DNA of 64,000 nt from Escherichia phage teqskov. Below are positions 1-64,000 of the stretch, piece by piece. The stretch lies in sequence record NC_054934.1. One strand, written 5' to 3'. How positions within the stretch are numbered: the stretch's first letter is position 1; every line of letters starts with the position of its first letter. A program made the translations under genes and the position numbers. The notes under the pieces were generated by a model that ran no database searches, had not been told where the DNA came from, and saw only the letters and a program-made list of their open reading frames with translations.

Positions 1-24
1 ATGCTTTTATGAATAGAGGTTAAT

Positions 25-189
25 ATGAAAACGTTTAAAGAATTTATCAAAGAAGATATGGTCGCTGGAGATTCAGGTGGTAATCCTGAAAATATCTCTA
101 CTGGAACAACGTCAGGCGCTGTAGTAAATAAAGGTCCTGAACAGATTCCTAAAAAGAAAAAAGAGGAATCTAAAGAAAAAGAAGAGTAA
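25..189 (+). CDS. hypothetical small charged protein (54 aa)
   Basis: ATG-initiated 54-codon frame ending 3 nt before the primase start; Lys/Glu-rich C-terminus; below ORF-track cutoff; no recognised motif. Confidence 0.3.
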   Translation: MKTFKEFIKEDMVAGDSGGNPENISTGTTSGAVVNKGPEQIPKKKKEESKEKEE

Positions 190-191
190 AA

Positions 192-1220
192 ATGTCATCG
201 ATACCTTGGATTGATAATGAGTTTGCATATCGTGCATTAGCTCATTTACCTAAATTCACACAAGTAAATAATAGTTCAACTTTTAAATTGCGGTTTAGAT
301 GCCCTGTTTGTGGAGATTCAAAAACCGACCAAAATAAAGCCCGTGGATGGTATTATGGTGATAATAATGAAGGAAATATTCATTGTTATAACTGTAACTA
401 TCATGCACCAATCGGAATATATTTAAAGGAGTTTGAACCTGATTTATATCGTGAGTATATCTTTGAAATAAGAAAAGAAAAAGGTAAAAGTCGTCCAGTA
501 GAAAAACCTAAAGAACTTCCTAAACAACCTGAGAAGAAAATAATTAAATCTCTTCCGTCATGTGTTAGATTAGATAAACTGACGGAAGACCATCCAATTA
601 TAAAATACGTAAAAGCTCGCTGTATTCCAAAGGATAAATGGAAATATCTTTGGTTTACAACTGAATGGCCTAAATTAGTTAATAGCATAGCACCAGGAAC
701 ATATAAAAAGGAAATACCTGAGCCTCGTCTTGTTATTCCAATTTATAATGCTAATGGAAAAGCTGAGTCTTTTCAAGGGCGTGCATTAAAGAAAGATGCT
801 CCCCAAAAATATATCACCATCAAAGCTTATCCTGAGGCAACAAAAATCTATGGTGTTGAACGGGTTAAAGATGGTGATGTATATGTTCTAGAAGGACCTA
901 TAGATTCGCTTTTTATTGAAAATGGTATAGCTATTACGGGTGGTCAATTAGACCTAGAAATTGTTCCATTTAAAGATAGACGTGTATGGGTTTTAGATAA
1001 TGAACCTCGTCACCCTGACACTATTAAACGAATGACTAAATTAGTTGATGCAGGAGAAAGGGTTATGTTTTGGGACAAATCTCCCTGGAAATCAAAAGAT
1101 GTTAATGATATGATTAGAAAGGAAGGTGCAACCCCTGAACAAATTATGGAATATATGAAAAATAATATTGCCCAAGGGTTGATGGCTAAAATGCGGCTAT
1201 CTAAATATGCTAAGATTTAA
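192..1220 (+). CDS. 61: DNA primase gp61
   Basis: 342 aa, same length as T4 gp61; N-terminal Cys4 zinc ribbon (CPVCGDS...CYNCNYH); sequence recognised as T4-type primase. Confidence 0.9.
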   Translation: MSSIPWIDNEFAYRALAHLPKFTQVNNSSTFKLRFRCPVCGDSKTDQNKARGWYYGDNNEGNIHCYNCNYHAPIGIYLKEFEPDLYREYIFEIRKEKGKSRPVEKPKELPKQPEKKIIKSLPSCVRLDKLTEDHPIIKYVKARCIPKDKWKYLWFTTEWPKLVNSIAPGTYKKEIPEPRLVIPIYNANGKAESFQGRALKKDAPQKYITIKAYPEATKIYGVERVKDGDVYVLEGPIDSLFIENGIAITGGQLDLEIVPFKDRRVWVLDNEPRHPDTIKRMTKLVDAGERVMFWDKSPWKSKDVNDMIRKEGATPEQIMEYMKNNIAQGLMAKMRLSKYAKI

Positions 1221-1417
1221 ATTAACCCAACCAAAGCAAATGATAAATCTACGAATGTATCAAGAGTAATTACTGGAATATTAACACCATGAGCAATAGC
1301 AATTGGTGATAAAACAAAATTCCAGAGTAAAATTCCTACCGTAGCAGAAATAGTAAAAGCTATACGTTTTTTATTACCTTTTATGGCATTAACAAGTGCC
1401 ATTAATTTTTGTACCAT
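1217..1417 (-). CDS. hypothetical small membrane protein (66 aa), antisense to the early gene block
   Basis: Minus-strand ORF with strong SD (AAGGAGGA) 3-4 nt before ATG; two hydrophobic segments; sits in a 268-bp gap between 61 and 56. Confidence 0.45.
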   Translation of the reverse strand: MVQKLMALVNAIKGNKKRIAFTISATVGILLWNFVLSPIAIAHGVNIPVITLDTFVDLSFALVGLI

Positions 1418-1488
1418 ATGTCCTCCTTATTGCTTTATATATTTATTGTATAATTAATCTACTAAACCATGAATTGAAAGGAAAAATA

Positions 1489-2007
1489 ATGGCATACTTT
1501 AATGAATGTTCACAACTGATTGAAGGCGCTGATAAAGCTCAAAATGAATACTGGGATATTCTCGGTGATGAAAAAGACCCGCTGCAAGTTATGCTTGATA
1601 TGCAGAAATCTCTTCAGGTTCGTTTAGCTAAAGATAAACCTGAATATAACCGTCATCCTGATGATTTGGCTACCGCAGGCGAAGTTGTTGATTGGTTGCG
1701 TAATCAGAAAGATTATATTGATGATGAATTCCGCGAACTATTGACTTCTCTTGGTGGTATGAGCAATGGTGAAAAAGATGCATCTGCTGTATGGAAGCCT
1801 TGGAAAGCTCAACATGGTGAACGACGTGAAACTCTGATTACTGATTTGTCTCCACAAGACCAGTTGGAAATTAAATTCGAAATGATTGATATTCTTCATT
1901 TCGTTCTGAACATGTTCCAAGGTCTCGGTCTTACGGCTGAAGAAATCTTTAAACTTTATTATTTGAAAAATGCTGAAAACTTCGCTCGTCAAGACCGAGG
2001 TTATTAA
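1489..2007 (+). CDS. 56: dCTP pyrophosphatase gp56 (MazG-like)
   Basis: 172 aa from ATG at 1489 with RBS (T4 gp56 is 171 aa); all-alpha NTP-PPase acidic motifs (DDEFRELL, EIKFEMIDILHF). Confidence 0.85.
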   Translation: MAYFNECSQLIEGADKAQNEYWDILGDEKDPLQVMLDMQKSLQVRLAKDKPEYNRHPDDLATAGEVVDWLRNQKDYIDDEFRELLTSLGGMSNGEKDASAVWKPWKAQHGERRETLITDLSPQDQLEIKFEMIDILHFVLNMFQGLGLTAEEIFKLYYLKNAENFARQDRGY

Positions 2008-2231
2008 TGGCTCGTTTAAATAAACGCCAGCTTAAGAAAGCCCACAAGAAACGTATTGACCAGCTATTTAAAAATTATGACAAAGAGCTCACATACGAGC
2101 TCTTATCTAATCAGCTTCGTGCAGTTGATTGGGGTGTAGAAGAAGGTCTTGATGAAATTTTTGTCAGTAAAGAAGCCTTAAAATTAATTATAGAGCATTC
2201 AAATGAAAATATCCAAAGAAGAATTTATTAG
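2007..2231 (+). CDS. hypothetical protein (74 aa)
   Basis: ATG overlaps gp56 stop (TAATG); basic N-terminus; no recognised motif. Confidence 0.4.
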   Translation: MARLNKRQLKKAHKKRIDQLFKNYDKELTYELLSNQLRAVDWGVEEGLDEIFVSKEALKLIIEHSNENIQRRIY

Positions 2232-2376
2232 ACGACAAAAAGCTTTAATTAATTTACACGAGTGGTATGCCTATCAACTTAAAGTAGATAGCTCTAATAT
2301 AAATGCTGTAATGGCTTTATATAAACAAATTCAAGATGAACACGAATTCCTGGCACAAGTTTTCATTGAAGACTGA
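2203..2376 (+). CDS. hypothetical protein (57 aa), overlaps previous ORF out of frame
   Basis: ATG-initiated frame, 29-nt overlap with 2007..2231; could be a separate gene or the remnant of a frameshifted longer gene. Confidence 0.3.
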   Translation: MKISKEEFIRRQKALINLHEWYAYQLKVDSSNINAVMALYKQIQDEHEFLAQVFIED

Positions 2377-2384
2377 TATAAATA
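2377..2384 (+). promoter_or_regulatory. late promoter (TATAAATA) for soc
   Basis: Exact TATAAATA about 32 nt upstream of soc ATG. Confidence 0.55.
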
Positions 2385-2415
2385 CACCTGTAATTAAACA
2401 ATAAAGGAGTTTATT

Positions 2416-2652
2416 ATGGGTGGTTTCGTTAACATCAAGACCTTTACTCATCCAGCAGGTGAAGGCAAAGAAGTTAAAGGTATGGAAGTTTCTGTAGCAT
2501 TTGATGTATATTCAAATGAACACCGTATTGCAGATTCTCATTATCAAATCTTTCCGTCAGAAAAAGCAGCTTATTCTGATGTAGTTTCCGATGCAGCAAC
2601 TTGGAAAACTAAGAATGCTGCAATGTTTACACCTACAGAAATAGGTGGTTAA
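2416..2652 (+). CDS. soc: small outer capsid protein Soc
   Basis: 78 aa; conserved Soc segments VNIKTF, VAF, HYQ.FPSEKAAYS; preceded by late promoter, followed by terminator. Confidence 0.8.
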   Translation: MGGFVNIKTFTHPAGEGKEVKGMEVSVAFDVYSNEHRIADSHYQIFPSEKAAYSDVVSDAATWKTKNAAMFTPTEIGG

Positions 2653-2659
2653 TAATTCA

Positions 2660-2684
2660 AGGACTCCTTCGGGAGTCCTTTTTC
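2660..2684 (+). terminator. rho-independent terminator (UUCG tetraloop hairpin + T-tract)
   Basis: AGGACTCCTTCGGGAGTCCT followed by TTTTT; identical hairpin recurs at 55518. Confidence 0.75.
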
Positions 2685-2693
2685 ATTTAAATG

Positions 2694-2723
2694 GTTTACT
2701 TTCCAAAATGAGTATGGTATAAT
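2694..2723 (+). promoter_or_regulatory. early promoter
   Basis: GTTTAC -35, 18-bp spacer, TGGTATAAT extended -10. Confidence 0.55.
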
Positions 2724-2749
2724 AGAATTATCTTATAGAGGAGAGCACT

Positions 2750-2956
2750 ATGTTAAATCGCTGGATTAAACCAAATGAAGATTTAGATATTATCATTTCA
2801 CGGCATGTAATGAAGAAATATGAACTACAGCCATGGTCTACAGAAGTTGTTGTGCATTCATTTATGATGTACGCAGATGGTTCTGTCGAATTTAATGCAG
2901 AGATTCGATATGATTATGGCGAAAAGCAAGTCGAATTCAAAAGAGGCTTTTTGTAA
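2750..2956 (+). CDS. hypothetical protein (68 aa)
   Basis: ATG with AGAGGAGAG RBS; no recognised motif. Confidence 0.45.
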   Translation: MLNRWIKPNEDLDIIISRHVMKKYELQPWSTEVVVHSFMMYADGSVEFNAEIRYDYGEKQVEFKRGFL

Positions 2957-3297
2957 TGTTTATCTTTAATTGGTTTAAAAGTTTCTTTACGGATTTTTTC
3001 TCTACAACTCCCGGAGAAGGTGTAGTTCCTATTTCAAATGACTACCTTCCTTTAACTGTAGTTGAATATGTTTATATGGGAGATGGAACAGTAGAAGCAG
3101 TCACTATGACTTATGAAGAAGCCCAAGAATATTATAAAAATCCTTGGCGCTGGTCAACACCTACTACATCATCTAATGCACAGAAAACACAGTCTAGTTC
3201 TGATTCATATGATACAAATGTTCCTGTTTATGTATGGACGGGCGATTCATGTGGAAGTTCTTGTGATTCTAGTTGTTCATCTACATCTTGTGATTGA
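2956..3297 (+). CDS. hypothetical protein with Cys/Ser-rich C-terminal tail (113 aa)
   Basis: Hydrophobic N-terminus; C-terminal [18 protein letters not shown] low-complexity Cys repeat. Confidence 0.5.
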
Positions 3298-3305
3298 GGA
3301 AAATT

Positions 3306-3791
3306 ATGGAAGCGATTTTGTTTGAAATGTATATTAGCAGTAATAGTATGTCATTTGCTAAAGACGTTCCAATTACCGTAGCAGTAATGATTGATAAGGG
3401 TTATTGTGACCCAATGTATCTCGTAGAAAATTTCGTTTCAATGCCAGTTCCAGAAGATGCTGAAATAAAACTTAAAAAGATTGGTATTATTGAAACTGTA
3501 CCAAATATTCCGTTTAGAGCAATTGAAGCATTTACTAAATCCGAATACATTAATGTTAGCGCAGAACAATATAATGATAAACCTATATCTTTCTATTCGT
3601 ATGATTCAGTATATAGTTGGAAAATAGATAAAGGAAATAAATTTATAATTGTGAGTGAAGATGCTTTATCATACTTTATTTCTTCTATATGGAATAGTTT
3701 ACATCCAAATTTGCTAAAAATTCATGAATTTGATGATGCTCCTACTGTTGTTTTAGGTAAAACAGATGAAAGTTCTGAAGAAAATGCTTGA
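3306..3791 (+). CDS. hypothetical protein (161 aa)
   Basis: ATG at 3306 with GAGGA RBS (ORF-track start 3294 is TTG); same length as T4 Mrh but sequence identity not verifiable. Confidence 0.5.
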
Positions 3792-3969
3792 ATGGTTCAG
3801 TAGACCAAACTCAATGTATATTGACGATGGTTGGGTTGAACAGGCAAATAAAGAAATGCAGAACGAATCGGAAGAATGGATGAAATCTATGATTAAAGCT
3901 GAGCAAGAAAAGAAATTAGAGCGCTCAGCTCTTAAATTAATGAGAGATATTTACGGTGATAAATCATGA
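3784..3969 (+). CDS. hypothetical protein (about 61 aa)
   Basis: ATG overlapping stop of upstream gene; charged, helical-looking sequence. Confidence 0.4.
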
Positions 3970-4130
3970 GCAAAGATATGACGTTAGAAGAGGCCAAAGC
4001 AAAAGCAAATGAAGCAATGGATTTGCTTCTTAAAATTGGTAGTAAAATGATGGAAGAAAATGAGAAATACATTCAGGAAAACAAAATTCCTGACGGTCCA
4101 TTAGTAGGCAAAAGGAAATCACATGATTGA
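3966..4130 (+). CDS. hypothetical protein (54 aa)
   Basis: ATGA start/stop overlap with previous ORF; below ORF-track cutoff. Confidence 0.35.
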
Positions 4131-4593
4131 AGTAGCAAAACTATATTCAATAGAATTTATGTCTAAAGAAGGTAAATCAGTAAATACACTTGATAAAAAA
4201 TGCTCATTAATTATTCCTTTAGCAGAAAATCCGGATTTTTTAATTAAAGATATAAAAGAAAGAAAATATCCAGAAAATGTTATTCTAATTATAAAGCATA
4301 CTGAAGATATTTTGCAGAATACTGATTCACCGTTTTCTTCTTCCGAAGCTTTAACTATTAAAGGCTATAAAAGAGCTCATGAATATGGTCTTTTTGACAT
4401 GTTTGAAGACGATAAAGTTAAATTAGCGAGTCAACCTTCTAAAAGTAAAACATTCATTATTGAAGATATTAAAGATATAAATGCATTTGTTAAGATGGTC
4501 TGGGCTCATTTTGATGTTGGACTACGCTGGAGAATGTCCGAAGAAGAAAGAAAGATTATTGAAGCTAATCGTCAATTTGGTTTTTATCGCTAG
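4123..4593 (+). CDS. hypothetical protein (156 aa)
   Basis: ATG with AAAGGAAA RBS; no recognised motif. Confidence 0.5.
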
Positions 4594-4601
4594 GAATTAG
4601 T

Positions 4602-4784
4602 ATGGATTTATTTGAGATGTTAGAAGATAATCATTCTACGAATATCCAGAATGATTCTAGTGATTATAAGAAAGAATACCGTATAGTATTACAGAATTAT
4701 GGAATTGAAGCCCCAGATGCTCTTCTAGAAGAACTAGCTTCATACCATCTTGACCCTCCGCCCTGGGCTCCCTGGGCAAAATAA
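4602..4784 (+). CDS. hypothetical acidic protein (60 aa)
   Basis: ATG with RBS; acidic, Pro/Trp-rich C-terminus. Confidence 0.4.
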   Translation: MDLFEMLEDNHSTNIQNDSSDYKKEYRIVLQNYGIEAPDALLEELASYHLDPPPWAPWAK

Positions 4785-4795
4785 TTCAAAAAGTT

Positions 4796-4825
4796 GTTTA
4801 CTTTCCTTTCTAACGATGATATGAT
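4796..4825 (+). promoter_or_regulatory. early promoter
   Basis: GTTTAC -35, 18-bp spacer, TATGAT -10; inverted repeat ATGATAGC/GCTATCAT links the -10 to the modB start codon. Confidence 0.5.
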
Positions 4826-4851
4826 AGCTTCTGAAGTATACGGAGGCTATC

Positions 4852-5475
4852 ATGATTATTAATCTTGCAGATGTTGAACAGTTATCTATAAAAGCTGAAA
4901 GCGTCGATTTTCAATATGATATGTATAAAAAGGTCTGTGAAAAATTTACTGACTTTGAACAGTCAATTCTTTGGCAATGTATGGAAGCCAAAAAGAATGA
5001 AGCTCTTCATAGGCAGTTGAATAAAATCGTTAAAAAGCATTTAACTAAATCACCTTATCAGTTATATCGTGGTATATCAAAATCAACAGAAGAACTTATT
5101 AAAGATTTACAAGTTGGAGAAGTGTTTTCAACGAACAGGGTAGATTCATTTACTACTAGTTTGCTCACAGCATGTTCTTTTTCTTACGCTGAATATTTTA
5201 CTAAAATAATACTTCGCTTAAAAACTAATAAAGCTTTTAATTATTCTGACCATATCAGCGATATTATACTTTCTTCTCCTAATACTGAGTTTAAGTACAC
5301 GTATGAAGATACTGATGGATTAGATTCAGAGCGTACTGATAACTTAATGATGATTGTGCGTGAACAGGAATGGATGATTCCAATTGGAAAGTATAGAATA
5401 ACTTCTATTTCAAAAGAAAAATTACACGATTCATTTGGAACATTTAAAGTTTATGATATTGAGGTAGTTGAATGA
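4852..5475 (+). CDS. modB: ADP-ribosyltransferase ModB
   Basis: 207 aa (T4 ModB length); ART R-S-E triad (YRG, FTTSL, EQEWMIP); position upstream of modA. Confidence 0.7.
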   Translation: MIINLADVEQLSIKAESVDFQYDMYKKVCEKFTDFEQSILWQCMEAKKNEALHRQLNKIVKKHLTKSPYQLYRGISKSTEELIKDLQVGEVFSTNRVDSFTTSLLTACSFSYAEYFTKIILRLKTNKAFNYSDHISDIILSSPNTEFKYTYEDTDGLDSERTDNLMMIVREQEWMIPIGKYRITSISKEKLHDSFGTFKVYDIEVVE

Positions 5476-6074
5476 AATACTCAGTAATGCAACTAAAAGA
5501 TTTTAAAATAAAATCAATGGATGCATCGGTGCGTGCTTCTATTCGTGAAGAATTACTTTCTGAAGGGTTTAATTTATCTGAAATTGAACTTTTAATTCAT
5601 TGTATTACTAATAAACCAGATGACCATACTTGGTTAAATGAAATAATCAAATCTCGTTTGGAACCAAACGATAAACCTCTTTGGAGAGGTGTTCCAGCTG
5701 AGACTAAACAAGTATTAAATCAAGGAATTGATATTATTACATTTGATAAAGTCGTATCAGCTTCATATGATAAAAATATAGCTCTACATTTTGCTTCTGG
5801 TTTAGAGTATAACACACAAGTTATTTTTGAATTCAAAGCTCCTATGGTATTCAATTTCCAGGAGTATGCTATAAAAGCTCTACGCTGTAAAGAATACAAT
5901 CCAAACTTTAAGTTTCCGGATAGCCATCGTTATCGTAATATGGAATTAGTTTCAGATGAACAAGAAGTAATGATACCAGCTGGAAGTGTATTTAGAATTG
6001 CAGATAGATATGAATACAAAAAGTATTCAACATACACTATCTATACTCTTGATTTTGAAGGATTTAATCTATAA
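5472..6074 (+). CDS. modA: ADP-ribosyltransferase ModA
   Basis: 200 aa (T4 ModA length); ART triad (WRG, SAS, EQEVMIP); tandem with modB. Confidence 0.7.
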   Translation: MKYSVMQLKDFKIKSMDASVRASIREELLSEGFNLSEIELLIHCITNKPDDHTWLNEIIKSRLEPNDKPLWRGVPAETKQVLNQGIDIITFDKVVSASYDKNIALHFASGLEYNTQVIFEFKAPMVFNFQEYAIKALRCKEYNPNFKFPDSHRYRNMELVSDEQEVMIPAGSVFRIADRYEYKKYSTYTIYTLDFEGFNL

Positions 6075-6130
6075 TGGAAGGACTTAGATTCATTATACCA
6101 TGAAAGTTTTAAAGCATTTTTCATAAAGTT

Positions 6131-6160
6131 GTTTACAAGTTAAAGTAAAAATGTTATAGT
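6131..6160 (+). promoter_or_regulatory. early promoter
   Basis: GTTTAC -35, 18-bp spacer, TATAGT -10. Confidence 0.5.
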
Positions 6161-6196
6161 ATAAGTAGTTAACCGTCCGTAAGATGTGAGAAAAAT

Positions 6197-6943
6197 ATGA
6201 AGCTGTCTAATAACCAAATTCGTAAAATTAAACGTCGTCTAGAGCATACCCAGGCATCTGCAAAAAGACGTTCTAAAGATTTTAACTTAGACTTCAATTA
6301 CATTAAGAACATTTTAGATCAGAAAGTTTGTGCTTACTCAGGAGAACCTTTTGATAATCGTGTTGAAGGAGAGAAATTATCATTAGAACGTTTTGATAAT
6401 AACGTTGGATACATTAAAGGGAATGTTATTGCAGTAAAGAAAAAGTATAATACATTTCGTTCTGATTATACTTTAGAAGAGTTGATTGAAAAGCGTGATT
6501 TATTTGCTTTGCGAATTGGTCGTTCATCTGCGAAAAAAGTTCATAAACTAAATTTAGATGAAAAGAAATGGGCTAAAATCAAAAAGACTTATAATCAAAT
6601 TAAAGCTATACAGAAAAAACGTGAAAACCGAATTGAACACATTTCTCAGCTTTCTAAATCAAAACAGACCTCTGACATTAAGCTAAGAATTATAGCACTT
6701 AAAGCTCGTATTGATGGTTCTCGCATAGCAGAAGGCGCTGAAGTTGTTAAACTGAACGTTCTTCTTAAAGGCTCGGATTGGAAAATTGTGAAAAAGTTGT
6801 CAGAAGCAGAAATGCAATATGATATGTGTGATAAAATTATTCAAGGTGTAGAGCGGTATCAAAACTTGTCTTTTATTGATAAACTTAAACTGAAAAGAGG
6901 ATACCCGCTAAATTGTTCAATTTTTAAACTTATCCGAGGATAA
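6197..6943 (+). CDS. Srd-position protein (248 aa) with degenerate HNH-like N-terminal motif
   Basis: Size and position (between modA and dda) match T4 srd; N-terminus CAYSGEPF...LSLERFDNNVGYIKGNVIAV resembles an HNH core lacking the catalytic His/Cys. Confidence 0.5.
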   Translation: MKLSNNQIRKIKRRLEHTQASAKRRSKDFNLDFNYIKNILDQKVCAYSGEPFDNRVEGEKLSLERFDNNVGYIKGNVIAVKKKYNTFRSDYTLEELIEKRDLFALRIGRSSAKKVHKLNLDEKKWAKIKKTYNQIKAIQKKRENRIEHISQLSKSKQTSDIKLRIIALKARIDGSRIAEGAEVVKLNVLLKGSDWKIVKKLSEAEMQYDMCDKIIQGVERYQNLSFIDKLKLKRGYPLNCSIFKLIRG

Positions 6944-6944
6944 T

Positions 6945-7256
6945 ATGGTTTATGTATATGCGATAGTTTACCGAGACAAAGACGGATTTACGGCGCCAGT
7001 TCCGCTTGATGAACATCGTCCTGCTGTATTTTTTGAATGGAATATTGCTGATAAAGTATTTACTACTCTTAAAGAGCAGTATCGATTAGCTTTAGGTAAG
7101 GGAATTCCAAGATTAGTTGAGACTCCACGCAAGTTTTGGTTTAATAAAATAGAAGTTAAACATGTTAAGCCTGACGTAGACACACAAAGATTATATCAGC
7201 GAATTTTAGATACTGGGCGTATTGTTAGTATTCCAATTGCAGGGACTTTCCGATGA
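6945..7256 (+). CDS. hypothetical protein (103 aa)
   Basis: ATG with GAGGA RBS; immediately upstream of dda. Confidence 0.5.
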   Translation: MVYVYAIVYRDKDGFTAPVPLDEHRPAVFFEWNIADKVFTTLKEQYRLALGKGIPRLVETPRKFWFNKIEVKHVKPDVDTQRLYQRILDTGRIVSIPIAGTFR

Positions 7257-8572
7257 CATTTGATGATTTGACCGAAGGCCAGAAAAATGCCTTTAACATT
7301 GTTATGAAGGCTATTAAAGAAAAGAAACATCATGTAACTATTAATGGACCTGCTGGTACCGGTAAGACTACTCTTACTAAATTCATCATTGAAGCTTTAA
7401 TATCTACGGGTGAAACTGGTATTATTTTAGCAGCTCCTACGCATGCGGCTAAAAAGATTCTTTCAAAACTATCAGGGAAAGAAGCGAGTACTATTCATAG
7501 TATTCTTAAAATTAACCCAGTAACATATGAAGAAAACGTTCTTTTTGAACAAAAAGAAGTACCAGATTTAGCTAAATGCAGGGTATTAATCTGCGACGAA
7601 GTGTCAATGTATGATAGAAAGCTATTTAAAATTCTGCTTTCAACTATCCCGCCATGGTGTACCATAATTGGAATAGGGGATAATAAGCAAATTAGACCTG
7701 TTGACCCAGGAGAAAACACTGCTTATATCAGTCCATTCTTTACACATAAAGATTTTTATCAGTGTGAACTTACTGAAGTTAAACGCAGTAATGCTCCTAT
7801 TATTGATGTAGCTACTGACGTTCGTAACGGTAAGTGGATTTATGATAAAGTTGTTGACGGGCATGGAGTACGTGGATTTACTGGTGATACCGCTTTACGC
7901 GATTTTATGGTAAATTATTTTTCAATCGTCAAATCTTTAGATGATTTGTTTGAAAATCGCGTAATGGCATTTACGAATAAATCTGTTGACAAGTTAAATA
8001 GCATTATTCGTAAAAAGATTTTTGAAACTGATAAAGATTTTATTGTCGGTGAAATTATTGTAATGCAGGAACCATTAATTAAAACATATAAAATTGATGG
8101 AAAGCCTGTATCAGAAATTATTTTTAATAACGGACAATTAGTTCGTATTATAGAAGCAGAGTATACATCAACGTTTGTTAAAGCCCGTGGTGTTCCTGGG
8201 GAATATCTAATTCGTCATTGGGATTTAACAGTAGAAACTTACGGCGATGATGAATATTATCGTGAAAAGATTAAAATAATTTCATCTGATGAAGAGCTAT
8301 ATAAGTTTAACCTATTTTTAGGTAAAACTGCAGAAACTTATAAAAATTGGAACAAAGGCGGAAAAGCTCCGTGGAGTGATTTTTGGGATGCTAAATCACA
8401 GTTTAGTAAAGTGAAAGCACTTCCTGCATCAACATTCCATAAAGCTCAGGGTATGTCTGTAGACCGTGCTTTCATTTATACGCCTTGTATTCATTATGCA
8501 GATGCTGAATTGGCCCAACAACTTCTTTATGTTGGTGTTACCCGTGGTCGTTATGATGTGTTTTATGTGTGA
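7253..8572 (+). CDS. dda: Dda DNA helicase (SF1B)
   Basis: 439 aa; Walker A GPAGTGKT, DEVSM Walker B; sequence recognised as T4 Dda. Confidence 0.92.
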   Translation: MTFDDLTEGQKNAFNIVMKAIKEKKHHVTINGPAGTGKTTLTKFIIEALISTGETGIILAAPTHAAKKILSKLSGKEASTIHSILKINPVTYEENVLFEQKEVPDLAKCRVLICDEVSMYDRKLFKILLSTIPPWCTIIGIGDNKQIRPVDPGENTAYISPFFTHKDFYQCELTEVKRSNAPIIDVATDVRNGKWIYDKVVDGHGVRGFTGDTALRDFMVNYFSIVKSLDDLFENRVMAFTNKSVDKLNSIIRKKIFETDKDFIVGEIIVMQEPLIKTYKIDGKPVSEIIFNNGQLVRIIEAEYTSTFVKARGVPGEYLIRHWDLTVETYGDDEYYREKIKIISSDEELYKFNLFLGKTAETYKNWNKGGKAPWSDFWDAKSQFSKVKALPASTFHKAQGMSVDRAFIYTPCIHYADAELAQQLLYVGVTRGRYDVFYV

Positions 8573-8578
8573 GGTTAT

Positions 8579-8839
8579 ATGATTAACATCAATTCAAAAT
8601 ATTTAAATCGTCTAATAGATGGTATAAGGAAGCATACTAATAAGCAAGATAATCTTAATGTTATGGTAACAGGAGCTGAGCTCCTTCATAAGCTTTATCT
8701 TATAAGTGATACTATATTAGCAATTAAACGAATTGAAAAACAATCATATCACAGTAATACAGATACGGTAATTACACTAGATGAAAGTGTCTGTAAATTA
8801 CTAATTAAATTTGAGGAAGCTATTCGTGGAAATAACTAA
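8579..8839 (+). CDS. hypothetical protein (86 aa)
   Basis: ATG with GAGG RBS; first of three similar-sized small ORFs. Confidence 0.45.
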   Translation: MININSKYLNRLIDGIRKHTNKQDNLNVMVTGAELLHKLYLISDTILAIKRIEKQSYHSNTDTVITLDESVCKLLIKFEEAIRGNN

Positions 8840-9071
8840 AGATCAGTTTTATCTTCTTCAGGATAAAGTTAGCGAAATTTATGAAATTGCTCATGGTAAA
8901 AATCGTGAAACTGTAAAAATTGAATCTAGTAAGTTGATGCTTCAATTAGAAGAAATTGAACGAGATTTAATTGCGTTAGAATTCTTTTGTGGTGAAGTGA
9001 AAACTGTTACAATCAATGATTACGTTTTAGGCGAAATTAGCTATCTTTATGAGGCGATTATTAATGATTGA
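8826..9071 (+). CDS. hypothetical protein (about 81 aa, GTG start)
   Basis: No ATG available; GTG with GAGGAAG RBS; paralogous to next ORF (LEEIERDL / YVLGEI). Confidence 0.4.
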   Translation: MEITKDQFYLLQDKVSEIYEIAHGKNRETVKIESSKLMLQLEEIERDLIALEFFCGEVKTVTINDYVLGEISYLYEAIIND

Positions 9072-9306
9072 ATTAAGTTGGTACCAGTTTAAATCTCTTA
9101 TGGCAAATGTTAAAGCTGTCATTCAAGAAAATTCAGGACCTGATAATGTTACTATTCGCGAAAAAGCTTTAAAGATAGTATACAGTCTTGAAGAGATACA
9201 AAAAGATATTGAATCTATGGCAAAATTTATTGATGAGCCTATTAATAAAGTTTATATTCAAGACTATACTGTAGGCCAAATTCGTGATTTAGCGAGGAAA
9301 ATTTAA
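9064..9306 (+). CDS. hypothetical protein (about 80 aa)
   Basis: Paralogue of previous ORF (LEEIQKDI / YTVGQI); ATG with GAGG RBS. Confidence 0.4.
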   Translation: MIELSWYQFKSLMANVKAVIQENSGPDNVTIREKALKIVYSLEEIQKDIESMAKFIDEPINKVYIQDYTVGQIRDLARKI

Positions 9307-9989
9307 TGTTTGATTTTATTATAGATTTTGAAACAATGGGAAGCGGTGAAAAAGCAGCTGTTATTGATTTGGCTGTAATTGCTTTTGACCCTAACCCAGA
9401 AGTAGTTGAATCATTCGATGAACTAGTTTCACGTGGCATTAAAATCAAATTTGATTTAAAAAGCCAAAAAGGACATCGTCTTTTTACTAAAAGCACTATC
9501 GAATGGTGGAAAAATCAGTCTCCTGAAGCTCGAAAAAATATTGCACCATCCGATGAAGATGTAAGCACCATTGATGGTATTGCAAAATTCAACGATTACA
9601 TCAATGCACATAATATCGATCCTTGGAAATCTCAAGGCTGGTGCCGTGGAATGTCGTTTGATTTTCCAATTTTAGTCGATCTCATTCGCGATATTCAACG
9701 TCTTAATGGCGTTTCCGAGAATGAGCTTGATACGTTTAAGTTAGAACCATGTAAATTCTGGAATCAGCGTGATATTCGTACCAGAATTGAAGCACTTCTG
9801 CTTGTTCGTGATATGACCACGTGTCCTCTTCCAAAGGGAACTTTAGATGGATTCGTTGCACATGATTCTATTCATGACTGTGCGAAAGACATCCTGATGA
9901 TGAAGTATGCTTTGCGATACGCTATGGGTCTTGAAGATGCTCCGTCAGAGGAAGATTGCGATCCTCTGTCTCTTCCAACAAAACGATAA
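9306..9989 (+). CDS. dexA: exonuclease A DexA (DEDD-type 3'-5' exonuclease)
   Basis: 227 aa (T4 DexA length); DFETMG and HDSIHDCAKD exonuclease motifs. Confidence 0.85.
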   Translation: MFDFIIDFETMGSGEKAAVIDLAVIAFDPNPEVVESFDELVSRGIKIKFDLKSQKGHRLFTKSTIEWWKNQSPEARKNIAPSDEDVSTIDGIAKFNDYINAHNIDPWKSQGWCRGMSFDFPILVDLIRDIQRLNGVSENELDTFKLEPCKFWNQRDIRTRIEALLLVRDMTTCPLPKGTLDGFVAHDSIHDCAKDILMMKYALRYAMGLEDAPSEEDCDPLSLPTKR

Positions 9990-9995
9990 AAAGTT

Positions 9996-10027
9996 GTTTA
10001 CTTCCTCGGTTAGTTGTGGTATTATAA
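9996..10027 (+). promoter_or_regulatory. early promoter
   Basis: GTTTAC -35, 18-bp spacer, TGGTATTATAA -10 region. Confidence 0.55.
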
Positions 10028-10052
10028 CACCATAGCTACTGAGGATAATAAA

Positions 10053-10565
10053 ATGAAAATTTATCGTGTTGAATCATCGTTTAGCGCATTAAATGATGAT
10101 AGTGGTATAGTCAAAATTAGGCAAGAGTTATGCGTTCAATCAACTCCTTATCGTGGATTTGATTCTATGAAAACTCGAACTTGGCTAAAATTTTGCGGTA
10201 TTAATTCATCGTCATTTCATCATCATAGCGATAATTATGAAAGCCATGAAAGTATTCCTATTCCACACGATGATAAGTTATTAGTTGAAAATGCTAATGA
10301 TGTTATTAAAACTAAATGGAATAAAGATTATTCACGAATTGAAAATTATATTCCATTGTGGTTTATTGCATTATATCATTTTGCTTTCGCTAGCGAATAT
10401 GATATGATGAGATGGTTCACTCGAGAAGAGCGTGAAGACTTAAAAGAACGTGGAATGTACATTGCGATTTATGAAGTGCCAGATGACCAAGTTATCATTG
10501 GCGGACATCAAGTAATGTTCCGCAAATCGCATGCCGAATTAAAAGGCTTTATTACCTTAGATTAA
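10053..10565 (+). CDS. hypothetical early protein (170 aa), in the position of T4 motB
   Basis: ATG at 10053 with GAGGA RBS directly after early promoter; identity with MotB not verifiable. Confidence 0.5.
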   Translation: MKIYRVESSFSALNDDSGIVKIRQELCVQSTPYRGFDSMKTRTWLKFCGINSSSFHHHSDNYESHESIPIPHDDKLLVENANDVIKTKWNKDYSRIENYIPLWFIALYHFAFASEYDMMRWFTREEREDLKERGMYIAIYEVPDDQVIIGGHQVMFRKSHAELKGFITLD

Positions 10566-10575
10566 AGAGAAAATT

Positions 10576-11079
10576 ATGATTAAAAATAATGCTGTTTATC
10601 AATTGAAAAAATTTGATGAAATTAAGAATTTTCCGGTACTGTCTAATACATCTCATAATAAGTTTTGTGAACTTCTTGCTTTAACTGGCGGATATCCTTT
10701 TACTGTTATTAGTGTTAATAGCGGAATTCTTATCGGCATGGTGTATATTGAAATTAGAAACTATTATGGAATGGTGTCATCGCTTATTATTTATGAAAAA
10801 GATTTTAGTCTATTGACAGAAATTGAAAAAGAAGAACAGGAAAAATTCCATATTGATATGGATTTAGTTTCTATGTATGTGGCACCAGTTGAAAAAATTG
10901 AAGACCCGACTGATTTGTTGTGTAAGGCAGTTTATATTCGTCGTCCATTCGCGAATCCGATTGGCGGTTGGGTAACTGACCAGTGGATTGAAGATGGCGT
11001 TGAACTTCTTAATGTAGTTCATGCTGGAGAGTACTCCGTAGTTCCTCGCAGCGCAGTGATTAATGTTCGTGTAAGCTAG
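10576..11079 (+). CDS. hypothetical protein, paralogue A (167 aa)
   Basis: C-terminal module (WVTDQWIEDGVELLNVV) shared with next gene. Confidence 0.55.
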   Translation: MIKNNAVYQLKKFDEIKNFPVLSNTSHNKFCELLALTGGYPFTVISVNSGILIGMVYIEIRNYYGMVSSLIIYEKDFSLLTEIEKEEQEKFHIDMDLVSMYVAPVEKIEDPTDLLCKAVYIRRPFANPIGGWVTDQWIEDGVELLNVVHAGEYSVVPRSAVINVRVS

Positions 11080-11108
11080 TTTACAAACTCTTGGGACCAG
11101 AGTATAAT
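11079..11108 (+). promoter_or_regulatory. early promoter
   Basis: GTTTAC -35 overlapping upstream stop, 18-bp spacer, TATAAT; -10 flanked by inverted repeat GGACCA/TGGTCC. Confidence 0.6.
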
Positions 11109-11152
11109 GGTCCTGCGGAGTATAAAATCTTTTTAACAAGTGAGAGATAATT

Positions 11153-11644
11153 ATGAATATTAATATCGGTGAAATTGCTCGTGTATCTGATAAATCCCGT
11201 TCTAAGGCAGCAGGAAAATTGGTTGAAGTTGTAAGCATTCAGCTTAAACATGGTGTTAAAGATGAAGATTCTGAAGTAAAAGTGCGTATCATTCCTAAAG
11301 ATGGAATGTCTAAACCTCAGTTTGGTTATGTTCGATGGAAATTTCTTGAGCCTGCGTTTTTGAAAGCTGTTCCCGCTAAAGGAATTGAAACGATTGATAC
11401 TTCGCATGTAGGTGTAGATTTTAAGTGGAAACTCGGTCAAGCTATCAAGTTCGTTGCTCCTTATGAGTTTGAATTTACTGAAGGTGAGGAAGGGGTTGTT
11501 AACCGTACTCGTGCTATGTGCGCATACATTACCGATCAGTGGGTAGAAGACGGTGTTAAGCTGTACAACACGGTATTTTTAGGAACATACAAAGTCATTC
11601 CTGAAAGTTGGATTAAACACTACAGCAAAGCTCGCTATGCATAA
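11153..11644 (+). CDS. hypothetical protein, paralogue B (163 aa)
   Basis: C-terminal module (YITDQWVEDGVKLYNTV) shared with 10576..11079; different N-terminal domain. Confidence 0.55.
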   Translation: MNINIGEIARVSDKSRSKAAGKLVEVVSIQLKHGVKDEDSEVKVRIIPKDGMSKPQFGYVRWKFLEPAFLKAVPAKGIETIDTSHVGVDFKWKLGQAIKFVAPYEFEFTEGEEGVVNRTRAMCAYITDQWVEDGVKLYNTVFLGTYKVIPESWIKHYSKARYA

Positions 11645-11664
11645 AGTTTAAATTTTTTTCATAA

Positions 11665-11705
11665 AACTATATACATCAGTAGTTGATTATGGTACTATAT
11701 CAATA
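11665..11705 (+). promoter_or_regulatory. probable early promoter (-10 region only)
   Basis: TGGTACTATATCAA -10/start region conserved with other promoters here; no clear GTTTAC -35. Confidence 0.4.
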
Positions 11706-11741
11706 TCAACTACTGATACAGAAAACAACTTGGAGAATAAA

Positions 11742-12011
11742 ATGGAAAACTTAATTATCATCGAGCAATCTTTTAACGATTATGGTATGGCTTACGGTTA
11801 TCGTGCGATAATGGAAGATTCTCGTGGATGTGTTATCGATATTGCTGAATGTAAAGATTTACTGCAGCTTTTGAAGATTGTTCGTAAAAATTGGGATTGT
11901 GAAAATATTAAAGTTCGAGTTGTTACAGAAGAAGAAACTGTTTTTCATGATGTAAAATTCGCTAAAGGTGCTGCTACTCTTCTGAAACGTATCGCTCCAA
12001 TGTTTAATTAA
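11742..12011 (+). CDS. hypothetical protein (89 aa)
   Basis: ATG at 11742 with GGAGAA RBS (ORF-track start 11730 is TTG). Confidence 0.5.
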   Translation: MENLIIIEQSFNDYGMAYGYRAIMEDSRGCVIDIAECKDLLQLLKIVRKNWDCENIKVRVVTEEETVFHDVKFAKGAATLLKRIAPMFN

Positions 12012-12024
12012 TGAGGAAATTGTA

Positions 12025-12240
12025 ATGAAACGTAAAATTGTTCAGAATTGCACTAATGACGAATTTGAAGATGTATTATTTGATCCAGATTTGGTAGTGG
12101 TTCAAAAGGAACATACCGTTAAGTTTACTCACTTGACTTCGGTTTATGTGTATGAGAAAGTCGGTGATAAACAACCAATTTATGGTGTATTTCGTGAAAT
12201 TACTGAAGATGGAACAACTTACTGGAAGGAAATTTATTAA
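12025..12240 (+). CDS. hypothetical protein (71 aa), same size and position as T4 Cef
   Basis: ATG with GAGGAAA RBS; identity inferred only from length and synteny. Confidence 0.5.
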
Positions 12241-12665
12241 TGGCTATTAAATTTGAAGTTAATAAATGGTATCAATTTAAAAATAAACAAGCTCAAGAAA
12301 AATTTATTAAATATCATACTGAAAACGGAATTTATGCACGACGTTTAGGTATGGAACCTTTTAGAGTTACAGATATTGACTATCTTGGTCGTCCTACTAA
12401 ACTTGTGACATCTAGTGGAAAATTGGCGTTATCTTCTGGTAAAGATATTTTGGATGAAGATTTTATCTGGCTTTCAGCGAGCGAAGCTGAGTTCTTTAAT
12501 GAAGTGGAAAATCCATACCAGGCAGCCGAAGAGCAAGAGCAGGAAGAGAAAGAGCAAGAACAGATAGAAGATTTCATAGAATTCCCGGTCATGAAAGTTA
12601 CTATTGAAAATAATGAACAGGCATGGTCCTTGTATCAGATGTTGAAAGCACATTTTAAGGAATAA
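12240..12665 (+). CDS. hypothetical protein (141 aa) with acidic [11 protein letters not shown] tract, same size and position as T4 GoF
   Basis: TAATG overlap with upstream gene; identity inferred only from length and synteny. Confidence 0.5.
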
Positions 12666-12667
12666 TT

Positions 12668-12844
12668 ATGCCAATGTATGATTATAAATGCCAATCCGAA
12701 GATTGCGGGCATGAATATGAAAAAATTAAAAAGATTTCTGAACGAGAAAATGATGTTTGCCCTAAATGTCATCGTCTGTCTACTCGTCGGCCTTCTGCTC
12801 CTAAGCATGTGAATGGTGGATTTTACGACTTACTTAAGGGATAA
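12668..12844 (+). CDS. FmdB-type zinc-ribbon protein (58 aa)
   Basis: MPMYDYKCQSEDCGHEYE...CPKCH matches the FmdB/Zn-ribbon signature (MPxYxYxCxxCG...CPxC). Confidence 0.6.
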   Translation: MPMYDYKCQSEDCGHEYEKIKKISERENDVCPKCHRLSTRRPSAPKHVNGGFYDLLKG

Positions 12845-12846
12845 TT

Positions 12847-13218
12847 ATGTTTAAAATCGGTAAGAAATATCGTATTCGCGAAGGTGAAGAACAGAAATAT
12901 CTACTTTCTGCTATTTATAGGAATGGTTCTATTAGTAATGTAATATCTACAAGCGAATTTATCGTTGAAGATATGAAAGGTCATAATGTTACAATGATTA
13001 GTACAGCATCTGGAAATGATGGAAAAATTCTTCATAGTTGTCAGAGTAATGTTCTAATTTATGATGAAGAATTTGACTTCTTCAAAGAAGTTTCCGAAGA
13101 TTTTGATTTTGAATGCACTATCACTATGAAATCTGGCGATCCTCTTTCTTTTACAGTTAAAGATGAAAGAAGCCGTTTAAGAATTATTAGTCTTCTTCAA
13201 GCCATTAAATTTAAGTGA
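12847..13218 (+). CDS. hypothetical protein (123 aa)
   Basis: ATG with RBS; no recognised motif. Confidence 0.5.
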   Translation: MFKIGKKYRIREGEEQKYLLSAIYRNGSISNVISTSEFIVEDMKGHNVTMISTASGNDGKILHSCQSNVLIYDEEFDFFKEVSEDFDFECTITMKSGDPLSFTVKDERSRLRIISLLQAIKFK

Positions 13219-13223
13219 AAACT

Positions 13224-13484
13224 ATGAAATATATTAATCGTTCTATCGCAGCATTAGTATTAGCAGTGTCTTTAGTAGGATGTACTGATGCTGATAATGC
13301 AACCAAAGTTTTGTCTTCAAGTGGTTTTACTAATATTGAAATCACTGGATATAACTGGTTCGGTTGCTCTGAAAATGATTTCCAACATACTGGATTTCGT
13401 GCTATTGGACCTACCGGGCAGAAAGTAGAAGGAACAGTATGTTCTGGTCTATTCTTCAAAGATTCGACTATCCGTTTTAAATAA
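13224..13484 (+). CDS. putative lipoprotein (86 aa)
   Basis: Signal peptide with lipobox LVGC (MKYINRSIAALVLAVSLVGC); ATG at 13224 (ORF-track start is GTG). Confidence 0.55.
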   Translation: MKYINRSIAALVLAVSLVGCTDADNATKVLSSSGFTNIEITGYNWFGCSENDFQHTGFRAIGPTGQKVEGTVCSGLFFKDSTIRFK

Positions 13485-13502
13485 AAGGCCTTCGGGCCTT
13501 TA
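13485..13502 (+). terminator. hairpin terminator (UUCG loop), weak T-tract
   Basis: AGGCCTTCGGGCCT immediately after stop. Confidence 0.5.
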
Positions 13503-13526
13503 GCTTTATGATTACCGGAGTATAAT
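13502..13526 (+). promoter_or_regulatory. candidate middle promoter (MotA box + -10) for gene 39
   Basis: aGCTTTA about 18-20 bp upstream of TATAAT; no -35 element. Confidence 0.4.
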
Positions 13527-13553
13527 ATTCCCGAAACCAAACGAGGATAAGTG

Positions 13554-15371
13554 ATGATTAAGAATGAAATTAAAATTCTGAGCGATATTGAACATATCAA
13601 AAAGCGTAGCGGCATGTATATTGGCTCTTCTGCTAATGAAATGCATGAGCGCTTTCTGTTTGGTAAATGGGAAAGTGTTCAGTATGTACCTGGTCTTGTT
13701 AAGCTTATTGATGAAATTATCGATAACTCAGTAGATGAAGGTATTCGTACTAAGTTTAAATTCGCAAATAAAATTAATGTTACTATTAAAAACAATCAAG
13801 TAACAGTTGAAGATAACGGTCGCGGTATTCCACAAGCGATGGTTAAAACACCTACCGGTGAAGAAATTCCTGGTCCTGTTGCCGCATGGACTATTCCAAA
13901 AGCAGGTGGTAACTTCGGTGATGATAAAGAACGCGTCACTGGCGGTATGAACGGTGTTGGTTCTAGTTTGACAAACATTTTTTCTGTGATGTTTGTCGGT
14001 GAAACTGGCGATGGTCAAAATAATATTGTAGTTCGTTGCTCAAATGGCATGGAAAATAAATCATGGGAAGATATTCCTGGAAAATGGAAAGGAACCCGTG
14101 TTACTTTCATTCCTGATTTTATGTCATTTGAAACTAATGAGCTGTCCCAAGTTTATCTTGACATTACATTAGATCGTCTCCAGACACTTGCTGTTGTTTA
14201 TCCTGATATTCAATTTACCTTTAATGGTAAAAAGGTTCAGGGCAATTTTAAGAAATATGCACGCCAATATGATGAGCATGCTATCGTTCAAGAACAAGAA
14301 AATTGTTCTATTGCGGTTGGTCGTTCACCGGATGGATTTCGTCAATTAACTTATGTGAATAACATCCACACTAAGAATGGTGGCCATCACATTGACTGTG
14401 TTATGGATGATATTTGTGAAGACCTTATTCCACAAATCAAACGTAAGTTCAAAATTGATGTAACTAAAGCACGTGTCAAAGAATGTTTGACTATCGTTAT
14501 GTTTGTTCGTGATATGAAAAACATGCGATTTGATTCTCAAACTAAAGAGCGTTTGACTTCTCCATTTGGTGAAATCCGTAGTCATATTCAACTTGATGCT
14601 AAAAAGATTTCACGCGCTATTCTAAATAATGAAGCAATTTTGATGCCAATTATTGAAGCAGCATTAGCTCGTAAATTGGCAGCAGAAAAAGCAGCAGAAA
14701 CTAAAGCAGCTAAAAAGGCTTCTAAAGCTAAGGTTCATAAACATATCAAAGCGAATCTTTGTGGTAAAGATGCTGATACTACACTATTCTTAACTGAGGG
14801 CGATTCTGCTATCGGATATCTTATTGATGTTCGTGATAAAGAACTTCATGGTGGTTATCCATTGCGCGGTAAAGTTCTCAACAGTTGGGGTATGTCTTAT
14901 GCAGATATGCTTAAAAACAAAGAATTATTTGATATTTGCGCAATCACTGGATTAGTTCTTGGTGAAAAAGCTGAAAACTTGAATTATCATAATATTGCTA
15001 TTATGACTGATGCTGACCATGATGGTCTAGGAAGCATTTATCCTTCTCTGCTCGGGTTTTTTAGTAATTGGCCAGAATTGTTTGAGCAAGGACGAATTCG
15101 CTTTGTCAAAACTCCTGTAATCATCGCTCAGGTCGGTAAAAAACAAGAATGGTTTTACACAGTCGCTGAATATGAGAGTGCCAAAGATGCTCTACCTAAA
15201 CATAGTATCCGTTATATTAAGGGACTTGGCTCTTTGGAAAAATCTGAATATCGTGAGATGATTCAAAATCCAGTATATGATGTTGTTAAACTTCCTGAGA
15301 ACTGGAAAGAGCTTTTTGAAATGCTCATGGGAGATAATGCTGACCTTCGTAAAGAATGGATGAGCCAGTAG
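13554..15371 (+). CDS. 39: DNA topoisomerase II large (ATPase, GyrB-like) subunit, fused gp39+gp60 form
   Basis: 605 aa uninterrupted ORF from ATG 13554; GHKL ATPase N-terminus; T4 splits this into 39 (516 aa) and 60. Confidence 0.9.
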   Translation: MIKNEIKILSDIEHIKKRSGMYIGSSANEMHERFLFGKWESVQYVPGLVKLIDEIIDNSVDEGIRTKFKFANKINVTIKNNQVTVEDNGRGIPQAMVKTPTGEEIPGPVAAWTIPKAGGNFGDDKERVTGGMNGVGSSLTNIFSVMFVGETGDGQNNIVVRCSNGMENKSWEDIPGKWKGTRVTFIPDFMSFETNELSQVYLDITLDRLQTLAVVYPDIQFTFNGKKVQGNFKKYARQYDEHAIVQEQENCSIAVGRSPDGFRQLTYVNNIHTKNGGHHIDCVMDDICEDLIPQIKRKFKIDVTKARVKECLTIVMFVRDMKNMRFDSQTKERLTSPFGEIRSHIQLDAKKISRAILNNEAILMPIIEAALARKLAAEKAAETKAAKKASKAKVHKHIKANLCGKDADTTLFLTEGDSAIGYLIDVRDKELHGGYPLRGKVLNSWGMSYADMLKNKELFDICAITGLVLGEKAENLNYHNIAIMTDADHDGLGSIYPSLLGFFSNWPELFEQGRIRFVKTPVIIAQVGKKQEWFYTVAEYESAKDALPKHSIRYIKGLGSLEKSEYREMIQNPVYDVVKLPENWKELFEMLMGDNADLRKEWMSQ

Positions 15372-15400
15372 TTTACTTTACCACAAGGATGTGGTATAAT
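15371..15400 (+). promoter_or_regulatory. early promoter
   Basis: GTTTAC -35, 18-bp spacer, TGTGGTATAAT extended -10. Confidence 0.6.
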
Positions 15401-15425
15401 TAATTGGGCAAATGAGGATATTGAA

Positions 15426-15629
15426 ATGAAATCATATAGAGTAAATTTAGAACTTTTTGATAAAGCAGTTCATCGAGAATATAGAATCATTCAACGCTTT
15501 TTCGATATGGGAGAAGCCGAAGAATTTAAAAACCGCTTTAAAGATATTAGAGATAAAATTCAATCCGACACTGCAACTAAAGATGAACTACTAGAAGTTG
15601 CTGAAGTTATTAAGCGTAATATGAATTAA
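15426..15629 (+). CDS. hypothetical protein (67 aa)
   Basis: ATG with GAGGA RBS; charged helical sequence. Confidence 0.5.
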
Positions 15630-15639
15630 TGAGGAAATT

Positions 15640-17817
15640 ATGATTATCACCACTGAAAAAGAAACAATTCTTGGCAATGGTTCTAAATCAAAAGCATTTA
15701 GCATCGCAGCAAATCCTAAAGTATTTAAAATTCTATCATCTGATTTGTATACAAACAAGATTCGCGCAGTAGTCCGTGAATTGATTACCAACATGATTGA
15801 TGCCCATGCTCTTAATGGAAATCCTGAAAAATTTATCATTCAAGTTCCAGGACGATTAGATCCACGATTTGTTTGTCGAGATTTTGGTCCGGGTATGAGT
15901 GATTTTGATATTCAGGGTGATGATAATTCTCCTGGTCTGTATAATTCATACTTCAGTTCATCTAAGGCTGAATCTAATGATTTCATTGGCGGATTTGGTT
16001 TAGGTTCTAAATCTCCGTTTAGTTATACTGATACGTTTAGTATTACTTCGTATCATAAAGGTGAAATTCGTGGTTATGTAGCTTACATGGATGGCGATGG
16101 TCCACAAATTAAACCTACATTCGTAAAAGAAATGGGTCCAAATGATAAAACTGGTATTGAAATCGTAGTTCCAGTTGAAGAAAAAGACTTTAGAAACTTT
16201 GCTTATGAAGTTTCTTATATCATGCGACCATTCAAAGATTTGGCTATCATTAATGGTCTTGACCGCGAAATTGATTATTTTCCGGATTTTGATGATTATT
16301 ATGGCGTAAATCCAGAAAGATACTGGCCTGATCGCGGTGGATTATATGCTATCTATGGCGGTATTGTTTATCCTATCGATGGTGTTATTAGAGACCGTAA
16401 CTGGCTAAGCATTCGCAATGAAGTGAATTACATTAAGTTTCCAATGGGTTCACTTGATATTGCTCCATCTCGCGAGGCTCTTTCACTAGATGATCGCACT
16501 CGTAAAAATATCATTGAACGAGTTAAAGAACTCAGTGAGAAAGCATTTAATGAAGATGTAAAACGATTTAAAGAATCTACATCGCCTCGTCACACATATC
16601 GTGAATTGATGAAGATGGGGTATTCTGCTCGAGATTATATGATTAGTAATTCAGTCAAATTCACGACTAAAAATCTGTCATATAAGAAAATGCAGAGCAT
16701 GTTTGAACCTGACAGTAAGTTATGTAATGCAGGAGTTGTGTATGAAGTAAATCTTGACCCTCGACTGAAGCGCATTAAGCAAAGTCATGAAACATCAGCC
16801 GTTGCGTCAAGTTATCGTCTGTTTGGTATTAATACAACAAAAATTAATATCGTTATTGATAATATTAAAAATCGTGTTAATATTGTCCGTGGATTAGCAC
16901 ATGCGCTAGATGATAGTGAATTTAATAACACTTTAAATATTCATCACAATGAGCGTCTTCTATTTATTAATCCGGAAGTAGAATCGCAGATTGATTTACT
17001 ACCTGATATTATGGCAATGTTTGAAAGTGATGAAGTTAACATTCATTATTTGTCAGAAATTGAAGCTTTAGTTAAAAGCTATATTCCAAAGGTAGTTAAA
17101 AGTAAAGCTCCTCGTCCTAAAGCTGCTACAGCATTTAAGTTTGAAATTAAAGACGGGCGCTGGGAAAAAGAGGAATTATTTACGCTCACATCAGAAGCAG
17201 ATGAAATTACTGGTTATGTAGCGTATATGCATCGTTCTGATATTTTCTCTATGGATGGTACTACATCTCTTTGTCATCCATCTATGAATATTTTGATTCG
17301 TATGGCTAATCTTATTGGCATTAATGAATTTTATGTTATTCGTCCGCTTTTACAGAAAAAGGTAAAAGAACTCGGTCAGTGCCAATGTATTTTTGAAGCT
17401 TTGCGTGATTTATATGTAGATGCTTTTGATGATGTAGATTATGATAAGTACGTAGGTTATTCAAGTTCAGCTCAACGATATATTGATAAAATTATCAAGT
17501 ATCCTGAACTAGATTTTATGATGAAGTACTTCAGTACAGATGAAGTTTCTGAAGAATATACACGACTCGCTAATATAGTTAGTTCATTACGGGGCGTATA
17601 TTTCAATGGTGGAAAAGATACCATCGGTCATGACATCTGGACAGTAACTAATCTTTTTGATGTATTATCAAATAATGCTTCAAAAAACAGTGATAAAATG
17701 GTTGCTGAGTTTACCAAGAAATTCCGTATTGTTTCCGACTTCATCGGATATCGCAACTCTTTAAGTGATGATGAAGTTTCTCAAATCGCTAAAACTATGA
17801 AGGCCCTTGCGGCCTAA
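15640..17817 (+). CDS. rIIA: rIIA protein
   Basis: 725 aa (T4 RIIA length); upstream of rIIB; sequence recognised. Confidence 0.9.
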
Positions 17818-17828
17818 TAAGGAAAATT

Positions 17829-18767
17829 ATGTACAATATTAAATGCCTGACCAAAAACGAACAAGCTGAAATTGTTAAACTGTATTCAAGTGGTAATTAC
17901 ACTCAGCAGGAATTAGCTTATTGGAAGGATGTATCGGTTGACACAATCCGTCGTGTTTTGAAAAATGCTGAAGAAGCTAAACGCCCTAAAGTTACTATTA
18001 GCGGTGATATTACAGTTAAAGTTAATAGCGATGCAGTTATTGCTCCAGTTGCTAAATCTGACATTATTTGGAATGCATCTAAAAAATTCATTTCAATTAC
18101 TGTTGATGGCGTAACTTATAACGCAACTCCTAATACTCATTCAAACTTCCAGGAAATTCTTAATCTGCTTGTAGCGGATAAGCTGGAAGAAGCTGCGCAA
18201 AAAATTAATGTTCGGCGCGCTGTTGAAAAATATATTTCCGGCGATGTTCGAATTGAAGGCGGAAGCTTGTTCTATCAAAATATCGAATTACGGTCTGGTT
18301 TAGTTGATCGTATTCTCGATTCGATGGAAAAAGGTGAAAACTTTGAATTTTATTTTCCGTTCTTGGAAAATCTGCTGGAAAACCCAAGCCAGAAAGCGGT
18401 ATCTCGACTCTTTGATTTCTTGGTAGCAAACGATATTGAAATTACAGAAGATGGTTACTTCTATGCTTGGAAAGTAGTTCGTGACAACTACTTTGACTGT
18501 CACTCAAACACCTTTGATAACAGTCCTGGTAAAGTAGTTAAAATGCCGCGTACTCGTGTGAATGACGATGATACACAAACTTGTTCTCGTGGTCTGCATG
18601 TGTGTTCTAAATCTTATATTCGTCACTTTGGCAGTTCAACCAGCCGAGTTGTAAAAGTTAAAGTACATCCACGTGATGTAGTATCAATTCCGATTGATTA
18701 CAACGATGCTAAAATGCGTACCTGCCAATACGAAGTAGTTGAAGACGTTACTGAACAATTTAAATAA
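17829..18767 (+). CDS. rIIB: rIIB protein
   Basis: 312 aa (T4 RIIB length); directly downstream of rIIA. Confidence 0.88.
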   Translation: MYNIKCLTKNEQAEIVKLYSSGNYTQQELAYWKDVSVDTIRRVLKNAEEAKRPKVTISGDITVKVNSDAVIAPVAKSDIIWNASKKFISITVDGVTYNATPNTHSNFQEILNLLVADKLEEAAQKINVRRAVEKYISGDVRIEGGSLFYQNIELRSGLVDRILDSMEKGENFEFYFPFLENLLENPSQKAVSRLFDFLVANDIEITEDGYFYAWKVVRDNYFDCHSNTFDNSPGKVVKMPRTRVNDDDTQTCSRGLHVCSKSYIRHFGSSTSRVVKVKVHPRDVVSIPIDYNDAKMRTCQYEVVEDVTEQFK

Positions 18768-18785
18768 GGGCTTCGGCCCTTATCA
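18766..18785 (+). terminator. hairpin terminator (UUCG loop), weak T-tract
   Basis: AAGGGCTTCGGCCCTT overlapping rIIB stop. Confidence 0.5.
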
Positions 18786-18799
18786 TATTAAGGAAAATT

Positions 18800-18994
18800 A
18801 TGTTAGGTTATCAAGCACGAGTAAAAGAAGAATACGATCAATTAATGCTCAAAATTAATGCACTGAGCAAATTTTTAGAAAGCACAAAGTTTCTAACGGT
18901 TAGTGCAGTTGAGCAAGAACTGCTGCTTTCACAGTTCATCTCAATGAAATCTTATGCTGAGTGTCTAGAGAAAAGAATCGCACAATTCAAATAA
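18800..18994 (+). CDS. hypothetical protein (64 aa)
   Basis: ATG with AGGAAA RBS; bracketed by two terminator hairpins. Confidence 0.5.
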   Translation: MLGYQARVKEEYDQLMLKINALSKFLESTKFLTVSAVEQELLLSQFISMKSYAECLEKRIAQFK

Positions 18995-18997
18995 AAT

Positions 18998-19020
18998 AAG
19001 GGCTTCGGCCCTTTTGTTTT
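18998..19020 (+). terminator. rho-independent terminator
   Basis: AAGGGCTTCGGCCCTT followed by TTTTGTTTT. Confidence 0.7.
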
Positions 19021-19058
19021 AAGAGAAATTATGATTCCGACATAAAAGGAAAGTTTAA

Positions 19059-19616
19059 ATGCAGAAAACGAATCCGGGTTTGCAGAGACTATTTCAGATT
19101 CCGTCATTTACCCTATCGAACAGTGACTTGACTAGTGAAATGAAGGTCAAAATTGCTGATACTGCAAGATACTCTTTAAAACAAAACCCGAACCAGGATA
19201 AAGCAGAGGTTATCGAAAGATGCCGTATCGCTGTGTACGCAGAGTTTTTTGTGGCAGATTGGCTAAGCGGATATGTCAATAAAGGTCAAGAAGATGTTAA
19301 TGACCCGTATACATACGCATGGGATGTATTGGCGCATCCAAGATACTGCGGGCTTCGTGTAGAAGTTAAGACACACCAAACTGACTCACGTTGGATTTCT
19401 GTAACAACAGGATGCAGCGGAGAGTATCCATACGGTTCTGGAATAAATCTAGGGCCCATTCTAAATCATCAAGTCGCTGACTGTATAATTATATTCAACA
19501 CTAAAGAAATTCATCCAGGTGTCATCCAGTACACTCCGAAGTTCATCGGTGATAGAGAAGACCTTCGTAAGGTTGTAAGAAAAAGCAACTACAACGGATG
19601 GTATCTTTCCATTTAA
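19059..19616 (+). CDS. denB: endonuclease IV DenB
   Basis: 185 aa (T4 DenB length); synteny after rIIB; sequence recognised. Confidence 0.8.
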   Translation: MQKTNPGLQRLFQIPSFTLSNSDLTSEMKVKIADTARYSLKQNPNQDKAEVIERCRIAVYAEFFVADWLSGYVNKGQEDVNDPYTYAWDVLAHPRYCGLRVEVKTHQTDSRWISVTTGCSGEYPYGSGINLGPILNHQVADCIIIFNTKEIHPGVIQYTPKFIGDREDLRKVVRKSNYNGWYLSI

Positions 19617-19632
19617 AAAATTTCACAAAACA

Positions 19633-19662
19633 GTTTACATACCACAAGGACCGTGGTACTAT
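19633..19662 (+). promoter_or_regulatory. early promoter
   Basis: GTTTAC -35, 18-bp spacer, TGGTACTAT; shares downstream leader with promoters at 23272 and 39649. Confidence 0.6.
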
Positions 19663-19696
19663 ACAACTATCAACTGATACGGATTTGGAGAATAAA

Positions 19697-19960
19697 ATGA
19701 AATTTAAATTTTATTACGCTAAACATAAAATAACTGATGAGTTTGTGTCAGTTGAATATTCTAGCGATGATGAAGGCATGATTTATACTCGCTTAGGATT
19801 ATCACATTGGGAGTCTGATCAGCCTTATTTTTCAACTCCTGAAGAAATTACACGCTTAGTTAATGGTCATATGAATGACCACTGGAATGTAATTCTTTCA
19901 GATAGTCTTAAAGCGGCTATTAATAGTAATGAAATGAAAATCGCTGAGATTGAACTATGA
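19697..19960 (+). CDS. hypothetical protein (87 aa)
   Basis: ATG at 19697 with GGAGAA RBS downstream of promoter (ORF-track start 19598 runs through the promoter). Confidence 0.5.
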   Translation: MKFKFYYAKHKITDEFVSVEYSSDDEGMIYTRLGLSHWESDQPYFSTPEEITRLVNGHMNDHWNVILSDSLKAAINSNEMKIAEIEL

Positions 19961-20043
19961 GTTCATTGTGGTGGTGTTTTGTTTGGTTAATTAGTATTCC
20001 ATTAATTTGTTTAACATTTACTTTTGTGATGAGGTTATTATGA
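19957..20043 (+). CDS. micro-ORF, hydrophobic peptide (28 aa)
   Basis: ATGA overlap with upstream stop; single predicted TM segment. Confidence 0.35.
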   Translation: MSSLWWCFVWLISIPLICLTFTFVMRLL

Positions 20044-20138
20044 AAATTTTGAATTCTGTGCTTATTGCTTGTGCGTGGTGGGTTGCACAAGTTTCAGCGG
20101 TAGTAGTTGGTATTCACATTTATTACGAATATTTTTAA
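20040..20138 (+). CDS. micro-ORF, hydrophobic peptide (32 aa)
   Basis: ATG overlapping previous stop; TM-like sequence. Confidence 0.35.
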   Translation: MKILNSVLIACAWWVAQVSAVVVGIHIYYEYF

Positions 20139-20145
20139 AAAAGTT

Positions 20146-20175
20146 GTTTACAAGACTGTTCCTCTGTGGTACTAT
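20146..20175 (+). promoter_or_regulatory. early promoter
   Basis: GTTTAC -35, 18-bp spacer, TGGTACTAT; spacer is complementary to the downstream SD (CTGTTCCTC / GAGGAACAG). Confidence 0.55.
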
Positions 20176-20203
20176 TACCCTATCAACTACGGAGGAACAG
20201 AAA

Positions 20204-20317
20204 ATGAAAAAGATTGTTAAAGCTATATGGAATGTAGTTATAATACTAACAGTTTTGTGTATATTCCCAATCGTTTTAATGATTGATGTATTAAACGTTT
20301 ACTTTGGATTTATGTGA
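20204..20317 (+). CDS. small membrane peptide (37 aa)
   Basis: ATG with GGAGGA RBS; single TM helix. Confidence 0.45.
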   Translation: MKKIVKAIWNVVIILTVLCIFPIVLMIDVLNVYFGFM

Positions 20318-20324
20318 GGAAAAT

Positions 20325-20522
20325 ATGAAGCGTAAACGCAGTGCTTTTACATTTATTGAATGGTTTTTCGATAATATTTTTCCGGCTTTATTCATTTTCA
20401 TGCTGATTTTTGCCTTAGGTTCAGTTGTAGTTGGAATCTATTTGATGGCGGTAGTCGGAATGGATATTCATCAAAATGGTTTAAAATCTGTGGTTGAAAC
20501 AATTTGGAATGGTGTAAAATGA
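20325..20522 (+). CDS. small membrane protein (65 aa)
   Basis: ATG with GAGGA RBS; long hydrophobic segment. Confidence 0.45.
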   Translation: MKRKRSAFTFIEWFFDNIFPALFIFMLIFALGSVVVGIYLMAVVGMDIHQNGLKSVVETIWNGVK

Positions 20523-20629
20523 TGAATTTACTAAACATTTGGTTTTATATTCTTATGTTTTACATTGGCGCAAATTTCCCATATTGGATGGGATGGTCAA
20601 CAACTGCATTTGGATTTTATACTCCTTGA
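20519..20629 (+). CDS. micro-ORF, hydrophobic peptide (36 aa)
   Basis: ATGATG start overlapping previous stop; aromatic-rich TM-like sequence. Confidence 0.35.
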   Translation: MMNLLNIWFYILMFYIGANFPYWMGWSTTAFGFYTP

Positions 20630-20637
20630 GGTGAATT

Positions 20638-20853
20638 ATGAAAAGTTTTAAAGATGTAAAAGTTGGTGAAATTTTCTGTTTAGATAATGGTGATCAGTTA
20701 ATTCGTATTTCACCTCTTAAGAGCACTAGCGAGAAACCGACAGTTAATGCTACTTTAGCAAATAATAGTAATGAACGTTTCTGTATTGAAAATGATACTG
20801 AAACTTACACTGTAGAAGAATTCTGGGAATTGAGCGTCGACTGCGACGATTAA
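20638..20853 (+). CDS. hypothetical protein (71 aa)
   Basis: ATG with GAGG RBS; hydrophilic. Confidence 0.5.
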   Translation: MKSFKDVKVGEIFCLDNGDQLIRISPLKSTSEKPTVNATLANNSNERFCIENDTETYTVEEFWELSVDCDD

Positions 20854-20859
20854 TTTAAT

Positions 20860-20882
20860 GGCCGCGTGTATTCATGCGGCCT
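20860..20882 (+). terminator. possible hairpin terminator (weak)
   Basis: GGCCGC...GCGGCC stem, poor T-tract. Confidence 0.35.
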
Positions 20883-20912
20883 TGGAGTAGAAAATAATTA
20901 GAGGAAATTAAA

Positions 20913-21356
20913 ATGAAATACATGACTGTTACTGATCTGAACAACGCAGGCGCTACTGTTATTGGTACAATCAAGGGTGGTAAGTGGTTTTTGGGAACTC
21001 CGCATAAAGATATTTTATCTAAACCTGGATTTTACTTTTTAGTAAATGAATTCGATGGTTCATGCGTATCCGCACGATTTTATGTGGGTAATCAGCGTTC
21101 TAAGCAAGGATTCAGCGCAGTTCTAAGTCATATTCGTCAACGCCGGTCTCAACTTGCGCGTACTATTGTAAATAACAATGTTCCATACACAGTATTTTAT
21201 CTGCCTGCTTCTAAGATGAAACCTCTGACGACAGGATTTGGTAAAGGTCAGTTAGCTTTGGCGTTTACTCGTAATCATCATTCTGAGTATCAAACACTTG
21301 AAGAAATGAACCGTATGTTGGCTGATAACTTTAAATTCGTTTTGCAGGCATATTAA
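20913..21356 (+). CDS. ndd: nucleoid disruption protein Ndd
   Basis: 147 aa (T4 Ndd about 151 aa); N-terminus [23 protein letters not shown] recognised; followed by stp and ac as in T4. Confidence 0.8.
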
Positions 21357-21436
21357 TGAGTAATTTCCACAACGAACATGTGATGCAGTTTTATCGTAAC
21401 AATCTTAAAACTAAAGGCGTCTTCGGACGCCAGTGA
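21356..21436 (+). CDS. stp: Stp peptide (26 aa)
   Basis: [26 protein letters not shown] recognised as T4 Stp; TAATG overlap with ndd. Confidence 0.85.
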
Positions 21437-21443
21437 GGAAAAT

Positions 21444-21602
21444 ATGAATATCGCAAAATTATTAGGAGTTATTTCATTTATTTGTTGGATAGTAGCATGT
21501 GTTTTAACTATCTGTATTGATGCCAGCAGTGTGTTTTCACAAGCTTTAGCCCAGGGTATGTGTGCATATTTAACATTTGTGTTGTTATCTACTAATGATT
21601 AA
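21444..21602 (+). CDS. ac: Ac (acridine sensitivity) small membrane protein
   Basis: 52 aa hydrophobic ORF immediately after stp, size and position as T4 ac. Confidence 0.6.
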   Translation: MNIAKLLGVISFICWIVACVLTICIDASSVFSQALAQGMCAYLTFVLLSTND

Positions 21603-21736
21603 GAAAATCTTGGGCTATTCACTAGCCCTTGCTACTTTATTGGTAGCGTTATATTACGGAATAATGTTCGGATTAATTCAAGTCGTGCTTTTCATTTCTG
21701 ATGTTATTATGGCACTACATTCACTAGTATGGTAAA
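21596..21736 (+). CDS. small membrane peptide (46 aa)
   Basis: ATG overlapping ac stop; hydrophobic. Confidence 0.4.
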
Positions 21737-21739
21737 TTT

Positions 21740-23068
21740 ATGCAACTGAATAATCGCGATTTAAAAAGTATCATTGATAATGAAGCATTGGCTTATGCTA
21801 TGTACACGGTTGAAAATCGTGCTATCCCAAATATGATTGACGGATTTAAGCCAGTCCAACGATTTGTTATTGCTCGAGCTCTTGATTTGGCACGAGGAAA
21901 TAAAGATAAGTTTCACAAACTTGCTTCTATTGCAGGTGGTGTAGCTGACCTTGGATATCATCATGGTGAAAACTCTGCACAAGATGCAGGTGCTTTGATG
22001 GCTAACACTTGGAATAATAATTTTCCTCTGTTAGATGGTCAAGGAAACTTTGGTTCTCGTACCGTCCAAAAAGCAGCAGCAAGTCGTTATATTTTTGCTC
22101 GTGTAAGTAAAAATTTCTATAACGTATATAAAGATACTGAATATGCTCCGGTACATCAAGATAAAGAACACATTCCGCCTGCTTTCTATTTACCTATTAT
22201 TCCTACTGTTCTTCTTAATGGCGTTTCCGGTATTGCAACTGGTTATGCAACTTACATTCTTCCTCATAGTGTTTCTTCTGTCAAGAAAGCTGTACTGCAA
22301 GCTCTTCAAGGAAAGAAAGTAACTAAACCGAAGGTAGAATTCCCAGAATTTCGTGGTGAAGTCGTTGAAATTGATGGGCAATATGAAATTCGTGGAACAT
22401 ATAAGTTTACTTCACGAACTCAAATGCATATCACTGAGATTCCGTATAAGTATGATCGTGAAACTTATGTGAGTAAAATCTTAGACCCACTTGAAGATAA
22501 AGGCTTCATTACATGGGATGATGCTTGTGGTGAGCATGGTTTTGGCTTTAAAGTTAAATTCCGTAAAGAATATTCTTTGAGCGATAATGAAGAAGAACGC
22601 CATGCAAAAATTATGAAAGACTTCGGGTTGATTGAGCGTCGTTCTCAGAATATTACGGTTATTAATGAGAAAGGAAAACTACAAGTTTACGATAACGTAG
22701 TCGATTTAATTAAAGACTTTGTTGAAGTTCGTAAAACTTATGTCCAAAAACGAATTGATAACAAAATCAAAGAAACTGAATCAGCTTTTCGTTTAGCCTT
22801 TGCCAAGGCGCATTTCATTAAGAAAGTAATTTCAGGTGAAATTGTTGTACAGGGTAAAACTCGTAAAGAACTGACCGAAGAACTTTCTAAAATTGAGATG
22901 TATTCTTCTTATGTTGATAAACTAGTTGGTATGAATATTTTTCATATGACTTCTGATGAAGCAAAGAAACTTGCTGAAGAAGCTAAAGCTAAAAAAGAAG
23001 AAAACGAATATTGGAAAACTACTGATGTAGTTACAGAATACACCAAAGATTTAGAGGAAATCAAATGA
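21740..23068 (+). CDS. 52: DNA topoisomerase II medium (GyrA-like) subunit gp52
   Basis: 442 aa (T4 gp52 length); synteny stp-ac-52-motA. Confidence 0.9.
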   Translation: MQLNNRDLKSIIDNEALAYAMYTVENRAIPNMIDGFKPVQRFVIARALDLARGNKDKFHKLASIAGGVADLGYHHGENSAQDAGALMANTWNNNFPLLDGQGNFGSRTVQKAAASRYIFARVSKNFYNVYKDTEYAPVHQDKEHIPPAFYLPIIPTVLLNGVSGIATGYATYILPHSVSSVKKAVLQALQGKKVTKPKVEFPEFRGEVVEIDGQYEIRGTYKFTSRTQMHITEIPYKYDRETYVSKILDPLEDKGFITWDDACGEHGFGFKVKFRKEYSLSDNEEERHAKIMKDFGLIERRSQNITVINEKGKLQVYDNVVDLIKDFVEVRKTYVQKRIDNKIKETESAFRLAFAKAHFIKKVISGEIVVQGKTRKELTEELSKIEMYSSYVDKLVGMNIFHMTSDEAKKLAEEAKAKKEENEYWKTTDVVTEYTKDLEEIK

Positions 23069-23214
23069 GTCCATTCATAGGTATTACAAGCGCTGCATTA
23101 GTATCCGGTAGCATTTTACTGGCGGGTTTAGGTGTTGTTCCAGCCGTAGCAGGAGGTCTTCTTGCGTTCGGCATTCAACGTGTTATCATGACAGTTATCA
23201 CAGTCATGCAGTAA
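23065..23214 (+). CDS. small membrane peptide (49 aa)
   Basis: ATGA overlap with gp52 stop; Gly/Ala-rich hydrophobic sequence; followed by strong terminator. Confidence 0.45.
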   Translation: MSPFIGITSAALVSGSILLAGLGVVPAVAGGLLAFGIQRVIMTVITVMQ

Positions 23215-23219
23215 TTTTA

Positions 23220-23247
23220 GGGAGAGCCGAGGCTCTCCCTTTTTTTA
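23220..23247 (+). terminator. rho-independent terminator
   Basis: GGGAGAGCCGAGGCTCTCCC followed by TTTTTTT. Confidence 0.8.
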
Positions 23248-23310
23248 TTTCAAAAATTTTTTCACAAAACGGTTTACAACCAAAGCATACTGTGGTACTA
23301 TACAACTATC
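23243..23310 (+). repeat. about 68-bp promoter cassette repeat, copy A
   Basis: Near-identical (1 indel, 1 mismatch) to 39621..39687. Confidence 0.8.
23272..23301 (+). promoter_or_regulatory. early promoter for motA
   Basis: A/T-rich upstream tract, GTTTAC -35, 18-bp spacer, TGTGGTACTAT. Confidence 0.65.
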
Positions 23311-23342
23311 AACTACTGATACAGAATTACGGAGATTAGAAA

Positions 23343-23978
23343 ATGTCTAAAGTAACTTACATCATCAAAGCTTCTAACGATGTTCTGAATGAAAAAACCG
23401 CTGCGATTTTAATTACCATTGCTAAGAAAGATTTCATTACAGCTGCAGAAGTTCGTGAGGTGCATCCAGATTTAGGTAACGCAGTAGTTAATAGTAATAT
23501 TGGGGTATTAATTAAAAAAGGCCTGGTAGAGAAATCAGGTGATGGATTAATCATCACGGGTGAAGCACAAGATATTATTTCAAATGCAGCAACTTTATAT
23601 GCACAGGAAAATGCTCCAGAACTTCTGAAAAAACGAGCAACTCGTAAAGCTCGTGAGATTACTTCTGATATGGAAGAAGATAAAGACCTCATGTTAAAAC
23701 TTTTAGATGAAAATGGATTTGTTCTTAAAAAGGTTGAAACTTATCGTAGTAATTATCTTGCCATTTTAGAAAAACGTACTCATGGAATTCGCAATTTTGA
23801 AATTAACAACAATGGAAATATGCGAATTTTTGGATACAAAATGATGGAACATCATATTCAGAAATTTACTGATATCGGAATGTCATGTAAAATCGCTAAA
23901 AACGGTAATGTGTATCTTGACATTAAACGCTCAGCAGAAAACATTGAAGCAGTAATCACTGTAGCATCTGAACTGTGA
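23343..23978 (+). CDS. motA: middle transcription activator MotA
   Basis: 211 aa (T4 MotA length); sequence recognised. Confidence 0.88.
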   Translation: MSKVTYIIKASNDVLNEKTAAILITIAKKDFITAAEVREVHPDLGNAVVNSNIGVLIKKGLVEKSGDGLIITGEAQDIISNAATLYAQENAPELLKKRATRKAREITSDMEEDKDLMLKLLDENGFVLKKVETYRSNYLAILEKRTHGIRNFEINNNGNMRIFGYKMMEHHIQKFTDIGMSCKIAKNGNVYLDIKRSAENIEAVITVASEL

Positions 23979-23988
23979 GGAATAAATA

Positions 23989-24318
23989 ATGAACAAGTTA
24001 GAAATTGTTAATGAACTTCGTCGTTGTGCAGAACCTACACAAGAGGGTTGGGACATCTGGTATCATGGAGCTTATCTTGGAACTATCGTAAAGATTAAGA
24101 CTGGTAAATACATGATTATTCGTGAAAGTAAAGATGCTCCAGTAGGTATTCGTAATAATTTTATGGCAGCGATAAGTTCATTTACGGATGCAGCTTACGA
24201 AATTTACCTTGCTGATTATAAAGAATTCCAGGAATCTCAACCGGTTATTCGTTCAATTGGTGTTAACAGAGCTCAGCAGAAAACTTTGTGGCAACGTATT
24301 AAAGGATGGTTTAAATGA
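23989..24318 (+). CDS. hypothetical protein (109 aa)
   Basis: ATG with GAGGAATAAA RBS. Confidence 0.5.
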
Positions 24319-24776
24319 ACCCATTTATCAATCGTTTAAAAATGCTGAATGTTCCTTTATCTCGTGAAACTCCAGAAAGTCTTGTTGAAAAATTTAAAAC
24401 GCATGGTTATAAATGCACAGAAGAAGATATTCTGAAAGAAGTTCCTGAAATCTGTTGGCAGACTGCGTACTGGGATGAAAACCAAAAGTATCAACGACGA
24501 ATTGTCTGTGCAGCCAACCGTTTTAAATTAAAAGATGGACGAACTCTTATTATTCCAGGTGCTCGTCATTATTCTAAAGATATGGCAGAAGTTTTAGATG
24601 TAGTTAAACCTCAATTAGTTACTCAACAAGTTTGTGATGATGACCAAGGGTTTATTGACCAATACAGTAATTATTGGACACGTGAAGAAGCAATGATTAT
24701 TGCAACTTACGCTGGACAAGTACGTATTGAACGTGGTGGTAGTGAAAAAGAACTTTACTCTGAGGACCTTTACTAA
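24315..24776 (+). CDS. hypothetical protein (153 aa)
   Basis: ATGA overlap with previous gene. Confidence 0.5.
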
Positions 24777-25072
24777 TGAATATTAAAAAGTTTCAAATCG
24801 ATGGAATTATGAATCAAATCCAGGCACTGGAATATGCCAATAAAATGATGTCAACTAATTGGGGAATTTATGCGAATGAGCCGGCATTTAAATTTTGTGA
24901 TATGGAATTTGCCAAAAAGCTTGTAGGAAAAGATTATGTATGTCCATTTAGTTCTCCAGTAAATGGAATGCTAAAACCTGCTTTACGCGATCTTTATATT
25001 GCGATGAACGAAGAAATGATAAAAGAATTAAAACGTCAACTGAAGGTGATTCAATTTGGCCAGGGAAATTAA
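24776..25072 (+). CDS. hypothetical protein (98 aa)
   Basis: TAATG overlap with previous gene. Confidence 0.5.
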   Translation: MNIKKFQIDGIMNQIQALEYANKMMSTNWGIYANEPAFKFCDMEFAKKLVGKDYVCPFSSPVNGMLKPALRDLYIAMNEEMIKELKRQLKVIQFGQGN

Positions 25073-25357
25073 TTCAAAATCTGATTATTTTAATTCTCTC
25101 AATGATAAAGATAAAAATCTAATACGGCATTTTATTGTTGAGATGGGATATACCGATACACGCGATTTAAGAGAACATATATTTGAATGTGGTGTAGCTA
25201 AAAAGTTTTCATTCACATGCAAATGTTTAAAAGAGGTAATTCAGCATTATGAACAATTTAGTCGCAAAACATAATTTTAATAAAGCTTCTGTTCATAAGG
25301 ATAAGAAGAAAGCGTTTAAAGAATCTAATCGCAAACAGAAACATAAGGGGAAGGTCT

Positions 25358-25636
25358 ATGATTATTGATTCTCAGTCTGTGGTTCAATACACAATCAAAA
25401 TTGATATTCTAGAAAAGCTATATAAGTTTCTACCAAATTTATACCACTCAATTGTTAATGAATTAGTTGAAGAACTGCATCTTGAGAATAATGATTTCTT
25501 GATTGGAACTTATAAAGACCTCTCAAAAGCCGGATATTTCTACGTAATTCCAGCTCCAGGAAAAAGTATTGATGATGTATTAAAAACTATAATGATTTAT
25601 GTCCATGATTATGAAATTGAAGATTATTTCGAATGA
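25358..25636 (+). CDS. acidic 92-aa protein, Arn-like anti-restriction candidate
   Basis: 92 aa (T4 Arn length), strongly acidic, located upstream of asiA; identity not verifiable. Confidence 0.45.
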   Translation: MIIDSQSVVQYTIKIDILEKLYKFLPNLYHSIVNELVEELHLENNDFLIGTYKDLSKAGYFYVIPAPGKSIDDVLKTIMIYVHDYEIEDYFE

Positions 25637-25785
25637 GTTATAATCTTGAAAAAGTAATCGAGCATAATGTAGCTCAGGAGCGTAAGTCGTTCAAGGAATT
25701 CGTAGAAAAAATTTTTGAAGAAAATAACACAGACCAGTTTACAAATCAAGCGTCTGATGATATTATAACAAAGTCAACTAATTGA
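25633..25785 (+). CDS. hypothetical protein (50 aa)
   Basis: ATGA overlap with previous stop; below ORF-track cutoff. Confidence 0.35.
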   Translation: MSYNLEKVIEHNVAQERKSFKEFVEKIFEENNTDQFTNQASDDIITKSTN

Positions 25786-25797
25786 GTGGTATAGTTA

Positions 25798-26070
25798 ATG
25801 AATAAAAACATTGATACAGTTCGTGAAATTATTACTGTTGCGTCTATTTTGATTAAATTTTTCAGAGAAGATATTGTTGAAAATCGTGCTAATTTTATTG
25901 CATTTCTGAATGAGATTGGAGTAACGCATGAAGGTAGAAAATTAAATCAGAATTCATTCCGTAAAATTGTTTCTGAATTAACTCAAGAAGATAAGAAAAC
26001 CCTCATCGACGAATTCAACGAGGGTTTTGAGGGTGTATATCGATATCTAGAGATGTATACGAACAAATAA
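25798..26070 (+). CDS. asiA: anti-sigma70 factor AsiA
   Basis: 90 aa; MNKNIDTVREIITVASILIKF... recognised as T4 AsiA. Confidence 0.9.
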   Translation: MNKNIDTVREIITVASILIKFFREDIVENRANFIAFLNEIGVTHEGRKLNQNSFRKIVSELTQEDKKTLIDEFNEGFEGVYRYLEMYTNK

Positions 26071-26727
26071 TTATTTAGCCCTTCCTAATATTCTGGCCGC
26101 CTGAGCACATATTGATTCAAGGCGGTCATTACTTATATGATCATTTCTATACCAGTACATTGTTATTGTTCCAGCATAGATATTATCCAAATTAAAATAT
26201 GGACAACTATACATGTAGTTTATTTCGGGAGTAGGCTTTTTAGTTGGTAAAAAAGCAAATTTTGAGTCAGAATAATAATGACGTCCATTTAAATGAACTG
26301 TATATTCATCCATAGTTTTATCAACAGGATATCCTCCAAGTGATTTTTCAGTTATTGTTGAAGGTAATCTTCCTTCGTATGCTATAATATCAACAAAATA
26401 GTTTAAGTTTTTAGGGCGGAAAGAATACACCGCACTAAAGTCTGCCTCAGATGATATATGAACTATCTGGAGTTGTTCCAGGGCGACAGATTCAAAGCGT
26501 GCATTTCTTTCCTTTTCAATAATTTCACTGTATGTTTCATACTTTGATTGCTTATAGTACTCAAAGAAACTATCTCCCCTATACCAAACAATCGCCATCA
26601 TAAATAAAAGAATTACGACAGCTACCCGGGAAGCAAGAACCTTCCCAGTAGCGTTATCTTTGAACAAGCGATCTAGAACACCAAACAGAATATCAGAGGG
26701 CGAAAATGATATTCTAGGTGCTGCCAT
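26071..26727 (-). CDS. t: holin T
   Basis: 218 aa (T4 holin length); N-terminal TM segment; downstream of gene 38. Confidence 0.88.
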   Translation of the reverse strand: MAAPRISFSPSDILFGVLDRLFKDNATGKVLASRVAVVILLFMMAIVWYRGDSFFEYYKQSKYETYSEIIEKERNARFESVALEQLQIVHISSEADFSAVYSFRPKNLNYFVDIIAYEGRLPSTITEKSLGGYPVDKTMDEYTVHLNGRHYYSDSKFAFLPTKKPTPEINYMYSCPYFNLDNIYAGTITMYWYRNDHISNDRLESICAQAARILGRAK

Positions 26728-26744
26728 AGACCCTCCTTTTAAGA

Positions 26745-26752
26745 TATTTATA
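26745..26752 (-). promoter_or_regulatory. late promoter (TATAAATA) for t
   Basis: TATAAATA on minus strand inside the 3' end of gene 38, about 18 nt before t start. Confidence 0.5.
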
Positions 26753-27299
26753 CGTAATGCTTGAATAAACGCTTATACCAAGGTTTCCGTTCTTTTTCAG
26801 GCCATGAAGGGAATTCACCACCTAAATGCTCATGCTTTTCTAAAAGAGCAAAGAACCGCTTAAGGTTTTTATAATAAAATTTTTCCTTTTTATTGGCGAC
26901 AGAAGCTTCAATCATATTATTTAAAACTTGGAACTCTTTATATAATTCTTCAATTTTTCTATTACGAATTAAAACTCGCTTATATGTTTCGTCTTCTTTC
27001 CAACCGTCATCAGTCCATATATCAAATTCGCCAGGCTCATCAAAAGTTATACCAACCGGGCTTCCAATTTCACTTATAAAAATTTCTTCTTTATTAAAAG
27101 TCCATGCTCGTTTTCCGCGATGGTCTTCTTCATAAATCCAATCCTGAGTACGTTCATCAAATACAACTGCATATCCTTCTTTAGGTTCTAAAGGTTTTTT
27201 AATTGTTGAATGAGCAGGAAGACCGAGGCCTTTAACCGGTTTGTAATTTTCTTCTTTGTAAAATTCTTTAGTGTCAAAATAATAATGATATATTTTCAT
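26748..27299 (-). CDS. 38: gp38 tail-fibre assembly chaperone (T4-type)
   Basis: 183 aa (T4 gp38 length); downstream of gene 37. Confidence 0.8.
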   Translation of the reverse strand: MKIYHYYFDTKEFYKEENYKPVKGLGLPAHSTIKKPLEPKEGYAVVFDERTQDWIYEEDHRGKRAWTFNKEEIFISEIGSPVGITFDEPGEFDIWTDDGWKEDETYKRVLIRNRKIEELYKEFQVLNNMIEASVANKKEKFYYKNLKRFFALLEKHEHLGGEFPSWPEKERKPWYKRLFKHYV

Positions 27300-27326
27300 A
27301 TTTAGAAGGGGCCGAAGCCCCTCTCC

Positions 27327-30300
27327 TTATGCTAAACGAACGATATAGTTAAAAGCAATGTTTTTAACCGTGTTTTCTGTATTACCTGTACTATTTACAG
27401 TGATAGTATGACCATGCGAGCCAATTGCTACCGTGTGGGTATGAGCACCGATACCTACAGTATGGGTATGAGCACCAATACCTACTGTGTGAGCATGGTT
27501 ACCTGTAGTGCTTGTAGTACCAGACCAAGTATGAGTATGAGCACCGTCTGAAGAAGTTTTGGCTATATTCGACCCTGCAGTAGCACCGTTCACGGTTCCA
27601 GTGAATTTAGCGTTGGCGTTTGCACCTACACTATTATATCCGTCATAGAATATGTTATTGGGTATGCCGGCTTGTATCTGAGGACCTGAGCGCGCATGTT
27701 GGTGTGCACCAGCAAAACTCGTAGTACCGCTTACAATATGAGAGTGGTTACCTGTGGTATTGCTAGTCTTAGTGCCATAGTCAAAGCTACTTGTCGTCTT
27801 AGTACCATAATCAAAACTCGACGTAGTTTTAGTACCCAAGTCAGTACTTGAAGCCGATGCACTATGGCTATGAGCCTTAACACCATCGGCTTCTGCGCTT
27901 AATACAGCTCGACCACTTGGTTTACCTTTAATAGTTTGCCCGCGCATATCTGGAATTACGCCAGATGGGTAAGCCATAGCCAATTTTGGGTATGCAGACT
28001 TATCAAAAGTCTGGCCTTCCATAATAGCGTAACCGTCAGGAGGAGTATCCGTTGGCCATGGAATAGGAGCACCGATTGGGTAACTCGATACAATATCGGT
28101 TTTAAGTGATTCAATTGTACTGTTTAAATTAGCAAAATTGCCAGAACCACCTGTAATATTGCCGTCTGTACCTAAATAAACTGAACCACCAGCAGAAACA
28201 CGCTTAGGAGATATAAAATCACCATTTTTGTTAAATTCCCAACCTAAATCCTTTATAATAGCGCCAGTCGAACCGCCATCGCCGCCTTCATGATAATGAA
28301 CTCTGAAGTTACCGCCGTTAATTAGAGTTCCCAGAGAATAACAACTGTTTCCTTGGACATATCGTTGTTTCAAAATAGGAACGTAAGTACTTGTATCTGT
28401 ACGATTAATATTCATATAGAATGGAGCACGAACGTTTTCATTATTTTGTGAAGCAAAAGAACCGGCTCCAGCAGGACGCACAGCGTCAGTACATTCAGCA
28501 TCAATATAAGCTGATTGTCCTAATTGCATTCTGAAATTAGCATTAACACGAGAGTGGCTGTTAATTGCAACACGAGCAGCTGAAGTATCCACAGCAAACA
28601 ATCCATTCGTTCTTACTGTATTCCCCACAGAAAGAGAATGATGCATTTGCACAAATCCGTTTGAAAGATCAATACTTAATGGGCGAAGATTACTTATTCC
28701 ACCATTTTCCCCTGCATCTTTAAGTGTAGGAATAATATGCAATGATGTTTCTGAACGACGGAAAATGGCTCCATATTCAGCGTTCCATATTCTAAAAGCA
28801 TCAGCTGTATTAGCATTAGATATTTTTAGCGGTCCTTTAATATTAGCAGAATCTGCTATAACTGCCCCAGATAAAGTAATATTACCTAATCCATTGATAT
28901 GACCGGTTTCTACAGTACCATTAAATTTAAAATTAATAGGACCTACTGTTTGACCGGATGCAGGGGTAGTACGTTGAGCATAAAAGTAGTATCCTTGCGA
29001 ATCAGAAACTTCAAATACAGTATGTCTATCAGTTCCACCACTTGTATTAAATGAATTTCCCCATGCTTTTAAAATTACTGTATTTTTGTTTTGACCTGCA
29101 CGAGTACCAGCATCCCAATTAAGAGTTTTAGTTCCATCTATACTGCTAGAAGCTTTAAACGATATACCGTTGTTATTTCCATCAGAAGATAAAAATATAC
29201 CATTCTGCAATGAAAGACGCTGAGTAGATGAAATTCCGCCATCAGCTCTAATAGAAACAGTATTTGAACCAGTTTTAATATCTAAAATTCCAGGCTCAAC
29301 AATAAGACCTTCAGCCATTCCAACAGCCATTCGGCCTCTGCCTCTAAAATAATGATAAAACTTGCTGTTACTATTATATCCAATATGAGTTTGACCATCA
29401 CCGTTATTATTTTGATCAATATCTGTACGAACTGAAAGAAGAGCAGCGTTTTGACCAGGAAGAAGCCATGTACCGCCTTGGTCTTCAGAACGTCCAAAAA
29501 TTGCTTTACGGGTACTACGAAAACTGTCGGGAGTGATAGAAGCAACAGATAAACCACTACCAACTAAGTCATAAACTCCTGTCTTTTTATAAGCTAGTCC
29601 AGTTGACGCATCTCCAAGAACAATGTATTTTTCTCCCATTGCTCCAGCAGATCCATAGTTATTTACGTTTTCATCTGTAGTAATTGTGCCAATAGCAAGT
29701 GAACGACGTAATACCATTGCACCATCATTACGAAGACCCATTTGTTTATTAACGGCTGTATTTCCAGTCCACCACGAAATTTCATCGCTTTTTCCACTTT
29801 GAGCTGAAGCTATTTCATGATAAATTGTACCACCTGATTTTGCGCGAACTTTACGAAGATAGTTTATACCGTTTGTTTCGCCAGTGCCAGGATAAACATA
29901 CTGAACTAATGACTGCGAATCATATTGTCCAAATGCTTTTGTATCTAAAACAATGGTTTTTGTATTAATTTGAGGAGCTGAAACAACCCCTGATGCCGAA
30001 TTAATATTGCCTGAAGCAGATATGTTTCCAGCAGTAACAGTTAAACTACCACTATCAACAACAAAACCACCATCACGTCGGAAAGTCCAATATTTTGAAG
30101 TGCCAGTTTCATCGATATAGTGTATCTTCATTGAGCCTTCAGAAACTAAAGTCCCTAATGAAAACGTTCCATCTTTATAACGTTGTTTAATTAGCGGATG
30201 ATATTCAGAAGTTGAAGTAGTTGAACTCAAATCGGTGAAAATTGGAGCTTTATTTGTGTGCTGATTTGCCCAAGCACCATTTCCAGCAGTTTTTGGCAAG

Positions 30301-30569
30301 AATTCAATATACTTTCCTGCATAAACAAACTGATTTCCATTAAGATTATACGTGCCGTTTTGTAAATAATCACCATTTTGAGTAATATTTCCACTAATGT
30401 TACCACCGGCAGAAATGCTTAAATCAATAATATTTCCCGAGTCATCTTTAGTAAAAAGAGTACGGTCTTTTAAGTTTATAGCCAATTCACCTTCGGCTAA
30501 TACTGAAGCAGCAGGGCGTTGACCTGCAGTTTTGCTTCTTTTAAATTGTATTTGTTTTAAAGTAGCCAT
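27327..30569 (-). CDS. 37: gp37 long tail fibre distal subunit
   Basis: 1080 aa; C-terminal His-x-His tandem repeats ([16 protein letters not shown]...), SSFDYGTKT repeats; synteny 34-35-36-37-38. Confidence 0.88.
27395..27500 (-). repeat. tandem repeats about 27 nt encoding the HxH(T)V boxes of the gp37 tip
   Basis: Three to four near-identical units encoding VGIGAHTHT. Confidence 0.6.
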
Positions 30570-30577
30570 AAGTCCTC

Positions 30578-31243
30578 TTAATAATAGCCGAAATCTTGAA
30601 CAGAATCCTTAATAACAATTTGATCAAATCGTGGAACATGTGAAGGTTGAGACGCTGGATTCTGTGAGAAAAAGTTTGGAGCTGTTAAATTTCCAGTCAT
30701 AGTATCGCCTCTACGCAATACACGTGAATTTGCGTTATCCGTAACAATATTTATTGCTCCATCAACATAATCTTTTCTTGTGAGATCATTTGCTGCAACT
30801 GGAGCAGTCATATCGCTTCTTACTTGTCCTGAAGCAGATACAACGCCTTTTGTGCTAATATCACCATTACGTGCATTAATTACTACAGTTCTACCTGCAG
30901 ATCCTTGTGATGATTTAAAACCAATTCCATACCATGAAACAATATCAATATTTGCTGTAGCAAAAGTAGCAGCATCACCATTACCAGGAAAAATACCGCT
31001 TTGGTTTGTATTGTTTATAGCATATGGTATTTGCACGCCACCGTTAAATGTTACCTTTGAAGCGTAAGTACCACCATTAGCTTTAGAAACGAAATCGTTA
31101 TCAGCTGCTTGTGGTTTATTATATTCTGTATATATTTTAAATGATTTATAGAGTACATCGTCACCGGCTGGATTCAATGGAAAATTTCCTTGATGCCAAA
31201 TGACAGAGCCTCCAGTTGTTGAACCTACTTTTAAATCAGCCAT
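30578..31243 (-). CDS. 36: gp36 long tail fibre distal connector
   Basis: 221 aa (T4 gp36 length); own late promoter upstream. Confidence 0.85.
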
Positions 31244-31266
31244 TGTATGCCCCTTTATTTTAATAG

Positions 31267-31274
31267 TATTTATA
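31267..31274 (-). promoter_or_regulatory. late promoter (TATAAATA) for gene 36
   Basis: TATAAATA on minus strand about 24 nt upstream of gene 36 ATG. Confidence 0.55.
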
Positions 31275-31305
31275 AAGAAAAAGGGAACCCGAAGGCTCCC
31301 TCAAT
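31275..31305 (-). terminator. rho-independent terminator after gene 35
   Basis: Minus-strand GGGAGCCUUCGGGUUCCC hairpin (UUCG loop, one G-U pair) followed by UUUUUC. Confidence 0.5.
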
Positions 31306-32421
31306 TTAAACTTCTCTAAATTCTTGCCCAAACACTTTACCAGTTTTAGACGATGCTTGCGTAGGAAGTACCATTATATCCGGAGGTGAAGCAGATTCAC
31401 AGACATAATTAACTCTAATACCGTTAACACCAAACTCAGCGGGTTTTGAAATTCCACCATTTCTTGATACTTCAGAAAAGCTTAAATTTCGCATGCCGCC
31501 TTGTCCTGCTTGAGCAGTTCTCTGCGCATATATCGTAAATCCTACAGCGTTTTCTGGAACAACTACATAATCTTCCTTTAATTCCCAAGACCCAGCCTGT
31601 CCAGTAAACTCAGCCTGTGTTGAAGAAATATATCCGTTTGATGAATTATAAAAACGAATGGATATATTTGTAGTTCCAAGAGCGAGTAAATCAGCATCAG
31701 CATATAGTTGCGCTTTAAGATAAAGAACATCGCCAGGAATTAAATTGTAGTCAGATAGTTTACTTATCGCGGATGAAGTCGGTAAACGCGCAATTTCGTT
31801 ATTAGTTCCACCAACAGCTGACATAAATTGCTCAACGCTTTCGTATGTTCTTTTAGGAAATCCTGTCGCTCCAACATCTTCTAAACTATCAAATACTACA
31901 TCTAATACAGTTTGATAATCATCTGTGCTTTTTCTGTTACTTAATTTAACATGTTCTAATGCGATAGCTCTTTTAGAAGAAGTGTAAAAAGCAGCATATG
32001 ATACATCAAATCTCGACAATATAGAGTCAGATGGAAAAGCAGACGTTCCTGCTGTTCTTAACCAAGATACTACTTCAGGAGGAAAATTAACCTTTCCGTT
32101 AGTTAATATAGCAACAAGTCTATTGCTTGAAAAAGAATTCATGAAACTAACAAAAGCAGCAGATGTAGTATCATTTGAAGTAGAAAAAGCATATGACTTA
32201 CTATCAACTAATGCTCCTGTAGAAGGGTCAAAAACTCTTAAATGAAGACCTGCGCTAAATGTTTGACTTCCTGCAGGATTATCCTGAAATTTAACATATG
32301 GTCCTGCGGTAGAAAGCGGGCAAGAACCCGCTATGCTTATTTTGTATCTTACTGAATTGCTTTCCGATAAAAATGGCGTTTGAACATATCCTTGTCCAAA
32401 CTCTGCCATAAATTTTTCCAT
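31306..32421 (-). CDS. 35: gp35 tail fibre hinge protein
   Basis: 371 aa (T4 gp35 372 aa); between 34 and 36. Confidence 0.85.
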   Translation of the reverse strand: MEKFMAEFGQGYVQTPFLSESNSVRYKISIAGSCPLSTAGPYVKFQDNPAGSQTFSAGLHLRVFDPSTGALVDSKSYAFSTSNDTTSAAFVSFMNSFSSNRLVAILTNGKVNFPPEVVSWLRTAGTSAFPSDSILSRFDVSYAAFYTSSKRAIALEHVKLSNRKSTDDYQTVLDVVFDSLEDVGATGFPKRTYESVEQFMSAVGGTNNEIARLPTSSAISKLSDYNLIPGDVLYLKAQLYADADLLALGTTNISIRFYNSSNGYISSTQAEFTGQAGSWELKEDYVVVPENAVGFTIYAQRTAQAGQGGMRNLSFSEVSRNGGISKPAEFGVNGIRVNYVCESASPPDIMVLPTQASSKTGKVFGQEFREV

Positions 32422-32429
32422 AATACCTC

Positions 32430-35400
32430 TTATTCAACCCATTCAAATTTAACAGTTTTATTCACTGGGTCAGGAACAATGCGAACATTACCAATTCGCA
32501 AGAAATCACGAATAGTAAGATTCCCCATTGTAGCATTATCAGATGGTAAAGCACCGATATCAGATGGTTGAGGAGGGTTACCTCCGTCAAATACCTGAAC
32601 AAAACTTGACCAAGAGTTTTTGGTTTTCTGCCATGTACGTGTCCAACGAGTGGTACGCGCTTCTGGTGTCGTTGGATAAGTAATCCAATCTTGGTAAAGC
32701 GAATCAAGTGTGTTACCAAACTGAGTCAGTGTACCAGGAGATTTAACTTCTTCGCCACGTTCTAAGTATGGAAGCCCAGTCACTTCATTAGTTTTTTCAA
32801 CCATTTTAAAATAACCCGGGAACTGGTTATAAGTAGCTGAATCGTTAATATCAATTGACCAGAATCCTACCGTATCAGATGTTGGCGCACGGGTATATAA
32901 ATCAGATGTTTTAGTACCCTGAGAACGAATTCTCGAGTTAACAGTCAAACCACCTGAATTTATAGTAGCACCTTTAGCAATGATTAAGCTTTCACCGATC
33001 GTTACTTGACCAGATGCATTGTTAATAGCTAAAGGACGTAATCCATTAAATCCGCCAGTCTGATCACCCGATGCAGTAAGCATAAAATAGGTGTTAGCAG
33101 CATCATTGCGAATAAAGAACCCATAATCACCGTTTATTGCTCTAAAAGCATTTGCAGACTTGCTGATGAATTCACCATTGGCTGTAACTGAACTACCAAA
33201 TGTTGCAACGCCATTCGCATTTAAAGAACCCGAAGCATTAATGTTTATTGGCATTACAGTACCATTGATACTAAACGTTATATTCCCAGCTTTATTACGT
33301 TGAGAATAAAAGTGATTAGACGTTTCATCACCAACTTCAAATACAGTAGAACGTGTTGTATCTGAACCGCCGCCAAACTGATTTCCCCAAACTCTGATAG
33401 TCATCGTCTGTGCTGGGTTAGTTCCAGTTTGAGGTCCTTTCTCAAAAATCAGACGAGTTGCTGTTCCAGTATTAGAAATAGTTAATGTACTATTTGCCGA
33501 AACTGAACCACCAAACGTAGCAGTACTAGATGATACAAGAGGGGCACTCAGATTCGTTTGTTGGGTTAAGGTTAGTGAACCATTAACCGTCTGTGCAATA
33601 TCCCTACGAATGAACTGAGATGAATCTAGACCATCCAATAAATTACTATCTGCAGCTTTTGCTTTTAACGGTAAATAATTTGCTAATACACGGTTTAATT
33701 CATATGGTGATATTGCATAGCTATTTTTCTCATACAGTTCTAAATCTTGGGTAGAACCGACTGTATCATTACCAACGAACGTAATTGAACCAGATGAAGT
33801 TTTAACAAAACCTCTTACCGCAGTAGTAGCTGCCCAGGTAGGTTCACTCTGCACAATCCATTTTAAATTTTTTGGAGATACAGCAGTATTTGCTGATGCT
33901 CCAGTCACAGTTTCAGACTGAGTTGCAACTTTAATAACACCTTCCTGTGATTCGGTAGATTTAGTACCTAAAAGCTTTTTAGGAGTTATTAAAACATTAT
34001 CTAATGTTCCTGCAGCAGCTTCAACTTGTGTAGCTACACGAAGTGTACCACGTTGTGTCTCATTTGCTTCAAGAATATTAAGGGTATAATGGTCCCAGAG
34101 AGTTCCTGATTCAACTAATCCAGATAGAGCAACAACAGAAGTACGATCAGTACTATTAAATCTGGTTTTAATTTTTAATGGTGTAGAGATACGAGTATCG
34201 TCGACGCCTGCGTCGAATTCAACTTGTGTGGCAATTTCAGCTATACCACTTAAACTTTCAGTTGCTCTACGGTCATTTAAAGTTTTAGGAGTGACTGCAC
34301 GAGTATAATCAGTTCCTGTATTAACTTCACTTTGCGTAGCAATTTCAATTAAACCAATTCTTCCATCAGTTGATGTCTTTTTATGTAACGTTTCTGGAGT
34401 TACAACTGCATTTGCCCATCCTTCTTGACTCTGTCCAGCAATTACTTCACTTTCAACTGCTAAAATTACTGCACCTTGCTGTGTTGGAGTAGCTTTATAC
34501 TGATCCAAGGCTTTAGGTGAAACAACTAAGTTATTAGTGTTTTTATTATAAACATTTGTACCATTTAATTCACGGCTAGAAGCTGGAGTAGCACCTGCAG
34601 TAGATACAAAAGTTACAATACCAGATAATGACTCAGAACCCTGGCGGGCTTGAAGCTTTTTAGGAGTAATGATGGTTGTATCATCTGTTCCTGTGTTTGT
34701 TTCTTGCTGCGTAGCAATTTCAGCGACACCCCTACGAGTTTCTGTAGCAGTTCTTTCATTCAACTTTTTAGGAGTGATGATAAGGTCATCTGCAAAAGAG
34801 AATGTGGTATCCTGGTTTACTTGCGCAGTTGTTGCTATTCTTGCAATACCTCTACGAGTTTCTGTAGCAGTACGATTAGCTAACGTTTCTGGAGTAATTG
34901 CCAATTCTTTTTGTGGAGAATTTTCTAGATCAGCATTAGCTTGAGCCTGTGTAGCTAAAGCAATTACGCCTAATCTTGCTCTAGTAGAATTATTTAAAGA
35001 GTCTACTCTTTCTACAGTTGGAACGTTTTGCTGTACAACCCAATATTTTCCATCGGAATCTTCGATATAAGCAAGCTGTAAAACTGGAACATAATTGGTT
35101 TCGCCATTAAAAACTAATTCTTGAACAGTCACCCATTTAGTTTCAGGTGGGTATTCTGAACGTTTTGGAAATTGCAGCAATTGAACTGAAGAAGCAATTT
35201 TATCTTCACCGGCAGCTTTGATTTTAACTGTTTGTCCTTTTCTCATATAATTCATGGAAATCTTAACAGTATCACCGATAGAAATATCAGTTGGAAGCTG
35301 AAGCTCAATTGTTTGAGTTGTTCCGTTATTCGCACCAAATACCATGACTTCTTCATTTGGACGAATATTAGAATTAGTTGTTATAATACGTAAACGTGCT

Positions 35401-36299
35401 TTACTATCCCCGTCAAACAATCTCCACAATTTCTCATTATCATCAAACATCAAGAAACCGTCAATCGATGTACGGCCTTCAATGGAATGAGTTCCAACTT
35501 CTTGTACTGAAGTCGTTTCATCGTATGTAGTAACAATTGTATGATAAAGTGGATTCAGTTTATCTAAATCGACAAAATTAATAATATCGCCATGATTAGC
35601 AAATCTTGGAAGTTTAACATTAATTGGTGCAGCAGAAGTAAATCTACGTACGATAAAATCATTAGATTGCGCCTGATAGAGACTTGCTGGTGTTACAATT
35701 ACCGCTTCTCTACTATAATCAGCTACATACATTTGCCACAGACGATTACTAAAAATTAAAACTAGCTGTGACTTTGGATGAGTCATTAGTACTGAACGTA
35801 CTTGTTCACCTCTAAAGTTTACAATACTTTGCACTGGAGCTACAATTAAAACTTGGTTAACTCCGGGTTTTCCTCCAATATCTTGGAGAACGATAGTATC
35901 ACCATCAATTGGAGTAGATGGTAAAGTAAATGTGATGTCATTTCCAGCTGCAGTATTAACCGAAATTGCTTCGCCAGATTTTAATTGATATGAACCAGAT
36001 GAAACCGTAATCCAGTTAGCATCTGTACGTAATGCTCTCCAGCGTCCGCTATTAAAAGCTCCTGCCGGTTTTGGAATATCATTTATAGCAGCCCAAAAGC
36101 GGTTATCATAAATGATTACAAAATCTTTTAAATATCCACGAGTTGGGTCATATTGCTGAACTGTGTTTTCTTGAATTAAGTAATCAACGTTAACACCGTC
36201 AGTTCCTACGGTACGATCAGCTAAAGCTACGTTGATTATTTTATCGCCACCTGCGTCCAGACCATCTTCTGCTCTGAACTTTCTTTTAATCTCGGCCAT
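32430..36299 (-). CDS. 34: gp34 long tail fibre proximal subunit
   Basis: 1289 aa (T4 gp34 length); internal ATETRRG...ITPKKL repeats. Confidence 0.9.
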   Translation of the reverse strand: MAEIKRKFRAEDGLDAGGDKIINVALADRTVGTDGVNVDYLIQENTVQQYDPTRGYLKDFVIIYDNRFWAAINDIPKPAGAFNSGRWRALRTDANWITVSSGSYQLKSGEAISVNTAAGNDITFTLPSTPIDGDTIVLQDIGGKPGVNQVLIVAPVQSIVNFRGEQVRSVLMTHPKSQLVLIFSNRLWQMYVADYSREAVIVTPASLYQAQSNDFIVRRFTSAAPINVKLPRFANHGDIINFVDLDKLNPLYHTIVTTYDETTSVQEVGTHSIEGRTSIDGFLMFDDNEKLWRLFDGDSKARLRIITTNSNIRPNEEVMVFGANNGTTQTIELQLPTDISIGDTVKISMNYMRKGQTVKIKAAGEDKIASSVQLLQFPKRSEYPPETKWVTVQELVFNGETNYVPVLQLAYIEDSDGKYWVVQQNVPTVERVDSLNNSTRARLGVIALATQAQANADLENSPQKELAITPETLANRTATETRRGIARIATTAQVNQDTTFSFADDLIITPKKLNERTATETRRGVAEIATQQETNTGTDDTTIITPKKLQARQGSESLSGIVTFVSTAGATPASSRELNGTNVYNKNTNNLVVSPKALDQYKATPTQQGAVILAVESEVIAGQSQEGWANAVVTPETLHKKTSTDGRIGLIEIATQSEVNTGTDYTRAVTPKTLNDRRATESLSGIAEIATQVEFDAGVDDTRISTPLKIKTRFNSTDRTSVVALSGLVESGTLWDHYTLNILEANETQRGTLRVATQVEAAAGTLDNVLITPKKLLGTKSTESQEGVIKVATQSETVTGASANTAVSPKNLKWIVQSEPTWAATTAVRGFVKTSSGSITFVGNDTVGSTQDLELYEKNSYAISPYELNRVLANYLPLKAKAADSNLLDGLDSSQFIRRDIAQTVNGSLTLTQQTNLSAPLVSSSTATFGGSVSANSTLTISNTGTATRLIFEKGPQTGTNPAQTMTIRVWGNQFGGGSDTTRSTVFEVGDETSNHFYSQRNKAGNITFSINGTVMPININASGSLNANGVATFGSSVTANGEFISKSANAFRAINGDYGFFIRNDAANTYFMLTASGDQTGGFNGLRPLAINNASGQVTIGESLIIAKGATINSGGLTVNSRIRSQGTKTSDLYTRAPTSDTVGFWSIDINDSATYNQFPGYFKMVEKTNEVTGLPYLERGEEVKSPGTLTQFGNTLDSLYQDWITYPTTPEARTTRWTRTWQKTKNSWSSFVQVFDGGNPPQPSDIGALPSDNATMGNLTIRDFLRIGNVRIVPDPVNKTVKFEWVE
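34730..34870 (-). repeat. intragenic direct repeats in gene 34
   Basis: ACGAGTTTCTGTAGCAGT recurs about 120 bp apart, encoding repeated TETRRG...ITPKKL units. Confidence 0.6.
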
Positions 36300-36333
36300 T
36301 CTCCCGGGCTCCTATTGTGTTTTCAATAATAAG

Positions 36334-36341
36334 TATTTATA
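36334..36341 (-). promoter_or_regulatory. late promoter (TATAAATA) for gene 34
   Basis: TATAAATA on minus strand about 35 nt upstream of gene 34 ATG. Confidence 0.6.
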
Positions 36342-36344
36342 CTT

Positions 36345-36374
36345 GTTTACTTTAAGATTTGGATGGTATATAAT
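36345..36374 (+). promoter_or_regulatory. early promoter for rnh
   Basis: GTTTAC -35, 18-bp spacer, TGGTATATAAT; divergent from and adjacent to the gene 34 late promoter. Confidence 0.6.
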
Positions 36375-36403
36375 AGAAATCTCACTAATTGAACGAGGTT
36401 CAT

Positions 36404-37321
36404 ATGGATTTAGAAATGATGCTGGATGAAGATTACAAAGAAGGAATTTGCTTTATTGACTTTAGTCAAATTGCGCTTTCAACTGCTTTGGTAAACTTCC
36501 CAGATAAAGAAAAAATTAATTTATCAATGGTTCGTCATTTGATATTGAACTCAATTAAGTTTAATGTCAAAAAAGCAAAAGCTCTTGGATACACTAAAAT
36601 TGTATTGTGTATTGATAACGCGAAATCTGGATACTGGCGTCGTGATTTCGCTTATTATTATAAGAAAAACCGTGGAAAAGCACGAGAAGAATCTACTTGG
36701 GACTGGGAAGGTTATTTTGAATCCAGCCATAAAGTTATAGATGAATTGAAAGCTTATATGCCATACATTGTTATGGATATTGATAAGTATGAAGCGGATG
36801 ACCACATTGCTGTTCTTGTTAAAAAGTTCTCTTTAGAAGGACATAAGATTTTAATCATTTCGTCGGATGGTGACTTTACTCAACTTCACAAATATCCAAA
36901 TGTTAAGCAATGGTCACCGATGCATAAGAAATGGGTTAAAATTAAAAGCGGTTCTGCTGAAATTGACTGTATGACTAAAATCCTTAAAGGCGATAAAAAG
37001 GATAACGTTGCTTCAGTTAAAGTACGATCTGACTTTTGGTTTACCAAAGTTGAAGGTGAACGAACTCCTTCAATGAAAACTTCAATCGTTGAAGCTATTG
37101 CTAATGACCGTGAGCAAGCTAAGGTGCTTCTCACAGAATCTGAATATAATCGTTATAAAGAAAATCTAGTTCTAATTGATTTTGATTATATTCCTGATAA
37201 TATTGCTTCAAACATTGTGAATTACTATAATTCATATAAATTACCACCGCGTGGCAAAATTTATTCATATTTTGTAAAAGCGGGTCTTTCTAAATTAACT
37301 AATAGCATTAATGAATTTTGA
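36404..37321 (+). CDS. rnh: RNase H (5'-3' exonuclease / flap endonuclease)
   Basis: 305 aa from ATG 36404 (MDLEMMLDEDYKEG...), recognised as T4 RNase H. Confidence 0.92.
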   Translation: MDLEMMLDEDYKEGICFIDFSQIALSTALVNFPDKEKINLSMVRHLILNSIKFNVKKAKALGYTKIVLCIDNAKSGYWRRDFAYYYKKNRGKAREESTWDWEGYFESSHKVIDELKAYMPYIVMDIDKYEADDHIAVLVKKFSLEGHKILIISSDGDFTQLHKYPNVKQWSPMHKKWVKIKSGSAEIDCMTKILKGDKKDNVASVKVRSDFWFTKVEGERTPSMKTSIVEAIANDREQAKVLLTESEYNRYKENLVLIDFDYIPDNIASNIVNYYNSYKLPPRGKIYSYFVKAGLSKLTNSINEF

Positions 37322-37329
37322 GGTGAATA

Positions 37330-37599
37330 ATGGCTAAAAAAGAAATGGTTGAATTTGATGAAGCTATCCACGGCGAAGACTTGGCTAAATTTATTAAAGA
37401 AGCATCTGATCATAAACTGAAAATTTCCGGTTATAATGAACTGATTAAAGATATTCGAATTCGTGCTAAAGATGAACTTGGCGTTGATGGTAAGATGTTT
37501 AATCGTCTATTAGCTTTGTATCATAAAGATAACCGTGATGTGTTTGAAGCTGAAACTGAAGAGGTAGTTGAACTTTATGACACAGTTTTCTCTAAATGA
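37330..37599 (+). CDS. dsbA: DsbA double-stranded DNA binding protein
   Basis: 89 aa (T4 DsbA length); synteny rnh-dsbA-33-59-32. Confidence 0.8.
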   Translation: MAKKEMVEFDEAIHGEDLAKFIKEASDHKLKISGYNELIKDIRIRAKDELGVDGKMFNRLLALYHKDNRDVFEAETEEVVELYDTVFSK

Positions 37600-37915
37600 T
37601 ATTCGTCCGGTCGATGAGACCGGTCTTTCAGAAAAAGAACTTTCAATCAAGAAAGAAAAGGATGAAATAGCAAAGCTTCTTGATCGTCAAGAAAATGGAT
37701 TTATTATTGAAAAAATGGTAGAAGAGTTTGGAATGAGTTATCTTGAAGCTACGACAGCATTCTTGGAAGAAAACTCTATTCCTGAAACTCAATTTGCTAA
37801 ATTTATTCCTTCGGGTATAATTGAAAAAATTCAGTCAGAAGCTATTGACGAAAATCTTTTACGTCCTTCTGTTGTTCGTTGTGAAAAAACTAATACATTA
37901 GATTTTCTACTATGA
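37577..37915 (+). CDS. 33: gp33 late transcription co-activator
   Basis: 112 aa from ATG 37577 (T4 gp33 length); synteny. Confidence 0.8.
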   Translation: MTQFSLNDIRPVDETGLSEKELSIKKEKDEIAKLLDRQENGFIIEKMVEEFGMSYLEATTAFLEENSIPETQFAKFIPSGIIEKIQSEAIDENLLRPSVVRCEKTNTLDFLL

Positions 37916-38565
37916 TTAAACTCCGCATGCCTGCTGGTGGTGAAAGATACATTGATGGTAAATCAGTTTATAAATTATACTTAATGATAAAACAACATAT
38001 GAATGGAAAGTATGATGTTATTAAGTATAATTGGTGCATGCGGGTGTCTGATGCCGCTTATCAAAAGCGAAGGGATAAGTATTTTTTCCAGAAGTTATCA
38101 GAAAAATATAAATTAAAGGAACTTGCTTTAATCTTTATAAGCAATCTGGTTGCTAACCAAGATGCTTGGATTGGTGACATCTCTGACGCTGATGCACTTG
38201 TGTTTTATCGTGAATATATCGGACGCTTAAAGCAAATTAAATTTAAGTTTGAAGAAGATATTCGCAACATTTATTATTTTAGTAAAAAAGTTGAAGTTTC
38301 TGCTTTTAAAGAAATCTTTGAGTATAATCCAAAAGTTCAATCAAGTTATATTTTTAAACTACTTCAATCGAATATAATTTCGTTTGAGACGTTTATCTTG
38401 CTTGATTCGTTTTTAAATATAATTAATAAACATGATGAACAGACTGATAATTTAGTCTGGAATAATTATTCTATAAAGTTAAAGGCTTATAGAAAAATTT
38501 TAAATATTGATTCACAGAAAGCTAAAAGTGTTTTCATTGAAACTGTGAAATCTTGTAAGTATTAA
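37912..38565 (+). CDS. 59: gp59 helicase loader
   Basis: 217 aa (T4 gp59 length); immediately upstream of gene 32. Confidence 0.85.
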   Translation: MIKLRMPAGGERYIDGKSVYKLYLMIKQHMNGKYDVIKYNWCMRVSDAAYQKRRDKYFFQKLSEKYKLKELALIFISNLVANQDAWIGDISDADALVFYREYIGRLKQIKFKFEEDIRNIYYFSKKVEVSAFKEIFEYNPKVQSSYIFKLLQSNIISFETFILLDSFLNIINKHDEQTDNLVWNNYSIKLKAYRKILNIDSQKAKSVFIETVKSCKY

Positions 38566-38590
38566 TTGCTTATTATAAATAGATTATAAT
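38566..38590 (+). promoter_or_regulatory. gene 32 promoter region (MotA box TTGCTTA, TATAAATA, TATAAT)
   Basis: MotA-box-like TTGCTTA, a TATAAATA late element at 38574..38581 and a TATAAT within 25 bp. Confidence 0.45.
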
Positions 38591-38664
38591 TATCTCACTG
38601 ACCAGCTATGAGGTCATACATCGTCATAGCACCAACTGTTAATTAAATTAAAAAGGAAATAAAA

Positions 38665-39573
38665 ATGTTTAAACGTAAATCTACTGCTGAACTCGCTGCA
38701 CAAATGGCTAAACTGGCTGGAAATAAAGGTGGTTTTTCTTCTGAAGATAAAGGCGAGTGGAAACTGAAACTCGACAATGCGGGTAACGGTCAAGCAGTAA
38801 TTCGTTTTCTTCCGTCTAAAAATGATGAACAAGCACCGTTCGCAATTCTTGTAAATCACGGTTTCAAGAAAAATGGTAAATGGTATATTGAAAACTGTTC
38901 ATCTACCCACGGTGATTACGATTCTTGTCCAGTATGTCAGTACATCAATAAAAATGATTTGTACAACACTGACAATAAAGAATACGGTCTTGTTAAACGT
39001 AAAACTTCTTACTGGGCTAACATTCTTGTTGTAAAAGACCCAGCTGCTCCAGAAAATGAAGGTAAAGTATTTAAATACCGTTTCGGTAAGAAAATCTGGG
39101 ATAAAATCAATGCAATGATTGCAGTTGATGTTGAAATGGGTGAAACTCCGGTTGATGTAACTTGTCCGTGGGAAGGTGCTAACTTTGTACTGAAAGTTAA
39201 ACAAGTTTCTGGTTTTAGTAACTACGACGAATCTAAATTCCTGAATCAATCTGCGATTCCAAACATTGATGATGAATCTTTCCAGAAAGAACTGTTCGAA
39301 CAAATGGTTGACCTTTCTGAAATGACTTCTAAAGATAAATTCAAATCGTTTGAAGAACTGAGCACTAAGTTCAGTCAAGTTATGGGAACTGCTGCTATGG
39401 GTGGTGCCGCAGCAACTGCTGCTAAGAAAGCCGATAAAGTTGCTGATGATTTGGATGCATTCAATGTTGATGACTTCAAAACAAAAACTGAAGATGATTT
39501 TATGAGCTCAAGCTCTGGCAGTTCATCTAGTGCTGATGACACGGACCTGGATGACCTTTTGAATGACCTTTAA
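38665..39573 (+). CDS. 32: gp32 single-stranded DNA binding protein
   Basis: 302 aa; zinc-binding Cys/His region, acidic Ser-rich C-terminus; sequence recognised. Confidence 0.95.
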
Positions 39574-39595
39574 TAGATTATATTACTAATTAATT

Positions 39596-39624
39596 GGGGA
39601 CCCTAGAGGTCCCCTTTTTTTTTT
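39596..39624 (+). terminator. rho-independent terminator
   Basis: GGGGACCCTAGAGGTCCCC followed by a 10-nt T-tract. Confidence 0.85.
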
Positions 39625-39687
39625 ATTTCAAAAATTTTTCACAGAACGGTTTACAACCAAAGCATACTGTGGTACTATACAACTATC
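39621..39687 (+). repeat. about 68-bp promoter cassette repeat, copy B
   Basis: Near-identical to 23243..23310. Confidence 0.8.
39649..39678 (+). promoter_or_regulatory. early promoter
   Basis: GTTTAC -35, 18-bp spacer, TGTGGTACTAT. Confidence 0.65.
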
Positions 39688-39721
39688 GGCAATACTGCTG
39701 ATGATTAAAGAGGAAAACAAT

Positions 39722-39952
39722 ATGGCTAAAGTTGATATTGACATCGTTGATTTTGAATATATTGAAGAAATTATTCGTAATCGTTATCCTGAACTTAGTA
39801 TCACAAGTATTCATGATGATCCCAATTATTGCAATTTTTCTATTGTTATTGAAGGTCCTTTAGAAGTTCTTGAACGATTTATGGCTAATGAATACTGTGA
39901 TGGTATGGATGCTGAAGATGCAGAATTTTACATGGGATTGATTGAACAGTAA
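39722..39952 (+). CDS. hypothetical acidic protein (76 aa)
   Basis: ATG at 39722 with AAAGAGGAAAA RBS. Confidence 0.5.
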
Positions 39953-39958
39953 TTATCG

Positions 39959-39975
39959 AGGGGCTATCAAGCCCC
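39959..39975 (+). terminator. possible hairpin (weak terminator)
   Basis: GGGGCTATCAAGCCCC stem-loop, poor T-tract. Confidence 0.35.
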
Positions 39976-39996
39976 TATTAAAATGAGGAAAACACA

Positions 39997-40359
39997 ATGT
40001 ATATTGATAAAAAGTACGAACTTGTTCCAAGACTTATTGATACATTTATTAATTATCGCCCGCGTTCTAATTCATTAATAGTTAAAGCTATTCAAGAAAA
40101 TGGCGGATGGTTTGAAGTTAAAGAAGTTTTCTTTGCTGATGGATTTAAAGTAGTAAAACACGTAGAATGCGCCAATGGAAAGCATTTTTACTTCAACGTC
40201 TGCGAAGATGAATTTCATTGTTTTCGTGAGTATAAAGAACCGACTTCTGAAGATGAAGTCGAAGACAAGGTTTCTGGCGTAACAAAAATTCACTGCATTG
40301 TTGACGAAAACAATGTAGATGAAATCATTGAACTTTTGCGAAAAACTTTCAAAAAGTAG
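39997..40359 (+). CDS. hypothetical protein (120 aa)
   Basis: ATG with GAGGAAAA RBS. Confidence 0.55.
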   Translation: MYIDKKYELVPRLIDTFINYRPRSNSLIVKAIQENGGWFEVKEVFFADGFKVVKHVECANGKHFYFNVCEDEFHCFREYKEPTSEDEVEDKVSGVTKIHCIVDENNVDEIIELLRKTFKK

Positions 40360-40389
40360 TTTACAGAAGGGTAGTAGTGTGATACTATT
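40359..40389 (+). promoter_or_regulatory. early promoter
   Basis: GTTTAC -35 overlapping upstream stop, 19-bp spacer, TGTGATACTAT. Confidence 0.55.
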
Positions 40390-40413
40390 ACCCTATCAAC
40401 TAAGGAGAATAAA

Positions 40414-40656
40414 ATGAGATTACAACGCCAGAGCATCAAAGATTCAGAAGTTAGAGGTAAATGGTATTTTAATATCATCGGTAAAGATTCTGAACTCGTT
40501 GAAAAAGCTGAACGTCTTTTGCGTGATATGGGATGGGAAGATGAATGCGATGGATGCCCTCTTTATGAGGATGGAGAAAGCGCAGGATTCTGGATTTACC
40601 ATTCTGATGTTGATCAGTTTAAAGCTGATTGGAAAACTGTGAAAAAGTCTGTTTGA
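40414..40656 (+). CDS. hypothetical protein (80 aa)
   Basis: ATG with AAGGAG RBS. Confidence 0.5.
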   Translation: MRLQRQSIKDSEVRGKWYFNIIGKDSELVEKAERLLRDMGWEDECDGCPLYEDGESAGFWIYHSDVDQFKADWKTVKKSV

Positions 40657-40666
40657 GGAAAATATT

Positions 40667-40999
40667 ATGTCTGACATTCATGTAACTGGAATTTCTCAAG
40701 TAAACATTCGCTGTCAATTTAAAACTGTACCTGGGGTGACTCATATTACTTTATCACATGACCCATATTCTCGTGGAAGACAGTTAACTGGGGTAATTAA
40801 GTTTTTCGGTGGAATTGGCGGTAATGAATTTACTATAGGCGATGACGAAATTGTTGGCTGTAAATTAAAAGTTCAGAAGGGTGTGCTAGAACTTTTTAAT
40901 GATGAAGTTTTTGATGAAATCTCACAAGCAGTTAACAAAGGAATGGTAACATTAGTTAAAATGATTAAAGCTAGTGGATATGTTCCTGATCCTTTTTAA
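40667..40999 (+). CDS. hypothetical protein (110 aa)
   Basis: ATG with GAGGAAAA RBS. Confidence 0.5.
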   Translation: MSDIHVTGISQVNIRCQFKTVPGVTHITLSHDPYSRGRQLTGVIKFFGGIGGNEFTIGDDEIVGCKLKVQKGVLELFNDEVFDEISQAVNKGMVTLVKMIKASGYVPDPF

Positions 41000-41010
41000 T
41001 AGGAGATAAT

Positions 41011-41840
<830 letters not shown>

Positions 41841-41860
41841 AATAACACGTGGCGGAAAAT

Positions 41861-42208
41861 ATGAATTTTAATTATTACCCTATTCTATTAGAAAAAGACG
41901 CGAAACAACCAAAATGGCAGGGTCCTCAGTTTATTAAAGGCGTCTATCAATTAGTAGTTCCTAAAGACAAGATTTATAGCAGTTGTTTCACTGAATCCGC
42001 TTGTAGTATTTTCGGTAATAGTTCTCCGTATTGGAATTTTGATATAAAGCTTGACAGAAATATCGATATTTGGTTGAAAGCTATGGATATCGGCAATATC
42101 ACGTTTGATGAGAATAATTATCATATTATTGGTCGCTTTTCCAAGCGTGGTAAAGAATTGTATTTTACGCCTGAAATTGAAAGAAAATTTGATGCTAAAC
42201 CGTATTGA
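41861..42208 (+). CDS. hypothetical protein (115 aa) inserted between frd and td
   Basis: ATG at 41861; no recognised motif; frd and td abut in T4 as I recall. Confidence 0.5.
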   Translation: MNFNYYPILLEKDAKQPKWQGPQFIKGVYQLVVPKDKIYSSCFTESACSIFGNSSPYWNFDIKLDRNIDIWLKAMDIGNITFDENNYHIIGRFSKRGKELYFTPEIERKFDAKPY

Positions 42209-42252
42209 TTATTAGCTTCATAAAATGTATTATAATTTATATAAGGTACTAA

Positions 42253-43113
42253 ATGAAACAATACCAAGATTTAATTAAAGACATTTTTGAAAATGGCTAT
42301 GAAACTGATGACCGAACAGGCACAGGAACAATTGCTTTGTTCGGTACTAAATTACGCTGGGATTTAACTAAAGGTTTTCCTGCAGTAACGACTAAGAAGC
42401 TCGCCTGGAATGCATGTATTTCTGAGTTATTGTGGTTCTTATCAGGAAGTACTAACGTAAATGATTTACGTCAACGTACTCATGGATCTTTAATTTCAGG
42501 AAAAACAATTTGGGATGAAAACTACGAAAACCAGGCCAAAGACTTAGGTTATCATAGCGGTGAACTTGGTCCAATTTACGGAAAACAGTGGCGTGATTTT
42601 GGTGGTGTAGATCAAATTGTAGAAGTTGTTAATCGTATTAAAACATTTCCCAACGATAGGCGTCAAATTGTGTCGGCATGGAATCCAGCTGAACTCAAGC
42701 AGATGGCATTACCTCCTTGTCATATGTTCTATCAGTTTAATGTGCGTAACGGATACCTTGACCTCCAATGGTATCAACGTTCGGTAGATGTTTTCCTCGG
42801 TCTTCCATTTAACATCGCGAGTTATGCTGCTCTTTTGCATATTGTTGCTGACATGTGTGAACTAGTTCCGGGCGATTTGGTATTCTCGGGTGGTAATACA
42901 CACATTTATTCTAACCATATTGAGCAATGCAAAGAGATATTAAATAGAACTCCTATGGATCTATGCAAACTCAGTATTAATTGGCCTAATGGATTCAGTC
43001 AATGCGATACTGAAACTCAAATGTATTGGTTAACTGAATATATGACAGCACGGGATTTCGTTCTCAAAGATTATCAGTCCCACGGTGTATTGAAAGGAAA
43101 GATGGCGGTGTAA
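42253..43113 (+). CDS. td: thymidylate synthase (uninterrupted)
   Basis: 286 aa continuous ORF; TS active-site region (PPCH...); no intron. Confidence 0.93.
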   Translation: MKQYQDLIKDIFENGYETDDRTGTGTIALFGTKLRWDLTKGFPAVTTKKLAWNACISELLWFLSGSTNVNDLRQRTHGSLISGKTIWDENYENQAKDLGYHSGELGPIYGKQWRDFGGVDQIVEVVNRIKTFPNDRRQIVSAWNPAELKQMALPPCHMFYQFNVRNGYLDLQWYQRSVDVFLGLPFNIASYAALLHIVADMCELVPGDLVFSGGNTHIYSNHIEQCKEILNRTPMDLCKLSINWPNGFSQCDTETQMYWLTEYMTARDFVLKDYQSHGVLKGKMAV

Positions 43114-43136
43114 TTTTAATTTAATTGAGAGGATAT

Positions 43137-43400
43137 ATGATTTTACGATTTAAGGATACTTCTGGTGTCGTTCTTTTTACACTTCCTAATCCAAGCGAGT
43201 TAGAAGTTCCAGGACCAGAACAGCCTATTATAATTTATGGTAAAAAATATTATACTCATAAAATGACTCGTGAGTATTTTGATAATAAAATTTCTACAGT
43301 TAAAACTTCTTCTGATTGTTATTATGATATTACTGTTTTAACGGAAAAACAATATGACGAATTATTACCACGCGGGCCGTCTATGTCGGGTAGTGAATAA
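43137..43400 (+). CDS. hypothetical protein (87 aa)
   Basis: ATG at 43137 with GAGAGGA RBS. Confidence 0.45.
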
Positions 43401-43680
43401 ATATAAATCCGACTTTGATGTTAATATTCACCGTGGTACATTTTGGGGAAATTACGTCGGTAAAGATGCTGGCAGCCGGGAGGCTGCCATTGAATTATTC
43501 AAAAAAGATTTTATACGTCGAATTAAATCCGGAGAAATAACTAAAGCACATTTAGAGCCTTTACGTGGAATGAGGCTAGGATGCACATGTAAACCAAAGC
43601 CGTGTCATGGTGATATAATAGCTCATATAGTTAACCGATTGTTTAAAGACGATTTTCAAGTTGAGGACTTATGCAATTAA
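43354..43680 (+). CDS. DUF4326-like protein (108 aa)
   Basis: WGNY...[15 protein letters not shown] resembles the GNP/CHA signature I recall for DUF4326; overlaps upstream ORF by 47 nt. Confidence 0.45.
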
Positions 43681-45935
43681 TTAATGTTATCAAAAGTAGT
43701 GGTGTTTCTCAGAGCTTTGACCCGCAAAAAATTATTAAAGTTTTATCTTGGGCAGCCGAAGGAACATCTGTAGATCCTTATGAATTATATGAAAATATTA
43801 AATCATATCTCCGTGATGGAATGACCACTGATGACATTCAAACCATTGTAATTAAGGCTGCTGCGAATTCTATTTCAGTTGAAGAGCCTGATTATCAATA
43901 TGTAGCTGCACGCTGTTTAATGTTTGCTCTTCGTAAGCATGTTTACGGACAATATGAACCACGTTCATTTATTGACCATATTTCTTACTGTGTAAATGAA
44001 GGTAAATATGACCCTGAACTGCTGTCAAAATATTCAGCAGAAGAAATTACATTTTTAGAATCAAAAATTAAGCACGAGCGGGATATGGAATTTACTTATT
44101 CCGGGGCGATGCAATTAAAAGAAAAATATCTCGTTAAAGATAAAACCACTGGTCAAATTTATGAAACTCCGCAGTTTGCATTTATGACTATTGGAATGGC
44201 ATTGCATCAAGATGAACCTGTTGATAGACTAAAACACGTTATTCGTTTTTATGAAGCGGTATCTACTCGACAGATTTCATTACCAACTCCTATTATGGCT
44301 GGCTGTCGTACTCCGACTCGACAGTTTAGTTCATGTGTTGTTATTGAGGCAGGTGATTCGCTGAAGTCTATCAATAAGGCTTCCGCTTCAATTGTTGAAT
44401 ATATCTCCAAACGCGCTGGAATTGGTATTAACGTTGGTATGATTCGTGCCGAAGGTTCTAAGATTGGTACAGGTGAAGTACGTCATACTGGTGTTATTCC
44501 TTTTTGGAAACATTTTCAGACTGCTGTTAAATCATGCTCACAGGGTGGAATTCGTGGCGGCGCTGCTACTGCTTATTATCCTATTTGGCATTTGGAAGTT
44601 GAAAATCTTCTCGTTTTGAAAAATAACAAAGGCGTAGAAGAAAACCGTATTCGTCATATGGATTATGGCGTTCAACTGAATGACCTAATGATGGAACGTT
44701 TTGGAAAGAACGACTACATTACTTTGTTCAGTCCACATGAAATGGGTGGTGAGCTTTATTATTCTTATTTTAAAGACCAAGACCGTTTCCGTGAATTATA
44801 TGAAGCCGCAGAAAAAGACCCTAATATTCGTAAAAAGCGTATTAAAGCCCGTGAACTGTTTGAATTGCTAATGACTGAACGCTCAGGAACAGCAAGGATT
44901 TATGTACAGTTCATTGATAATACGAATAACTATACTCCATTTATTCGTGAAAAGGCACCTATTCGTCAGAGCAACTTGTGTTGTGAAATTGCTATTCCAA
45001 CAAATGACGTGAATAGTCCTGATGCTGAAATTGGATTGTGTACGTTATCTGCATTTGTGTTAGATAACTTTGATTGGCAAGACCAAGATAAAATTAATGA
45101 ATTGGCAGAAGTTCAAGTTCGTGCTCTTGATAATCTTTTGGACTACCAAGGATATCCAGTTCCTGAAGCAGAAAAAGCTAAAAAGCGTCGAAACCTCGGC
45201 GTAGGTGTTACTAACTATGCAGCTTGGCTGGCAAGTAATTTTGCTTCTTATGAAGATGCTAACGATTTAACACATGAACTATTTGAGAGATTGCAGTATG
45301 GACTCATTAAAGCATCCATTAAGCTCGCCAAAGAAAAAGGACCTTGCGAATATTATTCAGACACTCGTTGGTCTCGAGGCGAATTACCTATCGACTGGTA
45401 CAATAAAAAGATTGACCAAATCGCAGCTCCAAAATACGTTTGTGACTGGTCGTCGCTGCGGGAAGACCTTAAGCTCTTTGGCATCCGTAATAGCACATTA
45501 TCAGCACTTATGCCATGTGAGTCATCTTCCCAAGTTTCTAACAGTACAAACGGTATCGAGCCTCCACGTGGACCAGTCTCTGTTAAAGAATCAAAAGAGG
45601 GTTCCTTTAATCAAGTCGTGCCCAATATTGAGCATAACATAGACCTCTATGATTATACGTGGAAATTAGCTAAGAAAGGTAATAAACCTTATCTTACGCA
45701 GGTAGCTATTATGCTGAAATGGGTATGTCAATCAGCTTCAGCGAATACATATTATGACCCGCAGATTTTTCCAAAAGGAAAGGTTCCAATGTCAATAATG
45801 ATTGATGACCTTTTGTATTTTTGGTATTTTGGCGGAAAAAATTTCTATTATCATAATACCCGCGATGGTTCTGGTACTGATGATTATGAAATAGAAACTC
45901 CAAAAGCTGAAGATTGTTCATCCTGTAAATTATGA
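43671..45935 (+). CDS. nrdA: ribonucleotide reductase large subunit NrdA
   Basis: 754 aa (T4 NrdA length); sequence recognised. Confidence 0.93.
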   Translation: MQLINVIKSSGVSQSFDPQKIIKVLSWAAEGTSVDPYELYENIKSYLRDGMTTDDIQTIVIKAAANSISVEEPDYQYVAARCLMFALRKHVYGQYEPRSFIDHISYCVNEGKYDPELLSKYSAEEITFLESKIKHERDMEFTYSGAMQLKEKYLVKDKTTGQIYETPQFAFMTIGMALHQDEPVDRLKHVIRFYEAVSTRQISLPTPIMAGCRTPTRQFSSCVVIEAGDSLKSINKASASIVEYISKRAGIGINVGMIRAEGSKIGTGEVRHTGVIPFWKHFQTAVKSCSQGGIRGGAATAYYPIWHLEVENLLVLKNNKGVEENRIRHMDYGVQLNDLMMERFGKNDYITLFSPHEMGGELYYSYFKDQDRFRELYEAAEKDPNIRKKRIKARELFELLMTERSGTARIYVQFIDNTNNYTPFIREKAPIRQSNLCCEIAIPTNDVNSPDAEIGLCTLSAFVLDNFDWQDQDKINELAEVQVRALDNLLDYQGYPVPEAEKAKKRRNLGVGVTNYAAWLASNFASYEDANDLTHELFERLQYGLIKASIKLAKEKGPCEYYSDTRWSRGELPIDWYNKKIDQIAAPKYVCDWSSLREDLKLFGIRNSTLSALMPCESSSQVSNSTNGIEPPRGPVSVKESKEGSFNQVVPNIEHNIDLYDYTWKLAKKGNKPYLTQVAIMLKWVCQSASANTYYDPQIFPKGKVPMSIMIDDLLYFWYFGGKNFYYHNTRDGSGTDDYEIETPKAEDCSSCKL

Positions 45936-45986
45936 TATAATTTGACTCACGGACGAGTCACTATCTATTAACTAAGCGGAAAATTT

Positions 45987-47156
45987 ATGAGCACAGTTTT
46001 TAATACAAATCCAGTTGATGTTTTAAAAGAACCTATGTTCTTCGGTTCAGGTCTTGGTATTGCGCGTTATGATATTCAACGCCATAAAGTTTTTGAAGAT
46101 TTAACCGAAAAGCAATTATCATTTTTCTGGCGTCCTGAAGAAGTAAACTTGATGATGGATGCTGCACAATTTAACAAGCTTCCTCAGTATCAGCAAGATA
46201 TTTTTACTAATAACCTGAAGTATCAATCACTTCTAGATAGCATTCAGGGTCGTGCACCGTCTGCTGTACTTATGTCATTAATTTCAGATCCAAGCCTTGA
46301 TACATGGGTTGCTACATGGACTTTTAGCGAAACTATTCACAGTCGTTCATATACTCATATCATGCGAAATCTTTATACTGATCCATCAAAGGTATTTGAT
46401 GAGATTGTATTAGATAAAGCTATCATGAAACGTGCTGAATCTATTGGTCGTTATTATGATGACGTTCTAGTTAAGACTCGTGAATATCAGAATGCGGTTG
46501 AAGATTATGAAGGAATTTTATCAGAAGGATTTCGTAAAGAAGAGCTAGGCAAAGTTGTTGAATGTACTAAACGAGCACTAATGAAATCTCTTTACCTCTG
46601 CCTGCACGTAATCAACGCATTGGAAGCTATTCGTTTTTATGTATCTTTCGCATGTACCTTTAACTTCCATAAGAACATGGAAATCATGGAAGGTAATGCC
46701 AAGATTATGAAGTTCATTGCACGTGATGAGCAGCTTCACCTTAAAGGCACCCAATATATTATTCGTCAACTTCAACTTGGCACTGATGGTGATGAATGGG
46801 TTAAAATTGCTCAAGAGTGTGAACAAGAAGCAGTTGATATTTTCATGGAAGTTAACCGTCAAGAAAAAGACTGGGCAGTTCATTTATTTAAAGATGGCGA
46901 TGTTCCTGGATTAAATACAAATAGCATGTGGAGCTTTATTGATTACTTAACTGTATCTCGTATGAAACAGTGTGGTCTTCCATGCCCAATTACTGATGCT
47001 CCGGTTAAACATCCGTATCCTTGGATTCGTGAATATCTTAATTCTGATAATGTTCAATCTGCACCGCAAGAAGTAGAACTGTCATCTTATCTTGTAGCAC
47101 AGATTGATAATGACGTTGATGATAAAGTTATGATGAGTTTTAAAAAATATTTTTAA
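45987..47156 (+). CDS. nrdB: ribonucleotide reductase small subunit NrdB (uninterrupted)
   Basis: 389 aa continuous ORF; no intron or I-TevIII-type ORF. Confidence 0.92.
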   Translation: MSTVFNTNPVDVLKEPMFFGSGLGIARYDIQRHKVFEDLTEKQLSFFWRPEEVNLMMDAAQFNKLPQYQQDIFTNNLKYQSLLDSIQGRAPSAVLMSLISDPSLDTWVATWTFSETIHSRSYTHIMRNLYTDPSKVFDEIVLDKAIMKRAESIGRYYDDVLVKTREYQNAVEDYEGILSEGFRKEELGKVVECTKRALMKSLYLCLHVINALEAIRFYVSFACTFNFHKNMEIMEGNAKIMKFIARDEQLHLKGTQYIIRQLQLGTDGDEWVKIAQECEQEAVDIFMEVNRQEKDWAVHLFKDGDVPGLNTNSMWSFIDYLTVSRMKQCGLPCPITDAPVKHPYPWIREYLNSDNVQSAPQEVELSSYLVAQIDNDVDDKVMMSFKKYF

Positions 47157-47160
47157 GGAG

Positions 47161-47183
47161 TGGGCCGCAAGGCCCATTTTATT
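47161..47183 (+). terminator. rho-independent terminator
   Basis: TGGGCCGCAAGGCCCA followed by TTTTATT, overlapping denA start. Confidence 0.65.
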
Positions 47184-48771
<1,588 letters not shown>

Positions 48772-48774
48772 GCT

Positions 48775-48804
48775 GTTTACAAGTCCCTCGTGTTGTGTTA
48801 CAGT
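48775..48804 (+). promoter_or_regulatory. early promoter
   Basis: GTTTAC -35, 18-bp spacer, TACAGT; spacer complementary to the alc SD region. Confidence 0.5.
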
Positions 48805-48835
48805 AGTCTTACTGACATAACATGAGGACTTTATG

Positions 48836-49339
48836 ATGGATTTACAGCTTATTACTACTGAAATGGTCGTTGAAGCATACGGTGATACTACAGATGGGAT
48901 TTCTGTATTTAAAGGAAATCGTCGAGTTGGATATATCACCGATCTTAAGAAAGATTTAGCTAAGCAAGTCAAGCGGAAAACGACCATTAAAGAATATCGA
49001 AATCGTCGTCTTGAGCAAGCCCGTGATATGCTTCCTGATGCAGTTGAGGAGATGAAAGTCTTTTTAGAAAATCAGCTTGCGAAATATGATTGTGATGTGT
49101 TCATTAATCAGACTCAACCTAATGTTCATATTAACAACTGTAAATGCTATATCATCGTTAATCCTTTGACGGGAAAACATCGTCTTGGAATTAGTAATCC
49201 AAATCGTAGCGCATCAGATATGGCAGAAGATGTTGAGGCATGCTTTAAAATTTCTAAATCTCCTGCTGAACATCATATTTTAATTAACGGTCTTTCTCAA
49301 GACGATATTATAGAGGTTATTAAAACTTTATGCAATTAA
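48836..49339 (+). CDS. alc: Alc (host transcription unfolding/termination) protein
   Basis: 167 aa from second ATG (T4 Alc length); position after rnlA. Confidence 0.6.
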   Translation: MDLQLITTEMVVEAYGDTTDGISVFKGNRRVGYITDLKKDLAKQVKRKTTIKEYRNRRLEQARDMLPDAVEEMKVFLENQLAKYDCDVFINQTQPNVHINNCKCYIIVNPLTGKHRLGISNPNRSASDMAEDVEACFKISKSPAEHHILINGLSQDDIIEVIKTLCN

Positions 49340-49683
49340 GTAATACGACAGCAGGCTTGCTATTAATTGTAATTGCATTGGGCGGAACTTCTTTAATTTT
49401 AAAAAATAAAATTGAAAGATTAGAAACGTCTGTTGTAGAAATTACAAAAACGGCCAATGAAAACGCTTTAGCATTAAATAATTTGCGAATTCAGTATAAT
49501 TATATTGATGCGATGAATAATAAAAATCGTGAGGCAATTGCTGCTATTGAGCGTGAAAATGAAAAACTGCGCAAAGACGCAAAGAAGGCGGATGTGGTGG
49601 CTCATAAGCCAGGATTGGTTGAAAAACAAATCAACAACTCCTTCAACAAGTTCGCAGAAGACATCCAGGACCTTTCTAAATGA
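49330..49683 (+). CDS. i-spanin (inner membrane spanin subunit)
   Basis: N-terminal TM helix then coiled-coil-rich periplasmic region; immediately followed by a lipoprotein gene. Confidence 0.7.
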   Translation: MQLSNTTAGLLLIVIALGGTSLILKNKIERLETSVVEITKTANENALALNNLRIQYNYIDAMNNKNREAIAAIERENEKLRKDAKKADVVAHKPGLVEKQINNSFNKFAEDIQDLSK

Positions 49684-49979
49684 TTAAACTATCAACAGTA
49701 ATATTATCTATTGGTCTTCTAGTTGGTTGTTCGACAAAGCCTCTAGAAGTAAAGAAAGAAACAGTTCATCCTAATTGGCCTGTACAAATAAAGTCATATG
49801 ATGAAGCTAAACTATCTTGGCAAGTTAAAGTTATTGATGGTAAAGCTTGGGTCGGTATGCCATTTGAAGATTCCCAGGAATTTCGCATTTGGCTTAATGA
49901 TGTAAAACGATATGTACATGATCAGAAAACTATGATATGTTATTATCGTCAAGAGTTAAAAGAGGATAAATGCAAATGA
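49680..49979 (+). CDS. o-spanin (outer membrane lipoprotein spanin subunit)
   Basis: Signal peptide with lipobox LVGC; ATGA overlap with i-spanin stop. Confidence 0.7.
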   Translation: MIKLSTVILSIGLLVGCSTKPLEVKKETVHPNWPVQIKSYDEAKLSWQVKVIDGKAWVGMPFEDSQEFRIWLNDVKRYVHDQKTMICYYRQELKEDKCK

Positions 49980-50200
49980 TTTCATGGCATCAATTTGAAC
50001 ATCTCAAAGGATTGATTTATGAATCCGAGATGGCTGCAATGATTTATGGACGCCAGATTCAACGGTTAGAATCTTTACCTCCAACTAATGATGTTTTATT
50101 AGCTCAATCTCGGGCTAATCTTAAAAATGAATACCAAAATAAGTGGGGTAAAGCATCTAAAGACTTGCATGATTATATTCAATCATTGGTTGAGAAATAA
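49970..50200 (+). CDS. hypothetical protein (76 aa)
   Basis: ATG overlapping previous gene end. Confidence 0.5.
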   Translation: MQMISWHQFEHLKGLIYESEMAAMIYGRQIQRLESLPPTNDVLLAQSRANLKNEYQNKWGKASKDLHDYIQSLVEK

Positions 50201-50203
50201 TAA

Positions 50204-51428
<1,225 letters not shown>

Positions 51429-51429
<1 letters not shown>

Positions 51430-51626
51430 TGGCGTGGCATCATGAAACTTGGTCTATTGTTATTGTAAATAGTGGTTTAGTCGGTACTAGTAATGGGCAA
51501 TTTTGTGTATTCACTAGTGAAATCAGAGCATGGGAGGAATGTCTTAAATTAAGAGAAAAGAATCCCGATGTTGAACTAACAGTAAAGAAAACTAAACTGC
51601 CTTTACCATGGAAAACTTATGAATAA
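51429..51626 (+). CDS. hypothetical protein (65 aa)
   Basis: ATG at 51429 overlapping pseT stop. Confidence 0.45.
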
Positions 51627-51819
51627 CCTAGAAAAGATTTATCGTCTTTGTGATAAAATTGAAAAAGAAAAGAAATATCTATTTTGTCTATGGCCTATTG
51701 TTAACGGAAGATTAGGCTTAGATGTTCTTGATTATGAAACAGAAGACAAAGTAGATGGTTCAACTTTTGATAATGCGTTGGATGTTATTGATTGGCTTGA
51801 AGAAAATTATGTGAGGTAA
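51619..51819 (+). CDS. hypothetical protein (66 aa)
   Basis: ATG overlapping previous gene end. Confidence 0.45.
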   Translation: MNNLEKIYRLCDKIEKEKKYLFCLWPIVNGRLGLDVLDYETEDKVDGSTFDNALDVIDWLEENYVR

Positions 51820-51821
51820 AT

Positions 51822-52097
51822 ATGTTTCCGACTTATTCTAAAATCGTAGAAGTAGTGTTTAGTCAAATTATCGCTAATAATATGTTTGAAAAGCTTGATA
51901 ACGCAGCCGAGCTTCGAATTCATGCTCAAGTGACTCATGTATTGAATACTTTGCTTCCAGACCAAGTGGATTCTATTGCAATTACGTTGTATCCAGGTTC
52001 AGCGCATATCATTGTTGTATTCGGTCTTGATGCTGAGTTAGTTATCAAAGGCGACATTCGTTTTGAATCGCAGACAGCAGAATTCAAAGCAATTTAA
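51822..52097 (+). CDS. hypothetical protein (91 aa)
   Basis: ATG with GAGG RBS. Confidence 0.5.
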   Translation: MFPTYSKIVEVVFSQIIANNMFEKLDNAAELRIHAQVTHVLNTLLPDQVDSIAITLYPGSAHIIVVFGLDAELVIKGDIRFESQTAEFKAI

Positions 52098-52099
52098 TA

Positions 52100-52129
52100 G
52101 TTTACTTTACGGTAGAGTTGTGATATTAT
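52100..52129 (+). promoter_or_regulatory. early promoter
   Basis: GTTTAC -35, 18-bp spacer, TATTAT; -10 flanked by inverted repeat GGTAGAG/CTCTACC. Confidence 0.55.
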
Positions 52130-52159
52130 AGCTCTACCAAAACAAACGAGGAAATTGAA

Positions 52160-52687
52160 ATGAGCGAATGGTTTGAAGAAGATAAGGTTTATCGCTTTAA
52201 AGCTGGATATAAAGATATTTTTAATGAAACTTGCGGGGCTAATAAACGAATTGCCCAGTTTATTGGGGAAAATTCATTTAAAGTAAAAATTGACCCTGCA
52301 AAGAATGTTATTAGCATTAAACGCGAAATTGATGACTGCTGGTATAAAGCTGTTGACGTAATGGGCGAATCCTATAAAGTTAGCCCGTTATTTTCAATTG
52401 CTTATATGTTAGAATATTCTTTTTTCGAAGAAGTTCAAAAAGATGATTCTGTCAGTAAATTTGAAATTAAAGCTGATAAAGAAATTAAGTGGAAAGTAGT
52501 AGGTATTACTGGTTGTATGTTTTATATCTATGCTCAAACTGATACGAAAGAAGAAGCTAAAAAGAAAGCTCTAGAATATCTTGAAGAGTATGAAGAAGGT
52601 CCGGTAATGATTACTCAAGATGCTGAATTAGTTTCTGTCAAATTAGTTAAAAACGTTGAAAGTAAGGAGCTGGGATCAACATGCTAA
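52160..52687 (+). CDS. hypothetical protein (175 aa)
   Basis: ATG with GAGGAAA RBS. Confidence 0.55.
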   Translation: MSEWFEEDKVYRFKAGYKDIFNETCGANKRIAQFIGENSFKVKIDPAKNVISIKREIDDCWYKAVDVMGESYKVSPLFSIAYMLEYSFFEEVQKDDSVSKFEIKADKEIKWKVVGITGCMFYIYAQTDTKEEAKKKALEYLEEYEEGPVMITQDAELVSVKLVKNVESKELGSTC

Positions 52688-52917
52688 GTGAAAAACCAAT
52701 TACTGTTAAAGAATTCCAAGAAAAAGTTAAACTATTTGCGCAGGAATTAGTAAATAGGGTTTCTGAACGATTTCCTGAAACATCGGTTCGTGTTATTACC
52801 GAAACTCCTCGTTCAGTATTAGTAATTGTGAATCCAGGTGATGGCGATCAAATATCGCATCTTAAATTAGATTTTGATGGATTAGTTGAAGCACAAAGGG
52901 TGTATGGCGTACTATGA
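52681..52917 (+). CDS. hypothetical protein (78 aa)
   Basis: ATG overlapping previous gene end. Confidence 0.5.
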   Translation: MLSEKPITVKEFQEKVKLFAQELVNRVSERFPETSVRVITETPRSVLVIVNPGDGDQISHLKLDFDGLVEAQRVYGVL

Positions 52918-53252
52918 TGAATTTAACTGATATAATTGATAATTGTCTTGAAAATGATACTGGCGATCATAGAGCGCTTGACTCTGAAACAGCAAAGTTC
53001 ATTAAAATAACTTTAATGAATGATACTCTGGTGAATAGTATTCATCCTTCTGTGTATGATGCTATTATTGTGACGAAGTATCCGGTTGAGCTTCACAAAA
53101 AGATGACTGGTGCAGTTTTTATTGATAAGAAAAACCGCTTTAAAGATGGGCAGAATATAATTAGTTCTGTTATTAAAAGTATAACTAAACTTCGTCACGA
53201 AATTTATCGTGTTGAAACTGCTAAATCTACTTATCTGGTGATTATGAAATGA
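52914..53252 (+). CDS. hypothetical protein (112 aa)
   Basis: ATGA overlap. Confidence 0.5.
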   Translation: MMNLTDIIDNCLENDTGDHRALDSETAKFIKITLMNDTLVNSIHPSVYDAIIVTKYPVELHKKMTGAVFIDKKNRFKDGQNIISSVIKSITKLRHEIYRVETAKSTYLVIMK

Positions 53253-53830
53253 AAGCGAGTACAGTACTTCAAATTGCATATTTAGTATCGCAGGAATCAA
53301 AATGTTGCTCCTGGAAGGTAGGAGCAGTAATTGAAAAGAATGGACGTATTATTTCTACTGGGTATAATGGTTCACCCGCAGGTGGAGTAAATTGCTGTGA
53401 TTATGCTGCTGAGCAAGGTTGGTTGCTGAATAAGCCTAAACATACTATCATTCAAGGTCATAAGCCTGAATGTGTATCATTTGGTTCAACTGATCGCTTT
53501 GTCTTGGCGAAAGAACACCGTAGTGCTCACTCTGAATGGTCGTCTAAAAATGAAATTCATGCTGAACTAAATGCAATTTTGTTTGCTGCACGAAATGGTT
53601 CTTCTATTGAAGGTGCTACTATGTATGTAACACTTTCTCCTTGTCCAGATTGTGCAAAAGCGATAGCTCAATCTGGTATTAAAAAGCTAGTTTATTGTGA
53701 AACATACGATAAAAATAAACCTGGCTGGGATGATATTCTGCGAAATGCAGGTATTGAAGTGTTTAATGTTCCTAAGAAAAACTTGAATAAGTTAAACTGG
53801 GAAAATATCAACGAATTCTGTGGTGAATAA
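53249..53830 (+). CDS. cd: dCMP deaminase
   Basis: 193 aa (T4 Cd length); cytidine/dCMP deaminase zinc motifs HAE...PCPDC. Confidence 0.88.
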   Translation: MKASTVLQIAYLVSQESKCCSWKVGAVIEKNGRIISTGYNGSPAGGVNCCDYAAEQGWLLNKPKHTIIQGHKPECVSFGSTDRFVLAKEHRSAHSEWSSKNEIHAELNAILFAARNGSSIEGATMYVTLSPCPDCAKAIAQSGIKKLVYCETYDKNKPGWDDILRNAGIEVFNVPKKNLNKLNWENINEFCGE

Positions 53831-54066
53831 TGAAATTTCGTTTGGTACAACTTACAGCAATTAGTTCTTATTCTAATGAGAACATCTCGTTTGCTGTAGA
53901 GTATAAGAAATATTTTTTCTCTAAATGGAAACAGTATTATAAAACTGATTGGACTAGTATTGATAGACCATATAGTTGGAAATCTGATTTAGAAAAATGC
54001 CAAAAATTACTTTCCACCCTTAAAGAACGTGGAACAACTCATATTAAAACTGTGATAGGTAAATAA
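53830..54066 (+). CDS. hypothetical protein (78 aa)
   Basis: TAATG overlap with cd. Confidence 0.5.
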   Translation: MKFRLVQLTAISSYSNENISFAVEYKKYFFSKWKQYYKTDWTSIDRPYSWKSDLEKCQKLLSTLKERGTTHIKTVIGK

Positions 54067-54375
54067 ATGAAACTGACAACTGAGCAGAAAGTAGCAATTC
54101 GCGAAATTTTGAAAACTAAATTGTCCATGGGTGTTTCAAACGTAGTTTTTGAAAAGTCTGATGGTACTATTCGTACTATGAAAGGTACTCGTGATGCAGA
54201 CTTTATGCCAACCATGCAAACTGGCAAATTGACTGAATCTACTCGGAAAGAATCTACTGACATGATTCCAGTATTTGATGTTGAACTTAGTGCATGGAGA
54301 GGTTTTTCTATTGATAAATTGATTTCCGTTAATGGTATGAAAGTTGAGCATTTGCTTCAATTTATTGGTAAATAA
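54067..54375 (+). CDS. hypothetical protein (102 aa)
   Basis: ATG directly after previous stop. Confidence 0.5.
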   Translation: MKLTTEQKVAIREILKTKLSMGVSNVVFEKSDGTIRTMKGTRDADFMPTMQTGKLTESTRKESTDMIPVFDVELSAWRGFSIDKLISVNGMKVEHLLQFIGK

Positions 54376-54431
54376 ATGCTTTAAGAATTATTTGTTATTA
54401 TTAATTCATCTGTTAACAAAAAGGAAAAACG

Positions 54432-54767
54432 ATGTCTGAAGTACAACAGCTACCAATTCGTGCTGTCGGTGAATATGTTATTTTAGTTTCTGAACCTGCA
54501 CAAGCTGGTGATGAAGAAGTTACAGAATCAGGACTTATTATCGGTAAACGTGTTCAAGGTGAAGTTCCTGAACTGTGTGTAGTTCACTCTGTTGGTCCTG
54601 ATGTTCCTGAAGGTTTCTGCGAAGTTGGTGATTTGACTTCTCTTCCAGTTGGTCAAATTCGAAATGTTCCGCATCCTTTTGTAGCTCTGGGTCTTAAGCA
54701 GCCAAAAGAAATTAAACAAAAATTCGTTACTTGTCACTATAAAGCTATTCCGTGTCTTTATAAGTGA
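54432..54767 (+). CDS. 31: gp31 co-chaperonin (GroES-like)
   Basis: 111 aa; [23 protein letters not shown]... recognised as T4 gp31. Confidence 0.88.
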
Positions 54768-54775
54768 TATAAATA
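54768..54775 (+). promoter_or_regulatory. late promoter (TATAAATA) upstream of rIII
   Basis: TATAAATA directly after gp31 stop, followed by about 120-nt leader. Confidence 0.55.
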
Positions 54776-54893
54776 ATAATATGAATTGAGTTTCAATTCT
54801 ATGTGGTAGTCTACAACTGAGAGATCTGTCGAAAGAAGATGAAATTCAGAAGAACGTGACTACCGAGTTTTAATCTCTAACGAGAATTTTTAA

Positions 54894-55142
54894 ATGATTA
54901 AACAATTACAACACGCTCTTGAACTGCAACGAAACGCATGGAATAATGGTCACGAAAACTATGGCGCATCTATTGATGTTGAAGCCGAAGCTCTTGAAAT
55001 CCTGCGTTATTTCAAACATCTGAATCCTGCTCAAACTGCATTAGCTGCTGAGCTTCAGGAAAAAGATGAACTTAAATATGCTAAGCCTCTGGCTTCTGCC
55101 GCACGAAAAGCAGTTCGTCACTTTGTGGTAACACTGAAGTAA
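54894..55142 (+). CDS. rIII: rIII lysis-inhibition accessory protein
   Basis: 82 aa (T4 RIII length); position after gene 31. Confidence 0.8.
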   Translation: MIKQLQHALELQRNAWNNGHENYGASIDVEAEALEILRYFKHLNPAQTALAAELQEKDELKYAKPLASAARKAVRHFVVTLK

Positions 55143-55336
55143 TTTATTGGAGAGTCACTGCCTTAGTGTGAAGTTAAAACGAGGAGCCGTCGAACTTTGT
55201 TTTACGGTGTACCTCTTGAATGTTGACGAGGTTTATGGTTATCCTGTCGGTAAATATTCAAAACCTAAGTACCCCTTGAGGGCTTGCGCAGGCAATGCCA
55301 ATAAGTCCTGCATTTTCATTTAAAAGAGAATTTATA

Positions 55337-55513
55337 ATGGCAAAACAAGCTAAAGCAAAGAAAGCAGTTGAAAAGAAAGTTGGTGATTCTAAACGCGCTG
55401 GTTACAAGCGTGGGTCGAACTCTCGTATCAATCAAACTGTTGAGAAGATCATGCGCCGAGCACGTGCGGTTCTTCGAGATGATGCTTCTCGTTTTGGTAA
55501 GCAGAAAGCATAA
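55337..55513 (+). CDS. small basic protein (58 aa)
   Basis: ATG at 55337 (alternative ATG 55295); Lys/Arg-rich; followed by strong terminator. Confidence 0.5.
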   Translation: MAKQAKAKKAVEKKVGDSKRAGYKRGSNSRINQTVEKIMRRARAVLRDDASRFGKQKA

Positions 55514-55517
55514 GTTA

Positions 55518-55547
55518 AGGACTCCTTCGGGAGTCCTTTTTTATTTT
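55518..55547 (+). terminator. rho-independent terminator
   Basis: AGGACTCCTTCGGGAGTCCT followed by TTTTTTATTTT; same hairpin as at 2660. Confidence 0.85.
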
Positions 55548-55566
55548 CCAAAGATTGCACAAAGTT

Positions 55567-55599
55567 GTTTACAGTATGGCTCCTTTGTGATAGTATTAT
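55567..55599 (+). promoter_or_regulatory. early promoter
   Basis: GTTTAC -35, 18-bp spacer, TAGTATTAT; spacer CTCCTTTG complementary to downstream SD CAAAGGAG. Confidence 0.6.
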
Positions 55600-55623
55600 C
55601 TTACACAAACAAAGGAGAATAAA

Positions 55624-55992
55624 ATGAAAATCAATCTTAACTCATATATCAAAGGTAAAGACCACGACGGCTATAAAGCTATCGAAACTAAAGAACTTCA
55701 GTGGCACTTATACAAAGAACAATTTGAATTTGTAGGTTGCATGACTCCTGAAGGTCCTTCTGATGATTTCTCTTGGAAAATAATGTTAACTAACTTTTTT
55801 ACTGGAGATACATACGAATTAAAAACTTTGATTCTTGGTAAAATTCGCTGTGAGACTTATGAAGATAAAGAAACTGGTTACTCTGAAGATGTTACGTGGT
55901 ATCAAAATGGTCGTATTACCGCTGACCTCTTGATTGAAAAAATGAAAGCCAAAGGTGAATTAAATTTAGATAATTGGATTAAAGTTGCATAA
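55624..55992 (+). CDS. hypothetical protein (122 aa)
   Basis: ATG with AAGGAG RBS. Confidence 0.55.
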   Translation: MKINLNSYIKGKDHDGYKAIETKELQWHLYKEQFEFVGCMTPEGPSDDFSWKIMLTNFFTGDTYELKTLILGKIRCETYEDKETGYSEDVTWYQNGRITADLLIEKMKAKGELNLDNWIKVA

Positions 55993-55996
55993 AATA

Positions 55997-56025
55997 GTTT
56001 ACTTTGGTACAGGATATGATATTAT
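55997..56025 (+). promoter_or_regulatory. early promoter
   Basis: GTTTAC -35, 17-bp spacer, TATTAT; inverted repeat GGTACAGG/CCTGTACC flanks the -10. Confidence 0.55.
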
Positions 56026-56062
56026 ATACCTGTACCGCAATTAAACATCTCGGAGAATAAAA

Positions 56063-56428
56063 ATGAATTACATCAACTTTGAACGTAAATATGTTTCTAA
56101 CGGTATTGCAGGTTCTATTGATACTATCTGCCTTTGGAAACATCAAAATGGATCAGTATGCGAAATTGAACAGTATATGACTCCTAACTACGTTTATATG
56201 CGATTTGAAAATGGCATCACGGTTTCAATCACGAAAGAAGGTTCTTCTTTTAAAATCGCATTGGATGATGATTTTCGTCAACGCGATTTAGGGACTCATC
56301 CTTGCTGGAATGGCGTTAATCGCAAGCTTCTGGTTAAAACTTGGATTCGTCATATTCTGAGTAACAGAGCTAAACCTGAGCATCTTGAAGCAATCTTTGA
56401 TGTAGTTCTTAACGAATTTGATATTTAA
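56063..56428 (+). CDS. hypothetical protein (121 aa)
   Basis: ATG with GGAGAA RBS. Confidence 0.55.
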   Translation: MNYINFERKYVSNGIAGSIDTICLWKHQNGSVCEIEQYMTPNYVYMRFENGITVSITKEGSSFKIALDDDFRQRDLGTHPCWNGVNRKLLVKTWIRHILSNRAKPEHLEAIFDVVLNEFDI

Positions 56429-56437
56429 AAATAAAAT

Positions 56438-56456
56438 GAGGGGCTTCGGCCCCTTA
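56438..56456 (+). terminator. hairpin terminator (UUCG loop), weak T-tract
   Basis: AGGGGCTTCGGCCCCT. Confidence 0.5.
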
Positions 56457-56470
56457 CTGAGGAAAATATT

Positions 56471-56758
56471 ATGTTTATGACTACTTATTTTGATACCCGC
56501 AAAAATTTCTGTGAAGTGGTTTTCTCAAAGGCGCCTAAAGACCTTCCTGCTCATTTGCAGCCTACTAGTGAATCGATTAAAAACTACGTTGATGTGGTTT
56601 GTCCTTTAGAGTTCCGTACTGTAAATGGGCGCGATACTTTAGCTATCACTAAACTCAATCGTGAAATTGACATTGACCCTTCAATTGCGCGTGAAATTAA
56701 TATTTCTGATATTGGCGGTGGTAACGTTAAATCGCATGGTTTTCAGATGAGGTTTTAA
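56471..56758 (+). CDS. hypothetical protein (95 aa)
   Basis: ATG with GAGGAAAA RBS. Confidence 0.5.
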   Translation: MFMTTYFDTRKNFCEVVFSKAPKDLPAHLQPTSESIKNYVDVVCPLEFRTVNGRDTLAITKLNREIDIDPSIAREINISDIGGGNVKSHGFQMRF

Positions 56759-56955
56759 TGAAATTCTTTTTAGGTCAAACCGTTGAATTAAAGGGAGTTG
56801 GTATACCTGGATTAATTTCTAAGGTTCTACCTCCATTTAAATGGAGTGGTATTCAAATAAAAGAGGCTTATATTGTTTCCTGGGTAGATGGAAATGAAGA
56901 CCTTCGTATGGGTGATGAATTATCTCCTATCTACGGATTAAAGGAATTAGTATGA
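56758..56955 (+). CDS. hypothetical protein (65 aa)
   Basis: TAATG overlap. Confidence 0.45.
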   Translation: MKFFLGQTVELKGVGIPGLISKVLPPFKWSGIQIKEAYIVSWVDGNEDLRMGDELSPIYGLKELV

Positions 56956-57158
56956 ATATAATTAATAAGATTTTTGGAATTCAGTACATTAAGGTCACAT
57001 ATAAAGTAACAGATAAAAATCCGTATACTGATGAACACGAAGAACCACAAGTTAAGTCTATTATATTAGAAAAGGACCCTAACTGGCCAGTTGAATTTCG
57101 TCTTCCTTGCTATGGTCATTGGGCTGATGTTGAAATTATAAGCATTGAAAATGTCTGA
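56952..57158 (+). CDS. hypothetical protein (68 aa)
   Basis: ATGA overlap. Confidence 0.45.
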   Translation: MNIINKIFGIQYIKVTYKVTDKNPYTDEHEEPQVKSIILEKDPNWPVEFRLPCYGHWADVEIISIENV

Positions 57159-57609
57159 GTTAGAGATTAGAAGTAATTTTAGGTGGCCATCATGTGCATT
57201 AAGTAATTTCGCCCAATGGCCTTTCGTTATGGATGGTATTCAATTTGGAGGTCTTGAAGGATTCCTCCAAGGGTGTAAGGTGAAAAATGTTGAACAACAA
57301 CGTCGTATATTTGGGTTATCCGGGCTTGCCGCCCAACAAGCTGGAAGGTCTTATGCTAGAGCTCAGGACCGTGGGACCCTCTTCTGGCTTGGAGTTCCGT
57401 TTTCAAGATACTCCCCGGCGTGGAAAGAATTATACACAAATGCATATTTTGAAGCAGCGATCCAAAACAAGGGCTTTCGTGATGCATTACAAGCCTCGAA
57501 AGGAAAAGTTTTGAAGCACAGCATGGCTAGTGGTCTAACAAAAGATGATACAATATTAACCGAAGCTGAATTTATTGATGTGTTAAACCTATTAAGAGAC
57601 TCTCTATGA
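57151..57609 (+). CDS. NADAR / YbiA-like (DUF1768) domain protein
   Basis: LSNFAQWPFVMDGIQFGGLEGFLQGCK matches the YbiA/NADAR signature (SNFxxWP...DG...E...Q..K); ATG at 57151. Confidence 0.6.
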   Translation: MSELEIRSNFRWPSCALSNFAQWPFVMDGIQFGGLEGFLQGCKVKNVEQQRRIFGLSGLAAQQAGRSYARAQDRGTLFWLGVPFSRYSPAWKELYTNAYFEAAIQNKGFRDALQASKGKVLKHSMASGLTKDDTILTEAEFIDVLNLLRDSL

Positions 57610-58445
57610 AGCCTACTATTTTAACTGATATTGATGGAGTTTGTTTAAGCTGGCAATCAGGTCTTCCTTATTTTGCTCAGAAATATAATCTTCCGTTAGA
57701 ACATATTTTAAAAATGATCCAAGATGAGAAATTTATTTCTCCAGGTAAACTCTTTAATTGTGATGAAGAACTTGGTGTCAAGTTAATTGAAAAATATAAT
57801 CGATCAGATTTTATTCGTTACTTGTCTCCATATAAAGATGCCCTGTGTGTAATTAACAAACTAAAAGAAGATTATAATTTTGTAGCTGTTACAGCATTGG
57901 GTGATTCTATTGACGCTCTGTTGAATCGTCAATTTAATTTGAATGCTCTTTTTCCTGGCGCCTTCTCGGAAGTAATGATGTGTGGTCATGATTCTTCAAA
58001 AGAAGAGTTGTTCAAAAAGGCAAAAGAGAAATATAACGTAATTTGTTATATTGACGATCTCGCGCATCATTGCGATCATGCGAGTGAAATATTAAATGTT
58101 CCTGTTTATTGGATGGCTCGAGGAGAGCGTGACAATATTCCAAAAACTGCGCAGCGAGTTTATACATGGAATGATGTAGAAAATAAACTTTTTTCACCGA
58201 AGGAAAATAAAGAAAGTTTTGATAGTGAAAAAGCTATAAAAGATGTAATTGAAAAGATGATTAAAAATGATTCTTTTCGTTGGAACACTACCTGGAGAAC
58301 TCCTGGGTTTAATCCTTATAATCATCTATATCATCCATATCAGACACATCCGTTTCAGACATGGAACTATATTAAACCTGGTGGCATAGAGTATTTGTAT
58401 AATAGACCTACTTGTGGTGATAATATTTTCCAAGGAGCATTCTAA
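57606..58445 (+). CDS. HAD-superfamily phosphatase-like protein (279 aa)
   Basis: N-terminal DIDGV (HAD motif I DxDG[TV]) and downstream Asp pairs; ATGA overlap with NADAR gene. Confidence 0.55.
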   Translation: MKPTILTDIDGVCLSWQSGLPYFAQKYNLPLEHILKMIQDEKFISPGKLFNCDEELGVKLIEKYNRSDFIRYLSPYKDALCVINKLKEDYNFVAVTALGDSIDALLNRQFNLNALFPGAFSEVMMCGHDSSKEELFKKAKEKYNVICYIDDLAHHCDHASEILNVPVYWMARGERDNIPKTAQRVYTWNDVENKLFSPKENKESFDSEKAIKDVIEKMIKNDSFRWNTTWRTPGFNPYNHLYHPYQTHPFQTWNYIKPGGIEYLYNRPTCGDNIFQGAF

Positions 58446-58714
58446 TGTTTGTCGTTCACACTATTTATGAAAATGAAGGTAATACTACGCGTGATTACGG
58501 TCACGTAAATCAATTCTTTAGATGCAATCCAGAATTCCGAGCTCAAAAAGACGAACGAATTTTTAAAAAATGTGTAGAGCAAGGTTTCATTTATATCAAG
58601 CACTGGATGCAAGGAAATAAAGTTAGAACTACATATCATAGGTCTTTAACTGAGCTTAATGATGAATTGATTTATAATAGAGCTGTAAATCAAACTCTGA
58701 AGGATGAACAATGA
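58445..58714 (+). CDS. hypothetical protein (89 aa)
   Basis: TAATG overlap; precedes ligase with ATGA overlap. Confidence 0.5.
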   Translation: MFVVHTIYENEGNTTRDYGHVNQFFRCNPEFRAQKDERIFKKCVEQGFIYIKHWMQGNKVRTTYHRSLTELNDELIYNRAVNQTLKDEQ

Positions 58715-60174
58715 TTCTTAAAATTCTGAATGAAATAGCATCTATTGGATCAACTAAGCAGAAGCAAGCAATTCTTGAAAAGAATAAAGATAATGAATTG
58801 CTTAAACGAGTATATCGTCTGACTTATTCTCGTGGGTTACAGTATTATATCAAGAAATGGCCTAAACCTGGTATTGCTACCCAGAGTTTTGGAATGCTGA
58901 CCATTACCGATATGCTTGATTTCATTGAATTCACGTTAGCTACTCGGAAATTGACTGGAAATGCTGCAATTGAGGAATTAACTGGATATATCACTGATGG
59001 TAAAAAGGATGATGTTGAAGTTTTGCGTCGAGTGATGATGCGAGACCTTGAATGCGGTGCTTCAGTATCTATTGCAAACAAAGTTTGGCCAGGTTTAATT
59101 CCTGAACAACCTCAAATGCTGGCAAGTTCTTATGATGAAAAGGGCATTAGTAAGAATATCAAGTTTCCAGCCTTTGCGCAGTTAAAAGCAGATGGAGCCC
59201 GGTGTTTTGCTGAAGTCCGAGGCGATGAATTAGATGATGTTCGTCTTTTATCACGAGCTGGTAATGAATATCTAGGATTAGATCTTCTTAAGGAAGAGTT
59301 AATCAAAATGACTGCTGAAGCCCGCCAGATTCATCCAGAAGGTGTGTTAATTGATGGCGAATTGGTATACCATGAGCAAGTTAAAAAGGAACCAGAAGGC
59401 CTAGATTTTCTTTTTGATGCTTATCCTGAAATTAGTAAAGCTAAAGAATTCGCCGAAGTAGCGGAATCTCGTACTACTTCTAATGGAATCGCCAATAAAT
59501 CCTTAAAAGGAACCATTTCTGAAAAAGAAGCTCAATGCATGAAGTTTCAGGTTTGGGATTATGTCCCGTTGGTAGAAATATACGGTCTTCCGGCGTTTCG
59601 TTTAAAATATGATGTACGTTTTTCTAAACTAGAACAAATGACATCAGGATATGATAAAGTAATTTTAATTGAAAACCAGGTAGTAAATAACCTAGATGAA
59701 GCTAAGGTAATTTATAAAAAGTATATTGACCAAGGTCTTGAAGGTATTATTCTCAAAAATATCGATGGATTATGGGAAAATGCTCGTTCAAAAAATCTCT
59801 ATAAATTTAAAGAAGTAATTGATGTTGATTTAAAAATTGTAGGAATTTATCCTCACCGTAAAGACCCTACTAAAGCAGGTGGATTTATTCTTGAATCAGA
59901 GTGTGGAAAAATTAAAGTAAATGCTGGTTCAGGCTTAAAAGATAAAGCCGGTGTAAAATCGCATGAACTTGACCGTACTCGCATTATGGAAAACCAAAAT
60001 TATTATATTGGAAAAATTCTAGAGTGCGAATGCAACGGTTGGTTAAAATCTGATGGCCGCACTGATTACGTTAAATTATTTCTTCCAATTGCGATTCGTT
60101 TACGCGAAGATAAAACTAAAGCTAACACATTTGAAGATGTATTCGGCGATTTTCATGAGGTAACTGGTCTATGA
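58711..60174 (+). CDS. 30: ATP-dependent DNA ligase gp30
   Basis: 487 aa (T4 DNA ligase length); adenylation motif region KADGAR; sequence recognised. Confidence 0.95.
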   Translation: MILKILNEIASIGSTKQKQAILEKNKDNELLKRVYRLTYSRGLQYYIKKWPKPGIATQSFGMLTITDMLDFIEFTLATRKLTGNAAIEELTGYITDGKKDDVEVLRRVMMRDLECGASVSIANKVWPGLIPEQPQMLASSYDEKGISKNIKFPAFAQLKADGARCFAEVRGDELDDVRLLSRAGNEYLGLDLLKEELIKMTAEARQIHPEGVLIDGELVYHEQVKKEPEGLDFLFDAYPEISKAKEFAEVAESRTTSNGIANKSLKGTISEKEAQCMKFQVWDYVPLVEIYGLPAFRLKYDVRFSKLEQMTSGYDKVILIENQVVNNLDEAKVIYKKYIDQGLEGIILKNIDGLWENARSKNLYKFKEVIDVDLKIVGIYPHRKDPTKAGGFILESECGKIKVNAGSGLKDKAGVKSHELDRTRIMENQNYYIGKILECECNGWLKSDGRTDYVKLFLPIAIRLREDKTKANTFEDVFGDFHEVTGL

Positions 60175-60359
60175 AAGCTTACTTAGAAACAATTGTCGTG
60201 GCTCAAAAAGAAGGTGGAGATGTTTCTACTTCTGTATCACAAATCATGATTGAATTTATAGATGCATATGCTTATAATAAATTCACAGAAACATTTGATG
60301 CCTATGAAAAAGGTCCAAAGTTTGAAATATATCGTACTCTCTTACCAATAGATTATTAA
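60171..60359 (+). CDS. hypothetical protein (62 aa)
   Basis: ATGA overlap with ligase stop. Confidence 0.5.
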   Translation: MKAYLETIVVAQKEGGDVSTSVSQIMIEFIDAYAYNKFTETFDAYEKGPKFEIYRTLLPIDY

Positions 60360-60380
60360 AGGCCTTCGGGCCTTTAATTT
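60358..60380 (+). terminator. hairpin terminator (UUCG loop)
   Basis: AAAGGCCTTCGGGCCTTT followed by A/T-rich run. Confidence 0.5.
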
Positions 60381-60388
60381 TATAAATA
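60381..60388 (+). promoter_or_regulatory. late promoter (TATAAATA) for alt
   Basis: Exact TATAAATA about 24 nt upstream of alt start. Confidence 0.55.
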
Positions 60389-60411
60389 GAATAAACATTA
60401 GAGAGGATATG

Positions 60412-62505
60412 ATGGAACTCATTACAGAATTATTTGACGAAGATACTACTCTTCCGATTACAAACTTAAATCCAAAGAAGAAAATACCACAAATTTTTTC
60501 AGTTCATGTTGATGACGCAATTGAACAACCAGGCTTTCGTTTATGCACGTATACATCTGGAGGTGATACTAATCGCGATTTAAAAATGGGCGATAAAATG
60601 ATGCATATCGTTCCTTTTACATTAACTGCAAAGGGGTCAATTGCTAAATTAAAGGGTCTTGGACCGAGTCCTATTAATTACATCAATTCAGTATTTACCG
60701 TAGCAATGCAAACAATGAAACAGTATAAAATTGATGCATGTATGCTACGCATTCTTAAATCTAAAACAGCCGGTCAATCTCGACAAATTCAACTTATTGC
60801 AGATAGACTCATCCGTAGTCGTTCAGGCGGTAGATACGTCCTTCTTAAGGAACTCTGGGATTACGATAAAAAGTATGCATATATTCTTATACATCGCAAA
60901 AATGTATCACTAGAAGACATTCCAGGAGTTCCGGAAATTAGTACAGAGCTCTTTACTAAAGTTGAATCGAAGGTCGGTGATGTTTATATCAATAAAGATA
61001 CTGGGGCTCAAGTAACTAAAAATGAGGCAATTGCAGCATCAATTGCACAAGAAAATGATAAGCGTTCTGACCAAGCTGTTATTACTAAAGTTAAAATTTC
61101 CCGTAGAGCAATTGCACAAAGTCAGTCATTGGAATCTTCTAGATTTGAAAGTGAATTATTCCAGAAGTATGAATCTACGGCAGCTAATTTTAATAAACCA
61201 GCTACTGCACCTTTAATTCCCGAAGCAGAAGAAATGAAAATTGGAATTAATTCATTAGCTTCTAAAACAAAGGCAGCAAAAATTATTGCTGAAGGAACGG
61301 CAGATGAACTTCATTATGATTATAAATTCTTTCCGCTGAGTCGGGTTGGTGAAGTTTCTGAAAAAATTAAAGATACAATTCTACATGCTATTAAAAATGA
61401 GCCAACTACCTCAATAAAATGTTTAGAAAAATACGCAGCAGCAGTTAATTCACTTTTTGATGAATACAAAGATAGTTGGCTTGCTAAACACAATAAAAAT
61501 CGCAAAGGTCAACCTGACGAAGTTTGGGAAGAATTGACTAAAAATGCTTGGAATGCGGCAAAAACTAAATTTCTTAAACGAATGATATACAGTTTCTCTG
61601 GCGTAGGAGCTGGTCCTATGATTGATATTACAATCGCTCGTGATGGTTCTAAATATACTCCATCACAAAAGAGAGGTATTAGAGAATACTGTGGATCAGG
61701 GTATACTGACATCAATAATCTTCTTTTGGGTCGTTATGATCCAGAACGTTATGAAGTAATGAGTGAAAAAGAAATTGAAGCTGCTATAACTAATTTAGAT
61801 TCTGCTTTTGAAAATGGTGATCGTATACCAGAAGGCATTACAGTTTATCGTGCTCAGAGTATGACTGCTCCTATATACGAAGCTTTAGTTAAAAATAAAG
61901 TGTTCTACTTCAGAAATTTTGTATCTACTTCTTTAACTCCTATCATTTTTGGACGTTTTGGAATCACACATGCTGGTATTGGTCTTTTAGAACCAGAAGC
62001 TCGCAATGAATTAACAGTTGATAAAAATGAAGAAGGAATAACTATTAATCCAAACGAAATAAGAGCGTATAAAGAAAATCCTGAATACGTTAAAGTTCAA
62101 ATAGGATGGGCAATTGATGGAGCTCATAAAGTTAATGTTGTATATCCAGGAAGTCTCGGAATAGCAACAGAAGCTGAAGTTATTCTACCGCGTGGATTGA
62201 TGGTCAAAGTTAATAAAATAACTGATGCTTCTAATAATGACGGAACAACATCTAATAATACAAAACTCATTCAAGCTGAAGTTATGACCACGGAAGAGCT
62301 CACCGAATCGGTAATCTATGATGGAGACCATTTAATGGAAACTGGTGAATTGGTTGCAATGACAGGTGATATTGAAATAGAAGACAGAGTTGACTTTGCA
62401 TCATTTGTTTCATCAAACGTTAAACAGAAAGTAGAATCATCTCTTGGAATTATTGCGTCTTGCATAGATATTACAAACATGCCTTACAAGTTCGTTCAAG
62501 GATAA
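60412..62505 (+). CDS. alt: Alt ADP-ribosyltransferase (virion-packaged)
   Basis: 697 aa; C-terminal ART triad (YRAQ, STS, EAEVILP); N-terminal MELITELF region; late promoter. Confidence 0.85.
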   Translation: MELITELFDEDTTLPITNLNPKKKIPQIFSVHVDDAIEQPGFRLCTYTSGGDTNRDLKMGDKMMHIVPFTLTAKGSIAKLKGLGPSPINYINSVFTVAMQTMKQYKIDACMLRILKSKTAGQSRQIQLIADRLIRSRSGGRYVLLKELWDYDKKYAYILIHRKNVSLEDIPGVPEISTELFTKVESKVGDVYINKDTGAQVTKNEAIAASIAQENDKRSDQAVITKVKISRRAIAQSQSLESSRFESELFQKYESTAANFNKPATAPLIPEAEEMKIGINSLASKTKAAKIIAEGTADELHYDYKFFPLSRVGEVSEKIKDTILHAIKNEPTTSIKCLEKYAAAVNSLFDEYKDSWLAKHNKNRKGQPDEVWEELTKNAWNAAKTKFLKRMIYSFSGVGAGPMIDITIARDGSKYTPSQKRGIREYCGSGYTDINNLLLGRYDPERYEVMSEKEIEAAITNLDSAFENGDRIPEGITVYRAQSMTAPIYEALVKNKVFYFRNFVSTSLTPIIFGRFGITHAGIGLLEPEARNELTVDKNEEGITINPNEIRAYKENPEYVKVQIGWAIDGAHKVNVVYPGSLGIATEAEVILPRGLMVKVNKITDASNNDGTTSNNTKLIQAEVMTTEELTESVIYDGDHLMETGELVAMTGDIEIEDRVDFASFVSSNVKQKVESSLGIIASCIDITNMPYKFVQG

Positions 62506-62508
62506 ATC

Positions 62509-64000
62509 ATGGAACTTATTACAGAATTATTTGACGGCGCTTCGGCGCCGGTTGTTAACTTAAATCCTAAGCATAAAATACCACAAATTTTTGCTATTCA
62601 AGCCGGTGAAGAAAGCGTTCTTCCTGGATTTAGATTTTGTACATACACCTCTGGCGGTGATACGAATAAAAACGTTAAGCCAGGCGACAAAATGATGCAT
62701 ATCGTAATGATAGGTGTCAACGAGAAATTATCGTTAGTCAAGCTTAGAAACTTGGGTGGAAATCCAATTGGCGTCATTAATGCTGTTTTTGATACTGCTC
62801 TTCAAACAATGAAACAGTATAAAATCGACGCATGCCTATTCCGCGTACTAAAAAGTAAAACAAACGGCGCAGCTCGTCAAATGCAAGTTATTGCTGACCG
62901 TTTAGTACGTACTAAAGGAGCAGGTCGATATGTTCTTTTAAAGGAAATCTGGGACTATGATAAGAAATATGCATATATTATGGTTTACCGTAAAAATGCC
63001 AATTTAGAAGACATTCCAGGTGTACCTCCTATTTCAACTGAGTTATTCACAAAAGTTGAATCAAAGGTTGGTGATGTTTATGTAGACGTTAAAACAGGTA
63101 ATGCTGTTCCTAAAGCTGTCGCTGTTGCTGCTTCTATTGCTTTAGAAAATGATAAGCGCACGGATCAAGCTGTTATTCAGAAAACTAAAATTAGTCGTCG
63201 ATTAGCAGCACAAGCTCAATATTCTACTGTTGATGCTTCACTTCAGGGTGATAGCTTCGCTGCTAAGAAATATCAAGAGTTTGAATCTAAAGTTCCGGTA
63301 TATAAAGCAGAAGGTCCGATGAACTCTGGCGTTATTCAGATTGGTTCAAACTTTAGCAAAGGAGCTATCGGTGGTATGAGAAGTGCTTCTCGTTTTAAAT
63401 CTAACGATTATGAACTAGAAAGTTTCCGAAATCATATTGCATTGGCCCATGCACGTTTACGTGATCCATCTATCAAGTTGCAGAGCGATATAACATATCA
63501 AGGTTCTCAAGAATATTTAAAGAATAAAGAATTCTTTGATTATAAAACTGATAAAATTTTAAGCGATCTTGCTGACATTAATATTTCTAATAGCTTTGAT
63601 GTTATTAAGAAAATTATCAATGATTTAGTTAAAGGTTCTAAAGCTACACCAGATGAAAAGACAGCTATTATTCAATTTGTCATGAATGGCATTTATAAAT
63701 TGATTAATGAATCTGCCGCCCAGGCATATGAATACGCAAGCACTGAAGTAACTCCAAAAGGATTAACTCAGGCTGAGTCTGATGTAATTGAAGATTATTG
63801 TGCAGATTCATATGTTGAAATGAACTCGTTCCTTTTAGGTAAACCTGATTCTACCCGTGAAGAATATATGGAACGAGCTATTAAACACATCGAGACGTTG
63901 GATTCTGCATTTGCTAAAGGTTCAGTTCTTCCTCCAGGAACTACTCTTTATCGTGGGCAAGAAGTTACCTTTAAAACTTTGCGTCATAACATTGAAAATA
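62509..64000 (+). CDS. Alt-like ADP-ribosyltransferase paralogue (3' end beyond window)
   Basis: N-terminal 230 aa closely parallel to alt (MELITELFD...KIPQIF...CTYTSGGDTN...KMMHIV); ART Arg motif LYRGQ near window end. Confidence 0.75.
   Translation, partial: MELITELFDGASAPVVNLNPKHKIPQIFAIQAGEESVLPGFRFCTYTSGGDTNKNVKPGDKMMHIVMIGVNEKLSLVKLRNLGGNPIGVINAVFDTALQTMKQYKIDACLFRVLKSKTNGAARQMQVIADRLVRTKGAGRYVLLKEIWDYDKKYAYIMVYRKNANLEDIPGVPPISTELFTKVESKVGDVYVDVKTGNAVPKAVAVAASIALENDKRTDQAVIQKTKISRRLAAQAQYSTVDASLQGDSFAAKKYQEFESKVPVYKAEGPMNSGVIQIGSNFSKGAIGGMRSASRFKSNDYELESFRNHIALAHARLRDPSIKLQSDITYQGSQEYLKNKEFFDYKTDKILSDLADINISNSFDVIKKIINDLVKGSKATPDEKTAIIQFVMNGIYKLINESAAQAYEYASTEVTPKGLTQAESDVIEDYCADSYVEMNSFLLGKPDSTREEYMERAIKHIETLDSAFAKGSVLPPGTTLYRGQEVTFKTLRHNIEN

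Follow-up and report, generated by a model that had tools for sequence, protein, structure and literature searches.

The ndd.6 to ndd.2 run of a T4-like phage: five early genes predicted to encode accessory membrane microproteins

Between denB and ndd.1 of Escherichia phage teqskov (NC_054934.1) lies a run of five very small genes that we read, with a probability of roughly 0.6, as a T4-type early set of accessory single-pass membrane microproteins that adjust the host envelope conditionally. That the five ORFs are real coding genes and orthologues of the T4 ndd.x genes is close to certain. They are already known, as long-annotated, named genes in T4, T4T and T2 with PHROG and Pfam families, which contradicts the implication of the initial annotation that the feature had been overlooked; as a discovery the run is minor, the ORFs having been named T4 genes for decades. 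Its remark that gene callers often miss such ORFs was nonetheless well placed: ndd.6 is without annotation in T6, OES_C-1, ECML-363 and Manna, ndd.5 in T6 and OES_C-1, and ndd.4 in RB3. What comparison supplies is a firm case that each of the five is a real gene under selection, though invisible to proteomics and often dropped by annotation, together with two candidate pairs (Ndd.4 with DUF7248, and the coupled ndd.6 and ndd.5) for the early T4 genes that alter membrane lipid synthesis and envelope properties of the host.

Layout and translation signals

The ORF map of the window (the whole stretch of DNA analysed, 64,000 nt) has five consecutive ATG-started small ORFs on the + strand between 19957 and 20629, and these are exactly the ORFs of 28, 32, 37, 65 and 36 aa that had been reported there. 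The run had also been described as lying between denB and ndd, which holds for its position, although ndd does not follow directly because ndd.1 sits between. The features, in order, are:

19633..19662, + strand: early promoter P1, after denB (promoter scan; GTTTACA, 17 nt, TG-TACTAT)
19697..19960, + strand: 87-aa ORF (phrog_2390), soluble; its TGA overlaps the ATG of ndd.6
19957..20043, + strand: ndd.6, 28 aa, predicted single-TM peptide; without a strong Shine-Dalgarno (SD) motif of its own, ATGA overlap coupling
20040..20138, + strand: ndd.5, 32 aa, predicted single-TM peptide; GAGG SD and ATGA overlap with ndd.6
20146..20175, + strand: early promoter P2, within the run (promoter scan; GTTTACA, 17 nt, TG-extended TACTAT, then CTATCAACT)
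20204..20317, + strand: ndd.4, 37 aa, predicted single-TM peptide; GGAGG SD; Pfam Phage_T4_Y16N family
20325..20522, + strand: 65-aa gene (ndd.3/ndd.2a), Pfam DUF7248; basic N-terminus, one predicted TM helix, conserved C-terminal tail
20519..20629, + strand: ndd.2, 36 aa, aromatic-rich and hydrophobic with zero charged residues; overlaps the stop of the 65-aa gene
20638..20853, + strand: ndd.1, 71 aa, soluble, phrog_2183; last gene of the P2 unit and outside the five
20860..20881, + strand: GC-rich hairpin between ndd.1 and ndd, corresponding to stem_loop 2009-2030 of T4 record X75802

Each small ORF has an overlap or a ribosome-binding site, as the initial annotation had it: ATGA stop/start overlaps occur at 19957 (shared with the 87-aa ORF before it), 20040 and 20519, and Shine-Dalgarno motifs precede 20040 and 20325 (GAGG at -9 to -6 of both) and 20204 (GGAGG at -13 to -9). 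The first ATG of ndd.2 (20519) reads ATA in 3 of 13 genomes, and translation probably begins at the second one, at 20522, giving 35 aa. Chance origin of the run is excluded: among 5,000 shuffles of the T-rich 673-nt stretch, at least five ATG ORFs 28 aa or longer arose in 0.2%, and the 89% ORF coverage of the stretch was reached in none.

Homologues and selection

The window belongs to Tequatrovirus, and an 801-nt stretch of it has matches in 499 phage records, with identities of 80-99% that reach 90% or more in 497. T4T and NC_000866 annotate ndd.6 to ndd.2 at the matching locus, on the early strand and in the same order, from denB to ndd.1/ndd. Every peptide is spanned whole by a PHROG profile match: phrog_8851 for ndd.6 (E 3e-17), phrog_5011 for ndd.5 (E 4e-26), phrog_3098 for ndd.4 (E 1e-20), phrog_2401 for the 65-aa protein (E 3e-30) and phrog_4135 for ndd.2 (E 6e-24). 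The PHROG labels 'outer membrane protein' and 'periplasmic protein' are inherited predictions. The 65-aa protein also matches Pfam DUF7248 (PF23906) over residues 6-63 at 71.9 bits (E 4e-20; gathering threshold 27 bits), and relatives of Ndd.4 carry the label of Pfam PF26889 (Phage_T4_Y16N). With the 65-aa protein as query, IMG/VR yielded only 5 loci, and the population sample was therefore assembled from individual phage records. The 65-aa ORF is present in 493 records, and Ndd, at 80% identity or above, in equally many.

Within the genus, dN/dS is 0.08 for ndd.6, 0.09 for ndd.5, 0.08 for the 65-aa gene and 0.12 for ndd.2, with polymorphism falling mainly on codon position 3 (in ndd.5, at 10 of the 13 variable sites) and the other frames full of stops. 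For ndd.4 the within-genus value is about 1, on 10 variable sites only, and the cross-genus value against Dhakavirus is at most 0.13. Homologues of Ndd.6, Ndd.4, the 65-aa protein and the 36-aa protein occur in other T4-like genera, at distances where synonymous sites are saturated (pS 0.56-0.79) and dN/dS runs from 0 to 0.55, with ndd itself at 0.26. A 28-aa Mosigvirus homologue of ndd.6 is identical at 14 of 28 residues (dN/dS 0.15), and the 87-aa ORF gives 0.10 against the same genus. The most widely conserved member is ndd.4, which recurs in Dhakavirus and Karamvirus and, as weaker matches, in Jiaodavirus and Jiangsuvirus; homologues of ndd.2 are in Karamvirus and L023, and for ndd.5 none was found beyond Tequatrovirus in the 8 other genera examined. 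ATGA overlaps are kept in Mosigvirus, Karamvirus and Jiaodavirus, and Ndd.4 stands 7-10 nt from the DUF7248 gene in the window, in Karamvirus, in Jiaodavirus and in two metagenomic T4-like contigs. In an Acinetobacter Lazarusvirus relative the array is absent and denB abuts ndd.

The comparison of relatives that had been proposed as a check thus finds frames, order and overlaps kept, and the lack of conservation that would have spoken against the ORFs was not seen. Purifying selection, cross-genus homologues and conserved overlaps together argue that the five peptides are the products of genuine, selected coding genes. The contrary reading, in which these are chance frames in T-rich leader or promoter DNA serving only the expression of ndd, can draw on a region that is 41% T, where T-rich frames yield hydrophobic peptides, and on protein that is undetected and a knock-down without effect; it does not account for a dN/dS near 0.1 in the annotated frames only, for the third-position bias, for same-length homologues about 50% identical in other genera, for the conserved overlaps or for a shuffle probability of at most 0.002. 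We find it scarcely credible, and the substitution pattern effectively refutes it.

Word-indexed protein searches with the 65-aa protein, and with Ndd.4 padded to 40 aa, returned close Tequatrovirus relatives only. An exhaustive profile search with DUF7248 gave 27 representative clusters at E<=1e-3, mostly family proteins of 47-76 aa; of the remaining clusters, four are repeat proteins of 820-976 aa and two are fragments or chimeras. We rejected the long matches as homologues, since their repeated ETVWNGIK-like motif is a resemblance only. Paralogy among the five peptides was likewise rejected, phmmer giving no significant cross-family matches.

The array is not free of lesions, natural or from the laboratory: one T2 record has a nonsense codon, phage Sf25 has an Ndd.4::65-aa chimera, and T4_583L is a deletion mutant. 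These lesions suggest that selection on the array is conditional.

Early transcription

The claim that an early promoter lies inside the run is borne out by P2, a T4-type promoter that aligns base for base with one annotated in T4 record X75802 and is kept in T2, T6 and Manna. P1 aligns with the promoter annotated at 1017-1053 of that record, so that ndd.6 and ndd.4 each have upstream of them an early promoter matching the X75802 annotation. Two early units of the sigma-70 type would result, one running from P1 through the 87-aa ORF, ndd.6 and ndd.5, the other from P2 through ndd.4, the 65-aa gene, ndd.2 and ndd.1; within each, the 4-nt stop/start overlaps would couple translation and keep expression together. 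Rfam covariance models run over 19000-21800 gave zero matches at E<=1.

Published T4 data agree with early expression: the ndd.6 to ndd.2 transcripts are all of Class_Tx 'early' (PMC9697503 Table S2). The ndd.x proteins were not detected by mass spectrometry, for which the authors blame their small size (PMC9697503), and ndd.1 was detected as an early protein. A literature search for T4 ribosome profiling found nothing relevant.

Membrane character

The initial annotation had ascribed a TM-like stretch to each peptide. Four of them bear this out, with best 19-residue Kyte-Doolittle means between 2.2 and 3.0 (ndd.6, 2.31; ndd.5, 2.17; ndd.4, 2.96; the 65-aa protein, 2.71), but the aromatic-rich ndd.2 is only borderline (1.29); the flanking 87-aa and 71-aa ORFs reach about 0.45. 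It is very likely, judging from hydropathy and charge, that the five peptides insert in the membrane. Basic N-termini (MKK, MKRKR and MK) are found among them, and the charge distribution suggests that Ndd.5, Ndd.4 and the 65-aa protein are oriented N-in. Each product would then be a single-pass microprotein entering the host inner membrane soon after infection, and the 65-aa protein would expose its conserved C-terminal tail of 20 residues to the periplasm.

That tail carries the motif I-x-x-x-G-L-K-S-V-V-E-T-I-W-N-G. Family alignments and an AF2 model (pLDDT 80) agree on the DUF7248 architecture of a basic N-terminus, one TM helix and a C-terminal GLKSxVExIWxG tail: the model has helices at residues 4-17 and 19-64, the second continuous and including the hydrophobic segment of residues 17-45. 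In the alignment, conservation is concentrated in the C-terminal tail and not in the TM segment. A PDB sequence search gave nothing meaningful.

Ndd.5 has L-I-A-C at residues 8-11, with 10 residues before the cysteine and a hydrophobic helix that runs on past it. We rejected a lipoprotein, the sense of the old label 'outer membrane protein', as the signal peptide is too short; a TM anchor appears far more likely.

Possible functions

The genes are accessory: their loss or knock-down has no phenotype in laboratory hosts, yet purifying selection maintains them in nature. In T4 CRISPRi-ART the ndd.x genes scored 'Not Fit', their knock-down having no fitness effect (PMC11879866), and the sa-delta-9 deletion, from 52.1 to denB, is viable with a burst of about 50% and loses the T4 stimulation of phospholipid synthesis (PMC6071114). 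An early function that raises host phospholipid and phosphatidylglycerol synthesis has been mapped between genes 52 and rIIB (Kutter et al. 2018); the interval of the phenotype is about 3.4 kb and also contains denB, ndd, stp, ac and 52.1. For the neighbouring 52-aa Ac protein, a preprint proposes action on AcrAB-TolC. The ndd.x peptides would, on our reading, bind and modulate envelope proteins of the host, or influence its membrane and lipid homeostasis, in particular hosts or conditions. Placing such envelope modulation ahead of the rival functions is a tentative choice, a little short of even odds, in which the target is one that we infer.

Ndd.4 and the 65-aa protein probably act as a pair. 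A bolder proposal is that Ndd.4 and the DUF7248 protein, joined in some lineages by the 36-aa peptide, make up a conserved hetero-oligomeric module in the membrane, and that this module is the early T4 stimulator of phospholipid and phosphatidylglycerol synthesis, or reprogrammes some other envelope machine; as a whole it is improbable.

Membrane-acting exclusion was one of the two roles that the initial annotation had put forward. Early membrane peptides might give superinfection exclusion by blocking, in the manner of Imm and Sp, DNA entry or envelope steps of phages that arrive later, and a part in competition between phages would suit the early promoters and predicted inner-membrane location, a loss that costs nothing in single-phage laboratory infections, and a gene content that is variable and mosaic between genera, as is typical of conflict genes. 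Yet in sequence the peptides resemble neither Imm nor Sp nor any other exclusion or defence family: Pfam and PHROG searches returned only the ndd.x families themselves, and PADLOC defence-system models gave zero matches at E<=1. Neither knock-down nor deletion has a plating phenotype in laboratory hosts. Exclusion in T4 is, moreover, presumably accounted for genetically by imm and sp. The proposal is not supported, and we regard it as unlikely.

The peptides might instead neutralise membrane-acting abortive-infection systems of the host or of a prophage, as rIIA and rIIB do against RexAB. The neighbourhood (rIIA, rIIB, denB.1, denB, ndd, stp and ac) is rich in host-conflict genes, and the array is conserved though dispensable on laboratory hosts; its absence from the Acinetobacter relative suggests host-specific targets. 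Adjacency to rII is, however, also simply the conserved T4 gene order, known anti-defence families give no matches and no phenotype has been reported, so that counter-defence seems rather unlikely.

The other proposed role, lysis timing, belongs to a reading of the peptides as holin-like or type-I-toxin-like permeabilisers for host shut-off or lysis control, which their size and hydrophobicity, like those of type I toxins and pinholin-like peptides, would fit; many small T4 early genes are, besides, lethal to the host when cloned (Kutter et al.). This proposal fared no better. Holin and antiholin families give no match in Pfam, PHROG or NCBIfam, and for type I toxins (TisB, Hok, Ldr, Ibs) and AcrZ/MgrB-type regulators NCBIfam returned sub-threshold noise only (E>=0.1). 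The promoters are of early type and the lysis genes (t, e, rI and rIII) lie far away, the neighbours being denB, ndd, stp and gene 52; neither knock-down nor deletion shows a reported lysis phenotype, and the deletion mutants keep about half the burst. In the 65-aa protein it is the tail outside the membrane, and not the TM segment, in which conservation lies, and this favours specific binding over generic pore formation. We hold permeabilisation to be very improbable, and keep conditional modulation of the envelope as the preferred reading.

Relation to known systems

Bacterial small inner-membrane regulators of the AcrZ, MgrB and MgtS type and type I toxins of the TisB, Hok and Ibs type are 28-65 aa long, with one TM helix and short charged flanks; their likeness to the ndd.x peptides is one of functional analogy only. 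The phage proteins Imm, Sp, T, RI and RIII are likewise small, early or membrane-associated and act at the envelope, but they lie at different loci, have no sequence similarity to the peptides and already own the exclusion and lysis phenotypes. Nearer at hand, T4 Ac (51-52 aa) and gp52.1 (46 aa), encoded just downstream, share the size class, the single hydrophobic helix, the early region and dispensability. No sequence relationship between these two and the five peptides was detectable, and Ac has a genetic phenotype, an effect on envelope permeability to acridines, whereas the ndd.x genes have none. From DUF7248, Phage_T4_Y16N and PHROGs 8851, 5011, 3098, 2401 and 4135 the window peptides show no structural difference.

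The closest counterpart is T4 itself (NC_000866, T4p275-T4p270; T4T, T4Tp277-273), which shares position, order, the lengths of 28, 32, 37, 65 and 36 aa and both early promoters. Each peptide differs from its T4T counterpart by 0-3 aa, Ndd.4 and the 36-aa peptide both by 3. The upstream ATG that gives the reference its 42-aa ndd.4 reads ACG in the window. Before ndd.6 the window has the complete 87-aa ORF, of which T4 and T2 keep only the last 8 codons; ndd.6 appears always to be coupled translationally to that ORF or to its 8-codon remnant. The 65-aa gene, intact in the window and annotated whole as ndd.3 in T4T, is split in the T4 reference because of a 1-nt difference, NC_000866 being without one G near its position 166,625 and annotating two fragments (ndd.3 and ndd.2a). 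The 26-aa 'ndd.3' of the reference is an artefact and the 65-aa gene is one gene, which T4 annotation should handle as such.

Organization of the denB-ndd region

The window carries a T4-like Tequatrovirus genome whose + strand is the T4 early direction, and the five micro-ORFs that the initial annotation flagged between denB and ndd lie exactly at the coordinates claimed for them, with the claimed lengths of 28, 32, 37, 65 and 36 aa.

Genes and ORFs from rIIB to gene 52 (window coordinates)
17829-18767, +, rIIB
18800-18994, +, denB.1-type ORF, 64 aa, between rIIB and denB (denB.1 in the T4 record T4T)
19059-19616, +, denB
19697-19960, +, 87-aa ORF upstream of ndd.6
19957-20043, +, ndd.6, 28 aa
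20040-20138, +, ndd.5, 32 aa
20204-20317, +, ndd.4, 37 aa
20325-20522, +, 65-aa gene, DUF7248
20519-20629, +, ndd.2, 36 aa
20638-20853, +, ndd.1
20913-21356, +, ndd
21356-21436, +, stp
21444-21602, +, ac, 52 aa, phrog_2501
end at 21735, +, 52.1, 46 aa, Pfam DUF7396
21740-23068, +, gene 52

The start/stop overlaps and ribosome-binding sites noticed at the outset are present: ATGA overlaps join the 87-aa ORF to ndd.6, ndd.6 to ndd.5 and the 65-aa gene to ndd.2, and Shine-Dalgarno sites (GAGG or GGAGG) precede ndd.5, ndd.4 and the 65-aa gene. The early promoter reported inside the run is likewise real: P2 (20146-20175; GTTTACA, 17 nt, TG-TACTAT) agrees base for base with an annotated promoter of T4 record X75802 and is kept in T2, T6 and phage Manna, while the near-identical P1 (19633-19662) lies 3' of denB; the array is therefore made up of two early units. 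P1 would drive the 87-aa ORF, ndd.6 and ndd.5, and P2 would drive ndd.4, the 65-aa gene, ndd.2 and ndd.1, a unit closed by a GC hairpin (20860-20881) 5' of ndd. Just 3' of the -10 element, the 9-mer CTATCAACT is common to P1 (19664-19672) and P2 (20177-20185) and is kept in T2, T4 and T6; it could belong to the T4 consensus for early promoters or for start sites.

Small membrane peptides continue downstream of ndd and stp, where ac and 52.1 overlap (21444-21735), which brings the number of single-helix microproteins encoded after denB and before the gene that follows 52 to at least eight. A Gly/Ala-rich hydrophobic ORF of 49 aa (23065-23214, phrog_3487) starts on the gene 52 stop (ATGA), followed 3' by a terminator hairpin with a T-run (~23221-23250) and then an early-type promoter, GTTTACA ... 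TGGTACTA. The denB.1-type ORF matches Pfam PF21825, which is labelled 'crAss001_48 related protein' in the Pfam copy and 'Sequestin' in precomputed annotations.

By megablast, 19900-20700 matches 499 phage records, nearly all Tequatrovirus, at 80-99% identity (497 of them at >=90%). T4T names the ORFs ndd.6, ndd.5, ndd.4, ndd.3 and ndd.2, as do T2 and the T4 reference; all five peptides have end-to-end PHROG matches, the 65-aa protein is Pfam DUF7248, and the Ndd.4 family is Pfam Phage_T4_Y16N, a label found on relatives. The array is thus not new, its genes being annotated already, although, as had been suspected of gene callers, automated annotations often leave out ndd.6, ndd.5 or ndd.4. 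Over the micro-ORF region no phage-collection record is identical to the window; the closest by nucleotide sequence, phage Manna, reaches only 97.9%. Ndd itself (20913-21356, 147 aa) is 100% identical to that of phage vB-Eco-KMB22, whereas most Tequatroviruses have an Ndd of 151-152 aa with which it shares only ~92% identity.

Coding evidence

Because the five-ORF stretch is 41% T, hydrophobic translations alone are unpersuasive. Among 5000 shuffles of the stretch, only 0.2% gave at least five ORFs of at least 28 aa, and none (0/5000) attained the 89% ORF coverage. In an alignment of the window and 12 further Tequatrovirus genomes, four ORFs are free of indels, and the fifth, ndd.6, has only a 2-nt insertion at its extreme end in one metagenomic genome. 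Within the genus, Nei-Gojobori dN/dS in the annotated frames is 0.08 for ndd.6, 0.09 for ndd.5, 0.08 for the 65-aa gene and 0.12 for ndd.2; polymorphic sites fall at codon position 3 in 10/13 (ndd.5), 21/30 (65-aa gene) and 13/21 (ndd.2) cases, and stops crowd the two alternative frames. For ndd.4, the family most widely conserved across genera, within-genus dN/dS is ~1 on only 10 variable sites. Cross-genus pairs, whose synonymous sites are saturated (pS 0.56-0.79), give dN/dS of 0-0.55, and the bona fide gene ndd gives 0.26. The 65-aa ORF occurs in 493 records, as does Ndd at >=80% identity, and presence within the genus is essentially universal. Non-function of the ORFs is effectively excluded.

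In 3 of the 13 genomes the 36-aa gene has ATA in place of its first ATG, so the true start is probably the second, at 20522. Upstream, ndd.6 has no good Shine-Dalgarno site, and in all genomes read its ATG is overlapped by the stop of a preceding ORF. The body of the 87-aa ORF is gone from T4 by in-frame deletion, leaving an 8-codon remnant (MKIAEIEL and stop) with its Shine-Dalgarno site (1207-1233 of the T4 locus L001) that ends in ATGA on the ndd.6 start; in T2 and RB3 an unrelated 68-aa ORF replaces it and the same remnant is retained (404-430 of the T2 locus L017). Since the overlap survives even in the remnant and the ndd.6 site is poor, the arrangement fits a need for translational coupling.

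In the 65-aa gene, the T4 reference NC_000866.4 is one G short after ATGAA relative to T4T and the window, which splits the gene into ndd.3 (26 aa, in a shifted frame) and ndd.2a (40 aa; 499-579 and 383-505 of L027, from that record). Other T4-labelled records encode a protein identical to the window's over all 65 residues, the T4T ORF is intact, and the 26-aa 'ndd.3' is a PHROG singleton. By sequence comparison ndd.3 and ndd.2a are one gene, the absent G reflecting an error in the reference sequence or else a mutation of the strain. The reference starts ndd.4 further upstream, giving 42 aa, at an ATG for which the window has ACG; it is thus the 37-aa form that is conserved.

Conservation across genera

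Homologues in other T4-like genera sit between denB and ndd. Mosigvirus has a 28-aa Ndd.6 homologue (14/28 identical) overlapping a homologue of the 87-aa ORF; Ndd.4 has homologues in Dhakavirus and Karamvirus, with weaker ones in Jiaodavirus and a Pseudomonas Jiangsuvirus; the 65-aa protein recurs in Jiaodavirus, Karamvirus and metagenomic T4-like contigs, and the 36-aa peptide in Karamvirus and one metagenomic contig. For Ndd.5, none was found in the other T4-like genera examined. The family set is mosaic between genera, and in an Acinetobacter relative denB adjoins ndd and the array is absent. Karamvirus, Jiaodavirus and metagenomic contigs also have the 65-aa gene overlapping its successor by 4 nt. 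The DUF7248 gene lies 7-10 nt downstream of Ndd.4 in the window, Karamvirus, Jiaodavirus and two further contigs, a conserved adjacency which suggests that the two proteins form a functional pair. The initial annotation had proposed conservation and synteny among relatives as a check, and there four of the five frames have purifying dN/dS within the genus, four have cross-genus homologues, and the overlaps are preserved. The coding and membrane reading of the five ORFs is supported.

Products and possible roles

A TM-like stretch had been attributed to every peptide. This holds for Ndd.6, Ndd.5, Ndd.4 and the 65-aa protein (best 19-residue windows with mean hydropathy 2.2-3.0) and is borderline for the aromatic-rich 36-aa peptide, which has no charged residues and a maximum of 1.29. 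Basic N-termini (MK-, MKK- and MKRKR-, respectively) point to N-in single-pass topology for Ndd.5, Ndd.4 and the 65-aa protein; the sole charge of Ndd.6 is the C-terminal Arg26. Two features persist in the Ndd.4 family, an aromatic/Asn C-terminus and an Asp directly behind the TM segment. AlphaFold2 places helices at 4-17 and 19-64 of the 65-aa protein (pLDDT 80), a predicted single TM helix continuing into a helical tail, and a search with this protein alone of solved structures gave no meaningful match. Among DUF7248 members the TM residues vary while the tail, I-x-x-x-G-L-K-S-V-V-E-T-I-W-N-G, is nearly invariant, a pattern that speaks for a specific interaction outside the membrane and against generic membrane damage. 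The tail's VVETIWNGVK resembles a unit repeated 5-10 times (e.g. IETVWNGIKSFF) in four proteins of 820-976 aa from the profile search (P0018, P0022, P0026 and P0031) that look like phage tape-measure proteins, probably by motif convergence. The five peptides matched nothing among holins, Imm/Sp, type I toxins, bacterial small-protein regulators and defence proteins, and Rfam gave no family in the region. Beside a hydrophobic character that toxin- or holin-like permeabilization would share, these results leave that putative role very unlikely. Putative counter-defence against membrane-acting abortive systems seems improbable, and putative exclusion of other phages, which the initial annotation had suggested, a minor possibility.

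In T4, time-resolved omics found all array genes transcribed early and detected none of their proteins, the authors citing Ndd.4 (P39249, 5 kDa) as one whose small size puts it out of reach of LC-MS (PMC9697503); in a genome-wide dCas13d knock-down, ndd.2, ndd.2a, ndd.3, ndd.4, ndd.5 and ndd.6 were all 'Not Fit' (PMC11879866). Natural and laboratory lesions also occur in deposited genomes: a ~341-bp deletion in the T4 mutant T4_583L (MZ375356) takes the ndd.5 3' end, P2, ndd.4 and half of the 65-aa gene, on its N-terminal side; Shigella phage Sf25 joins the Ndd.4 N-terminus in frame to the 65-aa C-terminus as a chimera; and in one T2 record (LC348380) the codon for residue 33 of the 65-aa gene is a nonsense codon. 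All five ORFs are real early genes of an accessory kind. They encode predicted inner-membrane microproteins that would be useful in nature under some conditions and can be spared in the laboratory. Their early promoters, their location and the lack of any reported lysis phenotype speak against lysis timing, as first proposed for them.

The sa-delta-9 deletion (52.1 through denB) reduces burst to ~50% of wild-type and abolishes T4 stimulation of host phospholipid synthesis, and the overlapping rII-delta-DD2 loses phosphatidylglycerol stimulation; the genes behind these effects are explicitly listed there as unknown (PMC6071114). Most likely of the readings, at a tentative probability of about 40%, is a putative role in modulating host envelope proteins or membrane/lipid homeostasis; the neighbouring small membrane protein Ac has been proposed to act on AcrAB-TolC (preprint).

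Follow-up and report, generated by a model that had tools for sequence, protein, structure and literature searches.

In Escherichia phage teqskov two early-promoter cassettes, A and B, separated by an interval of 16.4 kb, carry the same 17-nt spacer, and this identity is probably the result of short-patch ectopic gene conversion between paralogous early-promoter cassettes. The reading builds on the anatomy of the cassettes, on the distribution of their spacers in the population, and on the match of each spacer allele at frd.3 to another promoter, all of which were observed directly. The window (the whole analyzed stretch, 64,000 nt of NC_054934.1) has 97-99.8% identity with Tequatrovirus genomes, and by this resemblance its source genome is a Tequatrovirus (T4-like). 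Cassette A is located between motA.1 and motA, and cassette B between gene 32 and frd.3. Coordinates are positions within the window, and all listed features lie on the plus strand (Table 1).

Table 1. Predicted features of the teqskov window discussed in the text.
Feature	Position	Strand	Description
Cassette C, paralogous early promoter after denB	19621..19680	+	-35 19634-19639, spacer TACCACAAGGACCGTGG, -10 19657-19662; serves ORF 19697-19960
ndd.4-type promoter, family member	20147..20175	+	-10 and leader TACTATTACCCTATCAACTA.GGAG paralogous to promoter at 40360
Terminator after gene 52/motA.1	23219..23246	+	hairpin 23219-23240, T-tract 23240-23246; 9-bp stem, -19.4 kcal/mol, z = -4.3; annotated terminator in relatives
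Cassette A, early promoter of motA	23243..23310	+	T-tract, A/T-rich UP-like region, -35 TTTACA 23273-23278, 17-nt spacer ACCAAAGCATACTGTGG 23279-23295, -10 TACTAT 23296-23301, leader start
motA CDS, 211 aa	23343..23978	+	ORF; homologue annotated motA; served by cassette A; SD GGAG 23332-23335
Gene 32 (ssDNA-binding protein)	38665..39573	+	its terminator is the left end of cassette B
Gene 32 intrinsic terminator	39596..39624	+	hairpin 39596-39614, 7-bp GC stem; T10 tract 39615-39624
Cassette B, early promoter of frd.3	39621..39687	+	T-tract, UP-like region, -35 TTTACA 39650-39655, spacer 39656-39672 (A's 17 nt), -10 TACTAT 39673-39678, leader start
frd.3 CDS, 76 aa	39722..39952	+	start inside ORF 39701-39952; annotated frd.3 in T4T, RB27, PST, RB14, AR1; served by cassette B
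Promoter between frd.2 and frd.1, family member	40360..40388	+	paralogous to promoter at 20147 (repeat family D4)

The repeat was evaluated by direct reading of the sequence, global alignment, a repeat-family search, and 100 dinucleotide shuffles. In the global alignment A (68 nt) and B (67 nt) differ by one indel and one mismatch, as the first-pass annotation had reported. The indel concerns the length of the T-run before CACA (TTTTTT vs TTTTT), and the mismatch is A/G (CACAAAAC vs CACAGAAC). An exact 39-mer, GTTTAC...CTATC, occurs twice in the window (23272 and 39649) and in none of the shuffles, and in the repeat-family search the match between A and B extended over 82 nt, with 87% identity (family D9). 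The A/T-rich, consensus-driven nature of promoters is the only point in favor of chance, convergence, or an assembly artefact. Against it stand the exact 39-nt match, with none expected from the shuffles, and the recurrence of the motA-type (M) allele at frd.3 in seven independently sequenced isolates (bov9_1, N2, JE01, RB14, PinkRuby, vb_GEC_SH_GT, and F13076); the probability of such an origin is negligible, and it is effectively refuted already.

Both cassettes lie directly 3′ of a strong predicted intrinsic terminator, and their description as terminator-promoter cassettes is supported. The two hairpins share no homology, and the common repeat begins in the T-tract. The A/T-rich stretch ATTTCAAAAATTTTTTCACAAAAC precedes the -35, and the spacer of A ends in TGG, forming an extended -10. 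The initial parse of this region, GTTTAC followed by an 18-bp spacer, was right in recognizing a promoter, but the conventional division is a -35 TTTACA, a 17-nt spacer, and a -10 TACTAT after TGG. A Shine-Dalgarno (SD) sequence and a start codon follow (GGAG then ATG 23343 for motA, GAGG then ATG 39722 for frd.3). Equivalents of cassette A lie upstream of motA in T4T, KMB22, bov9_1, N2, JE01, and slur03. Judging from sequence and from T4, both promoters and terminators are probably active in teqskov. By its anatomy each cassette is an intrinsic terminator with, immediately behind it, a very strong early promoter of the sigma-70 type (a UP element and the -35 TTTACA, then 17 nt of spacer with TGn at its end, then the -10 TACTAT) and a short leader with SD. 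Each would end the upstream unit (52/motA.1 or gene 32) and restart early transcription of the next one (motA, or frd.3 to frd).

The same arrangement is partly repeated elsewhere in the genome. A third, more diverged copy had been proposed at 19621..19680; this cassette C, located after denB, is indeed a paralogous promoter, with 82% identity to A over 19621-19675 (repeat family D1, eight copies in the window). It has the backbone of A and B and a different spacer, but lacks the strong terminator: no strong hairpin was found upstream, where the sequence folds only weakly (z = -1.8). The promoters at 20147 and 40360 agree in 18 of 20 downstream nucleotides, and relatives carry further paralogues at nrdC.10 and e.8. 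A near-identical backbone is present at five loci at least (ndd.6, motA, frd.3, nrdC.10, and e.8), and nothing but the spacer and the distal leader varies from locus to locus. A, B, and C all belong to a family of strong T4 early promoters with the layout UP/-35/TGn/-10.

If these promoters form one family, then we can ask: Is the common spacer of A and B simply a consensus feature? On its early-gene strand the window has 12 strong matches to an early promoter, and their spacers have a mean identity of 6.3/17 (sd 2.5; 66 pairs). The best pair is A/B with 17/17, followed by a pair with 11/17. Since the spacers of the remaining early promoters in the window are unrelated, what A and B share is no consensus feature. 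A spacer common to all early promoters, the finding that would have refuted the first-pass annotation, is thus not what the window shows, and on this point the annotation was right.

The spacer was then compared across relatives. In 18 aligned genomes, a sample stratified by similarity to the window and not random, the frd.3 promoter shows four sharply distinct spacer haplotype groups within nearly invariant flanks. Nucleotide diversity (pi) in these genomes is 0.41 in the spacer, compared with 0.023 on its upstream side, 0.056 across UP/-35, and 0.029 over the 100 nt that follow downstream. Allele M is the motA spacer, the T4-type allele coincides with the nrdC.10 promoter in 41/41 nt, allele D with the ndd.6 spacer in 17/18 nt, and allele K is the e.8 spacer. 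Gene conversion, one of the two origins proposed initially, is supported by these four alleles, each matching another early promoter. Among approximately 500-600 records, rough counts are about 330 for K, 65-75 for the T4 type, 45-90 for D, and 26-38 for M; they are extrapolations from rows sampled at even intervals along BLAST rankings and do not come from tabulating every record. Thus teqskov carries the rarest allele (~6%). The motA site has an M-type spacer in almost all of about 500 relatives. In fFiEco06 it holds the nrdC.10-type spacer, which suggests that this site can also be converted.

From the -10 to about +400 at frd.3 teqskov and slur03 have no differences; upstream of the -10, cassette B differs only by the spacer patch, the T-run lengths, and G39644, and three further substitutions lie in the aligned tail of gene 32. 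The M allele occurs together with three or more distinct coding haplotypes of frd.3.

We therefore propose gene conversion as the best explanation. A non-reciprocal patch of at least 15 nt and at most ~45 nt would have passed from the motA promoter to the frd.3 promoter, with homology supplied by the shared backbone on both sides of the spacer. This could have happened in the teqskov lineage or in an ancestor, after which ordinary homologous recombination during co-infection would have spread the allele among phages. The direction is suggested by allele frequencies only. In an alternative history M would be ancestral at frd.3 and the other alleles incoming, and promoter-to-promoter transfer would still be involved. 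The right-hand homology arm, GGTACTATACAACTATC, has 17 nt, which is short for canonical T4 homologous recombination, and the molecular route is accordingly uncertain; UvsX-type strand invasion, synthesis-dependent strand annealing (SDSA), or template switching may be considered.

Could selection have kept an ancient duplicate identical, the spacer being a functional site such as a regulator binding site common to motA and frd.3? Across Tequatroviruses the motA spacer hardly varies, and the M and T4-type spacers both include AAGCA, the complement of the TGCTT core of the MotA box, a match of possible significance. However, conservation of the motA spacer is no higher than that of its 97-99% identical surroundings, and at frd.3 the M allele is a minority, with three unrelated spacers found at this position between flanks that do not otherwise differ. 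Purifying selection acting on a common site would give the reverse pattern, and we regard such an origin as very improbable.

Recent duplication of the cassette, the other origin proposed initially, does not agree with the distribution: every Tequatrovirus examined has both cassettes at these two loci, and nothing but the spacer patch of 15-17 nt is new. The first-pass annotation also saw in the repeats a substrate for deletion of the tail-fibre block or for module exchange. In such a scheme unequal recombination between A and B would delete or duplicate the 16.4-kb block or swap it as a module. The repeats are indeed direct and ~67 bp long. But the interval contains motA, asiA, t, 38, 37, 36, 35, 34, rnh, dsbA, 33, 59, and 32, several of which are essential, and a phage that lost this set would not be viable alone. 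A duplication of 16 kb would also exceed the headful terminal redundancy of T4. Gene order is identical in 7/7 long loci examined, and no A/B chimeras were found. The genes flanking the cassettes have 95-100% identity between the compared phages, so that block exchange needs no cassettes and would proceed independently of the 68 bp. Deletions of intervening DNA and mini-circles do result from recombination between promoter-early stem-loop elements (PeSLs) in RB49/phi1 (PMC2839356), but documented events of this kind cover roughly 1-4 small ORFs rather than 16 kb. Natural isolates do have recombinant junctions at the cassettes, for which a search had been suggested as a check; they take the form of the spacer patches at B and of an insertion at the right edge of A: in D5505-type phages a 75-aa ORF and a second promoter directly follow cassette A. 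The motA-site search suggests that about one quarter of the records may diverge at this point. Taken together, a role of A and B as crossover substrates seems improbable, and their near-identity is no evidence for a rearrangement-prone tail-fibre module.

A further explanation keeps conversion and adds a target: double-strand breaks made by homing endonucleases would sometimes be repaired from a paralogous cassette, making frd.3 a conversion hot spot. The frd.3 promoter is the most polymorphic site of the cassette family. The segG gene sits between genes 59 and 32, and its product cleaves gene 32 (PMC2988022). Among the ORFs of the teqskov window segG is absent from this position, where T4T and KMB22 have an endonuclease gene; in this scheme SegG would cut gene 32 of such segG-less phages. 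In addition, segB lies upstream of the e.8 cassette and mobD adjoins the nrdC.10 cassette. These points are circumstantial, however; the motA site was converted in fFiEco06 though no known endonuclease lies nearby, and endonuclease-driven co-conversion normally takes an allelic, not an ectopic, template. We consider targeting by breaks unlikely, if slightly less so than the crossover scheme. A more far-reaching idea, to which we also give little credence, is that spacer swapping, instead of being a neutral side effect of recombination, is a selected, possibly break-targeted re-tuning of early-gene regulation, in which the frd.3 promoter, beside the SegG site in gene 32, is a hot spot for sampling regulatory alleles. 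Spacers could then be informative, encoding for example how sensitive a promoter is to polymerase modified by Alt/ModA, its early shut-off, or the binding of MotA via the inverted TGCTT core of the M and T4-type spacers.

The A/B elements represent a known kind of repeated regulatory element. Under the preferred explanation, gene conversion, the copying of the spacer is a tidy and unsurprising example of DNA shuffling in T4-like phages. It leaves the understanding of T4 transcription unchanged. It does give a single-promoter view of repeated regulatory cassettes as recombination substrates in these phages, in which non-crossover patches of 15-45 bp may move between promoters 16 to ~100 kb apart and leave neighboring genes untouched. 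In practice, short promoter repeats of this type can mislead assembly, the calling of recombination breakpoints, and primer design in Tequatrovirus genomes for phage therapy.

T4 early promoters (Pe) combine UP/-35/TGn/-10 with extra consensus regions, and the host sigma-70 RNA polymerase, still unmodified, transcribes from them as soon as infection has begun (Hinton 2010, PMC2988021). A and B have the UP, -35, TGn, and -10 elements, lie on the early-gene strand, and occupy loci orthologous to the regions upstream of T4 motA and frd.3; by homology to T4 they would probably be immediate-early promoters of the unmodified host polymerase. T4T has motA and frd.3 cassettes with the same backbone at the same loci, but the T4 frd.3 spacer is AAGCATAAAGCTTTATGG, and A and B are consequently not spacer-identical in T4.

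Co-conversion by SegG (PMC2988022) is likewise a non-reciprocal transfer of short tracts in the gene 32-frd.3 neighborhood during mixed infection. It differs in being allelic, from phage to phage at the same locus, and in taking the endonuclease gene along; the transfer proposed here would be ectopic, from promoter to paralogous promoter, in a window without segG. At the IP loci of T-even phages, as the work of Repoila et al. 1994 is relayed in PMC2839356 and PMC4122927, variable segments are bordered by conserved early-promoter/stem-loop sequences of T4 type, at which the recombination behind promoter-flanked shuffling is proposed to occur. Whole genes are exchanged there, whereas here only an internal promoter spacer changes and the genes on either side stay the same.

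The closest match is with the PeSLs of T4-like phages (Arbiol et al. 2010, PMC2839356; Comeau et al. 2014, PMC4122927), to which A and B correspond by sequence. Published PeSLs include a stem-loop, an A/T-rich region, an early promoter of sigma-70 type whose spacer has 17 nt, SD, and ATG, and occur as many similar intergenic copies in one genome. A and B have the promoter, the upstream stem-loop, the A/T-rich region with SD and start, dispersed copies, and the association with indels; a stem-loop of this kind was not seen in the fold upstream of the promoter of copy C. The PST/T4 consensus TTTACW-N17-TAYWAT fits the TTTACA-N17-TACTAT of A and B. PeSLs are linked to indels and ORF exchange between close relatives, comparable here to the D5505-type insertion and the four spacer alleles at B. 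Chimeric PeSLs are expected from recombination between copies; in our data such recombination is visible only as an evolutionary footprint, the chimeric cassettes in genomes. The word "spacer" appears in the text of neither paper, "gene conversion" is not in PMC2839356, and "motA" and "frd" are not in PMC4122927. Published cases involve crossovers between neighboring PeSLs, by which small ORFs are excised or inserted. In contrast, teqskov and its relatives show a non-crossover swap of only a 15-17-nt spacer between cassettes at least 16 kb apart that bracket core essential genes, and the hairpins of A and B appear to be G+C-rich true terminators, mutually non-homologous. The PeSL idea, so far applied to the shuffling of ORFs in hyperplastic regions, may in this way be extended to promoters flanking core genes and to their silent homogenization and mosaicism.

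The two terminator-promoter cassettes, A (the promoter of motA) and B (the promoter of frd.3), lie in the window, which comes from a Tequatrovirus (T4-like) genome. Judging from the annotated relatives KMB22 and T4T and from the ORF list of the window, the + strand carries, in order, denB, the ndd genes, ac, 52, motA.1, cassette A, motA, the arn genes and asiA. Next, on the - strand, come the late genes t, 38, 37, 36, 35 and 34, and after them rnh, dsbA, 33, 59, 32, cassette B, frd.3, frd.2, frd.1 and frd. The region 22500-24500 shows 99.8% identity to phage Ozark and 97-99% to hundreds of other phages; for 38900-40900 the identity reaches 98.7%, to KAW1E185 and its relatives. Other repeats were also seen in the window, namely tandem units in gene 37 and a pair of direct repeats which probably represent paralogous genes located downstream of the DNA ligase region.

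Positions of the cassettes and other features in the window
Feature	Position	Remarks
Cassette A	23243-23310	terminator after 52/motA.1 and predicted early promoter of motA; motA ATG 23343
Cassette B	39621-39687	gene 32 terminator and predicted early promoter of frd.3; frd.3 ATG 39722
Cassette C	19621-19680	promoter immediately after denB (19633-19662)
M spacers with AAGCA	23279-23295, 39656-39672	in A and B, respectively
Second promoter pair	20146-20200, 40359-40410	one small ORF downstream of C and B, respectively
Promoter at 15371	15369-15400	spacer core shared with the denB-downstream promoter
Gap between 59 and 32	38565-38665	100 bp
Tandem repeat in gene 37 (distal tail-fibre gene)	27414-27494	- strand; three 27-nt units, ~70% identical
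Direct repeats (families D2, D6, D7)	60454-61124, 62548-63218	70-73% identical; spacing 2094 nt
TTCG-loop hairpins	2652-2688, 55510-55546
TTCG-loop hairpins	13481, 18994, 60355
TTCG-loop hairpins	18749, 18981, 56422
Early promoter after the 2652 hairpin	2694

By direct reading and alignment, A and B differ only by one T in the T-run and one A/G mismatch, and the 39-mer GTTTACAACCAAAGCATACTGTGGTACTATACAACTATC occurs exactly twice in the window and never in 100 dinucleotide-preserving shuffles, which confirms the near-identity reported in the first-pass annotation. In a repeat search of the window the pair appears as an 82-nt family with 87% identity (D9), and both copies fall, together with 19621-19675, within a wider family of eight promoter-like copies (D1). 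The intrinsic terminator predicted before A has a 9-bp stem (-19.4 kcal/mol, z = -4.3), and in the one before B ten T follow a 7-bp G+C stem. These hairpins have no sequence relation to each other, so the repeat starts in the T-tract, the part of the terminator which had been assigned to it earlier. Cassette C has no strong hairpin of its own. In the conventional parse A and B each have a -35 TTTACA, a 17-nt spacer with terminal TGG (extended -10), and a -10 TACTAT. The early promoters of T4 consist of UP, -35, TGn and -10 elements with additional consensus regions (PMC2988021), and the cassettes of the window match this description.

Is the common spacer of A and B only a consensus feature of early promoters? 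The early-gene strand of the window has 12 strong early-promoter matches, and we compared them in all 66 pairs. Mean spacer identity was 6.3/17 (sd 2.5), with 17/17 for A and B and 11/17 for the next pair, so one spacer common to all early promoters, named in the first-pass annotation as the alternative to duplication, is not present. A and B and a few other pairs (19633/23272, 20146/40359) are also the most alike in the upstream 30 nt and in the first 20 nt downstream. Early promoters here have a common family backbone and locus-specific spacers. The pair 20146/40359 shares the -10 and leader TACTATTACCCTATCAACTA.GGAG (18/20 nt), and its spacers differ. The spacer core ACCACAAGGA recurs, at a 1-nt offset, in the promoter at 15371 and in the one downstream of denB, possibly another case of spacer sharing within the family.

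To follow the spacers across the genus, both cassettes, or the frd.3 cassette alone, were aligned from 18 isolate genomes and three IMG/VR contigs. Scanning IMG/VR with the frd.3-type leader yielded no more than three loci, too few for population analysis, and the GenBank phage collection was used instead. In the aligned genomes the UP/-35 backbone and the -10/leader of the frd.3 cassette are always the same, and the spacer falls into four discrete groups, each with a counterpart at another early promoter.

Spacer alleles at the frd.3 promoter, given as 18 nt (the last -35 base plus the 17-nt spacer), with rough counts among about 500-600 Tequatrovirus records
Allele	Sequence	frd.3 of	Copy at another promoter	Records (rough)
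M	AACCAAAGCATACTGTGG	window, bov9_1, N2, JE01, RB14	motA promoter, identical	~26-38
T4 type	AAGCATAAAGCTTTATGG	T4T, slur03	nrdC.10 promoter of wV7 and many others, 41/41 nt including backbone	~65-75
D	ATACCACAAGGACTGTGG	SH7; diverged form in ECp13	denB-downstream promoter (cassette C), 17/18 nt	~45-90
K	ATCCYTGTYCTTCCATGG	KMB22, teqdroes, RB27, T2, PST, AR1, SG1, BMB16, CHD2BS1, three IMG/VR contigs	e.8 promoter of RB59	~330

Nucleotide diversity at frd.3 reaches 0.41 in the 17-nt spacer, against 0.056 in the UP/-35 segment, 0.023 over 200 nt upstream and 0.029 over the 100 nt that come first downstream. A replacement island with such sharp bounds, together with a perfect or near-perfect copy of each allele elsewhere in genomes of this kind, is the mark of patch transfer between paralogues and not of point mutation. 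Of the two origins proposed in the first-pass annotation, gene conversion is thus supported, and recent duplication is not.

The M spacer contains AAGCA, the complement of TGCTT, the MotA box core. This motif is also present in the T4-type spacer of relatives and absent from the K and D spacers. We considered whether the inverted TGCTT could serve a MotA-dependent promoter that runs divergently on the other strand, and rejected this because no suitably spaced -10 was found by eye.

The allele counts come from BLAST with 56-nt allele-specific queries, with rows sampled at even ranking steps. The M count is the lowest of the four, and the window therefore carries the rarest frd.3 allele; with the whole 95-nt cassette B as query, 28 records reach 95% identity or more, which agrees with this count. 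The M spacer prevails at the motA site, where 409 of 540 records have 95% identity or more over 131 nt. All genomes first read had the same spacer there, with one point change, in JE01. Exceptions were sought by fetching the least similar motA-cassette matches. Kha5h has two point changes, and the motA upstream region of EC128 lacks GGTACTATACAACTAT, the entire -10 and leader start, which is either a real early-promoter deletion or an assembly error. In fFiEco06 the spacer of the cassette after motA.1 is replaced by the nrdC.10/T4-type spacer AAGCATAAAGCTTTATGG, so conversion is not confined to frd.3. With these three exceptions the motA spacer has to be called nearly constant rather than fixed.

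Comparison of the window with slur03, which has the T4-type allele, delimits the exchanged segment. The two sequences agree completely between the -10 and about +400; on the upstream side of the -10, only the spacer patch, the T-run lengths and G39644 differ within the cassette, and three further substitutions lie in the aligned gene 32 tail. These differences put the converted tract at about 15 nt or more; it would be at most about 45 nt (39645-39687) if G39644 is older than the event. Allele M occurs on at least three frd.3 coding haplotypes (window/slur03-like, KMB22/bov9_1/RB14-like and N2/JE01-like), and the spacer is therefore unlinked from sequence just 100-200 bp away. This could result from repeated conversion, for which the donor is always in the same genome. 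It could equally result from allelic recombination between co-infecting T-even phages, where such recombination is very high.

Sliding identity of the window to six relatives has no abrupt breakpoint at A; downstream of B, identity to slur03 jumps to 99.6% and that to M-type phages falls to 86-90%. We do not read this shift as block exchange at B, since it reflects a spacer allele unlinked from the frd.3 haplotype and not a swapped block. Concerted evolution of the UP regions of A and B (ATTTC twice in the window, ATTTT twice in T4T) was also discarded, as KMB22 and slur03 break the pattern.

How could conversion between the cassettes proceed? Each cassette would close an early or middle transcription unit and, with a very strong sigma-70 promoter, start transcription anew. 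Left of the spacer the common backbone offers about 40 bp of homology, and right of it 17-20 bp. Arms of this length are probably sufficient for an occasional excursion into a paralogous cassette, by strand invasion or template switching, and such an excursion with return would copy the spacer alone. If A and B crossed over, the 16.4 kb which holds asiA, the tail-fibre genes, 33, 59 and 32 would be lost or doubled. The deletion product would be inviable because essential genes are lost, and a 16.4-kb duplication would, by established T4 biology, exceed the headful margin. Since both crossover products would fail, only non-crossover products would survive, and the same gene order at all seven long loci fits this. 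Deletion of the tail-fibre block through the cassettes, as envisaged in the first-pass annotation, is not supported, given the essential genes inside and the preserved order.

T4T and KMB22, unlike the window, have the homing-endonuclease gene segG between genes 59 and 32; none is present in this gap of the window. SegG targets gene 32 (PMC2988022). In mixed infections the window genome would be a cleavage target. As frd.3 lies just downstream of gene 32, break repair could raise conversion there, although this stimulation is speculative and the case for it circumstantial.

A and B are known regulatory cassettes and belong to an established kind. Promoter-early stem-loops (PeSLs), composite terminator/early-promoter motifs, were described in RB49/phi1, where inverse PCR showed that PeSL-PeSL recombination gives mini-circles with chimeric PeSLs (PMC2839356), and later in the PST/T4 pair, where the promoters have the consensus TTTACW-N17-TAYWAT (PMC4122927). 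In the window, G+C hairpins with TTCG loops recur, for example GGACTCCTTCGGGAGTCC (a 92% identical pair) and GGCCTTCGGGCC / GGGCTTCGGCCC, and look like terminators; the 2652 hairpin with the early promoter after it is another PeSL-like unit. In D5505-type phages an insertion immediately behind the -10/leader of cassette A, before motA, brings in a 75-aa ORF and another early promoter, different from the first. This insertion (1501-1970 of the D5505 locus, corresponding to window 23310-23343, with CTATCAAATAAATGAACTGAAAC common to both leaders) is a textbook PeSL-type event. The ranking of motA-cassette BLAST matches suggests that roughly a quarter of the records leave the window sequence at this point.

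Spacer-only replacement between distant cassettes is not described in either PeSL paper: the word "spacer" occurs in neither text, "gene conversion" is absent from PMC2839356, and "motA" and "frd" are absent from PMC4122927. Spacer swapping across the population is a neat, modestly new detail. In architecture and behaviour A and B match PeSLs, and as far as sequence can tell they have every sequence-level feature by which PeSLs are defined.

Follow-up and report, generated by a model that had tools for sequence, protein, structure and literature searches.

The open reading frame at 43354-43680 on the + strand of the window (i.e., the whole stretch of 64,000 nt that was analysed) is almost certainly a real, expressed-type gene, and sequence comparison identifies it as the orthologue of nrdA.1 of phage T4, encoding a stand-alone DUF4326 domain. 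Both the gene and the family are already known: nrdA.1 is annotated in T4, and computational analyses of the family exist. As a whole, the data are best explained by the NrdA.1 identity combined with a cysteine-enzyme mechanism on phosphorylated ribose, a combination that is preferred tentatively, at somewhat less than even confidence. nrdA.1 belongs to those conserved genes of T4, the best-studied phage, that still await a functional assignment. T4 is easily manipulated genetically and the protein has 108 aa, so that T4 nrdA.1 provides a tractable test of the published prediction of phosphate processing on ADP-ribose derivatives.

The features referred to below are the following.

43137..43400, + strand: nrdA.2 (DUF5496), the upstream neighbour, 87 aa from ATG 43137 (Pfam PF17600, E=1.9e-59)
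43354..43680, + strand: nrdA.1 CDS, 108 aa, with a single DUF4326 domain at residues 11-90 (ORF list, Pfam, T4 identity, AlphaFold2 model)
43354..43400, + strand: overlap of nrdA.2 and nrdA.1, 47 nt, out of frame (ORF coordinates; annotated identically in T4 and ime09)
43432..43455, + strand: N-terminal loop R27-G28-T-F-W31-G32-N33-Y34, the 'GNP' motif of the family with Y for P (275 aligned domains)
43573..43614, + strand: Cys-rich loop R74-L-G-C77-T-C79-K-P81-K-P-C84-H85-G86-D87, presumed active or ligand site (conservation, model)
43671..43680, + strand: overlap of the nrdA.1 stop region with the nrdA start codon (ATG 43671), 10 nt (sequence, ORF list, T4 annotation)

Gene identification and gene call

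The initial annotation had described a DUF4326-like small protein located upstream of nrdA. The Pfam/HMM check that it had suggested was run, and the DUF4326 match is present and nearly complete. DUF4326 (PF14216) matches the protein with 78.7 bits (gathering score 25, E=5.5e-22), residues 11-90 aligning to profile positions 1-81 of 82, and it is the sole Pfam match at E≤1. The protein is assigned to phrog_464 (E=3e-48), a function-unknown group. It is identical (100%) to a protein of phage vB_EcoM_IME339 and shares 97.2% identity with T4 NrdA.1 across all 108 residues. The td-nrdA segment is 99.2% identical to that of Shigella phage Shfl2 and 96-98% identical to those of many Tequatrovirus genomes, and the gene order frd - td - nrdA.2 - nrdA.1 - nrdA - nrdB is annotated in both T4 (NC_000866) and ime09. 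The source DNA is assigned to Tequatrovirus. Searches of the PADLOC and NCBIfam HMMs with NrdA.1 gave no matches at E≤1. No functional study was found in literature searches for nrdA.1, nrdA.2, PF14216, IPR025475, NP_049846 and T4p235, and no mechanism was found in the DUF488 literature.

The nrdA.1 ORF runs on the + strand from ATG 43354 to TAA 43678-43680 (108 codons). Up to the conserved C11 the frame contains no start codon other than ATG 43354, which is therefore the sole start that preserves the whole domain. GTG 43393 was considered as the start and rejected, as the conserved C11-V-V-N strand would be lost. The start codon and both overlaps (47 nt and 10 nt) are identical in the annotations of T4 and phage ime09. 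The 47-nt overlap with the preceding ORF had been noted before and is correct, nrdA.2 ending at 43400, and so is the location upstream of nrdA, a 754-aa ORF starting with ATG 43671. The Shine-Dalgarno-like signal of nrdA.1 is weak, a GGA about 10 nt upstream of ATG 43354, and translation may therefore be partly coupled to nrdA.2. The overlap and the weak ribosome signal are what could be said for a chance ORF, or a mis-called start, without function. That reading is refuted by the conservation data and retains a negligible probability: the protein is conserved from 100% down to about 30% identity in about 1,945 phage genomes with its motifs invariant, the Pfam match spans the full length, and the AlphaFold model is confident.

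Every gene from frd through nrdB lies on the + strand, with tight packing or overlaps. Promoter-like and terminator-like sites occur at the frequency found in shuffled sequence, i.e., at the chance rate; between td and nrdA there is neither a terminator nor a promoter-like site. No Rfam family was matched in 40000-48000. For nrdA.2, the ORF list begins at TTG 43125 (43125-43400, + strand), and the PF17600 profile begins at residue 5 of that ORF. ATG 43137, which follows a GAGG, yields a product of 87 aa, as in the annotations of T4 and ime09.

Family size and distribution

The DUF4326 family is very large and covers phages, archaeal viruses and giant viruses. Starting from the single sequence, 72 close relatives of NrdA.1 were identified. 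With a profile of 29 relatives, 7,582 of the 8,000 candidates examined were matched at E≤0.001, and an exhaustive profile search of 1.84 billion cluster representatives (50%-identity clusters) gave 14,409 at E≤0.001 and 3,407 at E≤1e-10. By tblastn, NrdA.1 matches were present in 1,945 of 50,697 phage records, namely in T4-like phages of many hosts, jumbo phages, Kuttervirus, Justusliebigvirus, and Pseudomonas and Vibrio phages. The fold matches in BFVD were all DUF4326 proteins, including those of Pandoravirus, Pithovirus, Marseillevirus and haloarchaeal viruses.

Conserved residues and structure model

Both motifs quoted in the initial annotation are found in the protein: WGN is W31-G32-N33 at 43444-43452, and the second motif starts with C77 and occupies 43582-43620. 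In the translation, F-W-G-N-Y spans residues 30-34 and the stretch around the second motif residues 76-89. The GNP and CHA signatures given there for the family are essentially correct. The G-N and C-H pairs are invariant, while NrdA.1 itself has GNY for the consensus GNP and CHG for CHA. The third position of the former is a tyrosine (Y34) here and in close Tequatrovirus relatives and a proline in most other DUF4326 proteins; the CH(A/G) motif is C84-H85-G86 in NrdA.1. Across 275 aligned domains, N33, C77, C84 and H85 are conserved in 100%, C79 and P81 in 99%, R27 in 97%, G32 and G86 in 96%, and D87 in 95%. The conservation of the N-terminal loop (R27, G32, N33) was reproduced in two further alignments. 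This pattern of polar and Cys residues in two loops suggests an active or ligand-binding site rather than a scaffold.

Structure prediction, likewise suggested at the outset, was performed with AlphaFold2. A model made without an alignment (pLDDT 49) was discarded, and an alignment of 91 sequences was used instead, giving a pLDDT of 89.3 and a pTM of 0.82. Residues 61-90, the Cys loop among them, reach block means of about 96-97. The modelled elements are a strand at 12-15, short strands at about 23-29, helices at 42-59 and 64-70, a strand at 74-77 and a helix at 85-96. In the model, C77 stands at the end of strand 74-77, C79 and P81 lie within the loop that follows (78-84), and C84-H85 cap helix 85-96. 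At C77, the NrdA.1 model has a strand-end cysteine leading into a loop and a helix, the arrangement of the active site in the rhodanese-phosphatase fold. The best structural neighbour of the model is RapZ-C.

Possible relationship to RapZ-C and DUF488

A 'RapZ-C-DUF488-DUF4326 clade' is said to have been defined by Burroughs and Aravind in 2023 (NAR Genom Bioinform). DUF4326 has been placed in the rhodanese-phosphatase superfamily, with a predicted role in the processing of terminal ribose phosphates on ADPr or its breakdown products (Iyer, Burroughs, Aravind et al., PMC9503650). Among 148 diverse DUF4326 proteins, 27 matched PF22751 ('Active DUF488-N3 subclade') below threshold, the best of them at E=0.0017. 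Apart from fused domains and seven weak Acanthaporin matches, which are attributed to Cys-rich composition, this was the only recurrent cross-family match in the 148 proteins, and its recurrence is judged to be far above chance for one family among 24,736. NrdA.1 of the source phage itself gave no PF22751 match at E≤1.

E. coli RapZ carries PF22740, and YeaO matches the 'inactive' DUF488-N3i model. DUF4326 profiles aligned by hhalign with E. coli RapZ, RapZ-C and YeaO gave no significant result (probability <1% for RapZ-C and YeaO), and neither did an alignment of 121 YeaO sequences (probability <1%). The latter is shallow (Neff 2.2) because the homologues found were close YeaO relatives only (70-98% identity). 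In the non-significant hhalign alignment, the RapZ-C stretch IGCTGGKHRSVYIAEQL is colinear with the Cys-loop stretch of NrdA.1, and the RapZ-C loop IGCTGGKHRS lines up with the Cys loop. Searching PDB chains by sequence and by profile gave no match below E=0.4, and Foldseek gave none in the PDB. Membership of the RapZ-C/DUF488/DUF4326 clade is plausible and backed by the literature, and is weakly verified here.

Domain fusions

Fused domains were sought with Pfam in the 43 longest representatives and then in all 148. Among the 148, DUF4326 is fused to SLOG domains of the YAcAr (6), mSLOG (5-6) and DprA-like (5-7) types, to NADAR in three, to Macro in one and to TIR in one. Fusions to a family A DNA polymerase, to RNase H and to a T7-type RNA polymerase are single cases, and tandem DUF4326 repeats also occur among the representatives. 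The SLOG, NADAR, Macro and TIR fusions had been reported earlier (Iyer, Burroughs, Aravind et al.; PMC9503650, PMC7824862); they suggest that the substrates come from NAD+/ADP-ribose or nucleotides. A minority of the fusions connect the domain with nucleic-acid enzymes. The 43 longest of the 148 representatives showed no fusion to domains of ribonucleotide reductase (RNR), thioredoxin or glutaredoxin.

Some of the metagenomic proteins may be gene-calling artefacts. These are P0131 (352 aa), P0139 and P0196, with two to three tandem DUF4326 domains, and P0248, a family A DNA polymerase that carries DUF4326 between its 3'-5' exonuclease domain and its polymerase domain.

Genomic neighbourhood

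Co-occurrence with nrd genes, a further check named in the initial annotation, was examined at 80 IMG/VR loci and stands for the enterobacterial and Acinetobacter T4-like phages and a few other loci; it is mostly lineage synteny and does not extend to the family as a whole. The nrdA.1 homologue lies between td and nrdA, usually abutting nrdA, in all 38 of the 38 enterobacterial and Acinetobacter T4-like loci. The DUF4326 gene follows nrdB directly in the Slopekvirus-like Klebsiella phage PhiK2046 (L056), lies between the anaerobic reductase genes nrdD and nrdG in a jumbo Asteriusvirus unrelated to T4 (L070), and precedes a 1,223-aa RNR-barrel protein in L052. In T4-like phages of Aeromonas (L043-L050) it stands directly after td and abuts denA/rnlA, with nrdA and nrdB not within 10 kb. 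In Kuttervirus it lies between a recombination nuclease gene and regB in a context without RNR, and no RNR was found near the gene in Justusliebigvirus and Eneladusvirus. In about 27 of the 34 remaining (non-Tevenvirinae) loci, no RNR was detected within 10 kb. Pfam analysis of 104 immediate neighbours showed no dominant partner: DUF6945 occurred four times, NAMPT, PhoH, Thg1 and Clp protease twice each, and RNR, IMPDH/GMP reductase and DUF488 once each. With these RNR-free loci and no dominant neighbour, the nrd adjacency is mainly inherited synteny of the Straboviridae and has perhaps recurred twice independently. It hints at nucleotide metabolism in general rather than at an RNR subunit.

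NrdA.1 is, as judged from its sequence, not an RNR subunit; in the Pfam search (E≤1) it has no similarity to the RNR domains, i.e., ATP-cone, all-alpha and barrel. It could still be an RNR accessory that uses its cysteines to assist NrdAB or NrdDG in redox reactions, maturation or regulation. The three invariant cysteines would suit such a role, as would the position directly upstream of nrdA with a 10-nt overlap in the 38 T4-like loci, next to nrdB in PhiK2046, between nrdD and nrdG in the unrelated Asteriusvirus and beside the RNR-barrel protein in L052. This role is nevertheless very unlikely. The T4-like phages of Aeromonas keep the gene after td with neither nrdA nor nrdB within 10 kb, most of the non-Tevenvirinae loci (about 27 of 34) and the Kuttervirus, Justusliebigvirus and Eneladusvirus contexts are without RNR, the domain resembles no RNR domain, and the 43 longest representatives carry no RNR, thioredoxin or glutaredoxin fusion. 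nrdA.2 (DUF5496) was considered as an obligate partner and rejected, since it stands beside DUF4326 mainly in the closest Tequatrovirus loci; by tblastn it was found there in L001 and L005-L009 at 94-98% identity, with one weak match of 33% in L031.

PHROG 24867 and some GenBank records label DUF4326 proteins 'NrdA-like'. Examples are 'ribonucleotide reductase NrdA-like' in phage VEcB (L088:3495-3881; phrog_24867) and 'putative NrdA protein' in phage pEa_SNUABM_12 (L089:3480-3785); these two proteins have no similarity to RNR and no RNR neighbour. Such labels appear to be annotation drift from the gene name nrdA.1. The annotation 'DUF4326 domain protein NrdA.1' is suggested in place of 'NrdA-like ribonucleotide reductase'. 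In Aeromonas phage avDM2 the DUF4326 gene is unannotated and occupies the gap between td and denA (OP380605.1 105751-106041; L090:3501-3791). The order at this locus is frd-td-DUF4326-denA-rnlA, without nrdA or nrdB.

Proposed function

The proposal is that NrdA.1 is a small enzyme with an alpha/beta structure and belongs, within the rhodanese-phosphatase fold, to the RapZ-C / DUF488 / DUF4326 branch. Its pocket would lie at the C-terminal ends of the strands, formed by the loop R27..W31-G32-N33 and the loop C77-x-C79-x-P81-x-x-C84-H85-G86-D87, and would bind a phosphorylated ribose moiety. An invariant cysteine, located at a strand end or helix N-cap as in cysteine phosphatases, would then attack, and phosphate would be removed or transferred. 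A small NAD+/ADP-ribose- or nucleotide-derived molecule would be the likely substrate, with a nucleic-acid end as a further possibility. Translation of nrdA.1 in T4-like phages would proceed from the tightly packed + strand array together with frd, td, nrdA and nrdB. The analogy of the site to those of cysteine phosphatases, rhodaneses and RapZ-C, together with the fusion partners, would make the binding of phosphorylated ribose most likely. That NrdA.1 is a small Cys-based enzyme acting on phosphorylated ribose or nucleotide-derived molecules is, as a mechanism drawn from these analogies, possible rather than probable.

Several points speak against a phosphatase-type mechanism. The canonical CX5R signature is absent, the loop C-x-C-x-P-x-x-C-H being without arginine; the hhalign comparisons with RapZ-C, YeaO and the shallow YeaO alignment are not significant; and three Cys and one His within nine residues could bind a metal instead. 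The last point leads to a non-catalytic ligand binder, a sensor or sponge, possibly zinc-stabilised, in which C77, C79, C84 and H85 would hold a metal or shape the pocket, and the pocket would sequester a sugar-phosphate or nucleotide-derived signal without turnover. RapZ-C, nearest to NrdA.1 in structure, binds ligands such as GlcN6P as well as RNA and is not known to be an enzyme. Phage sponges soak up immune signals, and NrdA.1 is very small (108 aa), like known phage sponges. The invariance of all three Cys and the His within nine residues and the fusions of the family to signal-related SLOG and TIR domains would also agree with a binder. It is still judged rather unlikely, as C84 and H85 are adjacent and neighbouring residues rarely coordinate one metal ion, the invariant N33, R27 and D87 are more typical of catalysis, and Pfam splits DUF488 into 'active' and 'inactive' subclades, of which DUF4326 cross-matches the active one.

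Nucleic acids come into question as targets if NrdA.1 processes or modifies ends, acting on phosphate or ribose at DNA or RNA termini in replication, repair or anti-restriction, and not on free small molecules. The fusions to RNase H, to a T7-like RNA polymerase and to a family A DNA polymerase, where DUF4326 separates the exonuclease from the polymerase domain, point in this direction. In other phages the neighbours include Thg1 tRNA-His guanylyltransferase, a nucleotidyltransferase, an N4 DNA methyltransferase, PhoH and a gp46/47-like recombination nuclease, and denA, rnlA and pseT lie within a few genes of it in T4-like phages. DUF4326 was also predicted earlier to be an enzymatic bridge between NAD-utilising systems and DNA modification (PMC7824862). 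Against this, the polymerase fusions are single metagenome gene calls and possibly read-through artefacts, and the domains fused recurrently (SLOG, NADAR, Macro) handle nucleotide-derived small molecules; end processing is considered unlikely.

A wider and quite speculative reading is that DUF4326 may be a new kind of small Cys enzyme, found in viruses of bacteria, archaea and eukaryotes, that destroys or remodels a phosphorylated NAD+/ADP-ribose derivative. If so, the target could be, for example, an immune signal or a toxic ADPr-phosphate, and the family would serve in pan-viral counter-defence or nucleotide salvage. Its repeated recruitment beside class Ia/III RNR genes (T4-likes, Slopekvirus, Asteriusvirus) might then protect or feed the nucleotide-precursor pathway.

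Comparison with known systems

Of the related domains, RapZ-C (PF22740; PDB 5o5q, 5o5s) is the nearest structural neighbour of NrdA.1, with the hhalign alignment not significant. DUF488 (PF22751) resembles DUF4326 in size and in the order of secondary-structure elements, while E. coli YeaO, of the inactive DUF488-N3i type, is without the DUF4326 cysteines. The cysteine phosphatases and rhodaneses (PTP, DUSP, PTEN, Cdc25, rhodanese) differ from NrdA.1 in several respects. Their CX5R signature is absent from it, the loop C77-T-C-K-P-K-P-C84-H-G-D having no Arg at +6 of C77 or C79; there are no Pfam cross-matches from DUF4326, and the fold similarity is not significant. The NrdA.1 domain (about 90 aa) is also much smaller. 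NADAR (YbiA, PF08719) has no sequence match to DUF4326 and is a fusion partner from a separate family. Elsewhere DUF4326 occurs in tandem repeats or fused to SLOG, NADAR, Macro or TIR, whereas in NrdA.1 it stands alone.

The region differs from T4 outside the gene. The td gene of T4 has a group I intron with I-TevI, whereas td of the source phage (42253-43113) is uninterrupted. T4 has mobE and nrdB.1 between nrdA and nrdB; the spacer of the source phage (45935-45987) contains neither, and its nrdB (45987-47156) is uninterrupted, in contrast to T4. A 119-aa ORF at 41849-42208 (+ strand) between frd and td (phrog_1928, E=9.5e-36; no Pfam match) is an insertion relative to T4, because frd and td overlap directly there; ime09 carries the same extra gene. 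Immediately upstream of frd, and overlapping its longest reading frame, lies an 81-aa ORF (41011-41256, + strand); Pfam gave no match for this ORF, and its counterpart in ime09 is an unnamed hypothetical gene. nrdA.1 itself is close to that of T4 (NP_049846.1, T4p235, 'hypothetical protein'), which occupies the same position between nrdA.2 and nrdA and differs by few substitutions.

Follow-up and report, generated by a model that had tools for sequence, protein, structure and literature searches.

Bacteriophage T4 encodes an anti-DarT factor of the NADAR type, AdfN (gp30.3), described by Johannesman et al. (Nat Commun 2025; PMC11825919). T4 without adfN becomes sensitive to DarTG1, the purified T4 protein alone strips ADP-ribose off DarT1-modified DNA in vitro, and the substitutions E36A and K43A weaken the rescue by T4 AdfN (PMC11825919). 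AdfN has been called an orphan antitoxin and is unable to substitute for DarG1 in cells without infection; according to its authors full activity needs an additional T-even factor (PMC11825919). The YbiA-like clade, by comparison, comprises housekeeping N-glycosidases for riboflavin intermediates and not DNA de-ADP-ribosylases (PMC11825919). Independent, published transposon sequencing of T4 on DarTG1 hosts showed the loss of insertions in 30.3 (log2FC -7.25, padj 0), with 30.4 as the second significant hit (log2FC -1.79, padj 0.014). In phage T5, the HAD-type dNMP phosphatase Dmp depletes dAMP and thereby blocks Kongming immunity.

In this work we analysed a window of 64,000 nucleotides from Escherichia phage teqskov (NC_054934.1), which carries the counterparts of T4 genes 30.3 and 30.2 next to each other. 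A sequence-only reading of this DNA had proposed that the NADAR gene and its HAD-like neighbour form an anti-defence unit, for example against DarTG, or a modulator of the phage's own ADP-ribosylation. That a phage NADAR protein reverses DarT-type DNA ADP-ribosylation is a correct and biologically important claim, and the anti-DarTG role of this gene was already published in 2024-2025. As the published work concerned this same gene, the window contributes just one more adfN allele. Two results go slightly beyond the literature that we found. First, gp30.2, mostly annotated as 'hypothetical', can be placed as a probable, divergent NT5C-like HAD phosphatase, stably linked in genomes to DNA ligase rather than to AdfN. 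Second, published transposon data speak against gp30.2 as the T-even factor needed by AdfN.

The adfN gene and its overlapping neighbours

The adfN gene (T4 gene 30.3) occupies positions 57151-57609 of the + strand and codes for 152 aa from an ATG start; an alternative TTG start at 57145 on the same strand would yield 154 aa. Over its full length the protein is identical to T4 gp30.3 at 151 of 152 residues. The single difference from T4T, M125 here for I125, is a conservative substitution, and the place of the gene between 30.4 and 30.2 equals that in T4. The NADAR signature comprises S18, N19, F20, A21, Q22, W23 and P24, followed by D28, G29, E36, Q40 and K43. Among 52 AdfN homologues the catalytic E36 (codon 57256-57258, +) is invariant and K43 (57277-57279, +) is at least 90% conserved. 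A histidine specific to the family, H123 (57517-57519, +), is likewise invariant across it. The predicted structure has the alpha+beta fold of NADAR proteins; a structure prediction and the presence of the catalytic glutamate had been named earlier as points to check. The model shows an intact C-terminal helix (residues 138-151), which is missing from the RB69 allele, cut short at 137 aa.

In Pfam, the protein matched PF08010 (Phage_30_3) with E=2.2e-70. No direct match to the NADAR family PF08719 was obtained for the window protein at E<=1; 21 of the 52 family members matched it, the best at 1.5e-07. A phmmer search of the PDB with AdfN returned noise only. By its 99% identity to the T4 protein, for which the anti-DarTG role that the sequence-only reading had assigned to a NADAR protein is experimentally established (PMC11825919), 57151-57609 is adfN, and its predicted product is a NADAR-fold DNA ADP-ribosylglycohydrolase.

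The gene lies in a tightly packed string. Upstream lies gene 30.4 (68 aa, 56952-57158, +), whose stop end shares 8 nt with the start of adfN. Within adfN, the ORF listing contains 30.3' (75 aa, 57287-57514, +) in another frame, which the T4T annotation gives as an out-of-frame internal translation inside gene 30.3. Downstream, gene 30.2 (279 aa, 57606-58445, +) begins with an ATG (57606-57608) placed over the TGA of adfN (57607-57609), giving an ATGA overlap at 57606-57609 (+) that is read from the sequence. Gene 30.1 (89 aa, 58445-58714, +; DUF3045, PF11243, E=1.2e-64) is followed by gene 30, the ATP-dependent DNA ligase gene (487 aa, 58711-60174, +). The two open reading frames, their overlap, the NADAR signature and the DIDGV motif are therefore all as first described, and so is the location upstream of the ligase gene, with 30.1 intervening. 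The expression 'fused by overlap' was an overstatement, as all seven successive junctions between 56471 and 60359 (30.6/30.5, 30.5/30.4, 30.4/30.3, 30.3/30.2, 30.2/30.1, 30.1/30 and 30/alt.1) overlap by 1-8 nt. Since start/stop overlaps connect all eight genes of this interval, the ATGA overlap is not particular to 30.3/30.2. A scan for sigma-70 promoters did not delimit transcription units, with 31 sites found against 31.1 in shuffled sequence.

The HAD-like protein gp30.2

The DIDGV motif corresponds to residues 8-12 of gp30.2. All four HAD motifs are present on the + strand, with the general acid/base at D+2 by which phosphatases are recognised: D8 and D10 in motif I (57627-57635), T96 in motif II (57891-57893), K132 in motif III (57999-58001), and D150 and D151 in motif IV (58053-58058). 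None of D8, D10, K132, D150 and D151 varies among 43 homologues, in which T96 is at least 90% conserved; R108 and N111 are invariant within the close phage family. AlphaFold confidently predicts a HAD fold with a Rossmann-like core and a cap, which together with the conserved motifs upholds the earlier assignment of this protein to the HAD phosphatases. Catalytic core and helical C1 cap take up residues 1-200 (57606-58205, +), followed by a variable, mostly low-confidence C-terminal tail from about residue 200 to 279 (58206-58442, +).

Searched directly against Pfam, NCBIfam and the PDB, the gp30.2 sequence gave no match, and the protein was placed solely through profiles, family-wide scans and structure prediction. 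Of the profile searches proposed earlier for both proteins, the one with AdfN gave a match (PF08010) and the one with gp30.2 itself did not. Weak matches were found to PF00702 for 13 of the 43 family members (best 3.4e-4) and to NT5C (PF06941) for 7 of the 43 (best 1.2e-4), the window protein not being among the latter. The best PDB match of the family profile was cdN (2jao, E=0.0096). Two relatives, P0310 and P0346, match the gp30.2 profile with E about 1e-21 and 1e-20 and pass the NT5C threshold in full-length alignments (40.2 and 36.8 bits vs 24.8); the link of gp30.2 to NT5C is transitive only. In the alignment with cdN, W16, F43 and Y64 of gp30.2 fall opposite Phe, Phe and Tyr, and these positions are aromatic throughout the family, in distant relatives as well. 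We take the aligned cdN residues to be the nucleobase clamp; a literature search on the cdN base-clamp residues found no confirmation.

From fold, motifs and family-wide conservation, gp30.2 is most likely an uncharacterised, nucleotidase-like phosphatase of the HAD superfamily and a divergent relative of NT5C. Its substrate, judged by the same fold and motifs and by the conserved aromatic cap positions, is most likely small and nucleoside-monophosphate-like. About 1,400 sequenced T4-like phages carry the gene; a literature search for gp30.2 or gene 30.2 found no papers. A scan of 185,579 species genomes of bacteria and archaea returned a single locus, on a 178-kb contig and with 48% identity; it is probably phage DNA, its size and identity being like those of T4-like phage matches. 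No recognisable partner domain was found in fusion proteins with a gp30.2-like domain (P0254, P0315, P0206 and P0245), and the contigs bearing P0310 held only unannotated genes.

Genomic partners and possible roles of gp30.2

The sequence-only reading had taken the two genes for an ADP-ribose or anti-defence operon. Besides their co-orientation and the ATGA overlap, which is generic to the string, some conservation speaks for such a pairing: of 77 related gp30.2 loci, 19 have AdfN immediately upstream and 38 have it somewhere within 6 kb, distant Acinetobacter- and Aeromonas-type phages among them. Nearly all Straboviridae have both genes, and the counts by genus run parallel (1438 and 1509 phage records), so that a non-essential functional link is conceivable, but co-occurrence at the genome level is confounded by shared ancestry. 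Against the pairing, the two genes are about 50-57 kb apart in 25 large contigs, and only about 20 of 80 loci of the AdfN family have gp30.2 within 6 kb, with roughly 60 of the 80, including jumbo-phage contigs, lacking it. In the clade where AdfN has moved, its neighbours have no homologues in the window.

The published transposon data on T4 point the same way. On DarTG1, insertions in 30.2 were neutral (log2FC -0.12, p=0.61, 71 TA sites), whereas those in 30.3 were lost; they were also neutral in M9 medium (-0.10), and on K-12 they were recovered at 72 of 72 TA sites. Gene 30.2 is thus an accessory gene, dispensable in the laboratory and not required for counter-defence by AdfN, and the proposed operon is not supported. 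The same data argue that gp30.2 is not the T-even factor needed by AdfN, which narrows that question slightly, though redundancy could mask a contribution of gp30.2 in such a screen. We also considered gp30.4 as a conserved partner of AdfN and rejected it. Its family is confined to Tequatrovirus/Mosigvirus-like loci and sometimes lies near the ligase gene without AdfN, so that its depletion is more likely due to polarity on adfN or to translational coupling with it.

We consider it likely that adfN and the gene of the nucleotidase-like gp30.2 are independent neighbours, adjacent by chance in a packed T4-like string, that is, two early genes side by side in the overlapping series rIII-30.9...30.1-30-alt.1. 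AdfN would act as an orphan DarG1-like NADAR enzyme cleaving the N-glycosidic bond that joins ADP-ribose to guanine, the mark set by the host toxin DarT1 on single-stranded phage DNA, and its removal would allow phage replication to proceed in hosts carrying DarTG1. The second protein, gp30.2, would belong to the HAD superfamily as a Mg2+-dependent aspartyl-phosphate phosphomonoesterase with a helical C1 cap. It would be divergently related to the 5'(3')-deoxyribonucleotidases (NT5C) and would dephosphorylate a small nucleoside-monophosphate-like substrate.

A tentative extension, which we regard as unlikely, is that gp30.2 might serve the T4-like phages at large as a nucleotidase for counter-defence or pool editing, removing a specific nucleotide that the host makes or senses, such as an immune signal, its precursor or a toxic analogue. 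If true, this would explain the lack of a phenotype in K-12 for a gene that almost the whole family carries. In its narrower form, in which the nucleotide serves host immunity as signal, precursor or poison, the proposal is a specific version of the independent-neighbour reading and appears doubtful. The nucleotidase-like fold and motifs are consistent with it, as are the essentially phage-restricted distribution of the family, the position of 30.2 in the early region beside adfN and alt, and the precedent of a phage HAD dNMPase as anti-defence factor, T5 Dmp. Dispensability on K-12 in LB, in M9 and under the few defences tested is also what a conditional anti-defence gene would display. However, Dmp was rejected as a homologue (hhalign probability 1.4%, nothing shared past motif I), no target system can be named, and 30.2 is not given as a hit for any of the defence systems or clinical isolates covered in the text of the T4/Bas37 screens. 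Moreover, T4 recycles host dNMPs, and a broad dNMPase would therefore be costly. A weaker variant is that gp30.2 may clear ADP-ribose-derived products of the AdfN, AdfM, Alt and Mod reactions, and that redundancy hides its phenotype.

The genomic context raises the alternative that gp30.2 works with ligase and the replication/repair machinery, for instance as a 3'-phosphatase cleaning nicks before they are sealed, like the HAD domains of polynucleotide kinases. Of 75 related loci, 73 have the ligase gene no more than 2 kb away from gp30.2; it is downstream in 70 of the 75 and, with rearranged gene order, about 700 nt upstream in 3 more. Distant homologues are found among EndoVII, PhoH, ligase, UvsY and UvsW, or beside a PD-(D/E)XK nuclease and gp59, and gp30.2 has a weak match to the polynucleotide kinase family phrog_415 (E=0.002). 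Gene order near gene 30 is, however, kept family-wide, so that the linkage may be merely inherited, and gp30.2, unlike the essential ligase, is fully dispensable. In sequence and profile comparisons its best ties are to NT5C, not to Pnk, and gp30.2 has a large C1 cap (residues about 14-88). Such a cap is typical of small-molecule HAD enzymes, and DNA-end phosphatases such as T4 Pnk have none. We consider this role improbable.

Least probable of all, and largely refuted for DarTG1 resistance by the transposon and neighbourhood data above and by the activity of AdfN on its own in vitro (PMC11825919), is a two-gene module in which AdfN frees ADP-ribose and gp30.2 acts on it or on its products (for example AMP or ribose-5-phosphate after Nudix cleavage), or in which gp30.2 is the reported T-even factor, for which it can be said that RB69, where plasmid-borne AdfN fully works, has an intact 30.2.

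Comparison with known systems

The DarG1-type NADAR antitoxin of DarT1-NADAR systems (Geobacter lovleyi, PDB 8bat) and the Phytophthora NADAR (8bau) differ from AdfN in that the latter has no partner toxin gene, and no DarT-like Pfam match was found in 30.4, 30.2 or the other flanking ORFs. AdfN also lacks the N-terminal extension, and has a histidine (H123) in place of an otherwise conserved glutamate. To E. coli YbiA (PDB 2b3w) the likeness is at the profile level only (AdfN family profile, E=0.0073).

The closest profile and fold matches of gp30.2 are the cytosolic and mitochondrial 5'(3')-deoxyribonucleotidases, cdN and mdN (NT5C, PF06941; PDB 2jao, 2i7d and 4mum), and the Staphylococcus epidermidis homologue 3bwv. 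With these it has in common the HAD core, the helical C1 cap, the four motifs and the three aligned aromatic cap positions; identity to them is only 16-22%, the window protein falls under every Pfam threshold, and its mostly disordered tail of 80 residues is an addition. Like gp30.2, T5 Dmp is phage-encoded and has a DxDG motif I, whose aspartate is required for Dmp activity, but it is a functional analogue only and its gene lies in the pre-early region, unlike that of gp30.2. Finally, the 3'-phosphatase domain of T4 PseT (polynucleotide kinase) is capless and acts on nucleic-acid ends, whereas gp30.2 has a large cap, which favours a small substrate.

AdfN and the gene string around it

Gene 30.3 (57151-57609, + strand) encodes a 152-aa NADAR protein, of which 151 residues are identical to T4 gp30.3, renamed AdfN by Johannesman et al. 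(Nat Commun 2025, PMC11825919). In that work T4 without adfN was sensitive to DarTG1, rescue by AdfN was impaired by E36A and by K43A, and purified AdfN stripped ADP-ribose from DarT1-modified DNA, an activity cited there as shown earlier in vitro. The authors explained the DarTG1 sensitivity of phage RB69 by its truncated adfN allele, and in the RB69 record 30.3 is indeed cut short, at 137 aa. Independently, 30.3 insertions vanished on a DarTG1 host in T4 transposon sequencing (HIDEN-SEQ, bioRxiv 10.1101/2025.11.20.689424). The sequence-only reading, which had guessed an anti-DarTG role for the NADAR gene, was therefore right, on a function that is already published.

AdfN-family NADARs (PF08010) are also common in metagenomic viral contigs of 250-500 kb that resemble jumbo phages (loci L016-L080 and L186-L247), and relatives are present in GenBank phages of Caulobacter, Brevundimonas, Rhizobium, Desulfovibrio and Ralstonia; the published cluster was found primarily in the T4 superfamily (PMC11825919). 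A His in place of the conserved Glu was invariant in both of our alignments of the family.

The window belongs to a Tequatrovirus. Region 56900-58750 shows 97-98% nucleotide identity to many T4-like coliphages at 100% query coverage, and the gene order follows the T4T annotation (rIII, 30.9, 30.8, 30.7, 30.6, 30.5, 30.4, 30.3, 30.2, 30.1, 30, alt.1, alt). Gene 30.4 (56952-57158, 68 aa) precedes adfN, which is followed by gene 30.2 (57606-58445, 279 aa), gene 30.1 (58445-58714, 89 aa) and the DNA ligase gene 30 (58711-60174, 487 aa), all on the + strand. Within adfN, a 75-aa ATG open reading frame in another frame (57287-57514, +) corresponds to T4's 30.3', annotated as 'internal translation in a different reading frame within gene 30.3', and is also struck by mutations or insertions in adfN. 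Gene 30.9 is followed by a strong terminator-like hairpin and its T-run (55517-55538, +), and a GC-rich palindrome, AGGGGCTTCGGCCCCT, lies between 30.7 and 30.6 (56439-56454); the two together suggest that the overlap-packed string from 30.6 to alt.1 is transcribed or processed as a unit of its own.

Evidence on a proposed NADAR-HAD module

The sequence features first described are all present: the ATGA overlap between genes 30.3 and 30.2, SNFAQWP...DG...E...Q..K and DIDGV. From them the two genes had been proposed to form one module, an interpretation against which the overlap pattern, synteny and functional data all speak. Overlaps are generic here: between 56471 and 60359 all seven junctions of eight genes overlap by 1-8 nt, and a scan of this interval found no terminator-like site on the + strand.

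Synteny was examined in 80 viral loci around gp30.2 homologues, 75 of them with enough downstream and 77 with enough upstream sequence. DNA ligase lay within 2 kb downstream of gp30.2 in 70 of 75 loci, and about 700 nt upstream in three more of inverted gene order (L156-L158, where both genes sit among EndoVII, PhoH, UvsY and UvsW), giving 73/75. AdfN was found within 6 kb upstream in 38 of 77 loci and directly adjoined gp30.2 in only 19; in 25 large contigs carrying both genes, contig coordinates place them about 50-57 kb apart. Conversely, some 60 of 80 AdfN-family loci, including jumbo-phage contigs of 250-420 kb, had no gp30.2 within 6 kb. Linkage of gp30.2 to DNA ligase is thus much more consistent than its linkage to AdfN (loci L081-L160). 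Each of the two genes is near-universal among T4-like phages and their genus counts run in parallel (1,438 and 1,509 GenBank phage records), as expected from shared ancestry.

The HIDEN-SEQ supplementary tables give log2FC per T4 gene for control vs DarTG1 and for LB vs M9. On DarTG1 the only significant genes were 30.3 (-7.25, padj 0) and 30.4 (-1.79, padj 0.014), with LB vs M9 values of 0.12 (p=0.77) and -0.05 (p=0.90). Gene 30.2 (71 TA sites) was neutral in both comparisons (-0.12, p=0.61, padj 1; -0.10, p=0.61), and its insertions were recovered on K-12 at 72/72 TA sites (bioRxiv 10.1101/2025.11.20.689424). Therefore gp30.2 is not required for AdfN counter-defence in T4. The AdfN authors postulated an additional T-even factor (PMC11825919); gp30.2 is unlikely to be that factor unless redundancy masks its contribution.

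At the junction of 30.4 and adfN, stop and start overlap by 8 nt. This 30.4 effect could be polar, or reflect translational coupling or a contribution of 30.4 to AdfN function; we favour polarity, since the 30.4 family is confined to Tequatrovirus/Mosigvirus-like loci and at times lies near ligase without AdfN.

Family and fold of gp30.2

A direct search with gp30.2 found no match in Pfam, NCBIfam or PDB sequences. The protein is a member of phrog_420, a family with no functional annotation, and in an alignment of homologues, all from T4-like phages, D8, D10, K132, D150 and D151 are invariant and T96 nearly so. These residues account for all four motifs of the HAD superfamily; among them is the second Asp, a hallmark of phosphotransferases as opposed to dehalogenases. 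The AlphaFold model (pLDDT >90 for residues 1-190, poor beyond about 225) shows a HAD core in which a helical insertion after motif I forms a C1-type cap. The HAD phosphatase assignment of the earlier reading is thereby borne out, and gp30.2 is a member of a known enzyme superfamily.

Profile searches, the check proposed with that assignment, gave matches at the family level. The best PDB match of the family profile was the cytosolic 5'(3')-deoxyribonucleotidase cdN (2jao, E=0.0096), and the Pfam family NT5C was matched weakly by 7 of 43 members. An exhaustive search yielded 1,484 representative relatives; the two tested against NT5C, P0310 and P0346 (about 1e-21 and 1e-20 against the gp30.2 profile), both scored above its gathering score over the full model. 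Three cap residues of gp30.2, W16, F43 and Y64, correspond in the alignment to a Phe, a Phe and a Tyr that we take to be the base-stacking residues of cdN and its mitochondrial counterpart mdN; the three positions are aromatic in distant relatives too. We assign gp30.2 to the HAD phosphatases as a divergent, NT5C-like member, whose substrate is probably a nucleoside-monophosphate-like small molecule.

The C-terminal tail (residues ~200-279; 58206-58442, +), rich in aromatic residues and Pro, is predicted by AlphaFold to be disordered except for a helix at 207-220, and is missing from many homologues of about 200 aa. Near its end a short motif common to several enterobacterial lineages, G-I-E-Y-L/W-x-N-x-P-T, could mediate docking to a partner protein. 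In four metagenomic relatives, P0254 (591 aa), P0315 (660 aa), P0206 (430 aa) and P0245 (365 aa), a gp30.2-like HAD domain is fused to 150-500 extra residues that matched no Pfam family; if characterised, such fusions might hint at a partner or substrate.

Apparent phage restriction and possible role of gp30.2

A search of 185,579 species genomes of bacteria and archaea found a single relative, on a 178,077 bp contig of a Flagellimonas marina assembly (L164, NZ_JBHSCL010000010.1). Its 48% identity is at the level of Klebsiella-type T4-like phages and the 178-kb size is also like that of a T4-like phage genome; the contig is probably phage DNA, and the family looks phage-restricted. The dispensability of gp30.2 in the laboratory would be compatible with a conditional role in anti-defence or pool editing, whatever the target. 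Phage T5 offers a precedent in Dmp, a dNMP phosphatase that depletes dAMP and so blocks Kongming immunity. Dmp and gp30.2 have motif I alone in common, so that the precedent is one of analogy, not homology.
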